Below, one piece after another: positions 1 to 64,000 of a DNA stretch of 64,000 nt; within the stretch, counting starts at the first letter, position 1; every line of letters starts with the position of its first letter. Origin of the DNA: a virus; IMG/VR virus record IMGVR_UViG_3300048927_000308, positions 26,091-90,090 of that record. One strand, 5' to 3'. The notes beneath the pieces are model-generated. The model saw nothing but the letters and a program-made list of their open reading frames with translations. It was not told where the DNA came from and did not search any database. Made by a program: the position numbers and the translations under genes.

Positions 1-2
1 CA

Positions 3-236
3 AATTACAGTGGCCAGAGTTTCCGGTTTGACGATCAGGCACGACTGGCGCAGTCATTGAAGGCCGCCCACCAGCGTGGTGCCAGCGTAGTGATTACAAA
101 CAGCGGCGCGCCGTCTATCACTGAGCTTTATACCAGCATTGGGTTCAAGGTGATGCCGCTGCGCGCGCGTCGCTCGATCTCATGTGCTGGCGATACGCGA
201 GAAACCGTCACCGACATCATAGGAGTATTAGCCTGA
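3..236 (+). CDS. Dam-family DNA adenine methyltransferase, C-terminal fragment (runs off window)
   Basis: Own translation NYSGQSFRFDDQARLAQSLKAAHQRGASVVITNS...RARRSIS resembles the Dam C-terminus; upstream of ban like P1 dmt; TGA overlaps next ATG. Confidence 0.75.
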   Translation, partial: NYSGQSFRFDDQARLAQSLKAAHQRGASVVITNSGAPSITELYTSIGFKVMPLRARRSISCAGDTRETVTDIIGVLA

Positions 237-934
237 TGGCCAGAATAACCCCTCCGCACCTGGAGATGGCGCTGTCACGCGTCAAAGGCTACGTGATGCG
301 TCACCCGAACGGCGTAGACGTTAAAGATTTGCTGAAGGTCGAAGCTTTTTCCCGGCTTAAGACTAAAGACCGCAAGCAGCTGCTGGACATCATTGAGCGT
401 TATGACCAGCTGGAAGTAACGCAAACCGGCAGGGGCGCAAAGACCGTCACCTGGCTGCGCCATAAATTGCATACCCTTACTACACCAGCTGAGCCCGTAC
501 TGGTTGTTACTGAAGAGGCAGCTGAGCCGACATTCATATGCTGCGACTGTCTCAGAGAGAAGCCAGCACGCGATTTTACCGGTGATGTTCACCGCTGCTC
601 TACCTGTGAAGCTCGCGCCATCGCGCCTGCGGTTAAGAAAACAGAAAAGTTATCGTTAAACATTGAACAAAAGGAAAATGAAGCAATGCCTCCGAAAACC
701 GCTCTATCCCCATCCGAAATGCGTAAACAGGCAGAAGCGCTACTGCGCCAGGCCGAAGAGGCAGAGCGCACTGTTGCGGCTAAAGATGTTTTCCAGAAAC
801 AACTGGAACCTTTGCGTCGGGAAGCTCTGCTGGCTCACACAAAAGTGACAAAGGGTTTAGAGATGATGGTAGACGGCATGGCCGAGCTGGATAAGGCGAT
901 GGCCAAGTTGCGCGACTTTAAAGTAGAAGCATAA
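236..934 (+). CDS. hypothetical protein with CxxC..CxxC zinc finger and C-terminal coiled coil
   Basis: ORF track; start moved to ATG 236 (TGATG coupling). Confidence 0.65.
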   Translation: MARITPPHLEMALSRVKGYVMRHPNGVDVKDLLKVEAFSRLKTKDRKQLLDIIERYDQLEVTQTGRGAKTVTWLRHKLHTLTTPAEPVLVVTEEAAEPTFICCDCLREKPARDFTGDVHRCSTCEARAIAPAVKKTEKLSLNIEQKENEAMPPKTALSPSEMRKQAEALLRQAEEAERTVAAKDVFQKQLEPLRREALLAHTKVTKGLEMMVDGMAELDKAMAKLRDFKVEA

Positions 935-950
935 AAATGCTTTACCTCGC

Positions 951-995
951 ATTAGGCTAATAAATTTTTGTTTATTTAATTGTTCTAATAAATTA
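951..995 (+). promoter_or_regulatory. tandem C1 operators upstream of ban
   Basis: ATTAGGCTAATAAATTT (951-967) and ATTGTTCTAATAAATTA (979-995) vs P1 consensus ATTGCTCTAATAAATTT. Confidence 0.75.
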
Positions 996-1035
996 TCTTT
1001 ATTGGCGCACGAGACATTTGATTTTGCAGTAATAG

Positions 1036-1059
1036 AAGGGCGGCAACGCCCTTTTCTTT
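1036..1059 (+). terminator. terminator/attenuator-like hairpin in ban leader
   Basis: AAGGGCG-GCAA-CGCCCTT then TTCTTT, just before the RBS. Confidence 0.55.
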
Positions 1060-1073
1060 AGGGAGTTCTTACC

Positions 1074-2432
1074 GTGAAAGACATTAAAGCACCTCCGCAC
1101 TCGATCGAGGCAGAACAGGCTGTATTGGGCGGTCTAATGCTCGATAACCAGCGCTGGGAAGAGGTAGCTGATGTTGTCACTCCGCATGATTTTTATACCC
1201 GGCAACATCGGATTATCTGGTCGGCGCTAGCGTCTCTGAGTGAAGCCGGGAAACCAATGGACCTCATTACCTTGACCGAGAAGCTGGAGGAGGAGGGGAC
1301 ACTGGATATTTGTGGGGGCTTTGCATATCTCGCTGAGCTTTCGAAGAACACTCCCAGCGCCGCCAATATCAGGGCTTATGCCGAGATTGTCCGCGAGCGC
1401 GCTGTAGTGCGCGAGGTAATAAGTGTATCCAATGAAATCGCGGAAGCTGGGTATTCACCGCAGGGCCGCAGCAGCGAAGAACTGCTGGATATGGCAGAAC
1501 GGCTGGTATTTGGAATCGCTGAGAAGCGCCAGAAAGCGGATACCGGGCCAAAAGACATAGCCAGCATACTCGACACGACAGTAGCGCGCATTGAGGAGCT
1601 ATTTCAACGCCCACATGACGGCGTTACCGGCCTCGACACGGGCTTTACCGATCTTAACAAAAAGACGGCAGGCCTCCAGCCATCTGATTTAATTATTGTT
1701 GCCGCACGCCCATCTATGGGCAAAACCACCTTCGCTATGAACTTGGTTGAAAACGCCGCAATTAACAGCGATAAGCCCGCGCTGGTGTTTAGTCTGGAGA
1801 TGCCTAGCGACCAGCTGATGATGCGCTCCTTGGCATCGCTGTCACGCGTAGATCAGACCCGAATTCGCACCGGCCAGGTTGACGATGAGGACTGGGCGCG
1901 TATCTCCGGCACCATGGGGATCTTACTGGAAAAAAGAAACATCTATATTGACGATTCCAGCGGCCTGACCCCAACAGAATTGCGCTCCCGCGCGCGGCGC
2001 GTTTATCGCGAAAACGGCGGCCTGAGCATGATCATGATTGATTACCTTCAGCTGATGCGTGTTCCAGAGCTGAAGGAGAATCGCACGCTGGAAATTGCTG
2101 AAATTTCACGTTCCCTGAAGGCTCTCGCCAAAGAACTACAAGTGCCTGTGGTGGCGCTTTCCCAGCTTAACCGCTCGCTGGAGCAACGCTCCGATAAGCG
2201 ACCTGTCAACTCCGATCTCCGAGAATCTGGTGCAATTGAGCAGGACGCTGACCTGATTATGTTCCTCTATCGCGATGAGGTTTATCACGAGAACACGGAC
2301 ATGAAGGGAATAGCGGAGGTGATTATCGGAAAACAGCGAAACGGTCCGATTGGTACCGTTCGCCTCACTTTTAATGGCCAGTATTCCCGCTTTGATAACT
2401 ACGCTGGCCCCGACTGGAAAGAGGAAGACTGA
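1074..2432 (+). CDS. ban: replicative helicase DnaB analog Ban
   Basis: PPHSIEAEQAVLGGL N-terminus, Walker A ARPSMGKT, DYLQLM, SDLRESGAIEQDAD. Confidence 0.97.
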   Translation: MKDIKAPPHSIEAEQAVLGGLMLDNQRWEEVADVVTPHDFYTRQHRIIWSALASLSEAGKPMDLITLTEKLEEEGTLDICGGFAYLAELSKNTPSAANIRAYAEIVRERAVVREVISVSNEIAEAGYSPQGRSSEELLDMAERLVFGIAEKRQKADTGPKDIASILDTTVARIEELFQRPHDGVTGLDTGFTDLNKKTAGLQPSDLIIVAARPSMGKTTFAMNLVENAAINSDKPALVFSLEMPSDQLMMRSLASLSRVDQTRIRTGQVDDEDWARISGTMGILLEKRNIYIDDSSGLTPTELRSRARRVYRENGGLSMIMIDYLQLMRVPELKENRTLEIAEISRSLKALAKELQVPVVALSQLNRSLEQRSDKRPVNSDLRESGAIEQDADLIMFLYRDEVYHENTDMKGIAEVIIGKQRNGPIGTVRLTFNGQYSRFDNYAGPDWKEED

Positions 2433-2722
2433 TGAAACGAAAACTGATTGCCCGCAATAAGATCAACGTTACTGGCGTGCTGCGATATGCCCGGCGCAAC
2501 TTTCTTTTCCCGAATGATGCCTCACGTATGGGCCGCTACCGCGCCGAGGTGCGCATGAAATTGCGTCACGAGCGCCGATTTGGTGCCGAACCTGATTTTA
2601 GCCAAGCAGAGCAGTGGGGCTTGTCGAGCAGCTTTATTATCCCGTGCGTCAGCTCCCGGGGGCTGATCTGCAAACACATCCTCGTTACCAATGAGAAACT
2701 GGAGGAAATGCGCAATGCGTAA
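2432..2722 (+). CDS. hypothetical protein
   Basis: Coupled to ban stop. Confidence 0.55.
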   Translation: MKRKLIARNKINVTGVLRYARRNFLFPNDASRMGRYRAEVRMKLRHERRFGAEPDFSQAEQWGLSSSFIIPCVSSRGLICKHILVTNEKLEEMRNA

Positions 2723-3011
2723 ATTTATGACCGTCACCATGCCGGATAACAGCGTATGGAAGATACCGACTGACGTAATCGCCCGTCACCGCGCCGCGTA
2801 TTACGCGAAAGAACACAACATCACCCTGGAAGAGAGCCTGACGCAATGTACTCAGCCGCTTTTTGACCAGTATCCGGACGAGATCGAGGATTGGGCCGAG
2901 AACAACATGAACTGGTCCGACGTTCAGCCGCACGCCACGATGGTTCGCCCCGGGGAAGTTGACTATGACGATGGCTGGGCAAACGGTGAAAAAGCATTTG
3001 TTGAGGCCTGA
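2715..3011 (+). CDS. hypothetical phage protein
   Basis: MRKFMTVTMPDNSVWKIP; GGAGG upstream; overlaps previous stop. Confidence 0.65.
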   Translation: MRKFMTVTMPDNSVWKIPTDVIARHRAAYYAKEHNITLEESLTQCTQPLFDQYPDEIEDWAENNMNWSDVQPHATMVRPGEVDYDDGWANGEKAFVEA

Positions 3012-3013
3012 AA

Positions 3014-3292
3014 GTGATGATCTACGTTAGGACCGCTCCGGCGCGCCGTAAACCGCAGAACGGCGATCAGAAGATGATTAAAGGCGTGCTACATGAGCGC
3101 ATTAGCACGCGCATCCTTATGCGGGGCTGGGATGAACAGAAAGGCGAGGGGTGCTATTACCTCGCCTGGGACAAAACCGGGGGCAGGCAGTGCTATGAAT
3201 GGGTGCCAGTAACAGATCTGGTTGGCCTCTCTCCTTTTAAGCGTCGCTATTATGCCGAAATAGATGGAAAGCATGACAACGTAACTCACTAA
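3014..3292 (+). CDS. hypothetical protein
   Basis: ORF track; operon continuity. Confidence 0.55.
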   Translation: MMIYVRTAPARRKPQNGDQKMIKGVLHERISTRILMRGWDEQKGEGCYYLAWDKTGGRQCYEWVPVTDLVGLSPFKRRYYAEIDGKHDNVTH

Positions 3293-3340
3293 TGCTTTAC
3301 GAGCTTACCTAAACACAAATAGCATCCCACTTTGGGATGA

Positions 3341-4051
3341 TTAAGCCCCTCCCTTATGGGGCTTTTTATTATCGGCTTCATCTTCTTGGTTAGGGCTAAC
3401 AGTACCTGCTTCAATTTGATCTTGAGTAATTTTTTTACCGGGCACAGCTATATCAACCATTTTATAAAGACCGCCTCTTAAGCCTGTAATGGCATCTCCA
3501 TTAATGAAGCCCCATAAAGTAAATAGTAGCCCTATAGAGAAAGCCGTAGCGAACAGTTTCGGCACTCCAGAAAACATGAATTTAAGTATTGCGAGGCTAT
3601 AAAAGGTGAAGTTCTCCACTATACCCACAGGCTTTTTAACCTGCTTGCTATACTTGTCAGCCCCAGCCATAAGGGCTTTCAGCGCTGTTCGCTCAGCATC
3701 CGCTACCTTTTTTTCAAGTTTCGCAATATCTTTCTTTTTCTCGTCTTCAAATGTTGCCAACGCAGCATCGAAACGAAGTTGTAGACTGCTGTTAGCCGCA
3801 GTTACATAACCATCAACTATGGCTTTTGCTTTGTCTCTAAATACATCAAGTTGCTTTTGAGAACTGAGGCAGTGGTCGTGATATTTCACTAATTCTGCAT
3901 TAATCTGCTCATCGGTTTTTTTCTCTTTACGCAGATTGCGAGCTTTTTCGTCCTTAAAACCTTTATAAATGGCATAGGAAATAAGCTGCTCGATATTGTT
4001 TGGGTTTTTAACGAGTTCAGTAAAAACCCATTTGTTTTTTTGCTGGCCCAT
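3341..4051 (-). CDS. AT-rich accessory membrane protein (helical N-terminus, C-terminal hydrophobic segments)
   Basis: 236 aa ORF, low GC, hydrophobic FYSLAILKFMF and LFATAFSIGLLFTLWGFI. Confidence 0.75.
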   Translation of the reverse strand: MGQQKNKWVFTELVKNPNNIEQLISYAIYKGFKDEKARNLRKEKKTDEQINAELVKYHDHCLSSQKQLDVFRDKAKAIVDGYVTAANSSLQLRFDAALATFEDEKKKDIAKLEKKVADAERTALKALMAGADKYSKQVKKPVGIVENFTFYSLAILKFMFSGVPKLFATAFSIGLLFTLWGFINGDAITGLRGGLYKMVDIAVPGKKITQDQIEAGTVSPNQEDEADNKKPHKGGA

Positions 4052-4103
4052 ATCTCACCAAAAAAAAAGCCCCTAAGAGGGGGCATTTAAAATTTAAAGT
4101 AAA

Positions 4104-4439
4104 TTAAGACTTGATTGTTTTACGAACCGCGTTAAAGGATTCTTGAAAGAATCCACGGCTTTGGCTCTGTGTCAAAGCGCTATCTTTAAGGATTTTGCGA
4201 GCCTTATCTGTTAGGGTAACGGTGCCGCCTGATACACAAGCGCGTGCTTCAGGCGTTCTATGTGATGCGCGCGTTTGACCCTCGCGACTTTTCGCGAAAC
4301 CGGCTGCTTTGGCACTGCCAATAACAGCACCTACGTTGTTTGTAACGATTTTTTGTGCAGCGACACTTGCCACAGCGTCAGCTGAAATTTTTCGAATTTC
4401 TTCCGGGCTGAGGGCTGGCATACGACGTGGATTGGTCAT
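4104..4439 (-). CDS. accessory hypothetical protein
   Basis: GAGGAG RBS before ATG 4439; followed by hairpin GCCCC..GGGGC + T9. Confidence 0.6.
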   Translation of the reverse strand: MTNPRRMPALSPEEIRKISADAVASVAAQKIVTNNVGAVIGSAKAAGFAKSREGQTRASHRTPEARACVSGGTVTLTDKARKILKDSALTQSQSRGFFQESFNAVRKTIKS

Positions 4440-4544
4440 TTTTCGCTCCTCTCTACTTTTTCTTAGTCTAACATTTGCAAAAATATTTGCATATTTTTTA
4501 GCGCACATCACTAAGATTGTGAGAGTCAATTTAGGTTCCCTGTT

Positions 4545-5153
4545 TTAGCCCTTCGCCACTGTAACCTGTGCGGCCTTTATCGCAAGTGTACCGCCAGACT
4601 CAATTCCCATATTGCCGCCAGCCTTGATATTCATATCACCGACAGCCGAAATAAACGCGTCACCCTGTGACATAGCGAATAGCTCCCCCGCCTCGTTAAA
4701 CCCGATCGTTGTGCCGCTGCCCATATGTGTGACCGACCAGCTGCCGCCCGCATTGCGGATCTCCATGAGGCCATTGCGCGAATAAACATAGTCTTTGGTA
4801 GCGCTGGTGGACGGCATAGCTGGTGCTCCATCTACATCAGGCGGTGTGTATCCGGTGCCCTGTCCGGAGGCCTCCGGAGGGACATTAGGCGCACCGCCGG
4901 AAGCATCCTGCGCGTAGCCAATAATGAGTGGCCAGCGTGAGTCGCCGTTATACGGAAACTCTACCCACACCTTATCGCCCGCCAAGAATGGGGAAAAGGT
5001 GTTCGCGTTCTGAAGGATGGTTTCTGCCCAAGGCAGAGCATTATCTGGTAGGCCAGCCATGAGCCCATCAACGCGGATCTGCGTGCGCATTAGCCCTTTC
5101 GGATCGTCAACACTGACAACAACCGCGCGATACTTCCCTGTAAAATTACCCAT
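4545..5153 (-). CDS. baseplate spike/assembly protein (P1 gp5-like, GpV OB fold)
   Basis: [31 protein letters not shown]; P1 synteny. Confidence 0.88.
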
Positions 5154-6162
5154 TAACCACTCCTAACTGTGCCCGCGTGACGTAGCGGAATCGCTCTTCA
5201 TAATGCGTTGCCGACGTGACAATCATTTTTGCCGGGACTGATTCGTCCGCCCCGCCATCGCCACCGACGTTATTCACAAGCACCTTAATCACATTGCCGG
5301 GCGTCAAGGCGCTGTTGCCTTCCACCAGCATATCGAACCGGGGCAGTATGAATTTGTTGTAATTTGCCAGCGCCATCGGATCAGGATTGCTGGTAAATTT
5401 AACCGGTGCGTCTTTGCTTCCCGAGTACACCACCCCTTTTGTCATATCGTAACTGGCCATCCGGTAGTTGTGCCGGCGCTGATATTCGTACTCGGCATTC
5501 AGGATGTTAAATTGGCTGATCGTGAGGCCTTTGGTGTTCGGATTGCCTGATTCGTAAGTCAACGTGGCATCGGCGTTAGTAAGCTTATCCATGCTCCGGA
5601 AATTAATGGCTCCGCGCGATACCCAGCACATGGAGCCGGTATCGCGGCCCATCTCCTGAAGTACCTGTGTGGGCTTCTCACCAACGTTCAGATGATAGGT
5701 GGATGTTTTCCTGAATGAGTCAGCGTTCACCTTCAGGGAAGGGGCTAATGCGCCCACGATGACGCCTGGCTGCTTATCGACAAAGTATTGCGGGCTGGTG
5801 GCCGGGATTTTCAGCAGACGAACGGCGTCACTGAAGGCGTAAATCATCACAGTGTCAGCTTGGCGCGGCGCTTTCAGTACGAAAAACTCTTCTGAGAAGA
5901 GTAGGCCACCGATACCCTCCGGATCGCCCATGGAAACCGTCAGCACTGTGCCAAACTTCACGCCGAGTTTGTTAACAACATACGCCGTGCTGTCTCGCAC
6001 GGTCAGCATCAGTTGCGGCGCTGTCAGCTGTCCTTGCTCCACATAAACGCATCCTACAATCATTTCACGAGGTATCTCGTTTTCGCCGATTTTTACACTC
6101 TGCAAAAAAAGTTGCGTTCTTTTTGATCCAGATGCTGGAGAGGACGTAATTTTCGTAACCAT
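5146..6162 (-). CDS. tail/baseplate hub protein (P1 gp6-like)
   Basis: 338 aa; P1 synteny and recalled similarity. Confidence 0.82.
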
Positions 6163-6294
6163 TCATAACATCCTGTATTGATTTGGAAGCTCCAATCCTT
6201 AGAATTTTTCTACCCCAAAAGTATTAGGGGTGCTGGCGTGAGAACCAGCCTCAAGAGGCCCGGCTAACAGCTGGGCCATCAGCTGTCTGTTCAA

Positions 6295-6368
6295 TGGCGA
6301 ACCGGACGAGGCCAGCTTTGTCTGGGCCGAACTTGATCGGATTCTCACCCTTGTCCGGTTCGCCACCA
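6295..6368 (+). ncRNA. C4-type antisense RNA
   Basis: 17-bp closing stem TGGCGAACCGGACGAGG/CCTTGTCCGGTTCGCCA (one G-U), two inner hairpins, TTCTCAC linker, 3' CCA; complementary target GTGAGAA..TCAAG at 6238-6255; promoter TTGATT-16-TAGAAT at 6178-6205. Confidence 0.72.
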
Positions 6369-6394
6369 GTCGCTGCTCTTTTATGGGAGAAAAA

Positions 6395-6628
6395 ATGCAA
6401 TTTCCTACCATCAGTCCGGAGGAGTTTTACGCAGCCTGCCGGGAGCTACATTTACCCCACACAGCAATCGCAGTTTCCGCTTTATCACGCCATTTCTTGA
6501 TAACACACCCTGAAAGTTCAAACTTTTGCCCTCGTTTGTTCCTTCGCTCACTAAAACGTCAATCACTGGCTTATATCCGTATCGCTCGCGCTAGGCGGGA
6601 GCCTCCCCCTGCTGCACTCGGGCTTTGA
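6395..6628 (+). CDS. small ORF downstream of the C4-like RNA (icd position)
   Basis: GGAG RBS 5 nt before ATG; antisense to the tail operon, 3' end overlaps gene 24. Confidence 0.4.
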   Translation: MQFPTISPEEFYAACRELHLPHTAIAVSALSRHFLITHPESSNFCPRLFLRSLKRQSLAYIRIARARREPPPAALGL

Positions 6629-7394
6629 CTGATATTCTGGCGTCTGTCTGGTTGACGTAGGAAAGCAACGGAAGGTCGGCAATAACATTAAGATCCAGGC
6701 CAACGGCAAATAACCGATTCTCTTCGGTCCCGGGAGTAAGATCCTCAAAAGCGATAGATTTTTGCCCGTTTATAACGCACTCCACGGACATGTCAGCACC
6801 TGCTAATTCGCTGGTGGCGGTAAATGAGGCCTGGCCTCGACTGGCATAAAAACGCAGCCAGAAGGCTAGGGCCGTAGCTACCATATTCAGCGATTCTTTT
6901 TCATCACTGGCTATCCATAGCGTGTAATCAAGTGATACCGGCATTGTCGCCACCAGCGCAGTAGTAGTGCCATTCTCATCAGATATTTGGCCATCGTCGA
7001 AGACATCGCGGCTCAGTTCGCCTTCATAAACTGAGAATGCTGGAGAGCGTGAAAGGTTGATTAGCGGCATAGCCAGCTTATTAACTTTTCCCGGAGGACA
7101 AGCACTATCTTTTCGTCCGGAACGGGAGGATTCAAAGGCCGCGAGCCAGGCGTCAACGCTACTGAATGTACCGAGTGTTATACGATCGCGAGGCGAGCGT
7201 TTCAGGAACTCACGGAATGACTTATTGGCGCGATCGGGAACCGATACAACCAGCGGCGCAAAGGCCTCATTCAACGCATCGGCAAACGCAGTGTCGATGC
7301 AGTCAAGCGTCAGAAATTCCTGTTTGCCTGTGGGTGTGAGCATCTTCTTTCGAAAGACGGCCAGCAGCCATTCCATTTCAACAAGAGTTGCCAT
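6591..7394 (-). CDS. tail/baseplate protein (P1 gp24-like)
   Basis: [35 protein letters not shown] as in P1 gp24. Confidence 0.85.
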
Positions 7395-8127
7395 CAAAAT
7401 TTCCTTCAAAAGCTCGTGAGGGCACGCAGTAGAATAGGCTGCCTACCTTCGAGGTGCCGTAGTTAAAGATGCGGTGTATGTACCAGAAGCGGCGCACAGT
7501 GGAGCCATCAGAAAGCTCTTCCAACCATTCCAGCATTGAGCCAACCGGGACGTTAACGGCTGCTAGACGCAGTATCAGCGCAGTATCGCTAATACCGGTA
7601 TTGTCGCTGTCATCGTAGAGCGAGCGGAAAGATTCCATTTCGTCAGGACAATCCAGCGCAGTAATGAGCTCCGGCTCCCGGTAGTCATAGATCTGTTGGT
7701 TAGGCTCGATCACTTCGGATGCCGTATCTGTTGTGCCGGCGCGCTGGTGGGGGACCGCCCGGTAAAGCACCGCGTCGAATGAATCAGGGTCTAATTTGAT
7801 GGCTTTGAGCCAGTCCATCCGCACCAGGTTATTAAATACTGCATGACCTTCATAACGGTGGCGCACACCAGAATCACTAAGCAGGCCGTGATCCAGATTG
7901 GGAATGTCAGGGTCCGCCAAACGATCAACAAAATTCCCAACGTCATCACCATCGCTTTCGATTTCAGCATCGTTTTCTTCCTCTTCCGTAAAATCGTCTG
8001 CATCGAGATCCACCAGCTCCGGTGAATCTTCCTGCCCATCATCCGTATTGGTGGCCGGGAGGGTATCACCGGTCATTTGTGGCGACTTCTCGCCCCCCTC
8101 AAACATATCGTCGAAAAAACCAGCCAT
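7378..8127 (-). CDS. tail protein (P1 gp7-like)
   Basis: [10 protein letters not shown] acidic N-terminus; synteny. Confidence 0.85.
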
Positions 8128-8130
8128 TGG

Positions 8131-9348
8131 TTATCCTTTCCGCTTCCGTGCTTCGTTTATCTGCGTTTGCAGAATGGTTTTGGCCTGGGCGGTGGCGGCA
8201 GCCTTATCCATGCCCTGGCTCATAAAGAACTTGATCAAGTTATCGGCCTGTGCCTGGAGAGCCTTTTTCAGTGCGGTAGCTTCAGCGCGGGCCTGCTCTT
8301 CTCGGACTTTCGCTGCGCGCAGTTCTGCCGCCTTTTTATTGGTGGTGGTGCGGGCCTTTTTCAGTAGACGCCGGACATTATCGGTCTTCGTATCTTTTGA
8401 CTTGAGTTTTTTACCCAGAGTTTCCTGCGCTTGCTGATAGCGCTCAAATTCGCGCTTCGCTTTTGTCTGGTCAGTAGTGGTTGTGCGGTTACGCGCCAGC
8501 GCCTTAGCGAGCTCACCTTTAAAGAAGGTCGTCGTTTTACGTTTGTCGTCGCCGAAGGCTACCTGTTTCGCCGCCTTATCCAGGGCGTTGATTATCGCCC
8601 GGTGCCAGGTAGATGACTGGAAACGGGTCATTGTGTGTAGGACGTGTTTACAGGCCACACCGTTTAAGTCCGGGTTGCGGATTTTCGGGAAGGCATATTC
8701 TTTCGGCGGAGCGACGGCATAGTTACCCGCAGTGGCCATATAGCGGTACCAGTATTGGTGGCGGCCACAATCACAGTCGAACGATACGCGGCCTTTGCAA
8801 AGGTCAGCGGCGATACGTGCCTTTTTGGCATCGTCCTCGCTGATGTCCTCCACTGCCTGATCCCATTCCTCAAAACGGATGCGTACGCGGTGGTGCTGGT
8901 GGTCCGACTCCTCTGATGCCTTGACAGATACTACCGCCAGGTTGTGCTTGATGCCGAGGAAGGTTGCTGCTTTGATGCCCGTACCGTCGGATACGCGGTT
9001 ATTGGCGCGCTTGATGTCGATGCTGGTGGATTGGGCCACCAGCTGCGCGTACGTGATGCCCGGTACCGTATTGCGGAAACCCTTCTTATGGGCCTGCCGG
9101 GCGGCATCAAAACGGCGAATGTCATCTGGGGTGAAGTAGGTGCCGTCTTTCTTCTTCCCGAGGCTCAGGAAAGCGTCTAGCTCGCGATTTCGCTTACCCA
9201 TCGTACGCGGGGTGAGCGTGCGGCGCGCTTTACGGCGATTTTTGCGCTGTTGCTTCTGGATCAGCTCAAAGACACGGTGAAAGTCTTTAGCATCGAGCCC
9301 ATCAGTCTGATAACGTCCCTGGTCATTGCGGGTAAAGTCGGCGGGCAT
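8131..9348 (-). CDS. tail-associated protein (P1 gp25-like) with SWIM-like CxC..CKH
   Basis: FDCDCGRHQYW..GVACKH; synteny. Confidence 0.85.
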   Translation of the reverse strand: MPADFTRNDQGRYQTDGLDAKDFHRVFELIQKQQRKNRRKARRTLTPRTMGKRNRELDAFLSLGKKKDGTYFTPDDIRRFDAARQAHKKGFRNTVPGITYAQLVAQSTSIDIKRANNRVSDGTGIKAATFLGIKHNLAVVSVKASEESDHQHHRVRIRFEEWDQAVEDISEDDAKKARIAADLCKGRVSFDCDCGRHQYWYRYMATAGNYAVAPPKEYAFPKIRNPDLNGVACKHVLHTMTRFQSSTWHRAIINALDKAAKQVAFGDDKRKTTTFFKGELAKALARNRTTTTDQTKAKREFERYQQAQETLGKKLKSKDTKTDNVRRLLKKARTTTNKKAAELRAAKVREEQARAEATALKKALQAQADNLIKFFMSQGMDKAAATAQAKTILQTQINEARKRKG

Positions 9349-9359
9349 TGCGCTGCTCC

Positions 9360-9737
9360 TTACGCGATCGACAACGTGCCAATCAGCTGGCCGTCATACT
9401 GGAAGTGGCGAATCATTTCGCGAATCCACGCCGCCGGCGGCAACTTCAGTTTTTTTCCTACGGTCATCCCCTGAGACTCATCTTCCAACCCAGCTGCCAG
9501 CGTCACTACCCAACGTAGCTCCGGCACCCCCCAAATCCGAAAAGAAAGCAGGTCTGGGCGGTAGCGTTCATCCGGCAACACATAGTAAACAGTCAGGTTC
9601 TGATCATTAGATTCGCACATGGCCATAACCTCTTTGCGGAGCTCGGCGCGCAAAACAGGGTCGGCAACATTACGATCGTCATACCGCGAAAGGGGATATT
9701 GTTCGATGCTGTTGGTGCTGGTGGTTGACGTGGCCAT
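9360..9737 (-). CDS. baseplate protein (P1 gp26-like)
   Basis: YRPDLLSFRIWG..ELRWVV..GKKLKLP (gp53/LysM-like wedge). Confidence 0.85.
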   Translation of the reverse strand: MATSTTSTNSIEQYPLSRYDDRNVADPVLRAELRKEVMAMCESNDQNLTVYYVLPDERYRPDLLSFRIWGVPELRWVVTLAAGLEDESQGMTVGKKLKLPPAAWIREMIRHFQYDGQLIGTLSIA

Positions 9738-9764
9738 AATCACTTCCTGTGTAAATATGGCCAG

Positions 9765-9783
9765 ATATTAAGGCATGTCATTT
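9765..9783 (-). promoter_or_regulatory. Lpa-dependent late promoter for gene 26 operon
   Basis: AAATGACAT-4-TAATAT vs P1 late consensus AAGTTACTT-4 bp- -10. Confidence 0.55.
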
Positions 9784-9793
9784 GTTGGGAGGG

Positions 9794-10435
9794 TCAGAGG
9801 ATATTGCCTTTGCCGGTCAGTTTTCCGTGTGGCACTTGCTTTTCGGTTAAGCGCTGCACGCCGCGCACGATATTCAGCAGGGGTTCAATCAGAGACTTTT
9901 CTTGCTGACGGTACAGCTCGCCGGTCATAGTCTTGATGAAGTCGGCGCTGGCGATGTTGTTGTACTCAGTGGCGTAGCAGCAAAGCAATGTGAGGACGTG
10001 TTCGGTCGTGAGTTCCTGCCAGTTAATGTTATAGAACTCTTCACCCTTCTTATCGCGGTCGGTATCGAAGATGCTCTGGTGCAGGATGTATTTACCCGAC
10101 TCAGCGCGCGGCCGCTTGATCGCCTTCTGGCGGTCCAGTTCGCTGTAAATGCGCATGGCTTCCACCAGTACCGGGCGACCGGTCGTGTGCTCATCACGTA
10201 GTCGTATGCGCTGACCAACGCGGCCAGTGATAAAGCTGTTCTCCTCATCCACCAGCACGATAAAGCCTTTTTCCTCTTTCTCACGCAAGTCGCGCAGCAG
10301 CTCCAGCTCCATTGCGCGCCGGCGCTCTGGATAGTTCTTGCGTTCGGCCATGATGAGCTCATCACTAACCCAGGCTGCGGTAATCATGGCAGGTTTGCCT
10401 ACTGTTAGACACACGGCACAGATCTTCTTGTCCAT
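9794..10435 (-). CDS. mat: particle maturation protein Mat
   Basis: MDKKIC..VGKPA..ELIMAER..YPERRR matches recalled P1 Mat. Confidence 0.88.
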   Translation of the reverse strand: MDKKICAVCLTVGKPAMITAAWVSDELIMAERKNYPERRRAMELELLRDLREKEEKGFIVLVDEENSFITGRVGQRIRLRDEHTTGRPVLVEAMRIYSELDRQKAIKRPRAESGKYILHQSIFDTDRDKKGEEFYNINWQELTTEHVLTLLCCYATEYNNIASADFIKTMTGELYRQQEKSLIEPLLNIVRGVQRLTEKQVPHGKLTGKGNIL

Positions 10436-10571
10436 CGGAACCTCTGAAAAGAAAAAAGCCGCTGGTGGGCGGCTTGTTATACAGGAACTAATATGGTGGC
10501 AGCCCGGTGCGCTGGCTTGTGCCGTCCGTGGAAGTTTGAAAAGAGTCCCATCAGCACCGGGCTATGTGGTG

Positions 10572-10590
10572 ATTGTGCAGAAAGTCACTT
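10572..10590 (-). promoter_or_regulatory. late promoter for mat
   Basis: AAGTGACTT-4-CACAAT. Confidence 0.6.
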
Positions 10591-10752
10591 GTTGCATGTC
10601 AATGCTTTTTTCCGAGGCGGTCAAAAGCACGCTGTAACGGGATGCACACCCTTGGGACACTATGGATTGTTGTGGAGCCGAAAAATTTCGTCTGGAAGCG
10701 CTCGTGAGCTTTGGTTATTCTTTGTTCGGGTTCAGAGCTATACGGATGAGAT

Positions 10753-11397
10753 ATGGATGCTAAACAGGTTGCATTAGGGATCCTCGATGGTATCTCCTCT
10801 ATACCAAATACAGCTTACATGGGTGTTGTAAGAAGCTGGGAGGGGAGCGGACTTGCCGGGGATAGCGTCAAACAAAGAAACCAGGCTGAGACGGAGCGTT
10901 TTTTCTATATGCTCAAAAGCCTGGGTAATGCTGAGTCACCTTTACGCAGGCTAATAACTATTGTTTTCACGTCCTTCTATCAGAAACTCAATGATGAAGG
11001 CAAAGAGGCCGTAAACAATAAATTGGGTTACGGAGCCGGAAGCGTTGGCGGGAGAACTGCTGGGCAAATTGCACTGGCTCAGACAACTGCAAGCCTGATG
11101 TTGAATCGCCTGGCGATTGATCAGGCGTATAAACATTTTGTCCGGTTCACTGCTTCAGCCGCGCTAAACGTCGTAATGTTTCAGGGAATCATTGAAGAAT
11201 CAGCCAGAGCATCAAGAAGGATGAGAGCCAAATATCCCTCAACTTACGCTAGGGTGTCCAAAGAGAATCTGGATATGGTCTACTTCCTCGTTGAAGATCA
11301 GTTAGAGCCTTACCTCGTGTTTATTGAAGGACACCCTATTGATTGCAAAGGAATACAGAATGAAATTTGTAAAATCGTTAATGTCCCACGCAATTGA
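10753..11397 (+). CDS. accessory hypothetical protein (Gly/Ala-rich helices)
   Basis: 214 aa ORF with RBS, opposite to flanking genes. Confidence 0.75.
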   Translation: MDAKQVALGILDGISSIPNTAYMGVVRSWEGSGLAGDSVKQRNQAETERFFYMLKSLGNAESPLRRLITIVFTSFYQKLNDEGKEAVNNKLGYGAGSVGGRTAGQIALAQTTASLMLNRLAIDQAYKHFVRFTASAALNVVMFQGIIEESARASRRMRAKYPSTYARVSKENLDMVYFLVEDQLEPYLVFIEGHPIDCKGIQNEICKIVNVPRN

Positions 11398-11545
11398 GGG
11401 AACCATCACCTTTCTGGCTGTGATTTTTGCGATGGGGTCGTTCTTCTGGTTTGAAAGCACATGGATGAAGGTTGCTGGGTGTATTGGGGCATTGATAGCT
11501 GGCTATGTACTTTCATACGGAGCCGCCAAAATTAGAGGTGGTTGA
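11360..11545 (+). CDS. small two-TM membrane protein
   Basis: 61 aa MKFVKSLM.. with two hydrophobic helices; overlaps upstream gene by 38 nt. Confidence 0.65.
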   Translation: MKFVKSLMSHAIEGTITFLAVIFAMGSFFWFESTWMKVAGCIGALIAGYVLSYGAAKIRGG

Positions 11546-11708
11546 TGCTAAAGCCATGCAGATGAGCTTTACCATAACGGCGACGCTGTAATCCTTGTGC
11601 GATATAGACGATTAGACATCAAAAAAAGCCACTCGGTCGAGTGGCTTACTTATATATCTTTAACGCTAATTTGGTGGTCCTGTTGAGTTTAAACCAGCAT
11701 ACAGGCGA

Positions 11709-12128
11709 TTAAAGGAACCACTGTGGCTTCACGCCGAACCGGTCCGAAAGTGCCTTAATGTGTGAGATCGTCAAGGAGCGCTGGCCGGAGAGGATCTGGC
11801 TCACTAGGGATTTAGATCCAATCTCTTCCTTCAGGTCGGAGTAGGCCAGCTTATGCTGGTCAATCAGCGTGCGCAGCAGCGCGACACCAACCGGCATTTC
11901 TTCGACTTCCTTGTTGAACTCCGCAAAGCGCTCGCTGTTGTCTTCGTAATCGGCGATTTTTGCCGCCAAGAAATCAATCAGCGGGTTTTCATCATCATTT
12001 TCAATCAGGTAGTCCACCAGCGCCAGTGCGTCACGGTAGTCTTTCTCTGAGGCGCTGCCCCCCAGCAGGGGAACAGCGGCAACCAGTTGTTTCGTTGCTT
12101 CGATAGCTTTAGTGGTGTCGGCGATCAT
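11709..12128 (-). CDS. higA: HigA antitoxin (XRE HTH)
   Basis: IGSKSLVSQILSGQRSLTISHIKALS; coupled to higB. Confidence 0.92.
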   Translation of the reverse strand: MIADTTKAIEATKQLVAAVPLLGGSASEKDYRDALALVDYLIENDDENPLIDFLAAKIADYEDNSERFAEFNKEVEEMPVGVALLRTLIDQHKLAYSDLKEEIGSKSLVSQILSGQRSLTISHIKALSDRFGVKPQWFL

Positions 12129-12436
12129 TCTTTATTCTCCCGATAGTAGCGAGTCAGCTTATCGTATTCAGCGTGGGTGGCGATGTGCTTCACGTAGAAG
12201 CGCTTATTCACAAAGTTGATGTAGGCGATCACTCGCAGGTTGTTACCACCAACATCTAAAATCCACCATTTGTTACGGTACTTAAAATTGTCGAGACTTG
12301 GCACGGCAGCGCGAAGTTCATCAGGCGATTTAAAATCTGTTTCGCGGACCAAGCGATACAGCGCCTTTATGGCTGTGGCATCGTTTGGAAAGAGCCTTGC
12401 CGCTTGTTCAAATGGCTCTTTGGAAATGACGTGCAT
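12125..12436 (-). CDS. higB: HigB mRNA interferase toxin
   Basis: MHVISKEPF..DVGGNNLRVIAYINF..THAEYDK. Confidence 0.92.
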   Translation of the reverse strand: MHVISKEPFEQAARLFPNDATAIKALYRLVRETDFKSPDELRAAVPSLDNFKYRNKWWILDVGGNNLRVIAYINFVNKRFYVKHIATHAEYDKLTRYYRENKE

Positions 12437-12553
12437 TGAGAGATTCCCTTCAAGCGTTCACATTATGTAAACACTATAACGCACATTAACCGCGTAGGCA
12501 ACAGGGGAAACTGGCTGGTGGGGAGAGATTAAGCCCGCCGCAGCGGGCGTGTT

Positions 12554-13234
12554 TTAAAGGTCAAACAGGCAACTGGATTCATCGCGGGATCGCTTGCTGG
12601 TGGGGTCTTCAATGCCGTGTTTAGACAACAGGTTGCGCAGCCGGTAGATCGTCATCGAGTCTTCGCGCCGCAGCTTCTCCAGCTCGTTAATCTTGGTAGC
12701 CTGCTGTGTGTTCAGACGCAAATAGGCGCGCTGCTCCTGAAGGAGTGCATCTGGATCCCCGACGCGATGCAGCATATACGCCAGCAACCCGCGCTCTACG
12801 TCCATATCCGCTTCGTGCTGCCAGGCATAAATCAGATCGCGATTGCCGCCCCAGCTGTTACCCACAAGACAGCAGATATGCCCGGCCATCAGTTTGACGT
12901 GCCCACGTTTGTTCACCCATAGCAGCCCCCAGCGGTCAGGTAGGTCGTTAATATTGATGATCCCTTCAGGACACATGTAATAGCGGTAGTCACCCAGTCC
13001 GCCGCTCTGCCGGTGCGGCTTATGCTTATCCCGCAAGAAGTCAGAACGTGACACTTTCACTTCCACAAGCACACTGCCCCCGCGCCAGCCCCAGCGATAA
13101 CCCCAAGCGTCAGCACGCTCTGAATCGCCCACAGCGCCGACTTCGTTCAATGCTATCTTGCACCCAGGCCCCCGCGCAGACTCGGCGCGCAGGAGCCAGC
13201 GGCGGGCTATGTCGTTAAGCTCGGCGTGTGTCAT
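12554..13234 (-). CDS. MmcB-like PD-(D/E)XK nuclease-fold protein
   Basis: E-R-A-D..LVEVKVSRSDFLRD..RYYMCPEG. Confidence 0.7.
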   Translation of the reverse strand: MTHAELNDIARRWLLRAESARGPGCKIALNEVGAVGDSERADAWGYRWGWRGGSVLVEVKVSRSDFLRDKHKPHRQSGGLGDYRYYMCPEGIININDLPDRWGLLWVNKRGHVKLMAGHICCLVGNSWGGNRDLIYAWQHEADMDVERGLLAYMLHRVGDPDALLQEQRAYLRLNTQQATKINELEKLRREDSMTIYRLRNLLSKHGIEDPTSKRSRDESSCLFDL

Positions 13235-13593
13235 GCAGCCACAATCCAATCCGTAGCCAGCAGATCGCCCACAGACGGCACCCAGGGCACAACCACGTCC
13301 TGAGCATTTTTCAGGGCAAAGTAAGCGCCATACGGCACCATATCGCCGGGGAAATGGTCCTTGATCGCTTCCATGCGCGCCGGATACTGACCTTCAGGCA
13401 CCATCCAGCAAAACTGACCGCAACCGTTCCAGCCTTTACGTGCAACACGCTTACCTTCCTTAAGCCACATCAGCGCGTCGGAAAAGTCAGCCTCTTCGAG
13501 ATTAATGGCTTCAGCATTCTCCTTCGCCAGGATGCTTCTCACCTCATTCATGAGTTTTTCGTCGGAAAGCAGTGCATTAATATCGATCGTCAT
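13231..13593 (-). CDS. DUF2829 / Tad2-like protein
   Basis: FSDAL..LKEGKRVARKGWNG..WVPSVGDLLATDW. Confidence 0.82.
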   Translation of the reverse strand: MTIDINALLSDEKLMNEVRSILAKENAEAINLEEADFSDALMWLKEGKRVARKGWNGCGQFCWMVPEGQYPARMEAIKDHFPGDMVPYGAYFALKNAQDVVVPWVPSVGDLLATDWIVAA

Positions 13594-13606
13594 GATTCAT
13601 CGCCTC

Positions 13607-13843
13607 TTAATGGTTTCTCAGATATTCGCTACCCGCAGGGGTAACGGCGCAGCGGAGAACAGATCCACCCTTAACCCTCGCGACGCGCACCAGCTTCAGA
13701 TCCACCAGCTTCTTCACCGGCGCCGTGCAAATCTGCCCGCCGGCGTCGCCGCTCCAGCGATATACGCCGCTTTCGCCCTGGAATACCTGATCTCCATTCG
13801 CCATGCGGCGCAGTACCTGCAATTGCTGTTTCGTCAGTTCCAC
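13607..13843 (-). CDS. small wHTH-like hypothetical protein
   Basis: LTKQQLQVLRRM..VTPAGSEYL; GAGG RBS. Confidence 0.6.
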   Translation of the reverse strand: MELTKQQLQVLRRMANGDQVFQGESGVYRWSGDAGGQICTAPVKKLVDLKLVRVARVKGGSVLRCAVTPAGSEYLRNH

Positions 13844-13869
13844 TTTTCATCCTCAAAATAATATAAATA

Positions 13870-14427
13870 TTAGACTAATATATCTGCCAGTGTATACGCA
13901 TCAACCAGCAGTGCCGCCTCCGGCTTATTAAGGGCCGAAAACGCCGCTTTGCCGCCTACAGCGCCGTCAGCATGTACCGGCACCAGCCAGGGGTGAATCT
14001 TACGGATCTCCGGCGGAGCCGCGTACTGGTGATGCCATTTACAAAGCGGAAGCTGCTTTTTGTGGCAATCCGGTGCGGTCCGCCCCTCGATGTGATGAAG
14101 GGAGATCTCTGTGTTGATTACGCCGTGCATGTAGCAGGCGATACACGGCAGAGCACCGAGCGCATCAGTAATACGTTTTTCTTCTGCCGTTGGAGTTCTG
14201 CCCTTCAGACCTCTCGAATTAATCGGTTTGCGTTGTTTTGTGGCTGGTGGAGCGGGGGAGGTTAGCTTGCGCGCTCGGCGCTTGGCTTCTGCTTCGCGGC
14301 GTTTCTGGTATTGCTCTTCACGCCATACGGGGTCTGAAAGCTTGGCCCGCTGTTTGGCTATAGCCCTTTGCCGGGCTTCACTGGCACGCTGGCGACGCCT
14401 GGCGATTTGTTGCTCTGTCAATTCCAT
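13870..14427 (-). CDS. ref: RecA-dependent HNH nuclease Ref
   Basis: SRGLKGRTPTAEE..PCIACYMHG..LHHIEGRT..LPLCKWHH. Confidence 0.95.
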   Translation of the reverse strand: MELTEQQIARRRQRASEARQRAIAKQRAKLSDPVWREEQYQKRREAEAKRRARKLTSPAPPATKQRKPINSRGLKGRTPTAEEKRITDALGALPCIACYMHGVINTEISLHHIEGRTAPDCHKKQLPLCKWHHQYAAPPEIRKIHPWLVPVHADGAVGGKAAFSALNKPEAALLVDAYTLADILV

Positions 14428-14440
14428 GATTGATTGGCCC

Positions 14441-14466
14441 AAAAAAAAGACGGTCCGAAGACCGTC
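14441..14466 (-). terminator. ref leader attenuator
   Basis: GACGGTC-TTCG-GACCGTC + T8. Confidence 0.75.
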
Positions 14467-14522
14467 AGGGAGATAAATTAAGGCTTTTATTATGACAGTT
14501 ATCTTTTTCGGCTTAATTATAC

Positions 14523-14539
14523 ATAACTATTAGAGCAAT
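14523..14539 (-). promoter_or_regulatory. C1 operator upstream of ref
   Basis: ATTGCTCTAATAGTTAT. Confidence 0.75.
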
Positions 14540-14871
14540 CATAGCTTTTCATAAATTGCCCATTCATCAAGATAAGCATTGGACATCGAGATTGCCGCGA
14601 TGCCCTCTGTGCCTTCTTCAGCCCAGCCGTGACGGGTGAGGATGTTTTTGAAGCGCTTACGGTATAGGCCTTTCAGCAGTTCTGTTTTCACTTCTGTTAT
14701 GTACTCCTTGTGCGCCCGCGCTTCTGGCGAATAACGGCGACGGATAACCAAGATCAGAATTATGAACCAGCACGCGACAATCATCAGCCACCAGATAGAC
14801 AGAGCCGGGTCATTAATGGCTGAAACAATGACGTTGGCCACCAGCATAAAGACCATAAAACGGATAGGCAT
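14539..14871 (-). CDS. membrane protein
   Basis: Two N-terminal hydrophobic helices; GGAG RBS. Confidence 0.65.
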   Translation of the reverse strand: MPIRFMVFMLVANVIVSAINDPALSIWWLMIVACWFIILILVIRRRYSPEARAHKEYITEVKTELLKGLYRKRFKNILTRHGWAEEGTEGIAAISMSNAYLDEWAIYEKL

Positions 14872-14883
14872 CGTTGTTGCTCC

Positions 14884-15492
14884 TTAAGACCTCTTCCCAA
14901 TAAAAATACCGGTTTCTATCTCCGCACGTTCTTCAGGTGTGAAGATGTTTTCTGGCAGGATGGCGGCAATTTTACCCGGTGACCATGACAGCGGCTCGCT
15001 GGCGCGGATCACCTCGTTCAGGCGGTCAAAGGCCTCCTCCAGCGCCTGCGGAAGGTCTCCTCCGTCCGGCAGGTCGTCGCAATAATGGTCGCAGCCATCG
15101 ATCTGGCTCGGATAGTTAGGAGTGCAGACCACCAGCTGTAGTTCTTCCGGATATAAACCGTTTTCTAAGCAGTGATCGAGAATGTCGTCAACGTCGCTCA
15201 GGTACTTGTCGGTGCCATGCAAATGGAGCATTGCTTTCCCGTCCCACAGCTGGCGCTCCATCGCCTGATATCGCGCTTGCTCGCGCTCATCGTGGCAGGC
15301 CTCGCAGTAGCTGTTATTCGCCCGGACCCCGTGTTCGGGGTTCTTATCACAAAGCTGGTGGGTGCTACCGGCGAAGCGGGCCATATGTTCATCTTTACCC
15401 CAAAAGTGGCCGTGGCGGTCTACCCAGCCCGTCAGCGTCTGGATACTGGCAGCTTCAGTAGAGTCATACATCACGATCGGCTCTTTTTTCAT
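14884..15492 (-). CDS. hypothetical phage protein with C/H cluster
   Basis: ORF track; coupled to neighbour. Confidence 0.7.
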   Translation of the reverse strand: MKKEPIVMYDSTEAASIQTLTGWVDRHGHFWGKDEHMARFAGSTHQLCDKNPEHGVRANNSYCEACHDEREQARYQAMERQLWDGKAMLHLHGTDKYLSDVDDILDHCLENGLYPEELQLVVCTPNYPSQIDGCDHYCDDLPDGGDLPQALEEAFDRLNEVIRASEPLSWSPGKIAAILPENIFTPEERAEIETGIFIGKRS

Positions 15493-15749
15493 TTTGCAGT
15501 TCCTGTGCATTGCGCCTCGGCGCTGTTTTTAATCACTAAATAAGTAGCATGTCGCTCAATAGCCCGCCGGGCCTTTCCGGCATTAATCATTTCTGCGACT
15601 AAGGCTTGTAGTTCTTCACCTTTTTCAGGAAGTTTCTCTATCGCGCTCGCCACCTTTTTCTTCAAACACTCCATGCGATAGTCGATAGCGTTTGTAATGT
15701 CGATAGCTGGAAGGGTGATGAGAGTTTCTTCAGGGGAGATAGACATCAC
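15489..15749 (-). CDS. hypothetical protein
   Basis: Coupled ORF. Confidence 0.55.
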   Translation of the reverse strand: MMSISPEETLITLPAIDITNAIDYRMECLKKKVASAIEKLPEKGEELQALVAEMINAGKARRAIERHATYLVIKNSAEAQCTGTAK

Positions 15750-16507
15750 GACTTCTCTCCTTTTCGGATTCTCTCTGCTGCATCTTCAATAGCTTTGCTG
15801 GTGGCTGGGAAAGCCTCTTTCATCTTGGCCAGCGCCTGGCTATGAGTTATGAAGGTGGTGGTGCCATCGTTGGCCACCAGATTCGATTCATACCAATCCT
15901 CCAGTCCGGCGACGGTCATATCATCCGGCATATCTGCCTGCGCTTCGTCGGTGATAAAGGATAGCCATTTGCTGGCTTCGTATATGTCGCCCTGGTGAAT
16001 ACACAGCTGCGCGGCCTGCATGCACAGACTTGCTTTGGCGAACATCCAAGAAATGCTTAGCTCACTGGCTGCACGCATAAGAAGGGAAGCGCTTTCGTTC
16101 TCCAGTTCATGCTTATGATCTTCCAGCTCTGCAATGCGCTGCGCAGGAGTTTTATGGTCAGGTTTCTGGATGGTGATGTTAATCCGGCCGAACTCCGGCA
16201 CGTTATAATCAAAGGTGAAGAAGTTGCGTCCGCCGCCCCGCACAAACTCTGCTGCAAACATAAGAGCGGCGATGCTTGAGATTGTCCGGTTTGCAAAGAA
16301 GTATTCCAGGTTAACCGGCTCTTCACTCTTGAGCTGGTGGCCTGCTTGCTCCATCAACGCATAAAAGCGATCCATTTCGTCAGCCTTCTCCTTAATTCGC
16401 TTCAGCTCTCCGTAAAGCATGTCTACGGGTACGCCCAACAGGTCGGCGTAATTGTGGAGGGTTACGTTTACAATGCCGCTGTCGGCATGGTCAAAGGTGT
16501 TGCTCAT
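15746..16507 (-). CDS. hypothetical protein (possibly Ead/Ea22-like)
   Basis: 253 aa; AQRIAELE coiled coil. Confidence 0.6.
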   Translation of the reverse strand: MSNTFDHADSGIVNVTLHNYADLLGVPVDMLYGELKRIKEKADEMDRFYALMEQAGHQLKSEEPVNLEYFFANRTISSIAALMFAAEFVRGGGRNFFTFDYNVPEFGRINITIQKPDHKTPAQRIAELEDHKHELENESASLLMRAASELSISWMFAKASLCMQAAQLCIHQGDIYEASKWLSFITDEAQADMPDDMTVAGLEDWYESNLVANDGTTTFITHSQALAKMKEAFPATSKAIEDAAERIRKGEKS

Positions 16508-16550
16508 GTCTTTTTCCTATAGCAAGCGAACCTTGTGATATACTCGTTCG

Positions 16551-16619
16551 CGATTGATTGGCTCGTAGCAAAACTACAGCCATGTGTGCAGCCCGGCGAA
16601 AGCTGGGCTTCTTTCTTTT
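16551..16619 (+). ncRNA. predicted ~68-nt antisense sRNA
   Basis: Extended -10 TGaTATACT (16536-16544), internal hairpin, terminator AGCCCGGC-GAAA-GCTGGGCT + T-rich tail. Confidence 0.55.
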
Positions 16620-16777
16620 CAGTCCTCTCCCTTGGTGCGATAGAGCGCCACCAGCACCGATAAAGCGATAATCATTAGAGCAAATACGCCAACTTTATCT
16701 GCGTTGTAGTCCTGAAAAACCTTCCACATGTGCCAGCCGATCACCAGACCAACCAGCACCATACCAATCCTTCTCAT
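16619..16777 (-). CDS. 52-aa two-TM small protein (not in ORF track)
   Basis: MRRIGMVLVGLVIGWHMWKVFQDYNADKVGVFALMIIALSVLVALYRTKGED; ATGA overlap with upstream ORF. Confidence 0.6.
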   Translation of the reverse strand: MRRIGMVLVGLVIGWHMWKVFQDYNADKVGVFALMIIALSVLVALYRTKGED

Positions 16778-17091
16778 CGTGTGTTTCCTCGCTTCGCCAT
16801 CAGCTGTGATTGTGCTGCGCTGCGGCTCAGGCAGTCGTTGACCATGCTGATCAGCTCCCCGTACTCCGCCACCAGCTTATCCAGCCCACGGCGGGCGGTT
16901 TCATCGGTCGCATTGCTCACGAACGCCTGCGCGCTCTGGTCACTCTTCATGGGGAACTCAACCGCAATACTGGCCAGCTCTGGCATGTCTTCGGAAAGAC
17001 GAAGGCCCACAATAACTACGGGGCGGCCGTTTGCCCGGCTAGCTGCCAGGTATACGGTTTTCCCGTCGATAATGAAGGCCTGTTTGGTCAT
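16774..17091 (-). CDS. hypothetical protein
   Basis: First gene after C1 operator at 17112. Confidence 0.65.
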   Translation of the reverse strand: MTKQAFIIDGKTVYLAASRANGRPVVIVGLRLSEDMPELASIAVEFPMKSDQSAQAFVSNATDETARRGLDKLVAEYGELISMVNDCLSRSAAQSQLMAKRGNTR

Positions 17092-17111
17092 AGCTCTGTA
17101 TTTAAAATAAT

Positions 17112-17128
17112 TAAGTTATTAGAGCAAT
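17112..17128 (-). promoter_or_regulatory. C1 operator
   Basis: ATTGCTCTAATAACTTA. Confidence 0.75.
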
Positions 17129-17171
17129 AATAAAGGGGGCTTCTCTGGTTGTCATCAATAATCTGGTATTT

Positions 17172-18200
17172 TTAATCCTCTTCCAGCAGGCGCACCATTG
17201 CGCCGGTTTCGCTATCCAGGTTACGGATGTAGCTCATCACAATGTTGGTGTTGGTCCAGCCGCCAGCCTGCATGATCTCCATAATGCCTACCCCCGCGCG
17301 CGCCATGTCGCGGGCAGCGCCCACACGGGCACTGTGACCGGACCAGGCAAGATAGCGCGTGGCATTGTCACTTTTCGCGCCGTAAAGGGTGCGGTGAACA
17401 GACTCGAAGATGTTTTCCAGCGCGCGGGTAGTCAGCTTGCTGGTGGATGATGGCCCGGCCGCGTCATTCTTCAGCACGCGGCAGAACAGGTAATTGTTCG
17501 GGTCTTCGCCTACACCAGAAACGGCTATCCAGCGCTCCACCAGCTGCGTGACGTTCAGGCTCAGCGCCTTTTCCACGCCAGCGGTGCTAACCAACGTCTT
17601 TGTGCGACCGATACGCACCAGCATGCGGCCGCCCTCTGTACGGGTAATATCCTTAACACGGATACGGGCGATCTCCGCGACGCGCAGTAGCGTGTTATAG
17701 GCCAGTCCCAAAAATGCCAGGTTACGGATATCCTTCACCCGGTCACTGCCGCCGAGCAGCGCGCGCACCTGGAGGAAGTCCCGACGTTCGAAGGCCAGCG
17801 CCTGCGTTGCTCGTTCGCCAGCGTCCACGTTTTCCTTCCGGATCCGACGCATCACCAGAGAAACGGCGTTACTGTCGCTCGGACGCGGCAGCCCGGCGCG
17901 CTTGTGCAGCATATTGAGCTGTCCGAGGTGCATCTGGATCGTCTTCACCTTGCACCCGCGTTCCTGCAAACTCAGCAGATAATCGCGGACGTTCTCCGGG
18001 TCGGCCGGAAACCAGGTGTGGCCCTTTTCCATGCACCAGCCAGCCCACGCGCGGCAGACGGACATCAGCATTTTCCATGTGTGCTCGGAAAAGGCCGCTT
18101 TGTCACGGAACATCGCGTGAAGGTTATTCCGCACGTCGTCGCTGGTGGATTCGACAGGTAAAGCGGGTAAATTGTGGTGAACGGTCAACGTATCGGTCAT
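17172..18200 (-). CDS. cre: Cre tyrosine recombinase
   Basis: AYNTLLRVAEI, WSGHSARVGAARDM, GGW..VMSYIRNLDSETGAMVRLLE. Confidence 0.98.
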   Translation of the reverse strand: MTDTLTVHHNLPALPVESTSDDVRNNLHAMFRDKAAFSEHTWKMLMSVCRAWAGWCMEKGHTWFPADPENVRDYLLSLQERGCKVKTIQMHLGQLNMLHKRAGLPRPSDSNAVSLVMRRIRKENVDAGERATQALAFERRDFLQVRALLGGSDRVKDIRNLAFLGLAYNTLLRVAEIARIRVKDITRTEGGRMLVRIGRTKTLVSTAGVEKALSLNVTQLVERWIAVSGVGEDPNNYLFCRVLKNDAAGPSSTSKLTTRALENIFESVHRTLYGAKSDNATRYLAWSGHSARVGAARDMARAGVGIMEIMQAGGWTNTNIVMSYIRNLDSETGAMVRLLEED

Positions 18201-18207
18201 AAGTTAG

Positions 18208-18423
18208 TCAAATTGTTGTTTTCAGAAGAGTGTACAGCATGGATTCGGCTTTTACTCGCCCGCGCTGCGCTTCATACAGACACCAGCGGCCGCGTTCCTT
18301 CCGGATCACGTCTTCGCCTCGCGTCAGCGTCAGGTCGGTGGCTTTACGCTCGTACCCTTTAGCGCGCCAGTATCCGCGATTTTTCTCCAGCTCCAGATGT
18401 GCTGCTACGTCGCCCGCCCTCAT
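18208..18423 (-). CDS. hypothetical protein
   Basis: ATGA-coupled to upstream ORF. Confidence 0.5.
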   Translation of the reverse strand: MRAGDVAAHLELEKNRGYWRAKGYERKATDLTLTRGEDVIRKERGRWCLYEAQRGRVKAESMLYTLLKTTI

Positions 18424-19481
18424 GCCGTCACCTCTTCAGTATTGCCCACCAGCTCCATGCGGTTTTCATGGGGGTTGAAGCCATCTACCTCACTGCGTCG
18501 AAATTTACCGGCATAGTTCGGATCCTTCGTATAGCCGTTGAACTCTGGACAATGGTAGAGCTGGTGGCCAGTATGGAAAAGGCGGTAAAGCGGCTCGTTG
18601 TCAGGGAAAAGGATCTGCTTCAGTTGGTGCGCGCGCAGGTAGTCCATGCTGGCCACGGCATCGCTCAGCAGCCTTTCCAACTTGCGGCGGCGCGCGTTAC
18701 CGTTACGTTTCTGGCGCGGATTTTCCGGGCGCTGTACATAAAGGTCAAAACTGGCCTTGTTGCCGATCCCATAGCGGCCCCAAGCGACGTACCACATATT
18801 GTTGATGTTGTACCAAGCAGTGCCGGTCATGATCCGGCCTTTATGGTCGAACCACCAGACGCGAATCCCCGGTGCCAGTTGCTGGCCTTCAGCAGATTTG
18901 TAGTTGTAGGTGTATGGGTTCTTTTTCAGGTACTCGGCCCAATCGCCGTTATTGTTCCAGCTAGACCGGTAATCAGCCTTGATGATGTCCATATTGGTTA
19001 ATTTGCCGGGACCAATGTCGCTCCAGCCCGGATCCTTTTCCATCAGGCGGTAGCCGTCGAAGACGTTGGTCAGGTAGGTGACTATCCGGTTGCGGGTCCG
19101 CAACATTTCCATGCGCATCAGGTATGGCATGTGTTTTTCTTTATCGGACTGATAGCGGCCCTCGTAATCAGGGCGGTTCGGCGCGTTCACGTTCTGGAAA
19201 AACTCCAGCTCAATGCTGCGGCCGTGAAGCTTCAGATCAGCTTTTAGATCGCCTTTGGTGCAGTAGCGGAACTGGCGGGCAAAATTAACGCCGTACCGGT
19301 CAATATCCTCCTGCGGGACCACCACCAGCCAACCCAGGCGATTTAACGTCTGAATGACGCGGCGGAAGACGTCACGCTTGAATCCGCGTTCATAGGCATC
19401 GTCCACGCGCTCCGGGTTTTCCCATATATACAGGCAGGCATCGCCCAGGCGGATATCACCATTTCTTTTAATCTGTGCCAT
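18420..19481 (-). CDS. hypothetical protein with UVR-like helical motif
   Basis: 353 aa, GAGG RBS; LERLLSDAVASMDYLRAHQLKQIL. Confidence 0.75.
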   Translation of the reverse strand: MAQIKRNGDIRLGDACLYIWENPERVDDAYERGFKRDVFRRVIQTLNRLGWLVVVPQEDIDRYGVNFARQFRYCTKGDLKADLKLHGRSIELEFFQNVNAPNRPDYEGRYQSDKEKHMPYLMRMEMLRTRNRIVTYLTNVFDGYRLMEKDPGWSDIGPGKLTNMDIIKADYRSSWNNNGDWAEYLKKNPYTYNYKSAEGQQLAPGIRVWWFDHKGRIMTGTAWYNINNMWYVAWGRYGIGNKASFDLYVQRPENPRQKRNGNARRRKLERLLSDAVASMDYLRAHQLKQILFPDNEPLYRLFHTGHQLYHCPEFNGYTKDPNYAGKFRRSEVDGFNPHENRMELVGNTEEVTA

Positions 19482-19521
19482 GTAACACCTCTATTTTGAT
19501 TGATTGGCTAAGTAAGCGTGC

Positions 19522-19576
19522 GCTACGTGAATTCTGATATTTTTCGCGGGTATTTCTTCCCGAAAATTCACGTAGC
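19522..19576. repeat. 12-bp inverted repeat in cre-operon leader
   Basis: GCTACGTGAATT ... AATTCACGTAGC. Confidence 0.7.
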
Positions 19577-19635
19577 TGCATCTGATCAATGATCACACAA
19601 TCAAGCACATGTAAAACAAGGGCTTGCGATTGTGA

Positions 19636-19651
19636 CTGTATGGATATACAG
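19636..19651. promoter_or_regulatory. LexA (SOS) box beside loxP
   Basis: CTGTATGGATATACAG (CTG-N10-CAG), flanked by GATC sites. Confidence 0.8.
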
Positions 19652-19680
19652 TATATTTGATCACGTGATCAGGGTAAATA

Positions 19681-19714
19681 ATAACTTCGTATAATGTATG
19701 CTATACGAAGTTAT
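19681..19714. other. loxP: loxP site
   Basis: ATAACTTCGTATA-ATGTATGC-TATACGAAGTTAT, canonical sequence. Confidence 0.99.
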
Positions 19715-19757
19715 TGCACAGGGAGAGTCTAACCACGTTTAGGTGTGCATGGCAATA

Positions 19758-19774
19758 TAATTTATTAGAGCAAT
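19758..19774 (-). promoter_or_regulatory. C1 operator
   Basis: ATTGCTCTAATAAATTA. Confidence 0.8.
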
Positions 19775-19841
19775 ACAAAAATCACATCATAACGTGCCCT
19801 TTGTCAGAAAAGATGGCATATCTAGTTGCGCTTGTTTGACA

Positions 19842-19858
19842 ATTGCTCTAATAAAATT
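19842..19858 (+). promoter_or_regulatory. C1 operator overlapping a TTGACA promoter for the coi-c1 leader
   Basis: TTGACA directly overlapping ATTGCTCTAATAAAATT. Confidence 0.8.
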
Positions 19859-20030
19859 TAAATTTTGCACGCCTTGTGCCGGGGGCCATTTCGCTTGCTA
19901 AGCCCCGGCACATTGGCCACTGATTGCCAACGTTAAAAGCAGCGCCGGCACACAACGGTAAGAGCATTGAGTATGTGACGACATCCCGGTAAGACCAGGC
20001 ACATTTCCCTGGCGCGGCAGTGCTCTAATC

Positions 20031-20159
20031 GTTGTGGGTGTAGCTTAAATGGTAGAGCGCCTCTTGAAGGAGGAGTTGAGCGCTGCCCAAGGTTCATTAC
20101 CCGGGGCATCTCATACGGCTGGCCAGACGTTATCCGGGTTCGAGTCCCGGCACCACAAC
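20031..20159 (+). ncRNA. tRNA-like element with ~60-nt insertion
   Basis: D arm TAGCTTAAATGGTAGAGC, T arm CCGGG-TTCGAGT-CCCGG, closing GTTGTGG/CCACAAC; irregular anticodon arm. Confidence 0.5.
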
Positions 20160-20419
20160 TTGATCTTGAAGGTAGCGCCCAGCCGGAGGTGGCGAGTAAC
20201 ACCGGCAGCAATAGCAGTAAGCGGGAATCCTCCAACACCTGAGCCGCACGATCCCGAATGCCGTACGCGCCATTTTGTGAATAGGGACAAGAAGGCAAAC
20301 GAGGCCTGAATGGTCGGACTGAGATATTGCCGCTTAGCCCACGTCAAGGGCCAATTACAGGAACATTGGGCTGCCCTGAAGGGGCTCTGTGATGCGATTT
20401 TCTAAGTAGGGAACTCACG

Positions 20420-20629
20420 ATGGCTTTTACAACTCCTACCACTGATGATGTTAGAAATTATTCTAACGATTTGTCTTTAGACCTCACTTCACCCGACGCT
20501 GCTCGTATTCTTACCGAGCATCACCTCAAGCTCTCAAACCAGGACTACCGCGTCTCAGATGACGACCGGAACGACTTGGAAGACTCCATTGAGTACCAGA
20601 TCTACACCCTCCTCACAGAATCCTCTTGA
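20420..20629 (+). CDS. coi: C1 repressor inactivator Coi
   Basis: 69 aa acidic MAF..PT.DDVR..SN, upstream of c1. Confidence 0.9.
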   Translation: MAFTTPTTDDVRNYSNDLSLDLTSPDAARILTEHHLKLSNQDYRVSDDDRNDLEDSIEYQIYTLLTESS

Positions 20630-20645
20630 ATGCTCTAATAAATCT
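20629..20645 (+). promoter_or_regulatory. C1 operator upstream of c1
   Basis: AATGCTCTAATAAATCT. Confidence 0.7.
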
Positions 20646-20737
20646 ATTTTTTTTAATAGATCCTTTTATAATGTTGAGAACATTCCCCGTCGCTAGGGAT
20701 CGGGGGATGTGACTCGTATCATTATTGGAGGAACTAT

Positions 20738-21589
20738 ATGGTCAACTATGTCTATGGCGAGAAGCTATACAGGGAATTCGTTAAGTTTAGGGAGCAATTT
20801 CTTGCCAGTGCTGTTGAGCGCGCGCAGCATGTAGACACAGCAAGCGATGGGCGGGCGGTTCGTCCGGTTGTTGTTTTGCCATTCAAAGAAACAGATCGCA
20901 TCCAGGCTGAAATTGATAAATGGACCGCGATGGCCAGCGAGCTGGAGCAGTATCCAGATCTTAACGTGCCCAAGACCATCCTTTACCCTATTCCAAATAT
21001 TCTACGTGGAGTAAGGAAGGCTACAACCTATCAAACAGAAGCTATTAACAGCGTCAATATGACCGCTAAACGCATTATTCATCTGTTGGATAAAGACATT
21101 CGTATTCAAACGACATCTGATACGAGTGATTGGGGAAAGAAATATATAAGCAATCTTGAGAAAACCAAAAAAATATTTGAACAGTTCCCTGATGATGAAA
21201 AGTTCAGAATGAGGATCCATGGTTTCAGCGAAACAATGCTGAGAGTCCACTACATCTCCACCAGCCCTAATTTTAATGGTGGCAAGTCAGTGCCTTACCA
21301 TGTTCCTTTGTGTGGGGTATTCATCTGCGATGAAACTTTACGGGATGGATTGTCCATTGGGCCAGAGTTTGAAAAAGAGAAGTTTAGCTTATACGACTCG
21401 CTTGAACCTATTATTTGTGACCGCTGGCCACAAGCTAAAATTTACCGAATGAAAGATATCGAAGATGTTAAAGGTAAACTTGCACAACTCAGAGAAAATA
21501 AGAAAGCACAATCAGCAGCTTCCACAACTCGCACCCGTAAAACAAAATCGGGAAATTCAGTTAATGAAAATCCCGATAGTGCCAAATAA
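20738..21589 (+). CDS. c1: primary repressor C1
   Basis: 283 aa; NYVYGE..RPVVVLPFKETD.IQAEIDKWT. Confidence 0.95.
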   Translation: MVNYVYGEKLYREFVKFREQFLASAVERAQHVDTASDGRAVRPVVVLPFKETDRIQAEIDKWTAMASELEQYPDLNVPKTILYPIPNILRGVRKATTYQTEAINSVNMTAKRIIHLLDKDIRIQTTSDTSDWGKKYISNLEKTKKIFEQFPDDEKFRMRIHGFSETMLRVHYISTSPNFNGGKSVPYHVPLCGVFICDETLRDGLSIGPEFEKEKFSLYDSLEPIICDRWPQAKIYRMKDIEDVKGKLAQLRENKKAQSAASTTRTRKTKSGNSVNENPDSAK

Positions 21590-21616
21590 GAATTAATGCT
21601 GGTGGCTGAGCCATAC

Positions 21617-23101
21617 TTACTCATTAAGCCATGCAAGTGCGTCATCAACCTGCTGCTCATCCTCGATGCTGAGCACTTCATTCTGTGGAACATAGTTTGC
21701 CAGCATACCAAAGCAGTAGGTGTCCCAATGGTCAGGTGAGTGCAGATTCAGTTTCTTTTTCATGTCCTCTTTGGACATCACTTTCCACTGACCGGCCGAG
21801 TTAATTCCAACCGGTATCTTTGATGCCTCGTCAACGGTCGCGTCGCCTTTATCTAGGCGCATGCGGCCAGACTTCACAGCTTCTGCTGCCATCACATTAG
21901 CGTACGCGCGCTGATCAAAGTACAGGCTACGGTCTTCGCGGCTGTGCATCTTCTTACCCCAGCGGATGCGCTGCGCGGTGATTCCGTAATTGTCATACAA
22001 CAGGTCGGCAGTGGATTTACCCAGGCCATCGCCATCGATCACGATAGAGATATTCGGGAAGCGCTCCGGGTTACATTCTGCGAAGATTTTCGCGGCCAGC
22101 TGCGTCTCGGTAACGTCCGTATACGCCAGCATGCGATAACCGATGATCCGGCGCTTATTGCGCTCACCTGATACCATCATGATGTTAATCACCGATTTAT
22201 CGCGGCCTGTGCCACCAGCAACGTCCACGCACGCCACCCAGCCCCAGCCCTTCGCTATCTTCACCTTACGCCGTGTGGCGCGCTCAACCTCATCACGGCC
22301 CAGCAGGAAGCCGTCCTGCGTTTTCGGGAAGAGCCCGCGAACTTTAATCAGGTACATCGGGTTATCGCGGCCGCCGTATTCCGCCAGCTTCATCTTGATA
22401 AACTCGGCGGTAACAAGGGGTGACTCTTCACTATTCAGGATGATCGATGTGTATATGCCGTTCGGGTTGCCTAGACGCTTAGCCAGCTTGTGGTGAGTGT
22501 CATAGAAATAGCCGCTAGGGCGTGTGGGCTGTGACAGCAGCAGGATACGGTTATCCCGGCCGGTAAGCGCACCGGTCATGATGCTGAATGCCTTATCGCT
22601 GACGCCGGAGGCCTCATCAATGATGTAAAGCAGGTGATCAGCGTGTTCGCCGGCGAGCGCTTCCTCGTTCCCCAGGCGGAAGCCCTTCGGAACTACCGTC
22701 CAGACGCCTTTACCAGTGATCTCGAAAAAGGCGGTTTCCGTCAGTACAAAGTAATCAGCAAGCCATGGGAAGCGGCTGGTGGCTGTGGACCAGTTCATCT
22801 TGATGTATTTAAAGATACCGGTCATTACCTGCTGGATCTTGTTCGCAACGATAATCGCACGGGCACCGGGGAACATGATGATGTAAAGCATGATCATGAT
22901 GGATGTCATATCCGATTTGCCGGTACCGTGGCCAGACGATACGGTTGTCTTGCTGCCCGACTGCTGCACCGACTCTATGATCTGGTCCTGCTGCCATGTT
23001 GGCGTTTTGCCAAACAGCACATCAGCGGCGCTTATCCAGTCGTAGCGGTACCGCGCCACCAGCTCACGCCAGCGCGGGTCTGTCACGCAGCTGCGGGCCA
23101 T
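21617..23101 (-). CDS. pacB: terminase large subunit PacB
   Basis: Walker [28 protein letters not shown]. Confidence 0.95.
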
Positions 23102-24291
23102 CAGTCATCCTCCCCGTACAGCTTGCGGGTAACTTCTTCGTCTTCTTCCTCGTCCTCATCCAGATCCTGCGCCAGCCAGACGGCGTTAGAGACGCCTTCC
23201 GTGTCAATATCGCCATAACCGCCTGTATCCACGATGTCGGCGATTTCGCCCCTGCGCTGTTCAATCCATAGGGCGGAGTCAACGCGGCGGCTGGCGGCCC
23301 GCTCACGGGCTTCACGGTCGAGATCTTCAAGAGATGGCGCACCGGCGGCAGTCTGCTCGGTAGGGTCAGGCTTATCCTGTTTGGGCGTGCGCAGCTCGGC
23401 GCGGATCGTCTCCATCAGCAGAGGCGGCACCTTCCCGCCTTGGGCTTCGATAAATTCTGCGGTTTCCTGTGCGCTCCATCCCAGCTCGCGGCGCCGCTGA
23501 TAGGCCAGCTGCACAATGCCGGTATGGCCCATAGCCTGCGCGTGCTTCTCAGCTTCGCGGTTCTCTTTCCGGTAGTTATTGCGGATGCTAAATATGGTGT
23601 TAACCAGGCTGCTGATCTGCGCGGTGCAGCTGTTCAACATACTGGCTATGCGGTATTCAACCGGCGTGTCGTCGTCATCGTCTTTCTCGGTGCGCAGCTC
23701 CTGCACCAGCTCGATACAAACATCACGCGCGTTTTCCAGCATGAGGAGGTGTGAGAGGGTCTTTTCCAGTAGGGCTGTTTCGAGGGCGTCAGCGCCAGAA
23801 CGGCGGAGCATAGCGCGGGCTTCACGCCGGGCCTCATGGTTATCAATCTTGTAATCGGCTGGCTCAAACTCAAACCGTTCGCCGTCATCGTCAATGCGAT
23901 CACGCTCCAGGCGAGCTTTGAGTGATCGCTTAGCGCGAGTGATCACCTCATGATCACCCATTCGATCATCCAGTTGGCGCTTTTGGGTAGTGGCTTGCGT
24001 CAGTGCGCCAGCGATAACGCTCGTATCTTTTTGTTTTGCCGCGCTTTTACCAAAAGCCTGATCACGTTTCTTTTGATCACGCTTTTGATCATTTTGAGCT
24101 TTCCGGGCAGGTGATCGCACCGGCTTATTCGGTTTGATGCCGTCGGCACCAGTACCGCTGTCCTTAAATGCGCGCAGATACCGCCGGGCGGTATTGGGGT
24201 TAAGATTAAATTCTGCTGCATACTGCGCGATGGTATATCCACCATCACGCGCCAGCCGGGCAAAATTCTCTTTGTGTTCGTCCCAGGTCAC
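23101..24291 (-). CDS. pacA: terminase small subunit PacA
   Basis: [39 protein letters not shown]. Confidence 0.93.
23897..24117. other. pac site (two clusters of TGATCA/G hexamers within pacA)
   Basis: About nine GATC-containing hexamers in two groups separated by ~90 bp. Confidence 0.8.
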
Positions 24292-24328
24292 TCATGCTTC
24301 CCTTGCAGTTAGATCTGACTTTGCGGCG

Positions 24329-24347
24329 AGGGTAACGCAAGTCACAC
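24329..24347 (-). promoter_or_regulatory. late promoter for pacAB
   Basis: GTGTGACTT-4-TACCCT. Confidence 0.45.
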
Positions 24348-24402
24348 GTTAAAAAGGCCCGGGGCCGAAGCCCCAGGCCGTTTAAGCAAGTTAATCAGGT
24401 GG

Positions 24403-24822
24403 TTAATGAGGGTAGTTAAGCTGCTGCGTGCGATGCTGGCGCGATATGGTATTGAACAGTTCACGGGCCATCACCCATGGTTTATGTTCACGCTGCTCTT
24501 TCTCGTCATAGGTCATGCGGAGCTCGTCAGTGATGTCGTTTCCATAGCGGCGTGGGGCGCGACTTCTCCGGAAAAACTCTGGATCAAGCGAATAAATGCG
24601 GAATTTGCGCGGACGGCAGTTTTCATCGACATACACTGAAGAGTGCTGTGAGACGGAAATGGACTTCAGGCGAAGATATACGTCGCGGGTATCAATATCG
24701 AGGTCGGGGTATTCGTTGGCCAGAATGACCGCTAATTCCTTGGCGGAAAGCAACGATTTGGTGCGGATCATGTATTCCGCAATCTCGTACGATGTAATAC
24801 GTGTGTTTCGATTTCGGCTCAT
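24403..24822 (-). CDS. lpa: late promoter activator Lpa
   Basis: RITSYEIAEYMIRTKSLLSAKELA; position upstream of pacA. Confidence 0.9.
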   Translation of the reverse strand: MSRNRNTRITSYEIAEYMIRTKSLLSAKELAVILANEYPDLDIDTRDVYLRLKSISVSQHSSVYVDENCRPRKFRIYSLDPEFFRRSRAPRRYGNDITDELRMTYDEKEQREHKPWVMARELFNTISRQHRTQQLNYPH

Positions 24823-24922
24823 GTGTTGGCGTCCCTGCCAGTAAAGTAACTTCCTGTCACTTAATGGTTGAGTCGTGCCCGCTCAACCAATGCGCACATA
24901 ATATCCGACTTTTGAGAAATAG

Positions 24923-24939
24923 CAATATATTAGAGCAAT
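24923..24939 (-). promoter_or_regulatory. C1 operator upstream of lpa
   Basis: ATTGCTCTAATATATTG. Confidence 0.78.
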
Positions 24940-24940
24940 A

Positions 24941-25984
24941 TTATTTATTTCCCGACGACTGACTTGTGATAGCACCAATTCCCTGCGCGTAATCGAAAAA
25001 TAAACGCTGGTGGATAGCCAGCTTCCCATGCTTGCTTTCCCAAGCATCGCGATCGCGGACTATTTCTGCCTGGCATTTTTGGCATAGCGGTACCGCGTAA
25101 GTATCGTGCGCGCACAGACGGCGGTTAAGCACCAAATACGGGCTAATCCGTGCGGTGCCACCAGCTGCACCACAGCCACAACACGGACGAGTAGCCACGA
25201 ACGACAGATAATCCGGCAACTTAAGCGGCTGGAGCTTCGGCTTTTTGAAATAGGCCATCCCCGGATCCGGGTCTACCAATACAGGGCACAATTTTTCACG
25301 CAGCGGAGCGGCCCTCTCTTCCATCATTCGAACATAAGCAATAGCGCGGTCATCGTATGGCTTGATATCGGCCTCTTTCATCGGGCCTGATTGCTCCTCC
25401 TCGTCCTTTTTCTTATTGATTGCGATACGGCAGGCCTCTTCCGGCAGTTCGTTAACCATGTTGCGCATAAATGCCCACCAGCAAAGCTCTTGCATGCTGA
25501 GATCACGGCTCTTAGGTAGGCCCATTTCTGCCCTGGCCTTCTCCAAAATCCAGTTAACACGGTTGCGATATAGCGTGTCTTCCAGCTCAGCAAAGCCTTT
25601 CATCAGATAATGGTTATCGTGATGCCAGCAGAGGACCACAGCGCTATTATTTCGCTCTGTGTAGGTCACATTATTGTCGCACCAGCTACGATCCAACGCC
25701 TGGCAGCATGCAACCTTCTGACGAAGATGTGCCTTCAGGGAATCGAAGCCCCCTAAGCGCTGGAAAACCTCTTCGCTCATGAAGAATGGCCGCAAAGCTT
25801 CGTTGGTGGCCATAGACTGCTCAGCGTGGATCACGCCGTCTTGCATATGGTCCATTAGCTCACGCGGTATCGGCTCCATCATGAATTTCTGGCCCGACTT
25901 AATCAGGCTTGCAACCTCATGATCTGCTTTGAACGAGGCGAGGCCGAGCTCTTTCTGTACAAAGGGAGTGATAACAGCTTTCAC
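24941..25984 (-). CDS. pdcB: PdcB / DUF968 family protein
   Basis: [37 protein letters not shown]. Confidence 0.85.
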
Positions 25985-25995
25985 GGTCTTTACTC

Positions 25996-26256
25996 TTATT
26001 CGTTATTAGCCTGAATGGCTGGTGGCACGGTTTTCCCGTTGCCGGGCTTCCAATTCAGAGCGGGAATGATCACCGCCTCTTTGGGTTTACCGCATTCAGC
26101 TGCTGCGTCCAGCTCGGCATGAGCATCAACGAGCTGTGCAAGGACCAGTTCCACAGCCTCAAAGGCGTTCGTCTCGTCGATACCACGATCGTTAATTTCG
26201 TAGCCGTGTTCGTTCAACAGGTCAATAATGCGGACTAGCTGGTTATTCTTTCCCAT
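25996..26256 (-). CDS. hypothetical protein
   Basis: GGAG RBS. Confidence 0.6.
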
Positions 26257-26288
26257 GATTTGCTCCGGAATTGATTTCTGTCATGAGG

Positions 26289-26519
26289 TCAGTTGGTTCG
26301 AGTAACACGGATGAAATACTGGGGAACTTCATCTTCAACAACCATCATTACCTGCTTTAGTTCTACCTTTCTGCCCATACGCACTGCGCATGATTTCAGG
26401 CTGGCTTGTTCGCGGGCGTATTCCCCTTCTGAATAAGGCACAATCAAAATTGTGTCGCCTACTTCCATTTGCCGGATTGCTTCGGTCCGGGTGGCGTAAT
26501 TCTTGTAATTGGTTTTCAC
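26289..26519 (-). CDS. hypothetical protein
   Basis: GGAGG RBS, GTG start. Confidence 0.6.
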   Translation of the reverse strand: MKTNYKNYATRTEAIRQMEVGDTILIVPYSEGEYAREQASLKSCAVRMGRKVELKQVMMVVEDEVPQYFIRVTRTN

Positions 26520-26534
26520 TCCCCCTCCATGTGT

Positions 26535-27278
26535 CTAATCATTATCGGGCTGGTCAGCTTCATCACACACACGGTCCATGTGCTTCTGTATCCAGTCGGT
26601 GAGCTTCAGGCCTTCCACCTGTGCTTGTCGGACGTAGCGATTTTTGCGATCAGGGGTAACGCGCATCTGTATTTGAGCAGTCGCCGGGCTGGCTTCTTTC
26701 AGAGCGTTCAGGCTACGCGGGTCACGTTGTTCAGGCGCTTTAGTCATGGCATTCTCCGGCATAGAGGCCTTCAGGCCTTTGTCAGTCAAACGCACATTGT
26801 AATATTTCGTGGGCTCTTGACCATTATTAACGGATAAGTCCTCCAGATTTCGCAGATACGCTCCTAGTTGCGCCCGCTGATAGCCAATACCCCCACTCGT
26901 TTGTTCGATAATCACGTCACTCTTGAGTAAGCCTCGTTCGATACGGCGTTTAATAGCAGCTCGCATCACTCGCTGGTATATTTTGCCACCAGCAAGCAGT
27001 ATTGAGCGTACGCCCGTAGGCCATTCTATTGAGTCGAAGCCAGACAGCGCGGCGATCATTTCATCTGCCCGTGCCTCTGTCATGCGCTGCTCATATGGTT
27101 CGATAACACGGCCCGATTCGATGAAGCCATGTTTTGCCGACAAAATGACAACGGCAGGCCGCGCTGCTGGCACGTTCGCGCGGAATGTCGAATACATCAC
27201 CCCTTGATAAAGGGCCATTGCCGGAGCCGCTTGCCTGCCCTTTGTCGCAGAACAGGCCAGGATAATTAAGTTCTTCAT
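26535..27278 (-). CDS. DUF6884-like domain fused to C-terminal ribbon-helix-helix
   Basis: LIILACSATK..A.ALYQG..ILSAKHG..IEPYEQRM; QIQMRVTPDRKNRYVRQAQ..LTDWI. Confidence 0.65.
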   Translation of the reverse strand: MKNLIILACSATKGRQAAPAMALYQGVMYSTFRANVPAARPAVVILSAKHGFIESGRVIEPYEQRMTEARADEMIAALSGFDSIEWPTGVRSILLAGGKIYQRVMRAAIKRRIERGLLKSDVIIEQTSGGIGYQRAQLGAYLRNLEDLSVNNGQEPTKYYNVRLTDKGLKASMPENAMTKAPEQRDPRSLNALKEASPATAQIQMRVTPDRKNRYVRQAQVEGLKLTDWIQKHMDRVCDEADQPDND

Positions 27279-27285
27279 ATACGCT

Positions 27286-28563
27286 TCAGAACGAGGATTG
27301 CAGGCGTTCCGCATCTGCGGGACCACATTTGTCGTACACCTCGTTGAAGATGTCAGCGCTAAGGCCCAGCACACAATCCATCTCCTGGATTGCCTCCAGC
27401 GCATCCAGCGGCGTGCCGTTGTCTCTCTGTAGGGATACTTCATTCGGCAGCATGAATTTACCGTCAGTGATAGAGACGATAGCAGGCAGACCAACGCGCT
27501 CGGCTTCCTCGCCAGTATCCATCAGCCAATCAAAGGCGATTTGATACAGCCCCTCGCAATCGGTCACGGTCGCAGTGCCATATACCTTGTCGGTTTCACG
27601 CTTCGTCACTTTGATGTCCTTAGCGTCCCACCAGTCCATTTCGAAGATGTTGGAGAGGGTTAGCGTGGCTCTCTTTTCGGGACGCCAGCCAGTGGCTAAG
27701 ATGTGATTGAACTGATCGCGGTACGGCTTGTTGACCTCAATGAAGGTGTAGGTATCGCCGATGTAGCCAAAGCAAAGGTGGTTGCGCAGCCAGACAGTGA
27801 TCGCGCGGTCTTTGCAGCGCGCGGCGACGTTTTCATAGTTCGCCTTGATGTCATGATAAGCGGCCTCGGCATCAAACCCCGGCTGCTCGCTCTGCTGCAT
27901 AAGGCGCGTCAGGGTGTTTGACATGTGGAGAATGGCAGCGGTTGAGTCTATGGCGTTCAATGCGTCCACCAGCTTCGGATCCGCCGGGGGCAGCTTGCTA
28001 ACAGCTTCGCAAAGCTCTTTGATGGTGGTCGGGCCTTCGTTCATCTCCAGGGCGACTGCGTGCGCGGCGTTCAGGATCCGCGTCTTCAGCGCGTCGCTGT
28101 GTTTATGCCAAATGTCCGCCATCTCAGGGGAGGCCAGAAACGGGAGATTCTCTTCAAAAGTAGCATCTTCAATAAGCGCATTGGCATGACAGATTTCTAC
28201 AGCCACCTCGCGCTCTATCTCTGTCATTTGCTGCCAAACATCCCGAGCTGCTTCGCCTGGGGCGTAGACATAAAGGGTGTTGTACGCATCATTCATCATG
28301 AGCGCTTCAGCGTGAGCATCAGCCAATGCGGCGTGATACTCGTTAGAAACGGTTTCAAACCAGCCACGGAAACGCTTAGCGATATTGTCACGGGCAGGAG
28401 TGAAGCATGAATAAACCTGTTCAACCTGTTTATCGCCGTTTTTATCGATGAAGGCGATCAGGCCGATGGCGTCATTCTGAACTGTGTAGAAGGTTGGGCG
28501 GAAGCCGTTATTAAGAAGAGCTTTAACAGCGAAGAAAAAATCTTTTTTAAGCATTGGTTTCAT
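27286..28563 (-). CDS. hypothetical protein with three HAxAL repeats
   Basis: 425 aa; HAEALMMN, HANALIED, HAVALEMN. Confidence 0.75.
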   Translation of the reverse strand: MKPMLKKDFFFAVKALLNNGFRPTFYTVQNDAIGLIAFIDKNGDKQVEQVYSCFTPARDNIAKRFRGWFETVSNEYHAALADAHAEALMMNDAYNTLYVYAPGEAARDVWQQMTEIEREVAVEICHANALIEDATFEENLPFLASPEMADIWHKHSDALKTRILNAAHAVALEMNEGPTTIKELCEAVSKLPPADPKLVDALNAIDSTAAILHMSNTLTRLMQQSEQPGFDAEAAYHDIKANYENVAARCKDRAITVWLRNHLCFGYIGDTYTFIEVNKPYRDQFNHILATGWRPEKRATLTLSNIFEMDWWDAKDIKVTKRETDKVYGTATVTDCEGLYQIAFDWLMDTGEEAERVGLPAIVSITDGKFMLPNEVSLQRDNGTPLDALEAIQEMDCVLGLSADIFNEVYDKCGPADAERLQSSF

Positions 28564-28625
28564 GGGGATGTCCTTAGTTGCCCGGAACCGCCGGGGCGGT
28601 GGCGCTAAATCTGCGCCATGAGGTT

Positions 28626-28667
28626 AATTTAATCTCTTCTATTTTGTTTGTCAATACAAACAAAATA
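28626..28667 (-). promoter_or_regulatory. sigma70 promoter with overlapping palindromic operator
   Basis: TTGACA-17-TAAATT; TATTTTGTTTGT-caat-ACAAACAAAATA covers the -35. Confidence 0.7.
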
Positions 28668-28677
28668 ACTGAGCATG

Positions 28678-29007
28678 TTAGCTCGCCCGGACCTCGCGCG
28701 CCTGGGTCGCCGGTGTGCGCAAAATGGTAAATGTCACTACGCCTTCCATGCGGATCTCATTGAGTTCTTCCCCGGTAAGGTTCTGCTCATCGTCAGTGAC
28801 CAAACCGTTGGTTTTTACTCGGGCAAAGTGGAGTCGGTCAAACAGTGTGATCAACACCAAATCCCCGGGCTTTGCCTTTAATGACCGGTCCAGCACGGCA
28901 TACCCTGTTGTTGTTTCAATAACGGCACTGTTTCCGTTTATCTGGCAGATCTTGTCGATGGTTAATCTTGACTCTACATAGTCGGTAGCTGGAGAGGGAA
29001 ATCCCAT
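28678..29007 (-). CDS. humD: HumD/UmuD'-like protein
   Basis: MGFPSPATDYVE; P1 position; SOS box upstream. Confidence 0.7.
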   Translation of the reverse strand: MGFPSPATDYVESRLTIDKICQINGNSAVIETTTGYAVLDRSLKAKPGDLVLITLFDRLHFARVKTNGLVTDDEQNLTGEELNEIRMEGVVTFTILRTPATQAREVRAS

Positions 29008-29262
29008 TTATCCCTCCAGGCTAAAATCGTCATCCCAATCGGGGAGGGTCGCGACCTTACTGACAGCGAGCAAATAGCCCAAGCCGTTGGATATTGATGT
29101 AGGTTGCTCTAGGCCAAACTCGAAGTAATCAGGCCATGCGCGACCCAGCCAGAAACCACCGCCTACCTCTTTTGCACGCTGTATGAACAACCAACGTCCG
29201 GGGGGAATATAGTCTCTTTGCTCACCGCGCAATATGACGTCATAGTTGCTGTCTTTACCCAT
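29008..29262 (-). CDS. probable SOS-regulated hypothetical protein
   Basis: GGAGG RBS directly after LexA box. Confidence 0.7.
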   Translation of the reverse strand: MGKDSNYDVILRGEQRDYIPPGRWLFIQRAKEVGGGFWLGRAWPDYFEFGLEQPTSISNGLGYLLAVSKVATLPDWDDDFSLEG

Positions 29263-29282
29263 AGATCCTCCCGTAAATAATG

Positions 29283-29298
29283 CTGTATATATATACAG
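29283..29298. promoter_or_regulatory. LexA box
   Basis: CTGTATATATATACAG, perfect consensus. Confidence 0.92.
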
Positions 29299-29367
29299 TA
29301 TTTTGCGGGCGGCTTTTCGTCAACCGGAGCGGAATATAAAAAAACCCGCACAGGCGGGCTTAGCGTT

Positions 29368-29643
29368 TTAGATCGTGATTTTTATCGCGTACACCTTTAC
29401 CGGATCCGGGCCAAAGTGCTTATGTGTGATGGTTTTTATCTCGTAACCCTCATACGGCATCACCAGGCGTCGATCGTTATCATCCTTGCGGGGATAGCCC
29501 CGAGTGATGATCAGCCGGTCATAATCGCGCCCAATTAGCCTGCGGCTCCAATAAGCATTTACCAGGCGATACTCCTCGGTTTTCTCGCCGCTCTTCATCG
29601 CGTCGAAGTATTCGCCATTTACGGCCATCTGTAGATCAGCCAC
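29368..29643 (-). CDS. ASCH-domain protein
   Basis: YFDAMKSGEKTEEYR. Confidence 0.8.
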   Translation of the reverse strand: MADLQMAVNGEYFDAMKSGEKTEEYRLVNAYWSRRLIGRDYDRLIITRGYPRKDDNDRRLVMPYEGYEIKTITHKHFGPDPVKVYAIKITI

Positions 29644-30643
29644 CAGCAACCTCCTCCTGACCTACCGGCGGCACCATATAGCGCCAGTGAGTTGCGTCTT
29701 TACACACTGTTTTGAAGAGCGAAGCGGGCACGAAGCGGTAGCGCATATCGTCATGGTTCGTTGGTGTGAACGCGCATACGCGCTTCTCGCTGGAGGGATC
29801 CGGCATCTTTTCGAAACGAGAGATCCAACTATCCGGAATTTCCGGAATGTTCACCGGCGGCAGCGTCATCGGCGGGACGGTGAATAGCGGAATATCCTTG
29901 CCGAAGCCGTGGGCATTTGGCCACAGATGCGCGTAGGAGTGCCCCTCAACCCCTTCCAGGCTCTCCAGCTCCTCCGTATCGGTATAGGCCACCGGATCGC
30001 TGTTAAGGGCCACAGAAAGCAGCATGCGAGCCATTACTGAGGATTCAAAGGTAACGTCGCTACCTATGTCCTCTTCTGCGATTTCACGCAGGCGCTCAAC
30101 GTCCATAGTCTCGCTTGCGAGGATCAGCGGCTTCGGTTCCGGGCTGGTGGCCAGTGCCAGCACCTCGTCAGCCCAATCGCGATCAAAACCTGGCATCGCC
30201 GGCAGCGTGGCTATCACTTCACTCGGCAGCGCGTCGATATATTCCAGCGCGGCGCGGGCAACGGCAGAAGTGTCGGGAACAGACTCGGTGTTCTCAGCCA
30301 CCAGCGCATACTGTAACGTCCTGCTGAGCTGCTCGCGCAGCTGCTGGCAACCAGCATACTTCACGGCTGTGTCACGCAGTTGGTTCACCAGCTCTCGGTA
30401 AACGTGCGGCTTCAGACTGATCCGCTGCTGCATGGCCTCCAGCTTTTTCAAGCGTTGCTTGGCGGCGCGGGCCTTGTCAGCCAGCTCCTCAATGACTGCT
30501 GCCACTGCCTCGTTAAACGTAGCCACAACATGTAGAGTGCCGTCGTTTTGCGGTTCGACGATGGTACCAACGGTACGCTCTGAATCGTCTTCTGCCTTTT
30601 CAATACCAATGACATAAGCCTCGGTTTGGATGAAGATTGTCAT
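29636..30643 (-). CDS. mosaic Eaa/Ead-like protein
   Basis: 335 aa modular; ends ATHWRYMVPP (DUF551-like). Confidence 0.65.
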   Translation of the reverse strand: MTIFIQTEAYVIGIEKAEDDSERTVGTIVEPQNDGTLHVVATFNEAVAAVIEELADKARAAKQRLKKLEAMQQRISLKPHVYRELVNQLRDTAVKYAGCQQLREQLSRTLQYALVAENTESVPDTSAVARAALEYIDALPSEVIATLPAMPGFDRDWADEVLALATSPEPKPLILASETMDVERLREIAEEDIGSDVTFESSVMARMLLSVALNSDPVAYTDTEELESLEGVEGHSYAHLWPNAHGFGKDIPLFTVPPMTLPPVNIPEIPDSWISRFEKMPDPSSEKRVCAFTPTNHDDMRYRFVPASLFKTVCKDATHWRYMVPPVGQEEVAGG

Positions 30644-31218
30644 TTCGCCTCCTGCTGCGGTACCAATGCAAAAATATCAACGCCTTTAGCCCAAATAGCC
30701 TTGATGGTTGTCCAACTGACAGGCACCTTAATTTCAATCTGTCCGCTGCCGTCACAGCTTTCGCAGTCCTCATCACCGAAGCACTCAGGGCAGGAGATAA
30801 TTTTCGTTTCTGAGAACTCGCCTGCAAGGCTGGCTTTGCCACCGTTTTCGGCGGAAAGAAACCTCGGAACAACAGCCCACCCCTCTGGCAACTTGTAAGG
30901 CTGTCTTACTGGTTCGAGTTGTTCGGAATTACCGAACAACTGACGCGGTGCGGTACGATTCACGATTTCCTCAGGCGCGGCGGGGCTCCATGTGCATTCA
31001 CACTCTACGGCCCCGAGCATCTGCCGACAGTGATAAGTGCCATAACCACCCGGCAACTGCACTACCGGCTCAGTCGTCAGCACTGCCAGTGCAATAGCAA
31101 ACAGCTCGTTATCCATCACCAGCCCATCAGCGTCCGGATCCCTGCTGATGCGGTATTTATTGATTGCCGTTACCTGGCTGATGCGGGCGATCAGCTGGTC
31201 TTTGGTGAATTTTTTCAT
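30640..31218 (-). CDS. Eaa-like protein with CxxC zinc finger
   Basis: FTKDQLI..IALAVLTTEP; CPECFG..CESCDG. Confidence 0.65.
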   Translation of the reverse strand: MKKFTKDQLIARISQVTAINKYRISRDPDADGLVMDNELFAIALAVLTTEPVVQLPGGYGTYHCRQMLGAVECECTWSPAAPEEIVNRTAPRQLFGNSEQLEPVRQPYKLPEGWAVVPRFLSAENGGKASLAGEFSETKIISCPECFGDEDCESCDGSGQIEIKVPVSWTTIKAIWAKGVDIFALVPQQEAK

Positions 31219-31221
31219 CGG

Positions 31222-31425
31222 TTAGTCCTCAACCTTGCTACCGCACAGCGGACAGTACGCGAATTTATTGGCGAAGCCAGGGTGCGGAACGGCGAAGCGC
31301 TTTGTCTTCTCGTTCCAGTCCACGATTACCTTGTCAAAGTCGGCTGCGGCAGCCTGCCATTCCCCAGCGAGAATAGGCTTTGTCCCGATCATGCCTACGG
31401 TGCAGTGCTCGCATTTATCAGTCAT
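31222..31425 (-). CDS. small zinc-finger protein
   Basis: MTDKCEHC..YCPLCG. Confidence 0.55.
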   Translation of the reverse strand: MTDKCEHCTVGMIGTKPILAGEWQAAAADFDKVIVDWNEKTKRFAVPHPGFANKFAYCPLCGSKVED

Positions 31426-31831
31426 TGCGGGCCTCTTGCAGCGTGCGCGTCTGGTAATCATCAAGCAGGATGCGGAAAGCGAGGAGCATCCCGCGCTCCG
31501 GCACCTCCTCGGCATAGAACGCATCCAATGCCTGCATCATCGCCTTCAGGCAAGGGTTTGCTTTAGGTGCCGGAGGGGCGGTGTAGAGAATGCGCGTTTC
31601 GACGTCAGGGCGTTTTGCGAATCCTTCATACTGCTCTTTGGTGCAGTCATCCCAAAGGTCACTATCTACGTAACGCTCGCGCCATTGGTATACAGGTCCA
31701 GCCGCTTGCGCAGCTAGCGCAATACGCGCCAGCCCCTCCGCTTCCTCTGCTGGCAGTACGACATTGCTACCTGGGCCGTATGTTTCGCTCCATGATTGGA
31801 TTTTCAGTAGCCGTTCTTTGGTAAACTCCAT
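31418..31831 (-). CDS. Eaa-like protein
   Basis: FTKERL..LARIALAA..LYTAPP. Confidence 0.65.
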   Translation of the reverse strand: MEFTKERLLKIQSWSETYGPGSNVVLPAEEAEGLARIALAAQAAGPVYQWRERYVDSDLWDDCTKEQYEGFAKRPDVETRILYTAPPAPKANPCLKAMMQALDAFYAEEVPERGMLLAFRILLDDYQTRTLQEARND

Positions 31832-31834
31832 TAT

Positions 31835-32065
31835 TTAAACCTCCCACACCTTTCCACAGGACAGGCATACCGCTTTTCCGTCGTCGCAATCCAAATTGAC
31901 ATGCCCGCACTTTGCAGGCTCTGCGGTTAGCGCTGCCAGCGCGATTTCAAACAGTGCTGAACACTGGTTTACATGGTTGCGGCCTTCGCCTGTTATCTTC
32001 GTGTGGCGGCAGAATGCAATCTGCTCTCGTGCCTTTGCGATTAACTGCTCTTTGGTGAATTGCAT
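31835..32065 (-). CDS. Eaa-like small protein
   Basis: FTKEQLI..LFEIALAALTAEP; C/H cluster. Confidence 0.6.
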   Translation of the reverse strand: MQFTKEQLIAKAREQIAFCRHTKITGEGRNHVNQCSALFEIALAALTAEPAKCGHVNLDCDDGKAVCLSCGKVWEV

Positions 32066-32337
32066 TAAAACCCCCTCTTGAAGCGCTGGGAATCGGCCAC
32101 GGTGATTTCTGTTTTCGATAGTGCCTGCCGTCCGGCTTCGGTCAATTCGACCTTATCTCGGACCGAATTAAGGTAAGCTGTCTTGATGAGCCCCTTTGAC
32201 TTAAGACGTCTGGCAACCGCTGTACAAAGAGTGTCGCTATCGTTCCACCAATAACGCTCAAATTTACCCCGCAACATCACTTTTCCTTCCTGGATTGCTC
32301 GTAGGGTGTTGGTCTGATGATCGCTTAACTTTGCCAT
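32065..32337 (-). CDS. wHTH-like hypothetical protein
   Basis: MAKLSDHQ..LTEAGRQAL. Confidence 0.55.
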   Translation of the reverse strand: MAKLSDHQTNTLRAIQEGKVMLRGKFERYWWNDSDTLCTAVARRLKSKGLIKTAYLNSVRDKVELTEAGRQALSKTEITVADSQRFKRGF

Positions 32338-32338
32338 A

Positions 32339-32719
32339 TCACCCCCCCCTGTTGGTGTACGCGCGGCTGGTATTAAGGTGCGCCGCCACCACATCGGCAT
32401 TCGCGCTGGCCAGCGTCTCGGAGCACTCATCACAGCCAAGATAGTAAAGCCCTGAAACCTCATTCAGTCGCAGCCTGCCATCCTGCACAGCTGTATTGCT
32501 AATTACCGTCGCATGCCACGTCATCGATTCACTGCCGCACTCTGGGCACGTTCTCATGTTGCAGAGTGCTGGCGGCGCGGTTAATGCAGTCAGTGTTGTT
32601 TTAGCCATCAATACCAATGCCTGGTTATCAGCAGGCATCTGCTCTACCGGGATCGCATACGCTTCATGCTGCGCAATAATCGCTTCGCAATATTGCTTCA
32701 GCTGCTGATTATTCATCAT
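32339..32719 (-). CDS. zinc-finger protein
   Basis: CPECGS..CDEC. Confidence 0.6.
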   Translation of the reverse strand: MMNNQQLKQYCEAIIAQHEAYAIPVEQMPADNQALVLMAKTTLTALTAPPALCNMRTCPECGSESMTWHATVISNTAVQDGRLRLNEVSGLYYLGCDECSETLASANADVVAAHLNTSRAYTNRGG

Positions 32720-33104
32720 GTCCTACCACCTTAAACCCGTTGTCTTTGAGAACCTTCGCTACCTGATCGGCATAATCAAACTGTGCCGGATGATTGATGC
32801 GCGGCAGCAGAATCGGTACCACCGGCGCGGGTGGGGAAAGAAAGAGCGGCAGCGACGCGCCTTTTTTCGGCTCTGTAGTAATCGTGGCGAAGCGAGTGTG
32901 GCCTTTGATAACGCGCTTTGCGGCTTCGCCATCAACATAGAACATTGGTGTGCCTGTAAGCGTGGCCAACGCAATCTCTGCCAGCTTCAAATCGCACTCA
33001 AGGGCTGGTCGGGCTGCTTTAAAAGCGACCTGAACTGCCGCCATTCGCAGAGCCTTAACGTTTTCACGAGCATGCTCAATAAGTTGCTCTTTTGCGATTG
33101 TCAT
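32709..33104 (-). CDS. Eaa-like protein
   Basis: IAKEQLI..LAEIALATLTGTP. Confidence 0.6.
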   Translation of the reverse strand: MTIAKEQLIEHARENVKALRMAAVQVAFKAARPALECDLKLAEIALATLTGTPMFYVDGEAAKRVIKGHTRFATITTEPKKGASLPLFLSPPAPVVPILLPRINHPAQFDYADQVAKVLKDNGFKVVGHDE

Positions 33105-33319
33105 TGGGCCGCCCCTTCAATGACGTCTTCTCCGCAATGCATCTGGCCATTGCGGTAGCTTGGGTGCTGAAGAGAGTAGATAAGGTAAGTGCTGCCAAAT
33201 GCGGTCCATTTGCCCTCAATATGAATCACTTTCCCACTCTGTTTTCTGTTCTGGCGATCGGTGTAATTAACCACCTCACCGACGTTGAATTTCGGCTGTA
33301 ACGCCTTGGCTTTGCTCAT
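33101..33319 (-). CDS. small SH3-like hypothetical protein
   Basis: PKFNVGEVV. Confidence 0.55.
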   Translation of the reverse strand: MSKAKALQPKFNVGEVVNYTDRQNRKQSGKVIHIEGKWTAFGSTYLIYSLQHPSYRNGQMHCGEDVIEGAAQ

Positions 33320-33627
33320 ATTGATGTGCTCCCGAAGATTTTGTGAATTTGATAGCCCTGCCAATTCTGGCGACATATTTCTGCTGCGTTGGGCTGATGT
33401 TGTTTTTCCCGAAGAGGCTTAATTCGCGTTTCACCACCAGCCTCCATAATGAACATAGGGTGGCGCGATCGGCCTACATTCCTCACTGCACCAACCGAAA
33501 CCAAATGCTCCAGCAGGCGATAGGCCTTTTTGCTGTCACAATTCAGTAAGCGGCTCACTTCCCGGGGGGTGATCTTTCCGTTGCATTGAATAGTCCGGAT
33601 AATTGTCCAAAGGTTATTACTTGCCAT
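33316..33627 (-). CDS. wHTH protein
   Basis: ITPREVSRLL..AYRLLEHL; CRQNWQGYQIH tail shared with 35842..36150. Confidence 0.6.
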   Translation of the reverse strand: MASNNLWTIIRTIQCNGKITPREVSRLLNCDSKKAYRLLEHLVSVGAVRNVGRSRHPMFIMEAGGETRIKPLREKQHQPNAAEICRQNWQGYQIHKIFGSTSI

Positions 33628-33829
33628 TGGCCCCTCCGCTGTTTATTGGCCTAATGCTCTCTAGCAACAAACGGCGGCGAAATTGAGGGGCACCCCAGCG
33701 TCTGCCGGTCCGTTTGTCGTAGGACTCGTTACGGCCGACCACCCAGGAGGAGCGCGTTTCATGGATTTTGAAACGTTTCTCACCTTCACTTGTGACTACA
33801 AGGCCGGTGTGGGTTTTTACAATGGACAT
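33617..33829 (-). CDS. hypothetical protein
   Basis: GGAG RBS; coupled. Confidence 0.6.
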   Translation of the reverse strand: MSIVKTHTGLVVTSEGEKRFKIHETRSSWVVGRNESYDKRTGRRWGAPQFRRRLLLESIRPINSGGANGK

Positions 33830-33839
33830 CTGGTTCTCC

Positions 33840-34184
33840 TTATTTCGCTACCACGCGCGCGCGGCGAAGTAATTTGTAACGTGCCCCGCAACTGGTGCAG
33901 GCGGCGGTCATCGCGCCGGAACGGGTCTGTTTGAGCAGTAGTGCGTTGCAATTGGGACATTCCACCTCGGCAACGCGCTGCGCCATCTGGCGATCAATCT
34001 CTTTGATACTCTCTGGGGTGCGCTTGCGGGGCTTGCTCGGCAGGGTGAGTCCCAGCGCGCGGGCAATCTTCCGGTATTCTTTGCCGATCCACTTCCCCCC
34101 GGGCTCCAGATGCAGGCCATCGCCGATCATGTCGCCCAGCTTCACGAGCTGGCTGTGCAGGTGCGCTTTATCGTCGTCGTTCAC
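33840..34184 (-). CDS. zinc-ribbon protein
   Basis: CPNC..CTSC. Confidence 0.6.
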   Translation of the reverse strand: MNDDDKAHLHSQLVKLGDMIGDGLHLEPGGKWIGKEYRKIARALGLTLPSKPRKRTPESIKEIDRQMAQRVAEVECPNCNALLLKQTRSGAMTAACTSCGARYKLLRRARVVAK

Positions 34185-34669
34185 TCTGCTGCCCCGTCTT
34201 TCACGTAGATAATCCAGTGGGTTTTGTCGGATTTGCCGGTGCGTTGACGGATAACCGGCTTTTCATCGGCCAGAACGATGATTTCTCGCATAGGGATCTG
34301 CGTTTCGTTCCACTTGAAGATCAGCACGCCATACGGGCGCAGCACACGGAATGCCTCGGCAAAACCCGCGCGGATGTCGTCGCGCCAGGTCTTTTTGTCG
34401 AGTACGCCATATTTCTGACGCATCCAGCCTTTTTCACCGGCACGCTCCAGGTGCGGGGGATCGAAGACGACAACCGGAAAGGTGTTGTCAGCAAATGGCA
34501 GATTACGGAAGTCGGCAATCAGGTCCGGGCGAATGACCAGCTGGCGGCCATCGCCCATCTGGATCTCTTCAGCGCGAATGTCACTGAAAACAGCGCGCTG
34601 GTCGGCCCTGTCGAACCAGAACATGCGAGATCCGCAGCAGACGTCGAGAATAGAGGCAGCGTCTGTCAT
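34181..34669 (-). CDS. small SAM-dependent (probable DNA) methyltransferase
   Basis: ILDVCCGSRMFW, FDPPH, LIFKW. Confidence 0.8.
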   Translation of the reverse strand: MTDAASILDVCCGSRMFWFDRADQRAVFSDIRAEEIQMGDGRQLVIRPDLIADFRNLPFADNTFPVVVFDPPHLERAGEKGWMRQKYGVLDKKTWRDDIRAGFAEAFRVLRPYGVLIFKWNETQIPMREIIVLADEKPVIRQRTGKSDKTHWIIYVKDGAAE

Positions 34670-34965
34670 AACCCACGCTCCGATCTGGTTCTGGCCACCT
34701 TTACAGCCTTCAGCCCGTCAGAGGTGATCATCACAGGATGCCAGGACGTCGCCTTGCCAGCTTTCGGCGGAGTAACAAAATCCACCAGCCCCAGGCGGTA
34801 CAGCACCGGGATGCTGGGCGCGTTAACCGGCCGATGTGAGCGCGGGCCATCCAGGCGTTGTTCGTCAGCCTTCAGGCCATCGCCGCGCATCAGGTAGCGC
34901 GTTCCACTGTTCAGGCGGCGCAGGGTGTAAACCTGCGAATCAGTCAAGGAAAGTGCTGTCTTCAT
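34666..34965 (-). CDS. hypothetical protein
   Basis: Coupled ORF. Confidence 0.55.
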   Translation of the reverse strand: MKTALSLTDSQVYTLRRLNSGTRYLMRGDGLKADEQRLDGPRSHRPVNAPSIPVLYRLGLVDFVTPPKAGKATSWHPVMITSDGLKAVKVARTRSERGL

Positions 34966-35357
34966 TTTTTGATTCCTTGCTCAACGTTTTTCAGGTCGTT
35001 TTCGGCAAAAAGAATTGATGTGCGAGCGGCGCGAAGCCGGGCTTTGGCGTTTTTCTCTTCGCGTTCCAGATTGGCTACGGAGGTGCGCAGCTCATCCGCG
35101 CGGTGGCGCAGCTGTTTGATCTCGGTGACGACGTGCCGCGCCTTATTGGCGCAATCCAGGATGTAATCGAACGGGTCCAGCTCCGATTTGCAGACGTCGC
35201 AATAAAAACTCCGCCGGGACTCGTCCACGAAGGTGCGCGGGTGCGGGCAGCGCTTTTGCTGATGCGTCTTTTCGTTTTCGACCTGCACGTTAAGAAGCTC
35301 TTCTTCGTTCGGCTCCGGACGCACCAGCTTGATGATTTTATTCTCGTCGTCGCTCAC
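34962..35357 (-). CDS. zinc finger + coiled-coil protein
   Basis: CPH..CDVC. Confidence 0.6.
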   Translation of the reverse strand: MSDDENKIIKLVRPEPNEEELLNVQVENEKTHQQKRCPHPRTFVDESRRSFYCDVCKSELDPFDYILDCANKARHVVTEIKQLRHRADELRTSVANLEREEKNAKARLRAARTSILFAENDLKNVEQGIKK

Positions 35358-35839
35358 AGCGTCACCTCTTCCGGAAGGGCGCAGCGGCGCACATATTTTT
35401 CAACGAGCGGGCCGACTTCATGCCCAATCGCGGCGCAGACTTCCTTCGCGATCTCGGTATAGCCCTGCTCTGGCAAAAACTCAGTTTCGGTCATCCCCTT
35501 TCCACGCAGCACCAGGCGCGCGATGTCGAACGCCGGGCGGGTCAGATGATCGGGCAGCTTAAAATAAAAGGCCTCGCCGGGGCGGCGGTCGGAAATGACC
35601 AAGCGCTCACGATCCACCAGCGCGTTGATACGGCGCAGCGACTGGCTCACGGACAGCGGCAGGTCCAGCACGTAGCCACGGGAAACAGAGCAGATCTGCG
35701 TTGCGGAACGGTGCCAATAATCGTCAGCGCCTGCCAGGCCGCGTAGGTTTCCGACATAGTGATGAGTTGCGGTATACGGCAGCTTTTTAACCGTCGCGTG
35801 CCAGACGGCCAAAAGGATTTCTTTATCGTTAATTTTCAA
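35354..35839 (-). CDS. hypothetical protein
   Basis: TTG start with GGAGG RBS (MKINDKEILL). Confidence 0.6.
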   Translation of the reverse strand: MKINDKEILLAVWHATVKKLPYTATHHYVGNLRGLAGADDYWHRSATQICSVSRGYVLDLPLSVSQSLRRINALVDRERLVISDRRPGEAFYFKLPDHLTRPAFDIARLVLRGKGMTETEFLPEQGYTEIAKEVCAAIGHEVGPLVEKYVRRCALPEEVTL

Positions 35840-35841
35840 AC

Positions 35842-36150
35842 TTATGCCCTCCGGCATGAGCTCAGCAACTGGTGGACGTGGTAGCCACGCCAGTTGCGTT
35901 TGCATAGTTCGAAAATCATATTGCCTGGACCGCGCGCGCTGGCATCGACGCATGTCCCAAAAAGCCCGTCGCTCAGCATTACTAGGCCATCCTTAATCTG
36001 GACGTGCCCTCTTCCCAGGCTGTAAGAGATAGCCCTGCCAATTTGCGCATTAGATAAGCCGGTGATGCTGGCGATTTCACGGCGGGTAAGCGGGCCGTGT
36101 TTTTCCAATACATCGTTAATGAGTTGGCGTGAGGAAATATTTTTGATCAT
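35842..36150 (-). CDS. wHTH protein
   Basis: GPLTRREIASITGLS. Confidence 0.65.
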   Translation of the reverse strand: MIKNISSRQLINDVLEKHGPLTRREIASITGLSNAQIGRAISYSLGRGHVQIKDGLVMLSDGLFGTCVDASARGPGNMIFELCKRNWRGYHVHQLLSSCRRA

Positions 36151-36308
36151 AGGGCGTCATCCCCCGACAGATCGCAGAGATAGCTTGCTGAGACATTCCC
36201 TAAGTGGCGAGACGCCTTCATATTGGCGTCCGGTTTGAAGCTGGTTACAGCGACAGTAAACATCCAGATGTAAAACGCTGTAACGGCCAACTTTAAAAAA
36301 GCATTCAT
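36147..36308 (-). CDS. 53-aa protein with hydrophobic N-terminus (not in ORF track)
   Basis: MNAFLKLAVTAFYIWMFTVAVTSF..; GGAG RBS; ATGA overlap. Confidence 0.55.
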   Translation of the reverse strand: MNAFLKLAVTAFYIWMFTVAVTSFKPDANMKASRHLGNVSASYLCDLSGDDAL

Positions 36309-36396
36309 ATTGGCTCCAATGATTGATTGGCTATTTCAACAGCCGCTGAAAGCGTGCGGCTTGGTGGTATTATTATCTTTTGGGACTTAAAAAACA

Positions 36397-36413
36397 ATAT
36401 TTATTAGAGCAAT
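36397..36413 (-). promoter_or_regulatory. C1 operator
   Basis: ATTGCTCTAATAAATAT. Confidence 0.8.
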
Positions 36414-36513
36414 TAAAAGGGTGACGTGCTTGCAAAACGCTATGGCGGCGTCCAAGGTCAAAAAAAAGCCGATGGGCAGAAACCCATCAGCATTGATTGT
36501 GACACTGTAACGG

Positions 36514-37776
36514 TTAACGAACGTAAATGGTCCCTCCGTTCTCTTTCTCCCATGCGTCAGTGCGCGCATAGCAAACGTCAAGCAGCGTTTTAGCAACTTC
36601 AGCAGATAGGTCATAGTTAGCCACCAGCTGTGCGTGACGCCGCGTGACCACATCGAACAGTGTATGAAGGCCTTTGCTGGCCAGGTCATCAACCAGCGCA
36701 TCGTCCAGCGGCAATTCCGCATCAACTAGCATTAATTCCTGAGCCCATTCAACACGGCGCACTAGCTCAGGTCGGCGGCTTTCCATCTCTTCGCAGATCA
36801 GCTCGTGGAAAAACTCAATCCATCCTTCAGGTTGGTATTCTTCAAACAGATCGATAGGCTGGAAATTGGGCATCAACCATTCGTTGATACGGATGTCCAG
36901 GGCGTAGCCCATGTCACAGCAGAACTGATAAGCAAAATCCAGTTTTGAGACAATATAAGGCCTCTCGCTGTTGAACTGCTTTGGCGCTGTTACTCCATAA
37001 GCGAGCAGGCGCGGATAGAAGGTTATCGGACCCAAGGTCGGGTGTTCTTTCTTTGAGGTGAAACGGCGCTGAGTTATGCCGTACATCTCTTTTTGTAGGT
37101 TGCCATATTTGGTTGTTTCTTCCGCCAGTCGTACCGTTTCGGTTTTCTGCTTGGCATAGGCTATGCGCGCTTCGCTGAGGTCTTTGATGTGCTTTTTGAT
37201 CTGCTGGTTAAGGTCTGCTACCTGTTTGCGCAGCTCCTGGCGTTCACGCTTAGCTTTGGCGTAACGTTTTTCAAGATTAACGGGATCAAGTTTCAACAGC
37301 TCTTTGTAGCTCTTGCTAAGGGTATTGACCTGCTGGTTACGCAGCTCCAGGAGCGTGGTAGTTTCGTTTAGCTTGTTCTCCATCTCCAGGCAGAACTGCT
37401 CTGCCTTTTCGGCGCGCTGTATTGCATCGTGAGTGGCTTCCTCAATATCATCCTGCTTCTGGCGATCGCGTTGGTCCATAAGCAGCTGAAGGTCTTCAAG
37501 CTCTTTCTCTTTCACGCCCAGCTTGATCTGCACATTTTCGTACATGTCCAAAAGCGAATTGTAATTATCAACTTCGCCGTTATGGGCATCTATTGCTTGC
37601 ACCATAAGCATTTCTGCGGACTGGACAGCGTTATCAAAGAAACGGATGGTCAGATCATCACAGGTTACTCGGCGTTGCGCCGCGCGGATATTCTGGATTA
37701 CGGCCGGGATACCGGCTTCGAGAATTTCAGGAATGGTTGTTGCAGTGATTGATTGGCTTTGTGCAGTAGCGGTCAT
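36514..37776 (-). CDS. pmgS: PmgS-like coiled-coil protein
   Basis: AGIPAVIQNIRAAQRRV; synteny. Confidence 0.8.
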   Translation of the reverse strand: MTATAQSQSITATTIPEILEAGIPAVIQNIRAAQRRVTCDDLTIRFFDNAVQSAEMLMVQAIDAHNGEVDNYNSLLDMYENVQIKLGVKEKELEDLQLLMDQRDRQKQDDIEEATHDAIQRAEKAEQFCLEMENKLNETTTLLELRNQQVNTLSKSYKELLKLDPVNLEKRYAKAKRERQELRKQVADLNQQIKKHIKDLSEARIAYAKQKTETVRLAEETTKYGNLQKEMYGITQRRFTSKKEHPTLGPITFYPRLLAYGVTAPKQFNSERPYIVSKLDFAYQFCCDMGYALDIRINEWLMPNFQPIDLFEEYQPEGWIEFFHELICEEMESRRPELVRRVEWAQELMLVDAELPLDDALVDDLASKGLHTLFDVVTRRHAQLVANYDLSAEVAKTLLDVCYARTDAWEKENGGTIYVR

Positions 37777-37778
37777 TT

Positions 37779-37997
37779 TTAGATTTCCGTTTTGGCTTCT
37801 TTTTCGGTCATTTTTCCAAGGTATGAAGGCGGCAGCATTACGCAATCGGTGTCCAGCCCTTCTCCCAGCGCCGCCTGTAAAATCCTTGCCGGCGTGAGTC
37901 GTTTGTTAGGGTAGCGAGTAATAACGCTCTTTATACCGCCTGTAGGCGGAACAAACGCCAACAACCAGTAGTGGTACTTCTTCTTGAACAGGCGCAT
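37779..37997 (-). CDS. pmgR: PmgR-like protein
   Basis: KYHYWLLAF..SYLGKMT; synteny. Confidence 0.7.
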   Translation of the reverse strand: MRLFKKKYHYWLLAFVPPTGGIKSVITRYPNKRLTPARILQAALGEGLDTDCVMLPPSYLGKMTEKEAKTEI

Positions 37998-38011
37998 ACG
38001 CCCTCCACTTT

Positions 38012-38077
38012 ATTGCTCTAATAAAAAACATGGCGATAATACACCATGCTTTAATAAAATGAAATTATTAGAACAAT
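38012..38077. promoter_or_regulatory. pair of oppositely oriented C1 operators
   Basis: ATTGCTCTAATAAAAAA (+, 38012-38028); ATTGTTCTAATAATTTC (-, 38061-38077). Confidence 0.7.
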
Positions 38078-38078
38078 T

Positions 38079-38792
38079 TTAATCGGATTCGCTTTCTGAA
38101 ATCGCGGGCAGCGCGTTGCGGGAGCCGGGAATCCAAGGTTCTGACACTTGGCGAGGGCGCGGGAGGCCGTGGAAAAAGACAATTCGGCAGTTGTCCGGTA
38201 GTTGTCCGTTCCCGCGCGAATAGCGTGAGCTTGCATACTTGCTGTTTGGCAAAACGATGTCTGCTTTGTAGCTTTTGAACCAGCCCGGGTAAAGGTCGTG
38301 GAATGTGGCAGTATCGTCCCCCATCACTTTCCGTAAAAAGCCCTGATCGCCCCAACATTCTGTAGTGATGCAGCGCGCAATCCAGCCTTTAGGATCCTGC
38401 CAGAAAGCGGACCAGATTTGCGATTTTACGTCATTGGGAATCCACATTGCCCCACTGCCCAAGTATTCGGGATGATAGAAGTCTTTTAGCATCGTAAATT
38501 TAAGGGGGGGATTGTCTAAAATTGGCGTAATATCGCCAGTAATGACTGTATCCAGGTCCAGATAAAACAGGTCGTCTTTTATGTCCGGGCGGAATAATTC
38601 AATTTTAGCCCACCACCCACGACAATTATTCCATTTGTGAATGAGCGGGATGCAAGTTACACCCGGGATCCTCATGTGCTTCATGTCTGTAAGGCAGAGA
38701 ATCTCGTAGTTTTTAGGCAGTTGATTCACCAGCCATTGGACGTCTGACGCGTTATAGTCACCGCCAGAGCGAAGAACGAGCGCAATTTTCAC
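38079..38792 (-). CDS. pmgQ: PmgQ; predicted GT-A glycosyltransferase
   Basis: CLTD, WWAKIELF, YLDLD (DxD), GDQGFL, VFFHGLPRP. Confidence 0.78.
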   Translation of the reverse strand: MKIALVLRSGGDYNASDVQWLVNQLPKNYEILCLTDMKHMRIPGVTCIPLIHKWNNCRGWWAKIELFRPDIKDDLFYLDLDTVITGDITPILDNPPLKFTMLKDFYHPEYLGSGAMWIPNDVKSQIWSAFWQDPKGWIARCITTECWGDQGFLRKVMGDDTATFHDLYPGWFKSYKADIVLPNSKYASSRYSRGNGQLPDNCRIVFFHGLPRPRQVSEPWIPGSRNALPAISESESD

Positions 38793-38796
38793 TGTG

Positions 38797-39456
38797 TTAA
38801 TCCTTCAGTTGCAAAAGGGTCAGGTTGCCGCAAAACACGGCCCCTGTGTCGATGTAGTGCTGATTCCAGCAGGTAAGCGGTGCGCGTGTCGGGGTGTGAC
38901 CAAACACGAAGCGATCAGCTCCCGCGATCGGGCCTCCAATATCATCTTGAGAATCAGCGATTCTGCCCCGGTTCCAAATGACGTCATGCAATGAAATCTC
39001 TTTGCCGAACTGATACTCATCCGAAGGATAATCAGCATGGGCAATGACGGTTTTTTCGTCACCGTAGTTAAGTTCTATGATGTAGGGCAATTGGCTTACC
39101 AGCTGCGCAAGCGCGCCCGCAAGCCGTTCTTTGTCATAATCAAGCTGGAAGAACCAATTACCTCCATTAGCTAACCAATGATCTACGTTACCGTTTTGGG
39201 ATAACGCATTGACCATCATATCCTCATGGTTTCCACGCACTGCCCTAAACCATGGCATCTGAAGTAATTCAAGACATTCAATATTTTCAGTGCCACGGTC
39301 TATTAGGTCGCCTACCGAAATCAACAGATCATCTGCCGGAGAAAAATCTACCTTGTCGAGGCTGTGCATAAGATTGGTATGGCATCCGTGGAGATCGCCA
39401 ACCGCCCATATTTTTCTGTAAAGACTGCCATCTATACGGTGATAGATAGGACTCAT
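38797..39456 (-). CDS. ppp: Ser/Thr protein phosphatase (NinI/PPP family)
   Basis: GDLHG, GDLIDRG, RGNHE, GHT. Confidence 0.93.
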
Positions 39457-40079
39457 GAGTTCTTCAGCCATTCTTTGAGGGTCATTTTAGGGATACCGTC
39501 CATTTGCCCGCAGGAAACGACATTGATCTGATTGCGTGCAGACTGGAATAGGAGAGGCAAATGGCTCAGATTATTCGGTACGCCACCGGAGTGAACTCGC
39601 GGTTGTTGCGTGGCATCCACGCCCACCAGCGCAACATTTTTAAAGCCAAGGTGATAAGCCATATTGAGTGCACCATAAGCGCTATTGCCACTTGAGATCT
39701 CGTTTTTATCCTCACATAGACCTAATTTCGCTGACCAACGCCAGGCCCACCACTCCGGCGTATCTTTGGCTACTGGTTCCTCAACCCGTGCAGCCACCCG
39801 ACGCATGCACCAAATACCGTCACGCTGTTCAAGTTGTTCGACATCGGGTAACGCCATGCAGTAGCGCACACCACGACGACGGCGGCCACGAGCCACTCGC
39901 TGAAGGTTTTCACGAGATGGATCAAGCGTGAAGAAGAATGAAGCCCGGTTGAGCCAGTCAATAGCGCCATTAACAGCAATAATTGGTACACCGCGCGGCG
40001 CCACGAAATTCAGCGCGCTGGGGCCGCTGCCGACGATAATGACGCGATCACCGTATTCAGGTTTATTCGTGGAAAACAT
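39453..40079 (-). CDS. pmgP: PmgP; Maf/GT42-like fold
   Basis: [38 protein letters not shown]. Confidence 0.75.
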
Positions 40080-40618
40080 TGAAGGTCACTTCTCCTGCTA
40101 GCATTCAAAATTTTTAATTTAGGGTGCCGTTCGCGTATGCGTTGGAACTGCTGATGCCACTTCATGACAGAGGTAACTGTTGGGTTACGCAAGCTGCCGC
40201 TGTGCGGGCCATGCCAGTGCGTTCCGTGGGCAATTGAACAGTCATATCCCAATAAAACGACGGTTTTTGCGCCCAACTCCTCGGCGAAGCTGATAGCCAT
40301 AGCACCACTGTTAAATCCTTCTTGCGGTCCGCAATAACGCCTGTATTCAAGTGCGTAGGACTTTGCTGCTGCTAAGTTGGCGGTTATCTTTCGAAACCGT
40401 CCAGTGGGCACCTCTTTGCGGTACTGCTTCCACCAGGCGAGATCACCGGCGAACAGAGCATAAATATTTTCAAAGAGCTGCCAGGTGTTGTTGACCGCGA
40501 TGATGGAGCAACCGCTCTTTTCCACTGCTGCACAGTCTTCAGGTGTCAGCGATGGACCGCTGGCTACACAAAAGACGGTTTCAGTCAGCGACTTCAGTTG
40601 CTGCGTTTTCTTCAGCAA
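40010..40618 (-). CDS. second Maf/GT42-like protein (pmgO position)
   Basis: CVASGPSL, IIAVN, NSGAMAISFAEELGAKTVVLLGYD; GGAGG-6-TTG start. Confidence 0.75.
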   Translation of the reverse strand: MLKKTQQLKSLTETVFCVASGPSLTPEDCAAVEKSGCSIIAVNNTWQLFENIYALFAGDLAWWKQYRKEVPTGRFRKITANLAAAKSYALEYRRYCGPQEGFNSGAMAISFAEELGAKTVVLLGYDCSIAHGTHWHGPHSGSLRNPTVTSVMKWHQQFQRIRERHPKLKILNASRRSDLQCFPRINLNTVIASLSSAAAPAR

Positions 40619-40754
40619 ACTCAGCCTCCAGACGGCGGTACATTTCGTTTACCAGCCCGTCAACATGGCGTTCAATTTCAACTTGATTGCGGGGCATAAT
40701 GCCGGTGACGGCACCAGCGAGGTTAAGCGGATCATTCGGTTTGTTTGCGGCCAT
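40581..40754 (-). CDS. small protein (pmgN position)
   Basis: DPLNLAGAVTGIMP..RHVDGLVNEM. Confidence 0.6.
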   Translation of the reverse strand: MAANKPNDPLNLAGAVTGIMPRNQVEIERHVDGLVNEMYRRLEAEFAEENAATEVAD

Positions 40755-40832
40755 TTTTCCCTCTGCAAAGCAATGTGATACGCCGGAGCGTAAAGGAAGT
40801 ATCATGTTAGATCTATTATACTAATAAAAATA

Positions 40833-41411
40833 TTATTTTTTATTAAGCGTGAGCCATTTACTTTCGTTCAACACTTGGTCGATCGTGTGCCCTTTGGGTA
40901 GGCTTACATACTCCAGAATGGCCGTAATAGCCTGCTCTGCACCGTATGCAAGCACTGCGTAATAACCTTGATTCCGCAATCGGTTTAACCATTCAATCTG
41001 TTCAGTTGATGGTCCTTTCCCGTCTGGTTCCTTCAGCTCCAGACGCATCCCGTGATATACCCCGCGCGGCATGTCCAGGGACATATCCGGGTAGCCCTTC
41101 TTTTGGCCCTCGGCTTTCATTTTCCCCGCTGTTGCTTTAGTACGTTTGCCGCCGTTTGGCGTCGCGTGAAGCAATTCGTATATTTCAGGGTGTTTACGCT
41201 CGAAGTAATCAAAAATAATGACCTGCTCGTAATGTTCCTGATTTCCTTTACGAAGATCTGGATTTTTGGCCAGCGCTGCCAGCGCTATTGCATGCGGTGA
41301 TGGCTCCTTGGTAGGAGCCAGGGACAAAAAGGGGTCGCTCTTCTTTGCTTTTTTACCGGCTTTCCGGGAGGCCGTGAACGCTTTAAATTCATCTTCTGTA
41401 AACCGAAGCAT
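40833..41411 (-). CDS. pmgM: PmgM; VRR-NUC nuclease
   Basis: PNGG..GYPD..LELK..SteQ..W. Confidence 0.85.
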   Translation of the reverse strand: MLRFTEDEFKAFTASRKAGKKAKKSDPFLSLAPTKEPSPHAIALAALAKNPDLRKGNQEHYEQVIIFDYFERKHPEIYELLHATPNGGKRTKATAGKMKAEGQKKGYPDMSLDMPRGVYHGMRLELKEPDGKGPSTEQIEWLNRLRNQGYYAVLAYGAEQAITAILEYVSLPKGHTIDQVLNESKWLTLNKK

Positions 41412-41414
41412 TTA

Positions 41415-41660
41415 TCAATCCAGGTCTGACGGGCGACGGCCATATTTCCGTGCCATTGCAGCTTGCTCTTCCCTATGCCAGGAAGCACAATCCGCATCGC
41501 AATAAATACCGCTAGTAATCGGCTCATCGCAATACTGGCATTTGCCTGTGTGTGTGCGGCTACATGACCGTGCCTGCTCACGTATCCCTTGAATGGCCAA
41601 ATCTTTGATAGTCTCTTCAACGTTGGCACTCAAATCGACTTCATCAGCATAATTAGACAT
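41415..41660 (-). CDS. TraR/DksA-like C4 zinc-finger protein (pmgL position)
   Basis: ADEVDL..CQYCDEPI..YCDADC. Confidence 0.7.
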   Translation of the reverse strand: MSNYADEVDLSANVEETIKDLAIQGIREQARSCSRTHTGKCQYCDEPITSGIYCDADCASWHREEQAAMARKYGRRPSDLD

Positions 41661-41822
41661 CTAACGCCCTCCCTGGCGCAGGTTGCGCGCAGCCCGCAGG
41701 CTGGCCATTGGATCATAGGTCTTGCCGTTATCTTTCGGCTCTTTCAACTTTTTCCCGCGACGCTGTCGGTTATAGTCCCGCAAGAAATTAGTGTCACGAT
41801 CAGGGATGTCCCAAACACGCAT
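41661..41822 (-). CDS. 53-aa Arg/Lys-rich peptide (not in ORF track)
   Basis: MRVWDIPDRDTNFLRDYNRQRRGKKLKEPKDNGKTYDPMASLRAARNLRQGGR; stop abuts next ATG. Confidence 0.5.
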   Translation of the reverse strand: MRVWDIPDRDTNFLRDYNRQRRGKKLKEPKDNGKTYDPMASLRAARNLRQGGR

Positions 41823-41883
41823 ACTCTATATCTCGTTCGTTGTGGTTAAGGGATGAAAAAAACGCCAAAATATGGCGTTTTAC

Positions 41884-41900
41884 ATATTAATTAGAGCAAT
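41884..41900 (-). promoter_or_regulatory. C1 operator
   Basis: ATTGCTCTAATTAATAT. Confidence 0.7.
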
Positions 41901-41901
41901 A

Positions 41902-42060
41902 TTAGTTAATATTTTTCGCATGCTCGTAGATCAGCACCAGGAAGTACAACAACGTGAACGTAACGCAGAAGGCGTTGAGACAAAACATGGCCACCTTGCC
42001 AAAGGTGACTTTTTCAGAGGGGTGATGCACATCGTTTCGCGGCATAGCGAAGTCTTTCAT
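41902..42060 (-). CDS. 52-aa single-TM protein
   Basis: AAGGA RBS; VAMFCLNAFCVTFTLLYFLVLIY. Confidence 0.55.
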   Translation of the reverse strand: MKDFAMPRNDVHHPSEKVTFGKVAMFCLNAFCVTFTLLYFLVLIYEHAKNIN

Positions 42061-42141
42061 GGTCTGTATCCTTTGATTGATTGGCATGGGCCGCTGAAGC
42101 GTGCGGCCACAACCAAAATATATCAGACCATTAAAAAAATA

Positions 42142-42158
42142 CAATTTATTAGAGCAAA
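42142..42158 (-). promoter_or_regulatory. C1 operator
   Basis: TTTGCTCTAATAAATTG. Confidence 0.7.
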
Positions 42159-42162
42159 AATA

Positions 42163-42411
42163 TCAATCAGCAATAAGCAGCAGCGCGTTATCTTTGATAA
42201 TCTGGCCCCACTGCTCATGGCTGCGCTCACGGATAGCCTGGGGAATCGTGTTATCAGTGAAATCAATAATCGTACGCCATTCACCATCTTCTCGGCGGAG
42301 CTGAAATCCACGATTCAGCCCAACACGGCGAACTTCGACGCCAAACGGATCGGCATACTCCTGCAACGTTCTTAACGTTCCGTGTTTTACTTCGTGATAG
42401 CGTTTTTTCAC
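42163..42411 (-). CDS. lxc: C1 co-repressor Lxc (Bof)
   Basis: MKKRY..VKHGTLR.LQE.AD; 82 aa. Confidence 0.9.
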   Translation of the reverse strand: MKKRYHEVKHGTLRTLQEYADPFGVEVRRVGLNRGFQLRREDGEWRTIIDFTDNTIPQAIRERSHEQWGQIIKDNALLLIAD

Positions 42412-42415
42412 CTTT

Positions 42416-42847
42416 TCACCTCCCAGGTATTAAAATTTCCACTTCCAAATCGCATGACTCAAACGGGTAATCCTGATCGTCCACTTCCGGCGGTACCGGC
42501 AGTAGATGCCAGGCAGAATAAATCTGCCCATTATTAAACCGCTCCTGACTGTACAGCGTAGCAGCAAGAAGCGTTAACGCAGGGCGTTCAAACTTGTAGA
42601 TTTTGCGAATGTCGCGGTCAATAAGACGTCCAAAGTTACCGTAGCCGTGCTCCAGCAGCAGAGATTTGATCTCTGGCCAATACGGACCATAACTGCGATA
42701 AAGACGCGGGTTTTTAAGCAGACGTCCTCGCAGCCCCTTCAGGAAGAAATCAACATACTGCTCCTCGGTTTTACCCAAAAGCGCGGTGCGCAGCAGCCCT
42801 TCCAGATAGGTTTTGTTCGGCTTGATTGTATCAGATAGCGTTGCCAT
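42416..42847 (-). CDS. ulx: Ulx
   Basis: MATLSDTIKPNKTYLE; between lxc and darB. Confidence 0.88.
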   Translation of the reverse strand: MATLSDTIKPNKTYLEGLLRTALLGKTEEQYVDFFLKGLRGRLLKNPRLYRSYGPYWPEIKSLLLEHGYGNFGRLIDRDIRKIYKFERPALTLLAATLYSQERFNNGQIYSAWHLLPVPPEVDDQDYPFESCDLEVEILIPGR

Positions 42848-42879
42848 ACGGTCATTCGCCCGGTTCGCCGGGCGCTCCT

Positions 42880-45800
42880 TTATGCGTATTGGTTAATGAC
42901 GGCCAGTACATCTGCCGCATTGTGTTTCTTCTCAATAATCCACCAGTTGCCGGGGAAGTCGCTGTTTTTTGCCTTCGCCGGCAGCCAGCGCGCACCGAAT
43001 TTCTCTTTCAATTCGTCTTTGGCACGGAACAGCACGCCTTTCTGGCCAGAGGCCTCCTGAAGACCAAACACCTCGCCAGCTGCAAACTTCGGCGCATACA
43101 TCATTTTGAGGTCAGCGGTCGATACGCGGTAGTTGAGCCCCAGCGCCTGCGCGGTTCTGGTGGCATCGCCCTGCCCGACGGCGATCTCTTCCTGCTGTGC
43201 GTTACGCGCGGCGATCTCCTCTTCGGTGATGTTGCCCAGCGCAAGGTTGATGCGGTCGGCATCTTCCGCTTTCTGCTCGTCAGTGCGCCCCCGTAGCAAG
43301 TCAGCCACGCGGGTCAGCACATCGAGATAATTCTTCCGGGCGCTAAGCAGGGTCGGCGTTATCTCGCTCAGATCCACCAGCTTCAGAATTGCCAGGTCGG
43401 CGAACATGGCAACAAGATTATACGTCGGGTGATTGGTGGTCATGCCATATGCTGTTGGCATCTGCATAGAACCGTTCTGGTATGCGACCATGAATTTAGC
43501 GCCGTTATTAACTACCTCAGCGATTGCAGGGGTAATTTTGCTTGTTGCCACTGCGCCTTTGATGGCTGTCACCCAAGACTGCGCCAGCACTTCAACGGCA
43601 TGATCAAGATTCGCCTGACGTTCAGCGGCAATACGCGCGTTAGCGGCATCCATCGCGGCCTTAATCTCAGCCTTATTGCTGTAGACGCTGATCGCGCCAA
43701 ACTCTGACGTGCCCAGCTCGAAAGAAGACGCGCGGAACGGATAGCTGTTGAAGATGGCGTTGGCCACCTCCACCTCGGAATCGCCGTTACGCGTTGAACC
43801 TTCCGGAGCTGTCGCCGGAAGCTTAGCAATTTCGGCCACAATACGTTCCTGAATATCTTCAGGAGAAAGCGACTCGCCGTAGGAAGAGATCACGTCAAGG
43901 TAATCACTGCCAAATAGCTCGGTCAGAAAGGCCTCGGCGCTGTTAATTTTGTAGGTCTGGCCAGCGGCCATAAAGCCCAGCGCCCATTTTGCGATCGCTG
44001 ACTTCAGTGCGCCATCTGTACGGTCGGGATAGACAACGTTCTGTACGGTGTCGGAGCTGCTCACAAACTCCATCGTGTAGCCCTGGTCTGAGGTCTGCAT
44101 GGCGTAAGAGTCGGTAATTTTCAACATGCCACGCTGCTGGAAACGGTAAAAGTCGTCGCGGGAGATCAGAGCGTTTATGCCAGCAATCGACACGCCGCCG
44201 CTGATTTTACCCATAACGGCCGCCTCATCCGGGGTAACGTCAACCTGCTGTTGCAGCAACTTCACCGGCCAGGAGCTTGATTTGCTGCCCTTGCTGGAGA
44301 AAATCACTTCTACGTCCGCGCGCTGGGTGTCAAAATCCAGTGCTTTAATGAGAACGATGTCGCCGTTGTTCTCGTAATACTGCCCAACGCGCCAAGATTT
44401 ATCGCCAATCACCAGGAAGTCTTTGCCGTGGTTGATCAGGTCAGGATCCGCATTCACCAGTCCTTTATTGATCGCGTCTTCCACCAGCGGGCGCAGGCGC
44501 TTAATGTCGGTTGAAGCCTTTTTCGTGCGCGCCAGCAACTTCTCACGCTGGCTGATAGCGCTGGTGAGGGCGGCTTTACGGCGAATCGCCGTTTTAAGCG
44601 AGTTGCGGTATTGAGACAGCAGCAGACGATCGCTGCTATAAACACTGCCCCAGCGCGCCTTCCATTCTTCATTTTCTGCCGCTTTGGCCAGCACCAGCTG
44701 ACGGTAGCGCGCGACATCTGCGGTTGCCTCTTCCAGCTCGGTCTTGTTGTTTTCCAGCTGCACGGTCAGCGCTTCCACATCTTCGCCGGCGGCGTGCTGC
44801 GCTTTGATGTAGTTTTGCAGATCGACGGTGGCCTGTTCTTTCTGGCGGGCCAGCTGCGCGGCCTTCGCCTTATCCATCTGTACCTGCATCATCGCCAGGC
44901 GTTCCCCATCATTTTTGGCGGTGTACATCTGCATTTCGATCATGTCGTTGGCGTCGGCGTTTTCCATCTCCGATTTATCAGAGCGAAGAATATCGGAAAT
45001 CCAGCCCGCTTTGCGCTTCAGCGTCTTCAGGCGGTACTCGTCAAAAGAGCCTTTGCCGCAGTAGTAGTGGACACGCACACTGGCGCGGTTGGAACCCACC
45101 CGGGCGCCGCGTCCGTTACGCTGAGCAATGCTCGCAGGGGTCCACGGCAAAGTGAGGTGATGAATATCCGTCGTCCCGCGATGCAGGTTAATCCCTACTT
45201 CCGCTTTTTTGTTGCAGATAATGATCGGGGTGCGCCCTTCCTGGAAGTCGGCGGCGATTTTCTCCAGCCCGCCCAGCGACATCTCGTTTTGCTGCGCGAT
45301 ATACGCATCATAAAGCGCCATCTGCTCGTGGTATTTCGCCAGCTGCGCCTCGGTCGGTTCGTCCGGAAGGTCTTTCGGCGGCTTAACTGTCTTCAGCTTC
45401 TTACCGGATTTTCCAGCGTCGGCGACGGTCTGCGCGTTGAGGATGCCAACCTGCGACGAGTCGATATTCAACGCGTTGCAGATAATGCGTTTCAGCTTCT
45501 GGTGCTGCGTTTTTTCGTCAGTGAAAATGATCTGCTTACCTTCCGGGAAAAACTCTTTTAGCGTGGCGATCAGCTTCGCGTATTTCGGCGTTACCGGGTG
45601 CGTGATGGTGCGCTCGTCTATGCCGAACTTCGCCAGGCGCTTATTCACTTCCGGCTCGAATGCCTCCGGCACCTGAAGCTGGATGAAATCGCCTTTGTCG
45701 ATCAGCGAATATTGCGCCTGCTGCGTCACCGACTCATCGCTCTCGTCATCTTCGCTGGTGGCCTGTTTGGGCAGGCTGTCAGCCAGCTGCTGCACAGCGT

Positions 45801-48800
45801 CGGCGTACTCCGGCAGGAAACGATAGGTGATCCGGCGGTGGTACAGGTCCATATCCGTACAAACGCGGTCCATGTCGCGAATGATGGAGAAGATCGGACG
45901 CGCTTTCTCCTGCGTGGTCGTGCCGTCCTCCTGCACGATGGTAGCCATGCCATTATCGGCGTTGGCGGCAGCTTCGGCCTGTTTGCGCAGCTCCTCATAA
46001 GCATCCAGCTGCTCGGCGGTCAGCGGCGCATCCTGCTGGCGTTCATCCAGCTCGGGGATCTCCACGGTGTCTTTGACGTCTTCCGCTGTTTTCAGCGTCG
46101 TCCAACGGTGGAAAATGCCACGCAGCGCATCGAGGTTTTCAAAGCCAACCAGCGCCATTTTCTCTTCGACTTCACCGCTGATTTTCTGGACCGTCTCCAG
46201 GCGGGTTTTACCGAAGAATTTAACGAAGTCGTCCGGCCCGAAGATCCCCATTTTCTGCCAGAACTCTTTAGGCAGGACGTGTGACAGCATGTTGTAGGCG
46301 TCGATCGGGGTGTTCACTACCGGCGTGGCAGTCAGCAGGACCGGACCGCGGCCGCCGTTTTTCTTCATCAGGTAGGCGTTCTTGATCGCCATATCGCGCG
46401 CAGACTGCGCCACGGCACTGGTCGGCAGGTATGCCAGCTGGGAGGCCTCGCGCCCGTTTTTGTAGCTGTTGCGGTAGTTGTGCCCCTCGTCGGCGATAAC
46501 ACTGTCAAAGCCCATATCCTCAAAGTACGGGTATTTCTCCGCCTTCTCGGTACCGGTGTCTGAATACTCAGAAAGTACGCGCCGGCGTGCCGCTTCTTTG
46601 CGGTGAGAGTCGGACTCCATCGCGCTGGCCACACGCCCGGCCGCCACAAAGTCAAACAGCATATCTTCAGCGTGTTCGTCTACTGTTTCGTTACGCAGTG
46701 GGATACGGGCATACTGCTCTTTGGTAAACACCACGGCGCGGTAGTTGGAATGCGGGATCGCGTTCATGCGTGCCGTAATCGTCGCTTCGTCTGCCAGCTT
46801 CAGGCCATCACGCATTACCGGCGTGCCGTCGTCATTCATCACCTGCTTGCCGTTCTCATCGAGTACCGGCACCTGGCGGATATGATCGCCATCCATCAGC
46901 ACATCCAGACCGACAAAGAGGTAATTACTGAATGCCTGCTCGCTCAGGAACTCTTTTGTCTCGTAATACCAGTTTTCCAGGACGGACTTTGGTACCACGT
47001 ACGCGGTGCGGGTAGAGCGGCCATTTTCAAAATTGAATGCCTCAAGCGCCAGCGCGGTAGTGGTTTTGCCGAGTCCGGTACCGAAGCCCAGGATGCCGCG
47101 CCCATCTTCAGAGAGACGGCGAACCTCACTATTCTGGTAGTCAAATGGGTTGCGGCGGCCGCTGATACCGGTCAGGCCCAAAGAATTGCCGGAATGCTCA
47201 TACGGGATGTTGCTGTTGAAAACGTCGTTATATTTGGCTACCAGCTCGTCGTAGCGATCGTGGGTTTTGATCCACTTATTAAACTGGTCCTCCAGCAGCG
47301 CCGCCTGTTCACGATAGCCGTTCGCCGTCGCGCCATCCTTGCCGCCGATGCGCGCACCGTTGAGGTACTTTTCCAGCTGCGCAGGGAAGCCGGTAGCGTT
47401 GTCGCCGGACTTTTTATCCCATTCATAACGGATCTCGCCGCTTTCCTTATCCTTGCGCTGCACCACGCCGTAGCGGTGGCCAACAAAGAGGCCGTCGCCG
47501 CCGTGATAGGTTTCGGAAACCATCTCGTCGCCTTCCAGCTGCACCGACTGGACGTAGCGCAGATCCGGATAGCCGCTCTCCTGCAAAAACTCCAGGATAA
47601 CGGAGCGGTCAAACCAGCGGCTGTTGAGCTTGAAGCGAATGCTTTCGGCCGGGGTTTTAACGCGCTTCTCTTCGATGGCCGCCAGCTGGTTGAGGACATT
47701 GTTTTTTACTGCTCCGTCTGGCAGCTGCGCGAGAAAGGCCTGCTTGGGCGCGATGATTTCATTCAGATCGCCGCTGGTAGCGCGTGCGAACGGCACAATG
47801 CCGCCGTACGGTGAAACGGCAATGCCCGGAGTGTTGGCCAGCAGATCCAGCAGCTGGTCATCGCTGCCAGGGAGATCGCCGGTAAAGGCCTGCCGGAAGT
47901 CGTCCAGTTGGATAGGATCACGGGTGAGATCGCTGTACAGGTAGCGCAGCGTATCCTGATAGCTGGTGGAGTCGTAGCTGGCGCTATCGTCATGCGTCAC
48001 CAGCTTGCCGGTTAGCTCATCGGAGATCGTGCCGTCGAGCTTAATCGCACCTCGGAATGCAAACCATGCGCGCGCGCCGGAGCCGGAAAGCTTCGCGATC
48101 GGCCCACGACCCGGATTCCCGTATCGGTCAATTTCGGCCTGAATTTTGGCCACCAGCGATAAGCGGCGCTGCTCAATGTCGTATTCGCTTTGACCTGCGG
48201 CCTTCATATCCTGATATTCAATCAGCATGCGGCCAATCATCGCGCCACGATAGAGGCGATCGCGGTATTTCTCCGGTTGGCTGTTAATCCAGTCCACCAG
48301 CTGCACCATGTCATCGCTCATCGAGCTGGTGTACTGCTGGCGAACATTGGCCATCTGGTCAAAGGTCATCGCCAGGCGGCCTTCGGCGGTGGTCAGGTTG
48401 CGCTGAAGCGCTTCCCAGCTATCAGCGCCAAAACGTGCACTGTCGATCACCAGCTCTTTACCGGAGTCCGCCTCAATCCAGCGGCCACCAACGAAGGAAT
48501 GCCAGACGCCATTAATCAGACGCAGCTCCCTCTCATCAATAACGTCAGCGGTCGGCTGAGGCTCGTCAATATCCAGCATTGACCAGTTGATACGGCTGTC
48601 AAATCGGTGAATCAGCTTGGCCTTTAGCGCCTGGTTATCGATCTGGCCATCGGCGCGTACTTCAATGCGGCCCTGAAAACCTTTTTCCTGTGTGCCGTGA
48701 ACGAACCGGCGCCCGTCGCGCTCAAACCATTTGCCCGTGATGAATGTAGGCCAAAGGACGTTTGCCGCCTCCAACGTGCTTTCTTCCGCCAGGGCGACTC

Positions 48801-49644
48801 TTTCCGCCATCTCTTTCGGGTGCTTACGCATCAGTACGACATCAACGACGGTACTGGTGCCGTTGGCGTCAAAGGTGCCGGTCGGCAGCCGGTGCGCGCC
48901 TAAAAACTCAGCTTTGCGGGAAAGGCGCAGGCGCAGCCGCTTCATGTTGTTACCGGAAACGATGGACGGCGGCACGATTACGCACATGAAACCGCCTGGC
49001 TTAATCTTGTCAAGCATGCGCAGCATGAAGTAAGAGCCCATATCGGTTTCTTCCGCATATGGTTTATCCAGGTTGCGCGTGTTATCGCGGCCGCCAAACG
49101 GCACGTTGCCAACAACATGGTCGAAGGTGTCATTCGGGGTGGTTGATGCCAGCTGCTCGAAGGGGCTGATCTGCACGCTATCTTCAGGGTGAAGCAGCTG
49201 ATTGATGCGACCGGAAACCGGGCTGATTTCCGTGGCGGTCATCATTGTTCCCGCCGGTTTCGTTTCGTTGAAAACGCCGGTGCCTGCCGACGGCTCCAGG
49301 GTGTTGCCGACGTCTGCCCCATAGAGCTTCATGATCTCCCACACACCTTCTGCCACTGGTTTCGGTGTGTAGTATTCAGAGACGGAACCGCCGATCCCAC
49401 CTTCACCAGTATACCCGGCCAGCGTCTGGCGCTGTTCATCGGTTAATTCTGCCCCGTCTGCCAGGCTGTTTAGCAGTTCAACGGCCCGTTCGTTAGCCTC
49501 GCGGCGGAGACGGTCAAAGCTTTTGCCTTCGACCTTTTCAACGCCGAATGGCACCTGTTTTCGGCGATTGCTTATTGCTCTAATAAATCTAACGATCTCG
49601 CCGATGCTTTTGCAGGAGAAAACCCCGCTTGTAATGTCCGCCAT
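42880..49644 (-). CDS. darB: DarB antirestriction protein (N6 methyltransferase + SNF2 helicase)
   Basis: LEPSAGTG, GNVPF, GLGKT, DEGH, TATP, QRNGRGAR; ~2254 aa. Confidence 0.95.
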   Translation of the reverse strand: MADITSGVFSCKSIGEIVRFIRAISNRRKQVPFGVEKVEGKSFDRLRREANERAVELLNSLADGAELTDEQRQTLAGYTGEGGIGGSVSEYYTPKPVAEGVWEIMKLYGADVGNTLEPSAGTGVFNETKPAGTMMTATEISPVSGRINQLLHPEDSVQISPFEQLASTTPNDTFDHVVGNVPFGGRDNTRNLDKPYAEETDMGSYFMLRMLDKIKPGGFMCVIVPPSIVSGNNMKRLRLRLSRKAEFLGAHRLPTGTFDANGTSTVVDVVLMRKHPKEMAERVALAEESTLEAANVLWPTFITGKWFERDGRRFVHGTQEKGFQGRIEVRADGQIDNQALKAKLIHRFDSRINWSMLDIDEPQPTADVIDERELRLINGVWHSFVGGRWIEADSGKELVIDSARFGADSWEALQRNLTTAEGRLAMTFDQMANVRQQYTSSMSDDMVQLVDWINSQPEKYRDRLYRGAMIGRMLIEYQDMKAAGQSEYDIEQRRLSLVAKIQAEIDRYGNPGRGPIAKLSGSGARAWFAFRGAIKLDGTISDELTGKLVTHDDSASYDSTSYQDTLRYLYSDLTRDPIQLDDFRQAFTGDLPGSDDQLLDLLANTPGIAVSPYGGIVPFARATSGDLNEIIAPKQAFLAQLPDGAVKNNVLNQLAAIEEKRVKTPAESIRFKLNSRWFDRSVILEFLQESGYPDLRYVQSVQLEGDEMVSETYHGGDGLFVGHRYGVVQRKDKESGEIRYEWDKKSGDNATGFPAQLEKYLNGARIGGKDGATANGYREQAALLEDQFNKWIKTHDRYDELVAKYNDVFNSNIPYEHSGNSLGLTGISGRRNPFDYQNSEVRRLSEDGRGILGFGTGLGKTTTALALEAFNFENGRSTRTAYVVPKSVLENWYYETKEFLSEQAFSNYLFVGLDVLMDGDHIRQVPVLDENGKQVMNDDGTPVMRDGLKLADEATITARMNAIPHSNYRAVVFTKEQYARIPLRNETVDEHAEDMLFDFVAAGRVASAMESDSHRKEAARRRVLSEYSDTGTEKAEKYPYFEDMGFDSVIADEGHNYRNSYKNGREASQLAYLPTSAVAQSARDMAIKNAYLMKKNGGRGPVLLTATPVVNTPIDAYNMLSHVLPKEFWQKMGIFGPDDFVKFFGKTRLETVQKISGEVEEKMALVGFENLDALRGIFHRWTTLKTAEDVKDTVEIPELDERQQDAPLTAEQLDAYEELRKQAEAAANADNGMATIVQEDGTTTQEKARPIFSIIRDMDRVCTDMDLYHRRITYRFLPEYADAVQQLADSLPKQATSEDDESDESVTQQAQYSLIDKGDFIQLQVPEAFEPEVNKRLAKFGIDERTITHPVTPKYAKLIATLKEFFPEGKQIIFTDEKTQHQKLKRIICNALNIDSSQVGILNAQTVADAGKSGKKLKTVKPPKDLPDEPTEAQLAKYHEQMALYDAYIAQQNEMSLGGLEKIAADFQEGRTPIIICNKKAEVGINLHRGTTDIHHLTLPWTPASIAQRNGRGARVGSNRASVRVHYYCGKGSFDEYRLKTLKRKAGWISDILRSDKSEMENADANDMIEMQMYTAKNDGERLAMMQVQMDKAKAAQLARQKEQATVDLQNYIKAQHAAGEDVEALTVQLENNKTELEEATADVARYRQLVLAKAAENEEWKARWGSVYSSDRLLLSQYRNSLKTAIRRKAALTSAISQREKLLARTKKASTDIKRLRPLVEDAINKGLVNADPDLINHGKDFLVIGDKSWRVGQYYENNGDIVLIKALDFDTQRADVEVIFSSKGSKSSSWPVKLLQQQVDVTPDEAAVMGKISGGVSIAGINALISRDDFYRFQQRGMLKITDSYAMQTSDQGYTMEFVSSSDTVQNVVYPDRTDGALKSAIAKWALGFMAAGQTYKINSAEAFLTELFGSDYLDVISSYGESLSPEDIQERIVAEIAKLPATAPEGSTRNGDSEVEVANAIFNSYPFRASSFELGTSEFGAISVYSNKAEIKAAMDAANARIAAERQANLDHAVEVLAQSWVTAIKGAVATSKITPAIAEVVNNGAKFMVAYQNGSMQMPTAYGMTTNHPTYNLVAMFADLAILKLVDLSEITPTLLSARKNYLDVLTRVADLLRGRTDEQKAEDADRINLALGNITEEEIAARNAQQEEIAVGQGDATRTAQALGLNYRVSTADLKMMYAPKFAAGEVFGLQEASGQKGVLFRAKDELKEKFGARWLPAKAKNSDFPGNWWIIEKKHNAADVLAVINQYA
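49574..49590 (+). promoter_or_regulatory. C1 operator inside darB 5' end, upstream of prt
   Basis: ATTGCTCTAATAAATCT. Confidence 0.7.
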
Positions 49645-49658
49645 TAGTGATCCTTCAC

Positions 49659-49677
49659 AAGTGACCAGTGTTAAATT
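49659..49677 (+). promoter_or_regulatory. late promoter for prt-pro
   Basis: AAGTGACCA-4-TAAATT. Confidence 0.5.
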
Positions 49678-49719
49678 TGCGCAAAACTGATGCGAAATTA
49701 TTCTAATGAAGGTGCAATC

Positions 49720-51432
49720 TTGGCTGACAATAAAATTACCCTGTCCTCTGTCAGGAAAGCGCTGACTGACGTTTTTAAGGACGCGCGAGGGGATCACGAC
49801 AACATCCTGTTATCTGCGTTGGCGGTCCAAGGCGGGGGCGGCGGCTATTTCTTTTCTCGTGCGTCGTCACCGGCAGCGTTGGCGGGGTTCCTCACAAACA
49901 ATTCAGGCAAAGATGACGGCCAATCATGTGTTGTGGACGGGAGCCGCTATATCTTTGATGAGGCAACGCTTCCGGAGGACAGGTTACAGCGCTATCCGAT
50001 TCTGGAAGAAATGTCCGTTTACAGCACCATCGCAACCGCGCTGAATATCCATATCACGCACGCTCTTTCATACGACAAAAAGACAGGACAGACCTTCTCT
50101 ATATCCCCGGTTAACAAAGGGAATGAGGCGGATTACAAAGAAGCGCAAGCACTATGCGATGAGCTGATGAACGACATCGGCAAGACCATTAACAAAGAAG
50201 TGGCGGGCTGGGCATACATCATGTCCGTGTTCGGCGTGGCGTACATCCGGCCGCATGCTGTGGAGGGGATCGGCATTAAATCGTTCGAATGCTCCTATTA
50301 CTCCCTGCCCTACTTCGTGAAAGAGTTTGAAGTAGCTGGCAACCTGGCAGGCTTCAGTGGCGACTATCTGAAAGATGCCACCGGCAAGATGGTGTATGCC
50401 GATCCATGGTCCCTTATTCCGATGAAGATCCCCTACTGGCGTCCGAAAGGAAACCAGATGCCGGTTTATTACGGTACTCGTCCTTACAGCCTGCTCGATG
50501 ACCCGGAAACTCGGATGCCGGTAGAGACACAAAATTACGGCACCAGCCTGCTCGAATATGCGTACGAGCCCTATATCAATCTGCGCTCGGCGATCCGCTC
50601 GCTGAAGGCCAGCCGCTTTAACGCCTCAAAGATTGACCGCATCATTGGCCTGGCCATGAACAGTCTGGACCCGGTCAAAGCGGCGGACTACTCACGCACA
50701 ATCTCGCAGACCCTGAAGCGCGCCGCTGACCTCATGGAGAAACGCGCGAAAGGGGCCAATAACATGCCGACCGTCACCAATACTCTGCTGCCTATCATGG
50801 GCGACGGTAAGGGCCAGATGACGATTGATACGCAAACCATCCAGGCAGACATTAACGGTATTGAGGACGTGCTGACGTACATGCGCCAGCTGGCCGCCGC
50901 TCTGGGCCTGGATTACACGTTGCTGGGATGGGCTGATCAGATGTCAGGTGGCCTGGGTGAAGGTGGTTTCCTGCGTACGGCGATTCAGGCGGCAATGCGC
51001 GCTGCGTGGATCCAGCAGGGCGTAGAAGAGGGTATCCAGCGGGCCATTGATATTCACCTGGCCTATAAACACGGAAAGGTTTACCCGGAGGGAGATCGTC
51101 CCTACAAAATCGAATTCCACTCTGTGAACACCGCGTTGCAGCAGGAACACAACGATAATCGCGATGCGCAGGCCAACTACGCGACTGTTATCACGCAGAT
51201 TCTGGATGCCATTAGCAACAACCCTGTACTGGCGAACTCCGAAGCGTTTAAACGTTATCTCTGCTGCGACATTCTGGAGATCGACGAAAGCACGTCAGAT
51301 GCGCTGGTAGCTGAATTGAAGGCCAAAGGCGACGAAGACGATTCCATGTTGGACTCCATCATTAAATCTACGCCAGAGGAACTGGCGCACATCCTTGAAT
51401 CAGTCTTTAAAGAGGGACAAAACAATGACTGA
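49720..51432 (+). CDS. prt: portal protein
   Basis: [15 protein letters not shown]; synteny. Confidence 0.9.
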
Positions 51433-52447
51433 CGTTCTGAAGACGGTAACTGACCGTTTTTGTCTTTATAAAAACGCGCGCACCGGCCGCCAGAACGGCC
51501 GCAAATACGTGCTGGGTGCGGTAAAGGCCATGCTGGAAAGCAGAGAGACTCAGGAGGGACTGCGTCTTGGCGAGCTGTATGGTTACTATGGCCACGGGCG
51601 CCGCGAAATGACCGGTAAACTGGAGTTGCCGGAAACAAGCGTAATCATGGTAGAAGGCCGCCCGGTTGTTATCGACAACGTGCCAGCCTGCCGCACGGTA
51701 TCCATCTCCGTAGATGACAACGGCGTTGTGACCCACACGCAGGAAATTCTCAACACCGAACCCGGCAAAATCGTTGCAGCGATGATTGAAAGCCGTGCAG
51801 GTGGCTGGAGCTGGGCGACCGGCGGCCGCCAAGCGGGTAACATTGCCGTTACCACCAGCTTCCATGGCGTGGACTATGTAACCAACCCGAACTACGTAAG
51901 CCTCGATCACCCTGCAAGCGCGGGAATGTTCGAAAGCGCAGACGCACAATCCCTTCTCGCCGAGTCGCTGGCGGCACATGGTTACTCTGATGAATCGGTG
52001 CAGGCGGTGATCAGCCACTACGGCAAGCTGGCGGAGCTGGAGCTGATGATGGAAGCGACTGAGCGCAACGCTGAGCTGGAAACTGCGCTGCTGGAAAGCC
52101 AAGGGCGCTATCTGGAAGCGCAGATGCGTCAGAAAGAGGCTGAGGATCGGATCGCCCTGCTGGAAAGTGCGGCGGGTGTGCGTGATGATGTGCTGGTGGC
52201 CATTCAGAACGAACTCGATAAGTTGCCGATTTTTGTAACCAGCAGTCAGAAAGAGGCCTTTAAGTTGAAGCACCCGGACGATGCGGCAGTTGTTGCGTCA
52301 CTGTTCGAATCGTTGATAAAAGTCGGTGCCCGCCATCTCCCACTAACGCCACCAACTGAAATCTCACAGCCGCAGCCGCGCCAGAAGGTTCCGGAACCTG
52401 CCAGCATGATCACCTTCGGCAAGACAACAAACCCCTTCGCAAAATAA
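51425..52447 (+). CDS. pro: head processing protease
   Basis: GYYGH, GWSW, DYVTNP. Confidence 0.88.
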
Positions 52448-52460
52448 TTATTAGAGCAAT
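52444..52460 (-). promoter_or_regulatory. C1 operator
   Basis: ATTGCTCTAATAATTAT. Confidence 0.75.
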
Positions 52461-52515
52461 CACGGGTTGCGATCTGTAACCCGTTGTTGTTTAATTTGCC
52501 CGCCGGACGATACGC

Positions 52516-52576
52516 AAAAAAAAACCCCGGCGGCAGCCGGGGTGAGTCGTATCATTCAAAAAATAAAATATTCGCG
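52516..52576 (-). ncRNA. predicted counter-transcript (ctRNA)
   Basis: TTGTTT-17-CATTAT promoter (52611-52583); terminator ACCCCGGC-TGCC-GCCGGGGT + T tract. Confidence 0.5.
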
Positions 52577-52585
52577 AGGTAAATA

Positions 52586-53608
52586 ATGCCATATTGCGCT
52601 GTTAAAAACAAAACTTTTTCTTTTAATAATGACGGTTCTTTCAATCAGTTCGGCCTGAAAAGCGTAATTCAGGAGATCTCCCCAAAATTACTTCGTCCGT
52701 CTGAAAAATATATCCTAATGCTTGCCAGCGAACATGCCACCGCCAGCGCTAAGCTCTGCATCTTCAAATCCCTCCAAACTATTGCTGATGATTGTGGCGT
52801 CAGCAAAGACACCGTTCGTCGTTGTCTCTCTCGCTGCGTTGAAATGGGCATACTCACAAAAGAGTTTGTGATCGATGAAGCAACCGGCAAACAGAAACCC
52901 TGCCTGTATACTTACACTCCGCTTTTCATCCGGATTGCGAAGGCGTTTCGTCGTCTTGCCGACAAACTCAAAAGCCGTCGTCAAAAAGATTTCAAAGATG
53001 CCCGCTCCCGTTTTAACACCCTGCTCGAACGCATGGTGTTCCGTGTCAAACTTGGTCTTTTCTCACTTAAAAAGAAGCTCTTCTCTAAGGGGTACCCTCC
53101 TAAATCTGTCGTAAAAGAGGGGTTGCAAAACGCTACCCAGGAGGGTGGCAAAATAGAGCCCAATAATGTACTTACTAATAAAGTAAATAAATACGCAGCC
53201 ACTGACGTCGGCGCGAAGCGCGACGCAGTTGGCGATCATGAAAATCAAAAAGCAGCACGAAAAGATAAGCCAGAAAATGGAGCTATCCGCTTCTTTCAAG
53301 ATCTCGCAAAAAATTTCTCATCCATCGCGACACGCAGAATGGAGGAAAATAAAAAATTAGTTAAAGGTTTTTCGTTAGAGCAAAATAGTGTCAAGCACGG
53401 CAAACCGCTGCCAGAACGCCGTGCTGGGAAAGCCCCCCAGGAAGGGTTTAACCATACCCGCTTCCTGAAGGCCGATCGGATAGCTGAACAGCAATGGGAA
53501 GAACGCCAGCGGATCGCGCGTGATAACCCACGGGAAAAACAGATTCAAAAGCTCGCAGAAATCAGGACTCTTCTGGATAATGCGAAGGCACAAAAGGTAG
53601 GAATATGA
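52586..53608 (+). CDS. wHTH replication-initiator-like protein
   Basis: SLQTIADDCGVSKDTVRRCLSRCVEMGIL..LY; basic C-terminus. Confidence 0.65.
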   Translation: MPYCAVKNKTFSFNNDGSFNQFGLKSVIQEISPKLLRPSEKYILMLASEHATASAKLCIFKSLQTIADDCGVSKDTVRRCLSRCVEMGILTKEFVIDEATGKQKPCLYTYTPLFIRIAKAFRRLADKLKSRRQKDFKDARSRFNTLLERMVFRVKLGLFSLKKKLFSKGYPPKSVVKEGLQNATQEGGKIEPNNVLTNKVNKYAATDVGAKRDAVGDHENQKAARKDKPENGAIRFFQDLAKNFSSIATRRMEENKKLVKGFSLEQNSVKHGKPLPERRAGKAPQEGFNHTRFLKADRIAEQQWEERQRIARDNPREKQIQKLAEIRTLLDNAKAQKVGI

Positions 53609-54138
53609 TGGAAACCAAAACCCGCAAGCTTAAAAAAATTTACGTACCTGGTGAAAACGGACTGGTACGCCCGAGGACAAAATCCCGCCCCGCAGGTAAG
53701 CGTCCAACAAAGGTCAAAAAGCTGGATTTGAAGGATGTACGCCCGCACCAGCGCAAGCTGATCAACCACTGGCCTGATCTGTACCGTAACGGACGTATTC
53801 TGCCGGTTGCAGTCGGCATCCGTGAGGCGATGGTGGAGGATCTTAAAGCGCGCGGCATCACAATCAATCCGAAGAGGATCGCAAGCGAACTATCCTCGGC
53901 GCTGAACACCGAAAACTATCAGCGACGTATCCTCTTCATGAAGCACCGTTATGGCTTGGATGGTAAGCCGGTCGCGGAGATAACCGACCAAGAGCGCGAA
54001 TACGCGTATCAGAAGCTGGCTATCAAAATGACGGAACGTGGACGCACACCGCCGCGCCCGGGATTCTGGAAAGCAAAAAAGGCCTTCCGCAAAAAACTGA
54101 AAGGCCAAAAACCAGTTATACCTGCTTCCTCCTCCTAA
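53605..54138 (+). CDS. ProQ/FinO-domain RNA-binding protein
   Basis: WPDLY..PVAVGIRE..YQ..RYGLDGKPVAEIT. Confidence 0.85.
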   Translation: MMETKTRKLKKIYVPGENGLVRPRTKSRPAGKRPTKVKKLDLKDVRPHQRKLINHWPDLYRNGRILPVAVGIREAMVEDLKARGITINPKRIASELSSALNTENYQRRILFMKHRYGLDGKPVAEITDQEREYAYQKLAIKMTERGRTPPRPGFWKAKKAFRKKLKGQKPVIPASSS

Positions 54139-54370
54139 AATATTTACGCGCCGCTCGGCGGGGGCAATCTGAAGTGGTCCCCCCTTGCTGCATCAGGCGC
54201 GCCGCCATACTCATGAACGTCAGACATAGCCGCATCCCTGCATAAAGCAGCGGATCCAGCGGCCATGTTTCATTCCAGACCGAAACTGCCATGAAAATGG
54301 AGTCACACACGATTGCCGCCAGGGACAGCTTCATCGTCGAAAGGCGGCGAAGCTGGCGACGTTTATTCAT
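54116..54370 (-). CDS. lydD: LydD
   Basis: RQLRRLSTMKLSLAAIV; follows lyz. Confidence 0.8.
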   Translation of the reverse strand: MNKRRQLRRLSTMKLSLAAIVCDSIFMAVSVWNETWPLDPLLYAGMRLCLTFMSMAARLMQQGGTTSDCPRRAARKYFRRRKQV

Positions 54371-54920
54371 TGCCGAGCCCTGCCAAACAAAGCTGGCGCT
54401 CTTTCTCCCGGCGGATCTCAAGCCCTCGCAACCGCACGCCACCAGCATTAACAAAATCCGGCAGGTGATTGCACATATTCACCCAATTCCCGGCCTGCGC
54501 CCATTTATGGATCGACGTCTCAACGCGGTGCTGCTGCGCTTTGCTGTAGTAGGTTCGCAGGCTCCCACATCCCATATTGAACGCAGCGCTGGTCATTGCG
54601 CTGAATGTATTGTCGGGCATGTCCTTGCCCCGGAAATGCTGATCAATACAGCGCTCCGCAACCAGAATGTTTTTTTCCCAATCGGCGGCAATCTGCTGGT
54701 CCGTCTTTCTCACGCCTGGTTTAACGTTGTGGGTATTGCCTACGCCGTCCGTCCACTTCCCAGCGGGGCAAACATACGGATCGCGCCGGCACTGTTCGGC
54801 ATTACCGATCAGCTCCAGCCCCGCCTCGTTGGTACGCACCGTTCCATGCCCCAGGACGATGCTGATCATCATCCCAATGGCGCAAATGGCGCTCCCGCCC
54901 ACTGCTGTCTTTTTTTTCAT
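54363..54920 (-). CDS. lyz: SAR endolysin (lysozyme)
   Basis: N-terminal SAR segment; E-8aa-C-5aa-T triad; GLEIRREKE. Confidence 0.93.
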   Translation of the reverse strand: MKKKTAVGGSAICAIGMMISIVLGHGTVRTNEAGLELIGNAEQCRRDPYVCPAGKWTDGVGNTHNVKPGVRKTDQQIAADWEKNILVAERCIDQHFRGKDMPDNTFSAMTSAAFNMGCGSLRTYYSKAQQHRVETSIHKWAQAGNWVNMCNHLPDFVNAGGVRLRGLEIRREKERQLCLAGLGNE

Positions 54921-55061
54921 CTTTCAGCCTCACAAGTGATCTGCTTTACGATTACCACTCGACCACTCATGCAAGCGCACGCGCCTCCGGGCGCGTTTTT
55001 TTTGGCTGGTGGGAAATCGTATCCCAAATCGCTTGTTGAACGTCTTACGAATCGTTATTTT

Positions 55062-55078
55062 ATTGCTCTAATAATTAT
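55062..55078 (+). promoter_or_regulatory. C1 operator upstream of ssb
   Basis: ATTGCTCTAATAATTAT. Confidence 0.8.
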
Positions 55079-55099
55079 TGTTTTTAAGGACCATAATCA

Positions 55100-55639
55100 G
55101 TGGCACAGCGCGGTGTAAACAAAGTCATTTTGGTGGGCACGCTCGGACAAGATCCTGAAGTGCGTTACATGCAGGGCAATAAAGCGGTGGCTAATCTCAG
55201 TCTGGCCACAAACGAAAGCTGGCGCGATAAACAGACCGGCGAAATGAAAAAGAAAACGGAGTGGCACCGCGTCGTGCTGTTCGGCAAGCTGGCGGAAGTG
55301 GCTGGTGAATACTTAAAGAAAGGTGCCCAGGTCTACATCGAGGGTCAGCTTCGCACGCGCAAATGGACGGACCAGACCGGTGTTGAGAAGTACACCACAG
55401 AGATTGTCGTAGGGCAGAACGGCTCTATGCAGATGCTCGGCGGCCGCCAGGGAGGCGGCGCTGGCGCAGGTGGCCAGCAGCAAAGTGGATGGGGGCAGCC
55501 ACAGCAGCCGCAGGGCGGCCAGCAGTTTAGCGGCGGTGGCCCTGCCCAGCACAGCGAACCGCCGATGGACTTTGATGACGACATTCCGTTTGCGCCGATT
55601 GGCCTACCCTTCCCCCGCCACGCTATCTACAGTCTATAA
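55100..55639 (+). CDS. ssb: single-stranded DNA-binding protein
   Basis: [25 protein letters not shown]. Confidence 0.97.
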
Positions 55640-55640
55640 G

Positions 55641-55666
55641 AAAAAAGCCCGCGTTTTGCGGGCTTT
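55641..55666. terminator. bidirectional terminator
   Basis: AAAAAAGCCCGC-GTTTT-GCGGGCTTT between convergent genes. Confidence 0.75.
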
Positions 55667-55670
55667 CACG

Positions 55671-55964
55671 TTAGTTTACGCTTTGATCTCCATCCGTATC
55701 GTAGCCATACGATTCGTCGTCATCGCCTTCCACTTCAGGCCAATCCACCAGCCAGCCAGCGATCTCGGCGCTACGCAGAACAAAGCTACACTCGGCGTCC
55801 ACGGTATTTACGGTGCCGGTAGCGGAATTGGGCCGCAGAGCGCGGATTGCTTCAGCGATCTCTGCCAGCGACACATCGCCTGTAACCTTAGTGATCGGCC
55901 CGTCCTCAAACTCCACTGCTCCCTCTCGGCCATCGGGAGACGTGATCTTAATGGTTTCCATCAT
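55671..55964 (-). CDS. hxr: Hxr
   Basis: AGWLVDWP + acidic tail; follows ddrB. Confidence 0.75.
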   Translation of the reverse strand: MMETIKITSPDGREGAVEFEDGPITKVTGDVSLAEIAEAIRALRPNSATGTVNTVDAECSFVLRSAEIAGWLVDWPEVEGDDDESYGYDTDGDQSVN

Positions 55965-58944
55965 GTAGCTCCTTCACGCAGCCCAGCGCCAGCTCAAGCA
56001 GGCCATCATTATTGATGATAGACCTCGCGGCCATATCTTTATCGCGGTAAAGCTGAAGCGCCATAGAAAATACCTCCGTGCTGCTGCACTTCATCAGGCT
56101 TGGTTTCTCGGAAGAGATGCTGCCGGACGGGTTAACCTTGTTGTTCATGTAAATTTTCGAGACGTACTTACGGCTAAGAGACGTCCGGACAAAGTATTCT
56201 GGTTTCCGGCGGTTTCCTAAATTGCCGTAAGTTACAGAGGATGAGAGGCTTTTCGACTTCAGGAACGAGCGGGCCTTTTCCAGCAATGCCGGATTGGAAA
56301 ACTCCAGGTGGTGCCCTACTTCATGCCAAAGCACATGCACGTCGTCAGTGGAGCCATCCAGCACGATCTCCCCTCTTTCGTTAGCATACGCGCGCACACG
56401 ATCGGCATGTTCGATGCTCTTCAGCGTGCCGAGCTTCCCGCCGGTCAGCCGGTAGATGCTCTTCAGCTCACGCTTAATATCAATGGGCGCCCGCCACTCA
56501 TGCGGCCCACTGAATTTTTCCGCCAGCTGGTCATCCAGCTTCACGCCGGATACCCACGTTTCCGCCTGCTCTTCATCGACCGTTGATTGTTCGATCACAG
56601 CGTCAAAAGCTGCCTGCACCTTACCGTGGATTTTGTCTACCAGGCTCGGTGAAAGCCCATTTCTGAACGAGGCTACAATATCCATCAGGCGCAGCGCCCT
56701 GCTATCATTGTCGCCATATTGACTCGCAACGTTGCGCTGTAGAACACGCATCGAGTTATACAGGGATGTGTTTTTTTCGCTTATGGCGTCATAGAGATAC
56801 CGCCCCAGCTTTTCTTCGTCGTCGATTACCTTGTTGATCTCGGAGATGTAAAAATCCAGCAGGTAGCGAGTGTCATTATCCACCACATCCAGATCCAGCA
56901 CATACTCAAAATCTGCCTGCCAGCCCTCCGCCCTATTTTTGATGGCGATCGGCTTATTCAGGCCTGCTACCGCTGCAATATCCTTACCGGCAGCCATGAC
57001 GCCTGTAATATCGCGGGCGTCGTCGGTAATGGCCTTACTCATGGCCTGAAATGCCTTCATGACCTTCAGCGGGTTGTCAGCACGCGCCAGCGCCTTATCG
57101 AATTTCGCCAGGTAATTTGGTGCGATGCCTGAATGCTCATGAGCCCACGAAAGCGACGCAACTTTCAATTCGCTAAGCGTTAGATCATGGAATGAGGTGT
57201 GATCGCCGAAAAGCCGATCCAGACGGCTGATCACCATGCTAAGCGGCGCTATAGTACCGGTTGCTGCCAAAAACTCTTTGACGCGATAAGGCACCGCCTT
57301 ATCCCACTCCAGCGCAGGCGGCAATTCACGATTTCGTATCGCTGCTTTGATCGCTTCAAACGCCGGGGTGCTGTAAGTGGCCATGCGTTGCAGTGTCGGA
57401 AGTGCGTTCTTGCTGATACCCAGCTCCTGGACCCAGTTCAACACTTCACTTGGCATCAGGTTGAGGTAAAACCCCAGCGCCGCCACGGCATTATTATCGT
57501 CAGGCTCAGGTTTTGAAACGAGCTTAACCAGACTGATCAGGTCGTCAATGCCATTCGCGTTGCGCAGCAGCATGCCGATGTACGCCCCCATATTTAAGTA
57601 TTGACCACCAGCACCGACAGCCTCAAATAAGCCGCCAGTCATTCCCTGCATCCCTTCGCTTTCCAGTTGGTCAGACACTTGGCGGAGAATATCCTGAAGC
57701 GATACCTCACCGCCGCCGAACATATCCCCCAGCGCCTGACCCTGGTGCTGCAATTCTTCATTGATGCGCTGCGCCATCAGCTTAAACGCGGTGGCCATAC
57801 GTTTCGCGCTGCGGTTGTTTGCCACGATAAACAGCGCCAGCGCTTTTACCTCCGGCGTTGTCTCATTGAACATATCGCCCTGTGCGATCACGTCGCTGAT
57901 ATGCTGGCCAGACTCTTTCGCCTGCCGCACCAGGTCTACCGCATCTTTGAGCGCCGAAAGAGCCTTTTTATCCAGGGAATCGACAGTCTCAATACCATCA
58001 ACAAGGGTATTTACAGCCTGCTTATGCGCCTCCCCGGAGATGGCCTGCATTTGCACGAAGTCACTCGCGGCGGCGTTCAGGGCCGTCAGCACGTTACGCA
58101 TATCAGGATCCGGCTCTTCGGCCACCATGCGCACCAGGCGCGCATCTTTATACGCCTTCGCAAAAATAGCGTTCTGCACGCGGTCAACCAGCTGCCGGGT
58201 TGGCCGCCCGTCTTCCGTAACCAGTCCCGCCGCCTGCGTTGCGCCGACTTGCGTCATGAAGCCACGGATAAAGGCGTCATTGCTTCGACTAAGCAGATCA
58301 CCACTCTCGGACGGGTTAAATAGCGACATCATCCCTGGGGTGATGCTATCTGCGTCTACGAAGGCCTTTTCACTGGCTGCCATCTCCTGGAGATCAGAGA
58401 TATTAGAGTCTTTCGCAAACTGTACCCGGTCTACTTTCGTCAGGCGCCGGCGCACTAATACCGGTGCCGCCATCGAGGAAACTTTTTCCGGGCTCAGGCC
58501 ATAATCAGCGGCATGTTCGATCAGGTAGTCGCGATATTTATCGGCGATCCCGTCCTGGTAGGCCTTGATGATGCCCATTGTGCGGCCATTCCCCGACTCT
58601 ACAGCGTTGTCCTCACCGATAATCGGCGCGCCGTGGCTCGACAAACCTGAATCGGTTAGCTGCGCCGGGCGGAGGTCTTTGGAGATCTGGTTAACCTGTA
58701 AGAGGCTGGATGCGCGGGTACGATCGCGCGGTTGTAACTCTTGGGGGTACGCTGGATTTATTTTCCCGTCCAGCGTGTTGGAAACGAGGAGCGCGGCGGC
58801 ATCAACAATGTCAAAAGCCGTTTTTACCTCATCGCCTTTCGCCGTCACCACATAGGAAACCCGCCCGAATTCGGGCAGGTTCTTCAGCAGTTCAATCAGC
58901 GTGATCATGCTGGTGGCCATGGCCACCTGTTCGCGTAAGCTCAT
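55948..58944 (-). CDS. ddrB: DdrB (ParB-like N-terminus, HExxH C-terminus)
   Basis: YPQELQPRDR, ESGNGRT, WHEVGHH. Confidence 0.9.
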   Translation of the reverse strand: MSLREQVAMATSMITLIELLKNLPEFGRVSYVVTAKGDEVKTAFDIVDAAALLVSNTLDGKINPAYPQELQPRDRTRASSLLQVNQISKDLRPAQLTDSGLSSHGAPIIGEDNAVESGNGRTMGIIKAYQDGIADKYRDYLIEHAADYGLSPEKVSSMAAPVLVRRRLTKVDRVQFAKDSNISDLQEMAASEKAFVDADSITPGMMSLFNPSESGDLLSRSNDAFIRGFMTQVGATQAAGLVTEDGRPTRQLVDRVQNAIFAKAYKDARLVRMVAEEPDPDMRNVLTALNAAASDFVQMQAISGEAHKQAVNTLVDGIETVDSLDKKALSALKDAVDLVRQAKESGQHISDVIAQGDMFNETTPEVKALALFIVANNRSAKRMATAFKLMAQRINEELQHQGQALGDMFGGGEVSLQDILRQVSDQLESEGMQGMTGGLFEAVGAGGQYLNMGAYIGMLLRNANGIDDLISLVKLVSKPEPDDNNAVAALGFYLNLMPSEVLNWVQELGISKNALPTLQRMATYSTPAFEAIKAAIRNRELPPALEWDKAVPYRVKEFLAATGTIAPLSMVISRLDRLFGDHTSFHDLTLSELKVASLSWAHEHSGIAPNYLAKFDKALARADNPLKVMKAFQAMSKAITDDARDITGVMAAGKDIAAVAGLNKPIAIKNRAEGWQADFEYVLDLDVVDNDTRYLLDFYISEINKVIDDEEKLGRYLYDAISEKNTSLYNSMRVLQRNVASQYGDNDSRALRLMDIVASFRNGLSPSLVDKIHGKVQAAFDAVIEQSTVDEEQAETWVSGVKLDDQLAEKFSGPHEWRAPIDIKRELKSIYRLTGGKLGTLKSIEHADRVRAYANERGEIVLDGSTDDVHVLWHEVGHHLEFSNPALLEKARSFLKSKSLSSSVTYGNLGNRRKPEYFVRTSLSRKYVSKIYMNNKVNPSGSISSEKPSLMKCSSTEVFSMALQLYRDKDMAARSIINNDGLLELALGCVKELHDGNH

Positions 58945-58956
58945 CCCTGCGTCGCC

Positions 58957-59316
58957 TTATGCTGCCTCTTGCACGTTGGCGTCAATCCATGACGCCGTGT
59001 GTTGTTTAACCTGGTCCAGATCGATATAAGTGCCAACGTACTGGCTCAGGTCCTGGAGCGTACTGATAAACGCTTCAGAGTTTTGCTTCAGGAATTTATC
59101 CGCCAGAAAATCGGCAACCAGCTGCGGCACGTTGTCGGTCGGCGGCAGTTCTTCCGGATTAGCGCCGGTGGCGGCGCCGTATCCCATCTGCTGCATTACC
59201 TGATCAATCTCATCACTGACATCCAGCAGATCCAGCCCGGTCGCGGTCGCCGCCTTTGACATGAGCTCATCGAGCTTGTCACTCAGATCCATCAATTCAA
59301 GCGCGGAGAGCTTCAT
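58957..59316 (-). CDS. ddrA: DdrA
   Basis: LSALELMDLSDKLDELM; synteny. Confidence 0.85.
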   Translation of the reverse strand: MKLSALELMDLSDKLDELMSKAATATGLDLLDVSDEIDQVMQQMGYGAATGANPEELPPTDNVPQLVADFLADKFLKQNSEAFISTLQDLSQYVGTYIDLDQVKQHTASWIDANVQEAA

Positions 59317-61319
59317 GCATTTGCCCCCTGTTTCTGAATGGCTACCAGCAGATCAGCAAGATGACGCGCAGCAGCGTTCACCAGCTCCTCGTTTTCGTCA
59401 AAGCGGCCTGCGGCCTGAAGCGCAGCGATTGCCTCGCGAACGCTACTACGCGCGTTGCGAATTTCCAGCATATCGCTGCTCTGCATGCTGCTAATGCTAT
59501 TCAAATAGTCGATCGCTTGATTGGCGGCTTTGTCCGCTTCGCTAATCTCTGGTTCCGGTGTCGGCTCCGGTGTCGGCTCCGGCTCCGGTTCTGGCGCTGG
59601 TGCCGGTTCTGGCTGCGGCTCTGGCTCAGGTGCCGGCGCGTTATCAGCAACCTCCTGCTCAAGCGCGGCGATCATGCTCTGCACCAGTTTTTCGGTGCCT
59701 TCTCCCTGCGGGTAAGCGATGTTGGGGAAGGTTTTCTGGAAATTCATCTTCAGCGTCGCGCGGAAGTCTTTAGGCGCGCTGGTGGCCATCTCCAGGTATT
59801 GCTGCGCATATTTGCTGAACGGGCCGCTGGCCAGCGTTTTAGCGAGGAAGTCAAAGGACTGTTCACCCGGTAACAATTTCAGGTCAAAGTTGCGCATCTG
59901 CTCATCAGAAAGCGGTTCATCGTATGTAATGATGCCGTGGCGGGCATAAGCATAATACGGATCATCAGCGTCAGGGCGCGGCAGGATACCGGCATTGTCC
60001 GGCGGCACTGCGCCGACGCCAGCAGGGCGCATTTGAAGCGCGTAACGATACTTGCCGCCTTCAGGCGAAGGCGTCGGTTCCGGGGCTGGCTCAGGCTCCG
60101 GAGCGGGTTCAGGTGTCGGCTCTGGCGCGGGCACAGGTTCAGGCGCCGGTACAGGGGCGGGTTCTGGCTCATTGGGAACAAGGTATTGCTCGGCCTTGCC
60201 CGCCTTGTAGGCCTTAAACAGTTTGCCGATCGCCGCCTCAAGGTGTACGCCCTGAATAGACTCAGCCTGTATCTGATAGCGGCTGCCGTCAGGATCCGTC
60301 AGCTGGATATAACCCTCGCCGTCAACAATGCCCTGCCGCATCTCTGCGCCATTGCTCAGTGTTACGCGACCATCCATGTGCATGCGGTTTTTGATACTGG
60401 CGAGGCGGTCCGTCAGCGCACGCGCATGGCCACCCGTCACTGCGACGGGAGTATCATCACCCCGCCCGCCAGTGCGGTTAAGCTCGTCAATCTCGGCCTG
60501 AAGCCGCTCATTTTCTTCAATAAGCTGGTCTGCCTGCGCGGAGACGGCGTTTACCTGCTGTTCAAGGTCCGCGCCCTGGCTTTGAACAGTTGTTGCCTGC
60601 TCAGCAAGCTCGCTCAGTGCATCCTCTTTCTGATCGCTATCGGCCTGAAGCTGGTTGATCTCGTCAACGAGAGCCTTTTTCTTTTTCTGCGCACGTTGGA
60701 ATTTGGCAGTATTTTTCTCCGCCAGGTTGGCCAGCTTCATTGTGACTTGCGCCAGCGTCATATCACGTCCGCTCATCGGCGCGACGGTATGGGTAACGTC
60801 TTTTTTGTTTAAAAGAAACTGGAAGGCTACCAACGTGTCGGTATTGGTGATCTTCTTATCCGCCGTTGGGCTGTGAAACAGGACGCTGATTGTCTGACCG
60901 TCGCTCAGTGGGATAAGGGCCGGGAGGACCGGCAGGCCATTCACATTACGAGCCCGGCCAACTTCAGCACCGCCAATTTCCCGCGTGCCGCTCTGTGGGA
61001 CGTCGCCGGTTTTATCGCTTCCGGCGGTGATGCTGGTGCCTTTCAGCTTCTGGTTCAGCGTGCGGATAAACGCGCGCATAGTGCGGCTCAGTTGCAACCG
61101 TGTAGACGTGATTGCTTCCAGCAACTCGCCCGTTTGCCAGTGGATCGGTGCATCATAGAAAAAAGTGGCTTCCAGCTCTTCCATGGAGTTCGCCTCAGTC
61201 ATCAGAAAGCGGCTTTCACCTTCCATCAGTGCGCGATACTCGTCATCAGTAATTGGCAGCGGGAGAACATCTAAACCCGGCTTGATGGTCACTGCCTTGT
61301 GAATATTAAAAACGTCCAT
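59313..61319 (-). CDS. darA: DarA antirestriction protein
   Basis: LSDGQTISVLFHSPT, YRYALQMRP. Confidence 0.9.
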   Translation of the reverse strand: MDVFNIHKAVTIKPGLDVLPLPITDDEYRALMEGESRFLMTEANSMEELEATFFYDAPIHWQTGELLEAITSTRLQLSRTMRAFIRTLNQKLKGTSITAGSDKTGDVPQSGTREIGGAEVGRARNVNGLPVLPALIPLSDGQTISVLFHSPTADKKITNTDTLVAFQFLLNKKDVTHTVAPMSGRDMTLAQVTMKLANLAEKNTAKFQRAQKKKKALVDEINQLQADSDQKEDALSELAEQATTVQSQGADLEQQVNAVSAQADQLIEENERLQAEIDELNRTGGRGDDTPVAVTGGHARALTDRLASIKNRMHMDGRVTLSNGAEMRQGIVDGEGYIQLTDPDGSRYQIQAESIQGVHLEAAIGKLFKAYKAGKAEQYLVPNEPEPAPVPAPEPVPAPEPTPEPAPEPEPAPEPTPSPEGGKYRYALQMRPAGVGAVPPDNAGILPRPDADDPYYAYARHGIITYDEPLSDEQMRNFDLKLLPGEQSFDFLAKTLASGPFSKYAQQYLEMATSAPKDFRATLKMNFQKTFPNIAYPQGEGTEKLVQSMIAALEQEVADNAPAPEPEPQPEPAPAPEPEPEPTPEPTPEPEISEADKAANQAIDYLNSISSMQSSDMLEIRNARSSVREAIAALQAAGRFDENEELVNAAARHLADLLVAIQKQGANA

Positions 61320-61320
61320 A

Positions 61321-61923
61321 TTATTTCCCTGTCCTCAGCTGTTTAAGGCGCGTTTTCAGCTCAGTATTTTTGGCTTTCGCGTTGTTCAGCCGCGCCGTTT
61401 CTTTATCCATTCGCCCGCGAAGATCGGTTATGACCTGCTGGCTCACCGCAACATGGTTTTGAATGGAGCGGTAATTCTGCGTCAGCTGCGCATTACGATC
61501 TTTTGCCTCCTGAAGCTGCTGGAAGCTGGATTTTACTGCGGGTTTTTTATCGACAGGGTTGGCTACGCGCTTGGCTTTTGCGGCCAGCGACTTCCGGAAC
61601 TTCACCGAATTGTTTTGCACTGCGCGGCCCATGACGGTGCCCAGCGTTTTAACGTCCGGCGACTGCGCATTTGGGATTACTCGCCCGTTCAGCTTAACGG
61701 ATGAGATGTCGCCAGTATCGTTAACCTGAATACTAAGCAGCTGGCCGTCCTGCAAAACGAGCTTTGCTGTTTTTACCTTCACTCCGTCCTTAGTCGTAGC
61801 GCGGTTACTGGAATCAACTTCCAGCACCGTAGCACCCGTTTTGTTTATCGCGGCGATAAGGCTTTTAAGACCCTTCTCGTTAACTTGGTCAAAATCGACC
61901 GTTGCGTATTTATTCCCGGCCAT
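61321..61923 (-). CDS. hdf: Hdf
   Basis: YATVDFDQVNEKGLK; synteny. Confidence 0.88.
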   Translation of the reverse strand: MAGNKYATVDFDQVNEKGLKSLIAAINKTGATVLEVDSSNRATTKDGVKVKTAKLVLQDGQLLSIQVNDTGDISSVKLNGRVIPNAQSPDVKTLGTVMGRAVQNNSVKFRKSLAAKAKRVANPVDKKPAVKSSFQQLQEAKDRNAQLTQNYRSIQNHVAVSQQVITDLRGRMDKETARLNNAKAKNTELKTRLKQLRTGK

Positions 61924-62353
61924 TGTTCACGTCCTGTGAAAAAGTAAGAAGGTAAGAGCGTTGGGCACGCTGCACGATAGGGAAGATGCGATAAAGAGGA
62001 TTGATAAACGAGTCGCCATGCGTGACAGTAGCCGTCAGGATCCACTTGCCGCTCTTTTTATCCATGCACGCGGTCGGTATAAACAGCCATTCGCTGTTTT
62101 GCCCTTTTTCGGCGTGCGCCAGGTGCCGTGGCTCCCCTTCTATCACCGTTGTCGGTTTCCGTGCATCCTGCATCCAATAGCTGACAGTAGCGCCCCGTAA
62201 AAACGGGAATTTGCTGGTGTAAGCGATAGGTACGCGGATAAATCCATCCAGATATTCGACTTCCCCTAACTCGATGTCAGCCACGTCGCTCCGTTTTAGA
62301 AGGCAGCGGTCCGCAACAGCCATGACGACAGCGCCGACAATGAGACTGATCAT
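61910..62353 (-). CDS. lydB: LydB antiholin
   Basis: ADR.LLKR..FIRVP..KFPFLRGATV. Confidence 0.85.
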   Translation of the reverse strand: MISLIVGAVVMAVADRCLLKRSDVADIELGEVEYLDGFIRVPIAYTSKFPFLRGATVSYWMQDARKPTTVIEGEPRHLAHAEKGQNSEWLFIPTACMDKKSGKWILTATVTHGDSFINPLYRIFPIVQRAQRSYLLTFSQDVNNGRE

Positions 62354-62679
62354 TTACCCCCTCCTTTTTTCAACATATTTACTAATCCATTCAAAAACAT
62401 ATCGACATTGATCCGTTTCATCCCTGAGACAACCTCGTGACCGTTATTGCTGGCGATAGTCACCGCAAGATACGTTACCGAGGGATCCCAATTGCTGTGT
62501 CGGCCCCACAAATACGCTATTGCTCCAGCTGTAATCGCGACAAAAATTTCAGTTACTAACCCCAGAAAATTCCCCGTCTGGCGACCGGCGCGCACATCCA
62601 TCAGGAAAGTGCCGGTCCCGCTCGTAACAGATAGCAGGAGCGCAACAGCGACTTGGGCCACTTCCTGTGTGTAAATCAC
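62350..62679 (-). CDS. lydA: LydA holin
   Basis: 109 aa, several TM helices, upstream of lydB. Confidence 0.85.
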   Translation of the reverse strand: MIYTQEVAQVAVALLLSVTSGTGTFLMDVRAGRQTGNFLGLVTEIFVAITAGAIAYLWGRHSNWDPSVTYLAVTIASNNGHEVVSGMKRINVDMFLNGLVNMLKKGGGK

Positions 62680-62708
62680 ATACTCACCTCGCGCTATGCC
62701 TGCTATGG

Positions 62709-62727
62709 ATGTTAGTGAAAGTGCTTT
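62709..62727 (-). promoter_or_regulatory. late promoter for lyd-dar operon
   Basis: AAAGCACTT-4-TAACAT. Confidence 0.55.
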
Positions 62728-62772
62728 CTGGAAAGGTAAGTGAAAATTTTGAGGGTTAAGTTGGAGCGAAAA

Positions 62773-63438
62773 TTAAGACTGCGATTTAGGTCCAGATTCC
62801 TCCAGCGCCTGCTCCCAAACCGTCCGTTCATTGTGATATTGTTCATCCGCCATATCAGTGAGTGATTCACTAATTCTTTCGTCAGAAAATTTCCAAACCG
62901 GGAAATATTTGTAAATTGTTTTAGGGGAAACGTCGTAGATTAACGCCAGCTGGCTGCGGCTATGGCCTTTCATTATGAGCCTTTCACCTTGGGCGATGAG
63001 GTCAGGGGTCATTTTTGGACGTCGCCCGCCAATCCGGCCTTTAGACCTGGCGACTTCCAGCCCCGCGCGAGTACGTTCCACAATCAACTCACGTTCCATC
63101 TCCGCAAGCGCGCCCATTACGTGGAAAAAGAACCTGCCCATATGGGTAGAAGTGTCTATCGAATCAGTAAGACTTCTAAAGTGTGCCCCGCGAGCGCGAA
63201 CCTCATCTATAAGTGTAATGAGATTTTTCATCGAGCGCCCCAAGCGGTCAAGCTTCCAAACAACAAGCGTGTCGCCTTCTTTGAGATGCTTCAGCGCGCG
63301 CTTCAGGCCTGGACGATGCGCCTTTGTGCCGCTCATTTTATCTTCAAAAATAAGTTCGCAATTTGAGCGTTCCAGCGCTTCACGCTGTAATTGGGTATTT
63401 TGTTCAATTGTTGACACCCTTACGTAGCCAATTTTCAA
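62773..63438 (-). CDS. cin: serine DNA invertase (Cin/Min family)
   Basis: IGYVRVST, LVVWKLDRLGRS, ERTRAGL..GRIGGRRP. Confidence 0.92.
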   Translation of the reverse strand: MKIGYVRVSTIEQNTQLQREALERSNCELIFEDKMSGTKAHRPGLKRALKHLKEGDTLVVWKLDRLGRSMKNLITLIDEVRARGAHFRSLTDSIDTSTHMGRFFFHVMGALAEMERELIVERTRAGLEVARSKGRIGGRRPKMTPDLIAQGERLIMKGHSRSQLALIYDVSPKTIYKYFPVWKFSDERISESLTDMADEQYHNERTVWEQALEESGPKSQS

Positions 63439-63520
63439 GCGATTTTCTCCATTTTTAGATTGTCAATAGTTGGTGAATTAGCGCTATTCTGTCAGATGGA
63501 ACATGTGGCGGCGAGAATGA

Positions 63521-63548
63521 AAAGGTTCGTTTGGGGGATGCGGCAAAA
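63521..63548 (+). repeat. invertase crossover site, copy 1
   Basis: AAAGGTTCGTTTGGGGGATGCGGCAAAA. Confidence 0.7.
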
Positions 63549-63893
63549 AGGGGGGTTGGAACGGCAGCAAACCAGCTGCCTGACATGAGTTTTTTCGCTA
63601 ACTCCTTTATCGGGGTAAGTGGTTATTGCAAACTTCCAAACGGTGTAATCATCCAATGCGCAGGTGTTAACGGAATACCGGCTGGCGGATCGCTTGAAGT
63701 AACGTACCCCATCACTTTCCCTAACGCGATGATGTTTGTGATCGCAGCTCCCGCTATTGCCTCCAATGGAACGACACCAATATCCATTGCTATAGATGCA
63801 TCTTCTGTAAGTGACGCTAAAAAATCAATTTTTCTTAGGAACATTTCAACAGTCAATAATGGTGGAACGCGGCTATTAGCGATAGGGAGATAG
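63522..63893 (+). CDS. silent variable tail-fibre tip cassette 1
   Basis: Frame starts at crossover (KVRLGDAAK); GYCKLPNGVIIQ..VTYPITFPN. Confidence 0.75.
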   Translation, partial: KVRLGDAAKRGVGTAANQLPDMSFFANSFIGVSGYCKLPNGVIIQCAGVNGIPAGGSLEVTYPITFPNAMMFVIAAPAIASNGTTPISIAIDASSVSDAKKSIFLRNISTVNNGGTRLLAIGR

Positions 63894-63896
63894 TTA

Positions 63897-63924
63897 AAAC
63901 GTTCGTTTGGGGGAAGCAGCAAAA
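63897..63924 (+). repeat. invertase crossover site, copy 2
   Basis: AAACGTTCGTTTGGGGGAAGCAGCAAAA. Confidence 0.7.
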
Positions 63925-64000
63925 CTTGCAGCGGCAACGGGATCGCTCACGGGTAATGGATGGACAAAAATTCCCTTAACAGCTGAGCGTGAATTAATAA
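63898..64000 (+). CDS. variable tail-fibre tip cassette 2 (partial)
   Basis: NVRLGEAAKLAAATGSLTGNGWTKIPL.. Confidence 0.65.

Follow-up and report, generated by a model that had tools for sequence, protein, structure and literature searches.

A C4-type antisense RNA with a two-part leader target and an orphan gene, inserted against the tail operon of a P1-like phage

Introduction

C4 is the classic case of phage immunity being set by an antisense RNA, which silences an antirepressor. In the immI loci of the phages P1 and P7, C4 directly precedes the operon that it represses, and it reportedly acts in trans in both phages and serves as the determinant of immunity specificity (Citron & Schuster 1990, cited in PMC2864571). 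To our knowledge, the role of the target segments a1 and b1, which precede C4 in these loci, has been an open question since 1990.

Two types of structured leaders linked to C4 RNAs are known as well. In the c4-a1b1 motif (Weinberg et al., 2010; PMC2864571), the second hairpin loop displays a1, and b1 directly follows this hairpin on the 3' side. The IsrK leader of Gifsy-1 (RF01394) is separated from C4 by a terminator (PMC4825925). The locus described here is new in that it represents the sole C4 of a phage containing neither icd nor ant, faces into the tail operon and is followed by an orphan gene as its cargo.

Results

Phage and insertion site

The DNA analysed (64,000 nt, referred to as the window) comprises bases 26091-90090 of the 90,090-bp IMG/VR virus record IMGVR_UViG_3300048927_000308. 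The record is collinear with the genome of Cronobacter phage JK004 (MZ188976, complete circular, 93.8 kb) at 65-94% nucleotide identity, mostly 82-94%. It belongs to a P1-like phage, with amino acid identities to the P1 proteins typically in the range of 60-85%. The database record of JK004 names Cronobacter sakazakii as the host on which this phage was isolated.

The locus is flanked on the left by the homologue of gene 6, coding for a tail protein (5146..6162, - strand; 77% amino acid identity to P1 gp6, phrog_1390 at 4.5e-142), and on the right by that of gene 24, coding for a baseplate protein (6591..7409, - strand; 64.6% amino acid identity to P1 gp24, phrog_1767 at 5e-101). The homologue of gene 5 is recognised by its similarity to P1 at 4545-5153 (- strand), while genes 7, 25, and 26 are located beyond gene 24, with a conserved Lpa-type late promoter upstream of gene 26. 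The cassette is therefore indeed placed antisense inside a tail operon, as originally predicted: it lies on the opposite strand, in convergent orientation, within the late operon 26-25-7-24-6-5. The gap between the two flanking genes, previously given as about 430 bp, measures 428 bp from the ATG of gene 6 (6162, - strand) to the stop codon of gene 24 (6591-6593, - strand).

In P1, the stop codon of gene 24 ends one base before the ATG of gene 6, and the two genes abut in all 80 of the 80 other P1-like loci found in IMG/VR, the closest of which (85% gp6 identity) show a spacer of 36 nt between them. The 3' part of this spacer is still recognisable beside the gene 6 start in the window, which places the insert at roughly 6186-6596 (roughly 410 bp). 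The same insert is present in the same orientation in JK004 and in a 50.6-kb metagenome contig (L099), and a 38-nt tail-to-tail overlap between its small open reading frame (orf77) and gene 24 is found in all three loci. As judged from these sequence comparisons, the cassette is a lineage-specific insertion.

The C4 RNA and its complementarity to the leader

The proposed assignment to the C4 family was supported by the Rfam covariance model RF01695, which matches the + strand at 6290..6370 with 56.4 bits, as compared to a gathering cut-off of 45 (E = 3e-8 over the whole window); the same model yields 50 bits in JK004 and 60.7 bits in L099. Based on homology with the annotated c4 of P1, the mature RNA is predicted to extend from about 6296 to 6368. 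The segment 6294-6369 folds at -40.9 kcal/mol (z = -5.6) into the expected cloverleaf, which consists of a closing stem of 17 bp and two hairpins, and its 3' end carries the RCCA-type sequence GCCACCA (6362-6368). The base pairs of the C4 fold (helices 5-7) are kept across the window, JK004, and L099.

Two short segments of the RNA correspond to the pairing elements of P1-type C4: b' (CTTGA, 6332-36, + strand) is located in the loop of hairpin 2 and a' (TTCTCAC, 6342-48, + strand) in the junction. Both are exact complements of segments further upstream, TCAAG at 6251-55 (b1) and GTGAGAA at 6238-44 (a1), just as had been noticed before, and the arrangement with a1 and b1 upstream and b' and a' inside the RNA follows the topology of a P1-type C4 system. 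When the 82-nt leader was shuffled 200,000 times with its dinucleotide content preserved, this ordered pair arose 78 times, and the calculated pairing energy of -13.2 kcal/mol is reached by 0.08% of random windows. Moreover, the exact combination of GTGAGAA followed by TCAAG within 40 nt has no second occurrence in the 90-kb record except on the strand antisense to C4.

The minimum free energy (MFE) fold further contains an outer helix enclosing C4 (6280-6289 paired with 6367-6375), which is followed by the U-rich stretch CTCTTTT (6376-6382), the whole element covering 6280..6382 on the + strand. This helix (helix 4) is 100% paired in the window, JK004, and L099, and the U-run is kept in all three, with one additional T in L099. 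Note that the consensus terminator scanner does not call this element because its stem exceeds the limits of the scanner. The U-run is also predicted to pair alternatively with the Shine-Dalgarno (SD) sequence of orf77, and both features are conserved. Taken together, the outer stem and the U-run form a terminator-like arrangement, which could limit the expression of orf77.

Candidate promoter and leader

A candidate constitutive promoter, Pc4 (TTGATT-16-TAGAAT, 6178..6205, + strand), is the sole sigma-70-like site found between 5900 and 7000. It is present as predicted and scores 9 of 12, but shuffled sequences contain 0.8 such sites on average, so the match is not significant on its own. Pc4 is identical in JK004, and L099 shows TTGACC as -35 sequence and a different -10 region. 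The window contains 16 matches to the C1 operator, the nearest of which are located at 979-995 and 14523-14539, and none occurs within 5 kb of Pc4.

The leader is predicted to fold into three hairpins. Hairpin 1 (6212..6231, + strand, from the MFE fold) is partly kept in L099, with 80% of the cells of helix 1 being paired. Hairpin 2 (6232..6249, + strand) presents a1 in a loop of 8 nt, and the base of its stem shows one compensatory change from G-C to A-U in L099, with the loop remaining invariant. The b1 segment (6251..6255, + strand) follows as a single-stranded stretch 6 nt past a1, fits exactly to the loop of C4 hairpin 2, and is invariant in the three relatives. Finally, hairpin 3 (6257..6277, + strand; helix 3) contains two compensatory pairs and one change from G-U to A-U in L099, and no U-run follows it.

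In its general layout, this leader closely resembles the c4-a1b1 motif, which likewise forms a structured RNA 5' of C4, displays a1 in its second hairpin loop, and places b1 just 3' of this hairpin. However, neither the c4-a1b1 model (RF03163), which had been proposed as a check, nor the isrK model (RF01394) matches anywhere in 6100-6700, even at E <= 10, whereas the canonical leader of G001, the nearest relative without the insert, was matched by both models in a control search (c4-a1b1 at 52.7 bits). The cassette also differs from IsrK in having no terminator between the leader and C4, the terminator-like element coming only after C4.

Conservation of the cassette

A comparison with L099 shows C4 to be the most conserved segment of the insert, with identity values of 89% for C4, 83% for gene 6, 81% for gene 24, 77% for the leader, and 69% for the promoter region. 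The four pairing elements a1, b1, a', and b' are invariant across the window, JK004, and L099, while the stems of the leader have accumulated three compensatory pairs and several changes from G-U to Watson-Crick pairs. Over the predicted helices, 96.5% of the cells are paired, as compared to 27-45% if the partner is slid by 1-3 columns. The covariation score is reached by 23 of 500 shuffles, which is thin, though supportive, evidence from three closely related sequences. Contigs from four sequencing runs were all identical to the window and yielded no variants, RNA ends, or joints, and no RNA run was found to contain this stretch.

A single C4 and no canonical immI locus

The original prediction regarded the cassette as an orphan C4 and, by inference, as an extra immunity RNA, which does not agree with the genome content. 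RF01695 matches only once in the 90-kb record and once in the complete genome of JK004, in the same place, and no separate immI exists on the replicon: the block of P1 between 46.6 and 53.4 kb (simC to rlfB) is without a homologue, and nothing in the record matches the sim-c4-icd-ant-kilA-repL block of P1. Homology to P1 breaks off behind pmgC, at record position 9745, and resumes with another P1 homologue at 10962; the interval contains ORFs of 162 aa and 214 aa (short SimA-like stretch), together with a C1-operator-like site.

The observation that no antirepressor gene follows C4 can be extended to the entire record, which encodes none anywhere. A six-frame search of the record revealed no ANT/KilAC, Bro-N, Icd-like, or RepL domain, with ant1, kilA, and icd of P1 being matched as positive controls of the domain searches, and JK004 likewise gave no match to ANT or Icd. 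It is unlikely that a second canonical c4-icd-ant locus is hidden in the approximately 3.5 kb of this record that lie outside the analysed part, because the complete genome of JK004 does not contain one. In G001, a C4 of 80.9 bits is located about 7.4 kb from bplA, the corresponding spacing in P1 being 7.7 kb. Another P1-like record (G003) contains two C4 loci, and the one inspected is followed by ORFs of the size of icd and ant. Among these few genomes, the presence of the cassette goes along with the absence of the canonical locus. As the lineage is devoid of the canonical block, the cassette stands where the immI function would otherwise be missing.

The cargo gene orf77

The orphan gene orf77 (6395..6628, + strand) codes for 77 amino acids, is preceded by the SD sequence GGGAG (6385-89), and overlaps the 3' end of gene 24 with its last 38 nt. 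Its start is assigned to 6395, because an alternative ATG at 6383 is lost in L099. The codons of orf77 differ from those of JK004 by 15 synonymous and 6 non-synonymous changes, and from those of L099 by 24 synonymous and 15 non-synonymous changes. The length of 77 codons is kept in all five versions (window, JK004, L099, and the homologues P0001 and P0002), of which P0001 shows 63% identity and is encoded on a 91-kb Logan contig. The excess of synonymous changes and the constant length show orf77 to be a real gene under purifying selection. In all three readable loci, orf77 is located beside C4.

The gene product does not belong to any family covered by Pfam, PHROG, or NCBIfam, as judged from searches without a match in these collections. 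In particular, it is not related to Icd by the Icd model NF033153, which gave nothing at E <= 10 (P1 Icd as control, 3.4e-14), nor by BLASTP, which yielded no alignment with P1 Icd. A word-indexed protein search with orf77 recovered one cluster, and HMMER, run against 1.84 billion representatives, returned its own small family plus three long repeat proteins. One of the latter (P0005) matched through an EF-hand-like helix of the type SPEEF..AC..L and was taken as not homologous. In tblastn searches, orf77 found nothing in plasmids and only JK004 among phages, and peptide scans of IMG/VR and GTDB gave no matches.

The profile and fold analyses drew on the window protein and P0001. The AF2 model of the protein, which is of moderate confidence (pLDDT 70.8), consists of four helices, including a basic C-terminal helix. 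Foldseek found no match to it in PDB or BFVD, while the top match of a wide VIA-align search was an E2F/DP winged helix with a Z value of 6.6, which is below the reliability guide of the tool. The model thus gives a weak hint of a possible DNA-binding fold. A toxin had been suggested earlier, but one of the type-I style appears unlikely, as the product is predicted to be soluble, basic, and helical rather than hydrophobic.

Discussion

Comparison with the immI loci of P1 and P7

The immI operon of P1 and P7 comprises Op51/Oc4, P51a/P51b, a1, b1, c4, a2, b2, icd, and ant1/ant2, with a2/b2 covering the ribosome-binding site of the first ORF behind C4. The order of elements in the cassette is that of these immI loci, namely promoter, a1, b1, C4, and a small ORF (77 aa here and 73 aa in P1). 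As in immI, a1 precedes b1 (at a spacing of 6 nt here and 7 nt in P1), the hairpin-2 loop contains b' while a' belongs to the junction, the RNA has a tRNA-like closing stem and an RCCA 3' end, and the host of the locus is a P1-like phage. In other respects, the cassette is clearly distinct from immI of P1: the sequence of its C4 and the loops are unrelated to those of P1, its promoter is without a C1 operator (Op51), the a2/b2 pair is missing, the ORF is not Icd-like, and no ant gene exists in this genome. Moreover, it is inserted at the junction of tail genes 24 and 6 and runs antisense to them, whereas immI of P1 lies between sim and kilA. The cassette is therefore immI-like in its layout, but deviates from a true immI locus with respect to Icd, Ant, the C1 operator, a2/b2, and location.

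Phage morons are known as autonomously expressed cassettes between late genes, and the locus also fits this definition. It is a small insert with its own promoter-like site at a gene boundary of a late operon, is missing from close relatives, and brings along a small accessory gene. It differs from other morons in that it constitutes a complete antisense-RNA switch instead of just a promoter, a gene, and a terminator, and in that it runs opposite to the operon and extends over the 3' end of gene 24. Note that no + strand terminator was called after orf77 within 5900-7000 by a scan which covers simple hairpins.

A possible switch for orf77

We lean towards regarding the locus as a self-contained C4-type cassette which was horizontally acquired and inserted against the late tail operon, and which probably acts as an immI-like switch with new cargo. 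Its transcript would contain, from 5' to 3', the three-hairpin leader with a1 in a loop and b1 behind it, the tRNA-like C4, the terminator-like stem with its U-run, and orf77, all following the candidate promoter. By analogy with immI of P1, Pc4 would fire in the lysogen, and RNase P together with 3' trimming would release a C4 RNA of about 73 nt. This RNA may then form kissing contacts with a1 and b1 on newly made leader transcripts, and these contacts, the terminator-like stem, and the pairing of the U-run with the SD sequence would together hold orf77 expression low in established lysogens. In newly infected cells, a burst of orf77 expression would be expected until C4 has built up.

A regulation of orf77 by the cassette appears likely by analogy, since the gene occupies the place where icd would be found in immI, and this position argues for control by C4. 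Direct silencing of the a2/b2 type is unproven. The predicted pairing of a' with the ribosome-binding region of orf77 is literally correct in that six of seven positions match GGGAGAA (6385-91), but only 5 bp of the duplex are contiguous, and L099 carries TGGAGAA instead. Among random windows, 12% attain the energy calculated for this proposed a2 duplex (-7.6 kcal/mol). Of an a2/b2 pair at orf77, only GAGAA within the SD sequence is conserved, and b2 was not found there.

A P1-like phage lacking Icd, Ant, KilA, and RepL still keeps one C4 with its a1/b1 target under selection, and does so at a new site. If the switch controls orf77, C4 cassettes should be regarded as portable regulators which can be wired to new cargo, and orf77 becomes a candidate for a new factor of lysogeny or host interaction. 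If it does not, the conserved pair of C4 and a1/b1 must serve something apart from the silencing of a2/b2. Because JK004 is available in culture, this question is directly testable.

Alternative explanations

A different function might arise from the position of the cassette, whose transcript is fully complementary to the late 26-25-7-24-6-5 mRNA over the 24/6 junction and the 3' end of gene 24. It might thus regulate the tail genes, either in cis by antisense pairing or transcriptional collision that lowers or uncouples the expression of genes 6 and 5, or in trans by blocking the ribosome site of the baseplate gene bplA with a'. Two features common to all three loci, namely the convergent orientation and the 38-nt overlap with gene 24, would fit this explanation, as would the missing call of a + strand terminator after orf77 in 5900-7000. 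However, any insert at this site would be fully complementary to the late mRNA, whether or not this serves a function, and genes 6 and 5 are presumably expressed in JK004, given its isolation as a phage. With regard to bplA, the 8-nt complement of a', GTGAGAAT, is located between the SD sequence and the ATG (G000 4005-4012, - strand), and ATCAA follows 12 nt downstream. This is the best a-site among 340 start-codon windows, with runners-up of 6 nt, and it is missing from P1 and G001, both of which are without this C4. Against these points, the record contains 8 other copies of GTGAGAA, of which about 0.2 are estimated to fall on a ribosome-binding site by chance, 5% of random windows attain the combined energy of -8.9 kcal/mol, and the site is known from two sequences only, which are 98% identical. 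The bplA site is therefore a statistically weak lead rather than a finding, and control of the tail genes appears unlikely as the function of the cassette. Another a/b-like site, of 7+6 nt on the antisense strand of a rep-like gene (window 53049-53066), was discarded as a chance match, as it is not conserved in JK004; this indicates that such combined a and b matches arise by chance.

A more elaborate version of the same idea assumes that C4 has been rewired from antirepressor control to a C1-independent RNA lock on virion genes, with a' acting on GTGAGAAT at bplA and the antisense transcript on the 24/6 junction, such that a constitutive prophage RNA would gate tail assembly. This scenario builds on the same two elements, and we consider it very improbable.

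It is similarly improbable that the cassette serves as a trans-acting immunity decoy against heteroimmune phages, which the original prediction had suggested as targets of the RNA. In this case, C4 would be kept to silence an icd/ant-type operon with matching a2/b2 segments in such a phage, and orf77 would be a mere passenger. The behaviour of C4 in P1 and P7, where it is said to act in trans and to set immunity specificity, would be compatible with such a role, as would the lack of a good internal a2/b2 target and the existence of one IMG/VR relative with two C4 loci. An energy-ranked genome-wide target search with extended probes is of limited use here, since short kissing sites do not stand out. 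But the search for a target of this kind went against the proposal, since neither these loops in another C4 nor the two-part target turned up in any further phage or genome of IMG/VR or the GTDB species genomes. The 21 matches of the loop pattern in IMG/VR are all coding look-alikes, and a stricter pattern gave one chance match in the GTDB species genomes, on a MAG contig. By blastn, only JK004 was recovered among phages, together with an unrelated C4 on a Mycetohabitans plasmid, which is 77% identical over 77 nt. Moreover, a decoy would leave the purifying selection on orf77 unexplained.

Finally, we give little credence to a decaying remnant, in which an immI-type operon of another phage would have been truncated on insertion, leaving only its 5' end without function. 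The missing or decayed a2/b2 sites, the leader unrecognised by the c4-a1b1 and isrK models, and the absence of ant downstream would fit such an origin. Against it, C4 shows stronger conservation than the essential tail genes on either side, the leader carries compensatory changes, a1, b1, a', and b' are invariant, and orf77 retains its 77 codons in five versions with synonymous changes in excess.

Immunity locus and lytic replicon

The canonical immI locus and the lytic replicon are gone from this phage. At the position where the P1 gene order is simCBA-c4-icd-ant-kilA-repL-rlfAB, comparison with P1 places a replacing interval outside the window (G000:C1:9745-10962 of the IMG/VR record, corresponding to positions 746-1963 of locus L098), which contains two ORFs of 162 and 214 amino acids, both on the minus strand. 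The N-terminus of the 214-aa ORF is SimA-like, and a C1-operator-like sequence, ATTGCTCTAATAGAAAA, adjoins the two ORFs.

The C1 regulon is kept despite the loss of the immI locus, with 16 sites in the window matching the P1-type C1 operator consensus at three or fewer mismatches, compared to 0.11 expected (e.g., at 979-995, 19758-19774, 19842-19858, 36397-36413, and 49574-49590). At 52444-54138, a C1 operator (52444-52460) is followed downstream by genes for two proteins that have no P1 homologue, one HTH_36/RP-C-like (340 aa) and the other with a ProQ/FinO domain (177 aa); this unit is a candidate for standing in for the absent kilA-repL lytic replicon.

Other features of the phage and its relatives

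The bplA ribosome-binding region lies outside the window on the minus strand (G000:C1:3988-4012, locus L101) and reads AGGAAGTGAGAATTTAAAATG; it includes GTGAGAAT, an exact 8-nt complement of the a' junction of C4, and this site was found neither in P1 nor in one relative lacking this C4. In place of P1 dbn, which sits downstream of ban, window positions 2432-4529 carry five ORFs without P1 homologues, coding for 96, 106, and 92 amino acids on the plus strand and for 236 and 141 on the minus strand. The long leader that precedes the coi-c1 genes includes an Rfam tRNA match (32.9 bits) at window positions 20034-20157; the match contains a 60-nt insertion within the anticodon arm and may represent a tRNA-like processing element.

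Among the P1-like IMG/VR records, the C4 leaders of G001, the closest relative without the tail-operon insert (L104, 1501-1702), and of G003 (L105, 1501-1711) both match the Rfam isrK model. The G001 leader also matches c4-a1b1, and G003 contains two C4 loci.

Follow-up and report, generated by a model that had tools for sequence, protein, structure and literature searches.

Why should one 11-nucleotide sequence, GATTGATTGGC, recur at the starts of dispersed genes of a P1-like virus and also at the head of what looks like a short, independent transcription unit? The window, a 64,000-nucleotide stretch of a 90,090-bp virus record, contains six exact copies, at 14428, 16552, 19498, 36321, 37747, and 42075, all on the plus strand and none on the minus strand, as the original prediction had stated. 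Extending the count to the whole replicon, a check proposed along with that prediction, added no copy to these six in 90 kb, against an expectation of 0.04 under a first-order Markov model; with one mismatch allowed, there are 7 matches compared with 1.6 expected from shuffles. The repeated box and the unit at 16552 are confirmed as observations. For the locus as a whole, the best explanation, and one that we hold to be probable, is that 16552–16619 is the form taken in the Cronobacter lineage by a small RNA (sRNA) gene of P1-type phages that has so far escaped annotation.

Boxes at the starts of C1-controlled genes

The five copies other than that at 16552 lie in mRNA sense, either 0–16 nt 5' of start codons or within codons 7–10 of pmgS, and all five are downstream of C1 operator-like sites. 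Their positions at gene starts are as originally claimed: before ref, the first gene of the cre operon, and two hydrophobic ORFs of 53 and 52 amino acids, and in the early codons of pmgS. The ref box (14428–14438, minus strand) occupies positions −11 to −1 and abuts the ATG, with a C1 operator upstream at 14523–14539. The identity of Ref is secure (phrog_2321, E 2.5e-82); its box is kept in JK004 and a metagenome relative and is absent from P1 and Salmonella. The box at 19498–19508 (minus strand; −27 to −17) precedes a 353-aa gene, ending 16 nt from its ATG and 4 nt 5' of the Shine-Dalgarno (SD) sequence GAGGUG. This is the first gene of the post-lox operon, which also includes a 71-aa gene and the gene for a Cre-like recombinase. 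In P1 an orthologous box precedes cra, and in Salmonella and Pantoea such boxes precede the post-lox genes.

Two further boxes precede small hydrophobic ORFs. That at 36321–36331 (minus strand; −23 to −13) ends 12 nt before the ATG of the 53-aa ORF, downstream of a C1 operator at 36397–36413; its P1 ortholog falls after Op88/PpmgT and before an unannotated 28-aa hydrophobic ORF, and others are present in Salmonella (77617) and Pantoea. The box at 42075–42085 (minus strand; −25 to −15) ends 14 nt before the ATG of the 52-aa ORF and lies downstream both of a C1 operator (42142–42158) and of a 5' stem-loop, with orthologs in Salmonella and Pantoea. The remaining box, at 37747–37757 (minus strand; +20 to +30), covers codons 7–10 of pmgS at the pmgR/pmgS junction, with an operator upstream at 38061–38077. 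The PmgS homologue of the window is 69.5% identical to that of P1, and the box within its gene is retained in four lineages despite divergence of the neighboring codons, in a different reading frame in the case of Pantoea; a switch at position 11 of this box comes at the cost of a Ser-to-Asn change.

Across the relatives, three target classes are common to all four lineages and a fourth to three. The boxes adjoin the SD sequence or the start codon and keep the mRNA sense even when the gene switches DNA strand (Pantoea C10:58346). In its 9-mer form the box occurs 6–8 times per ~92-kb genome compared with 1.1–1.6 expected, and 7 of the 23 copies in a 5.4-Mb Pantoea genome are on its 94-kb phage contig, from which we judge the box to be phage-specific. 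Two 9-mer matches, at 53861 in the window (within the FinO gene) and at G000:20489, are deep in coding regions and at chance level, and were not accepted as targets.

A candidate small RNA gene and its conservation

The sixth copy differs in its surroundings. The claim that it follows an extended −10 element and precedes a hairpin and an intrinsic terminator was borne out: TGaTATACT, read from the sequence at 16536–16544 (plus strand), is separated by a 7-nt spacer from the predicted +1, G16552, at which a candidate RNA of ~68 nt (16552–16619, plus strand) would begin, its 3' end falling within a U-rich tail. The first 11 nt form the putative seed, GAUUGAUUGGC (16552–16562). Hairpin 1 (16559–16582) sequesters seed nucleotides 8–11 in its base in the predicted fold (−26.3 kcal/mol), in which nucleotides 1–7 are free, as they are in every predicted fold of the sRNA variants. 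The intrinsic terminator (16590–16619) consists of an 8-bp stem with a GAAA loop followed by UUCUUUCUUUU; its stem-loop (16590–16609) together with the T-rich tail is the top-scoring plus-strand terminator of the region. At the level of sequence the unit has the promoter of its own and the Rho-independent terminator of a short non-coding transcript, and no conserved ORF is found inside it. Consensus scans return promoter-like and terminator-like sites in large numbers.

Homologous units are present in JK004, Salmonella phage-plasmids, a Pantoea prophage, and phage P1 itself, where the unit is unannotated and lies antisense in the c8–ref interval. The comparison covered four lineages, with about 95 loci and 23 sequence variants among them, the Pantoea lineage being a single genome. 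What is kept is an extended −10 element, a 6–7-nt spacer, an invariant 9-nt 5' end, a hairpin, and a terminator. Among 15 aligned variants from the four lineages, TGTGnTATAnT is invariant, whereas the −35 region varies, as does the distance to +1, and among the 23 variants conservation sets in exactly at the predicted +1. Nucleotides 1–9 are the same in all 23 and nucleotides 10–11 are lineage-specific, the pattern of a conserved, accessible seed followed by a drifting remainder. Hairpin 1 has been replaced four times across the lineages by unrelated sequence designs that preserve one architecture.

The structures also have a strand. The terminator stem is fully paired in all 15 variants, with two compensatory pairs and one change from G-C to G·U that would read as A·C on the opposite strand. 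Hairpin 1 of Pantoea contains five G·U pairs and does not form at all on the other strand, and in five of six variants the RNA strand is predicted to fold 3–14 kcal/mol better than its complement. A U-rich 3' tail ends every variant (U8 in P1). In P1 the sense-strand copy of the box at 1885 heads no gene, the ref promoters being located further downstream; a putative role as template for the 5' end of the RNA accounts for the conservation of this copy.

Wider searches mark out the distribution of the unit. Scanning IMG/VR with the promoter plus the seed returned P1-type loci and otherwise ~48 chance matches lacking the sRNA architecture, whereas the seed plus the terminator, run against metagenomes and IMG/VR, found again only loci of the Cronobacter, Salmonella, and Pantoea types; a first pattern scan of genome contigs gave zero matches. 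A covariance model applied to 151 genomes of the Pantoea family identified the known locus alone, plus one match, to a terminator 3' of a housekeeping gene, that was discarded as false. Distant D6-like phage-plasmids have one box copy each, and in phage-plasmids whose Cre is about 40% identical the box is no more frequent than background, suggesting that they lack the RNA, or at any rate a version of it with this seed.

Covariation of seed and boxes, and competing explanations

If the RNA pairs with the boxes, its lineage-specific positions should be matched in the targets of the same lineage. At position 10 pairing within the lineage is possible at 18 of 18 trans sites, through G:C generally and through U:A or U·G in Pantoea, and exchanging the base between lineages creates mismatches at 12 of 13 and 5 of 5 sites. 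At position 11 the Cronobacter lineage has C in the RNA and G at all five sites, and Salmonella has U in the RNA and A at all five. Elsewhere this position is mostly unpaired (pairing is possible at one of three sites in P1 and none of five in Pantoea), which counts against the pairing model, as does one contrary variant, a P1-like contig (L082) in which G10 has become U while the cra box still has C. The original prediction had staked itself on seed and targets being conserved together in relatives; they are both co-conserved and co-varying in P1, the Salmonella phage-plasmids, and the Pantoea prophage. For this type of virus, the comparisons establish the conserved anatomy of the gene, the strandedness of its structures, the position and orientation of the boxes, and the covariation of seed and target.

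These observations partly support the idea of an sRNA regulon, namely a single seed copy with docking sites at C1-controlled initiation regions that co-vary in relatives. Our favored reading, of which we are moderately confident, is that a ~68-nt RNA docks by its 5' seed at phage mRNAs, probably as a translational repressor. The RNA would be constitutively promoted and terminator-ended, made from 16552–16619 on the plus strand, and its single-stranded 5' end, GAUUGAUUGG, together with the lineage-specific 11th base, would pair in trans with the box (G)CCAAUCAAUC in five phage mRNAs (those of ref, the first post-lox/cre operon gene, pmgS, and the two small hydrophobic ORFs heading C1-controlled operons), directly 5' of the SD sequence or within the first ten codons. 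Because the resulting duplex of 10–11 bp would lie within the region required by the 30S subunit, translational repression would be the most likely outcome, perhaps with mRNA decay to follow, and a post-transcriptional threshold would be added on top of repression by C1. It is the geometry of the sites that suggests a block to translation; from the patterns described above we infer that the RNA is produced, that it pairs, and in which direction it regulates, as well as any role of a chaperone. Among sequencing runs, four weak matches to parts of the stretch were found, all of them contigs that carry no information on strand, transcript ends, or levels. A preprint reporting RNA-seq of P1vir in a Δhfq background offers a mixed hint, with pmgS and pap up, pmgR down, and cra and pmgT not following.

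The chaperone originally proposed was the protein encoded at 53605–54138 (plus strand), which does indeed have a FinO/ProQ domain (PF04352, 46.7 bits against a cut-off of 27). It has homologues in the Salmonella and Pantoea lineages and none in P1, and since P1 has the RNA without the gene, the proposed helper is not generally required.

A rather unlikely alternative is that a protein recognizes the box in the sense strand, as RNA or DNA, and that the promoter and terminator at 16552 have no trans role. The protein might be a phage translational repressor similar to RegA of T4, a factor that processes RNA, or a host factor for which the box serves as a C/A-rich translational enhancer. The constant mRNA sense of the boxes next to the SD sequence fits such an element, as do the stem-loops of related sequence that lie 5' of several of them. 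Directly 3' of the box, 17 of 18 trans sites share an A with which the RNA cannot pair, whereas the cis locus, in three lineages, has a G at this position, one base beyond the RNA. The conserved A counts in favor of the sRNA, since target sites of sRNAs have been reported to be flanked by a 3' adenosine (PMC3495738), but would also fit a slightly longer protein-recognized motif. Nor do energy and accessibility single the sites out, as a protein-bound element would allow; by hybridization energy alone they rank 1, 2, and 7–11 of 12,008 windows and are not unique outliers, box accessibility is moderate (predicted P(unpaired) 0.33–0.87), and the leader folds give no clear picture of sequestration. 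A protein-bound box would, however, leave unexplained why each lineage has, 6–7 nt from the box and on the other strand, an invariant extended −10 element, why the hairpins and the terminator are specific to one strand, and why P1 has a copy that heads no gene. Both the exchange of C for a purine opposite position 10 in Pantoea and the concerted A-to-G change at five sites in Cronobacter match Watson-Crick or wobble pairing with the local RNA, and no candidate binding protein was identified. The two models would be compatible if the RNA masks an enhancer, by analogy with GcvB.

At about the same low probability, or marginally below it, stands a real RNA that acts only in cis, the other boxes being unrelated. 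It might be a convergent antisense RNA or terminator insulating the upstream gene (c8 in P1, a 52-aa ORF here) from the downstream unit, or the antitoxin of a pair resembling type I toxin-antitoxin systems. The neighbors invite this view: the sRNA is complementary to the whole leader of a 253-aa gene (15746–16507, minus strand), in which the box ends 44 nt before the ATG, and a convergent 52-aa two-helix hydrophobic ORF (16619–16777, minus strand; phrog_28190) meets the 3' end of the RNA at its stop codon, a geometry that recalls λ OOP and 3'-overlapping type I pairs. Yet these partners come and go while the RNA is kept, the 253-aa gene being confined to the Cronobacter and Salmonella lineages and missing from P1 and Pantoea, and the 52-aa ORF being absent from P1. 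Overlap with the upstream coding sequence is at most 3 nt, the ORF itself carries no box, and neither the invariance of nucleotides 1–9 amid replacement of the rest of the RNA nor the co-varying trans boxes would be accounted for. A type I pair was set aside on these sequence grounds, and an OOP-type cis-antisense likewise, as the 3' end meets only a stop codon, both here (16619) and in P1 (c8 stop, 1827–1829). That the 11-mer is a functionless repeat arising by chance or descent, with fortuitous promoter- and terminator-like sequences, is very improbable: the abundance of such sequences in consensus scans would allow it, but not six copies against 0.04 expected, exactly conserved at ~89% and ~76% overall DNA identity, and as far as P1 and Pantoea, amid diverging flanks.

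Relation to known riboregulators and to P1 immunity

The trans-acting sRNA favored here has parallels in several known systems. RybB and OmrA/OmrB are short, independent, terminator-ended units whose single-stranded 5' ends pair with many mRNAs near the ribosome-binding site, and the candidate resembles them in its independence, its intrinsic terminator, its conserved 5' seed, and the number and placement of its targets. Their targets, like the boxes, tend to have a 3' flanking adenosine (PMC3495738). In contrast to them, the candidate would be the product of a phage-plasmid, its apparent targets are C1-controlled genes of the phage itself, and it has no sequence or Rfam relationship to either. 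GcvB reportedly uses a G/U-rich seed against C/A-rich elements in or upstream of the ribosome-binding sites of many targets; a G/U-rich pairing region, a shared C/A-rich box just 5' of the SD sequence, and a possible translational enhancer are points of likeness, but the seed of GcvB is internal to an RNA of about 200 nt, whereas that of the candidate is 5'-terminal, and the Rfam GcvB model, with a gathering score of 42, reaches only 10.7 bits on the P1 locus.

Among phage RNAs, c4 of the P1/P7 immI region, present in the window at 6290–6370 (RF01695), is likewise a riboregulator of the P1 family that blocks translation through short complementary stretches near a ribosome-binding site. It is processed from the transcript that it regulates and acts through two internal loops on one target operon (icd-ant), whereas the candidate, a predicted primary transcript, carries its seed at the 5' end, has dispersed targets, and shows no similarity to RF01695. 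λ OOP is a short, constitutive, terminator-ended RNA convergent with cII, overlapping the 3' coding end of that gene extensively and acting in cis via RNase III. The candidate is also convergent with a lysogeny-establishment gene, c8 in P1, but with an overlap of at most 3 nt, and its conserved part is a seed that matches distant sites. λ PreS and VpdS of VP882 are phage trans-acting base-pairing sRNAs that tune the phage life cycle (PMC12197685); those were found by experiment and act largely on host mRNAs, whereas the candidate is predicted and its recognizable targets are phage genes.

The absence of any description in P1-like phages, remarked on at the outset, agrees with the literature searched. 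In Rfam and that literature c4 is the sole named sRNA for P1, as it is for P1/P7 in a 2025 review, and a text search for the box sequence returned only unrelated primers. The locus has no gathering-level match in Rfam, the best sub-threshold hits being BjrC68 in the window (19.4 bits, threshold 39) and SorX in P1 (22.6 bits, threshold 46.6).

A broader view, to which we give limited credence, is that RNA and boxes constitute an RNA-based tier of P1-type immunity that has co-evolved across the family. Leaky or early transcripts of several C1-controlled operons, among them cra/cre, pmgS, and the two membrane-peptide operons, would then have to exceed a threshold set by a constitutive sRNA, and the natural variants of seed and box (G or U at position 10 and C, U, or A at position 11) would make control lineage-specific, as with c4 in P1 and P7. 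The sRNA comes directly after c8, whose annotation in the P1 record is limited to a putative 'establishment of lysogeny', so that part of this phenotype could belong to the RNA.

With one short gene, a 10-nt seed, and few defined boxes, the prediction lends itself unusually well to testing. P1, from which Cre/lox was taken, is one of the classic model phages, and phage-plasmids of its type are common among the Enterobacteriaceae. The predicted targets include the cre-carrying operon, pmgS, two membrane peptides that lack annotation, and, in this lineage, the recombination enhancer ref. A second conserved RNA in P1 would alter the view of early gene expression, lysogeny maintenance, and Cre dosage.

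The repeated box and the candidate sRNA gene

The 11-mer GATTGATTGGC is present in six exact copies in the window, at 14428, 16552, 19498, 36321, 37747 and 42075, all on the + strand as the original prediction had claimed. Extending the count to the entire 90,090-bp record returned the same six and none in reverse, against 0.04 expected under a first-order Markov model. The genes of this region lie nearly all on the - strand, where the box reads GCCAATCAATC. In this sense, the copy at 14428 abuts the ATG of ref (Ref being confirmed by PHROG), whereas three others are found 16 nt (19498), 12 nt (36321) and 14 nt (42075) 5' of the ATGs of, respectively, the 353-aa first gene of the post-lox operon, which includes a Cre-like recombinase, a 53-aa hydrophobic ORF and a 52-aa hydrophobic ORF. 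The Shine-Dalgarno sequence (SD) follows 1-4 nt past the box in three cases. The copy at 37747 covers codons 7-10 of the gene for a PmgS homologue that shares 69.5% identity with PmgS of P1, and that at 16552 lies in the leader of a 253-aa gene, 44 nt 5' of it.

C1-operator-like sites number 16 in the window against 0.1 expected, and - strand sites of this type lie upstream of all six box copies. Together with a C4 RNA (RF01695; 6290-6370, + strand, 56.4 bits, gathering score 45) and a lox-like stretch, they mark the window as a divergent P1-type phage, in which the C4 match therefore places the immI riboregulator. Its gene order differs from that of P1 despite the C4 RNA, and among annotated records Cronobacter phage JK004 is the closest (~89% identity). 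The leaders of the two small ORFs (36332-36360 and 42086-42110, - strand) carry near-identical 5' stem-loops, GCCGCACGCUU(U)CAGCGGC; the string CGCACGCUU is also found 5' of the 19498 box, and related stem-loops occur in the Salmonella and Pantoea lineages. The stem-loops may be a common stabilising element at the 5' end, or a second element for recognition. A match to the tRNA model RF00005 (20034-20157, + strand; 32.9 bits, 124 nt), which looks like a tRNA with a large insertion, sits in a long leader downstream of the C1 operator at 19842-19858.

The copy at 16552 is preceded, across a 7-nt spacer, by the + strand extended -10 TGaTATACT (16536-16544) and followed by a hairpin and the region's best-scoring + strand terminator (16590-16609, with a U-rich tail), an arrangement that had been put forward earlier and is borne out by the sequence. 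In the predicted fold of the 68-nt RNA (16552-16619), nucleotides 1-7 are free, nucleotides 8-11 lie in the base of hairpin 1, and the terminator comes next. No Rfam family matched the sRNA locus at threshold. As no C1 operator overlaps the sRNA promoter in either the window or P1, lysogens probably also make the predicted sRNA. A partial C1-operator-like string, ATTAGAGCAA, is located ~60 nt past the sRNA terminator (16670-16690, + strand) within a 52-aa ORF; its Salmonella counterpart, ATTAGAACAA, is weaker, and it is probably a coincidence within coding sequence.

The candidate sRNA gene in related phages

All six boxes are kept exactly in JK004. The sRNA locus is also matched, at ~76% identity, by five Salmonella phage-plasmids and three IMG/VR contigs, in which the -10, spacer length, seed and terminator are the same as in the window but hairpin 1 is wholly different. 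With Cre as the search anchor, the core CCAATCAATC was found at two fixed places in ~80 P1-type loci. P1 itself (NC_005856.1) has the unit at ~1894 to 1827, on the strand opposite c8 and ref, made up of TGcTATACT, separated by 7 nt from GATTGATTGGA, and then a hairpin and a terminator whose tail is U8; its heavily annotated record has no annotated feature at this locus. The unit of a Pantoea prophage, the one genome of its lineage, whose Cre is 65% identical, has a 6-nt spacer and the seed GATTGATTGUG.

Among 23 sequence variants drawn from ~95 loci, the -10 (TGTGnTATAnT) and sRNA nucleotides 1-9 are invariant while the spacer and -35 region vary, and conservation therefore starts exactly at the predicted +1. 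Hairpin 1 exists in four unrelated designs, and the GCAG linker and terminator are conserved.

Several features point to the strand from which the RNA would be transcribed. Terminator stem pairing holds in 100% of alignment cells, compared with 12-63% for slid controls. Two of the pairs are compensatory, and in one case G-C has become G.U, which would be an A.C mismatch if the other strand were transcribed. Predicted folding favours the RNA strand over its complement in five of six variants, with no difference in P1; in the Pantoea unit, hairpin 1 includes five G.U pairs and is lost on the other strand (-27.2 versus -13.5 kcal/mol). At the P1 sRNA locus, the ref promoters are downstream of the sense copy of the box, which therefore stands before no gene, and the simplest reason for its conservation would be that it is the template for the 5' end of an antisense RNA.

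For P1/P7, c4 is the one sRNA named in a phage sRNA review from 2025 and in a P1 preprint from late that year. A literature search that did not take in the P1 genome paper found no description of the candidate, in agreement with the original prediction, which knew of none in P1-like phages. The candidate is classed as a putative trans-acting, 5'-seed sRNA, phage-encoded and directed at the phage's own early genes.

Predicted target sites and their covariation with the seed

In four complete genomes, there are 6-8 occurrences of CAATCAATC per ~92 kb, where 1.1-1.6 would be expected. Save for a few chance-level copies inside coding regions, these are in mRNA sense at translation starts; one Pantoea box is on the opposite DNA strand, yet is mRNA-sense and 5' of the SD. 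Three target classes are common to all four lineages: the post-lox leader, the early codons of pmgS, and the leader of a small ORF ahead of pmgT. In P1, the corresponding boxes, all in the same sense, lie 11 nt 5' of the cra ATG, at codons 7-10 of pmgS, and after the C1-controlled pmgT promoter (Op88), 5' of an unannotated 28-aa hydrophobic ORF. Three of the four lineages have a box in the 'MKDF' small-ORF leader, and the Cronobacter lineage alone has one at ref. Seed and targets are thus co-conserved across four lineages, one of the points on which the original prediction had staked itself. In more distant phage-plasmids (Cre ~40% identical), the count is at the background level of one copy each. 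By hybridisation energy alone, the sites rank 1, 2 and 7-11 among 12,008 windows.

The P1 28-aa ORF (84393-84479 of NC_005856.1) is flanked by the Op88/PpmgT promoter on one side and pmgT on the other; a 5' stem-loop, box and SD come before it, and it is similar to the first part of the 53-aa ORF in the window (36147-36308). In Salmonella NZ_CP146848.1, an extra 68-aa gene (63514-63741) with its own stem-loop and box is inserted after lox, such that two consecutive genes carry boxes. The conserved 9-mer copy GGCAATCAATCAG, found deep in an orthologous coding region at position 20489 of the virus record (outside the window) and at 41481 of NZ_CP146848.1, was dropped as a target because the G at its -1 position is unable to pair with G10.

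Position 10 of the sRNA is G in the P1, Salmonella and Cronobacter types, and their 13 trans sites have C in 12 cases and U, a G.U wobble, in one. Pantoea has U here, faced at its five trans sites by A three times and G twice, never C. All 18 sites are therefore able to pair with the RNA of their own lineage, whereas a swap of position 10 between lineages would leave nearly every site mismatched. At position 11, the Cronobacter type has C, matched by G at 5/5 sites, and the Salmonella type has U, matched by A at 5/5; this base is unpaired at most P1 and all Pantoea sites. In the P1-like contig IMGVR_UViG_2663763286_000020, G10 is replaced by U with the C of the cra box unchanged, either a tolerated polymorphism or a sequencing error.

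The pmgS box is retained amid diverging neighbour codons, and the switch at position 11 costs a Ser/Asn replacement there. In Pantoea, this box is read in another frame (S-N-Q-S versus N-Q-S-I), and selection therefore acts on the nucleotides. An A lies immediately 3' of the box at 17 of the 18 trans sites, a reported feature of sRNA target sites (PMC3495738); at the cis locus, this position is G in three lineages and is the first base outside the RNA.

Probable mode of action and possible cofactors

The 10-11 bp duplex would either span +20 to +30 or end 0-16 nt 5' of the start codon, leaving 1-4 nt to the SD. Both positions lie within the region generally assigned to the initiating 30S subunit, and a block of translation initiation, perhaps with mRNA decay afterwards, is for this reason the most likely effect. 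The sRNA may instead activate its targets through structural remodelling, a choice on which the predicted leader folds are uninformative. A protein that recognises CAAUCAAUCA may also play a part, and might coexist with the RNA.

Involvement of the FinO/ProQ-domain protein encoded at 53605-54138 (+ strand), proposed originally as a helper, is unsupported as a general role because the gene, found in the Salmonella and Pantoea lineages, is absent from P1. In the three lineages with the gene, the U tail of the sRNA terminator is interrupted and its loop is GAAA, as against a UCCUU loop and U8 tail in P1, a correlation that spans four lineages only. Hfq would be a fitting partner for the U-rich tails. 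In a preprint on P1vir delta-hfq, pmgS and pap are reported to rise and pmgR to fall; the break in expression falls exactly at the pmgS box, and predicted targets besides pmgS show no matching change in that work.

The divergent lineages related to this window are what make the covariation of seed and targets testable, and they also reveal the shifted reading frame of the pmgS box and lineage-specific targets such as ref. Present in lysogens and blocking initiation in this way, the sRNA would set a threshold on leaky or early expression for a subset of C1-controlled operons.
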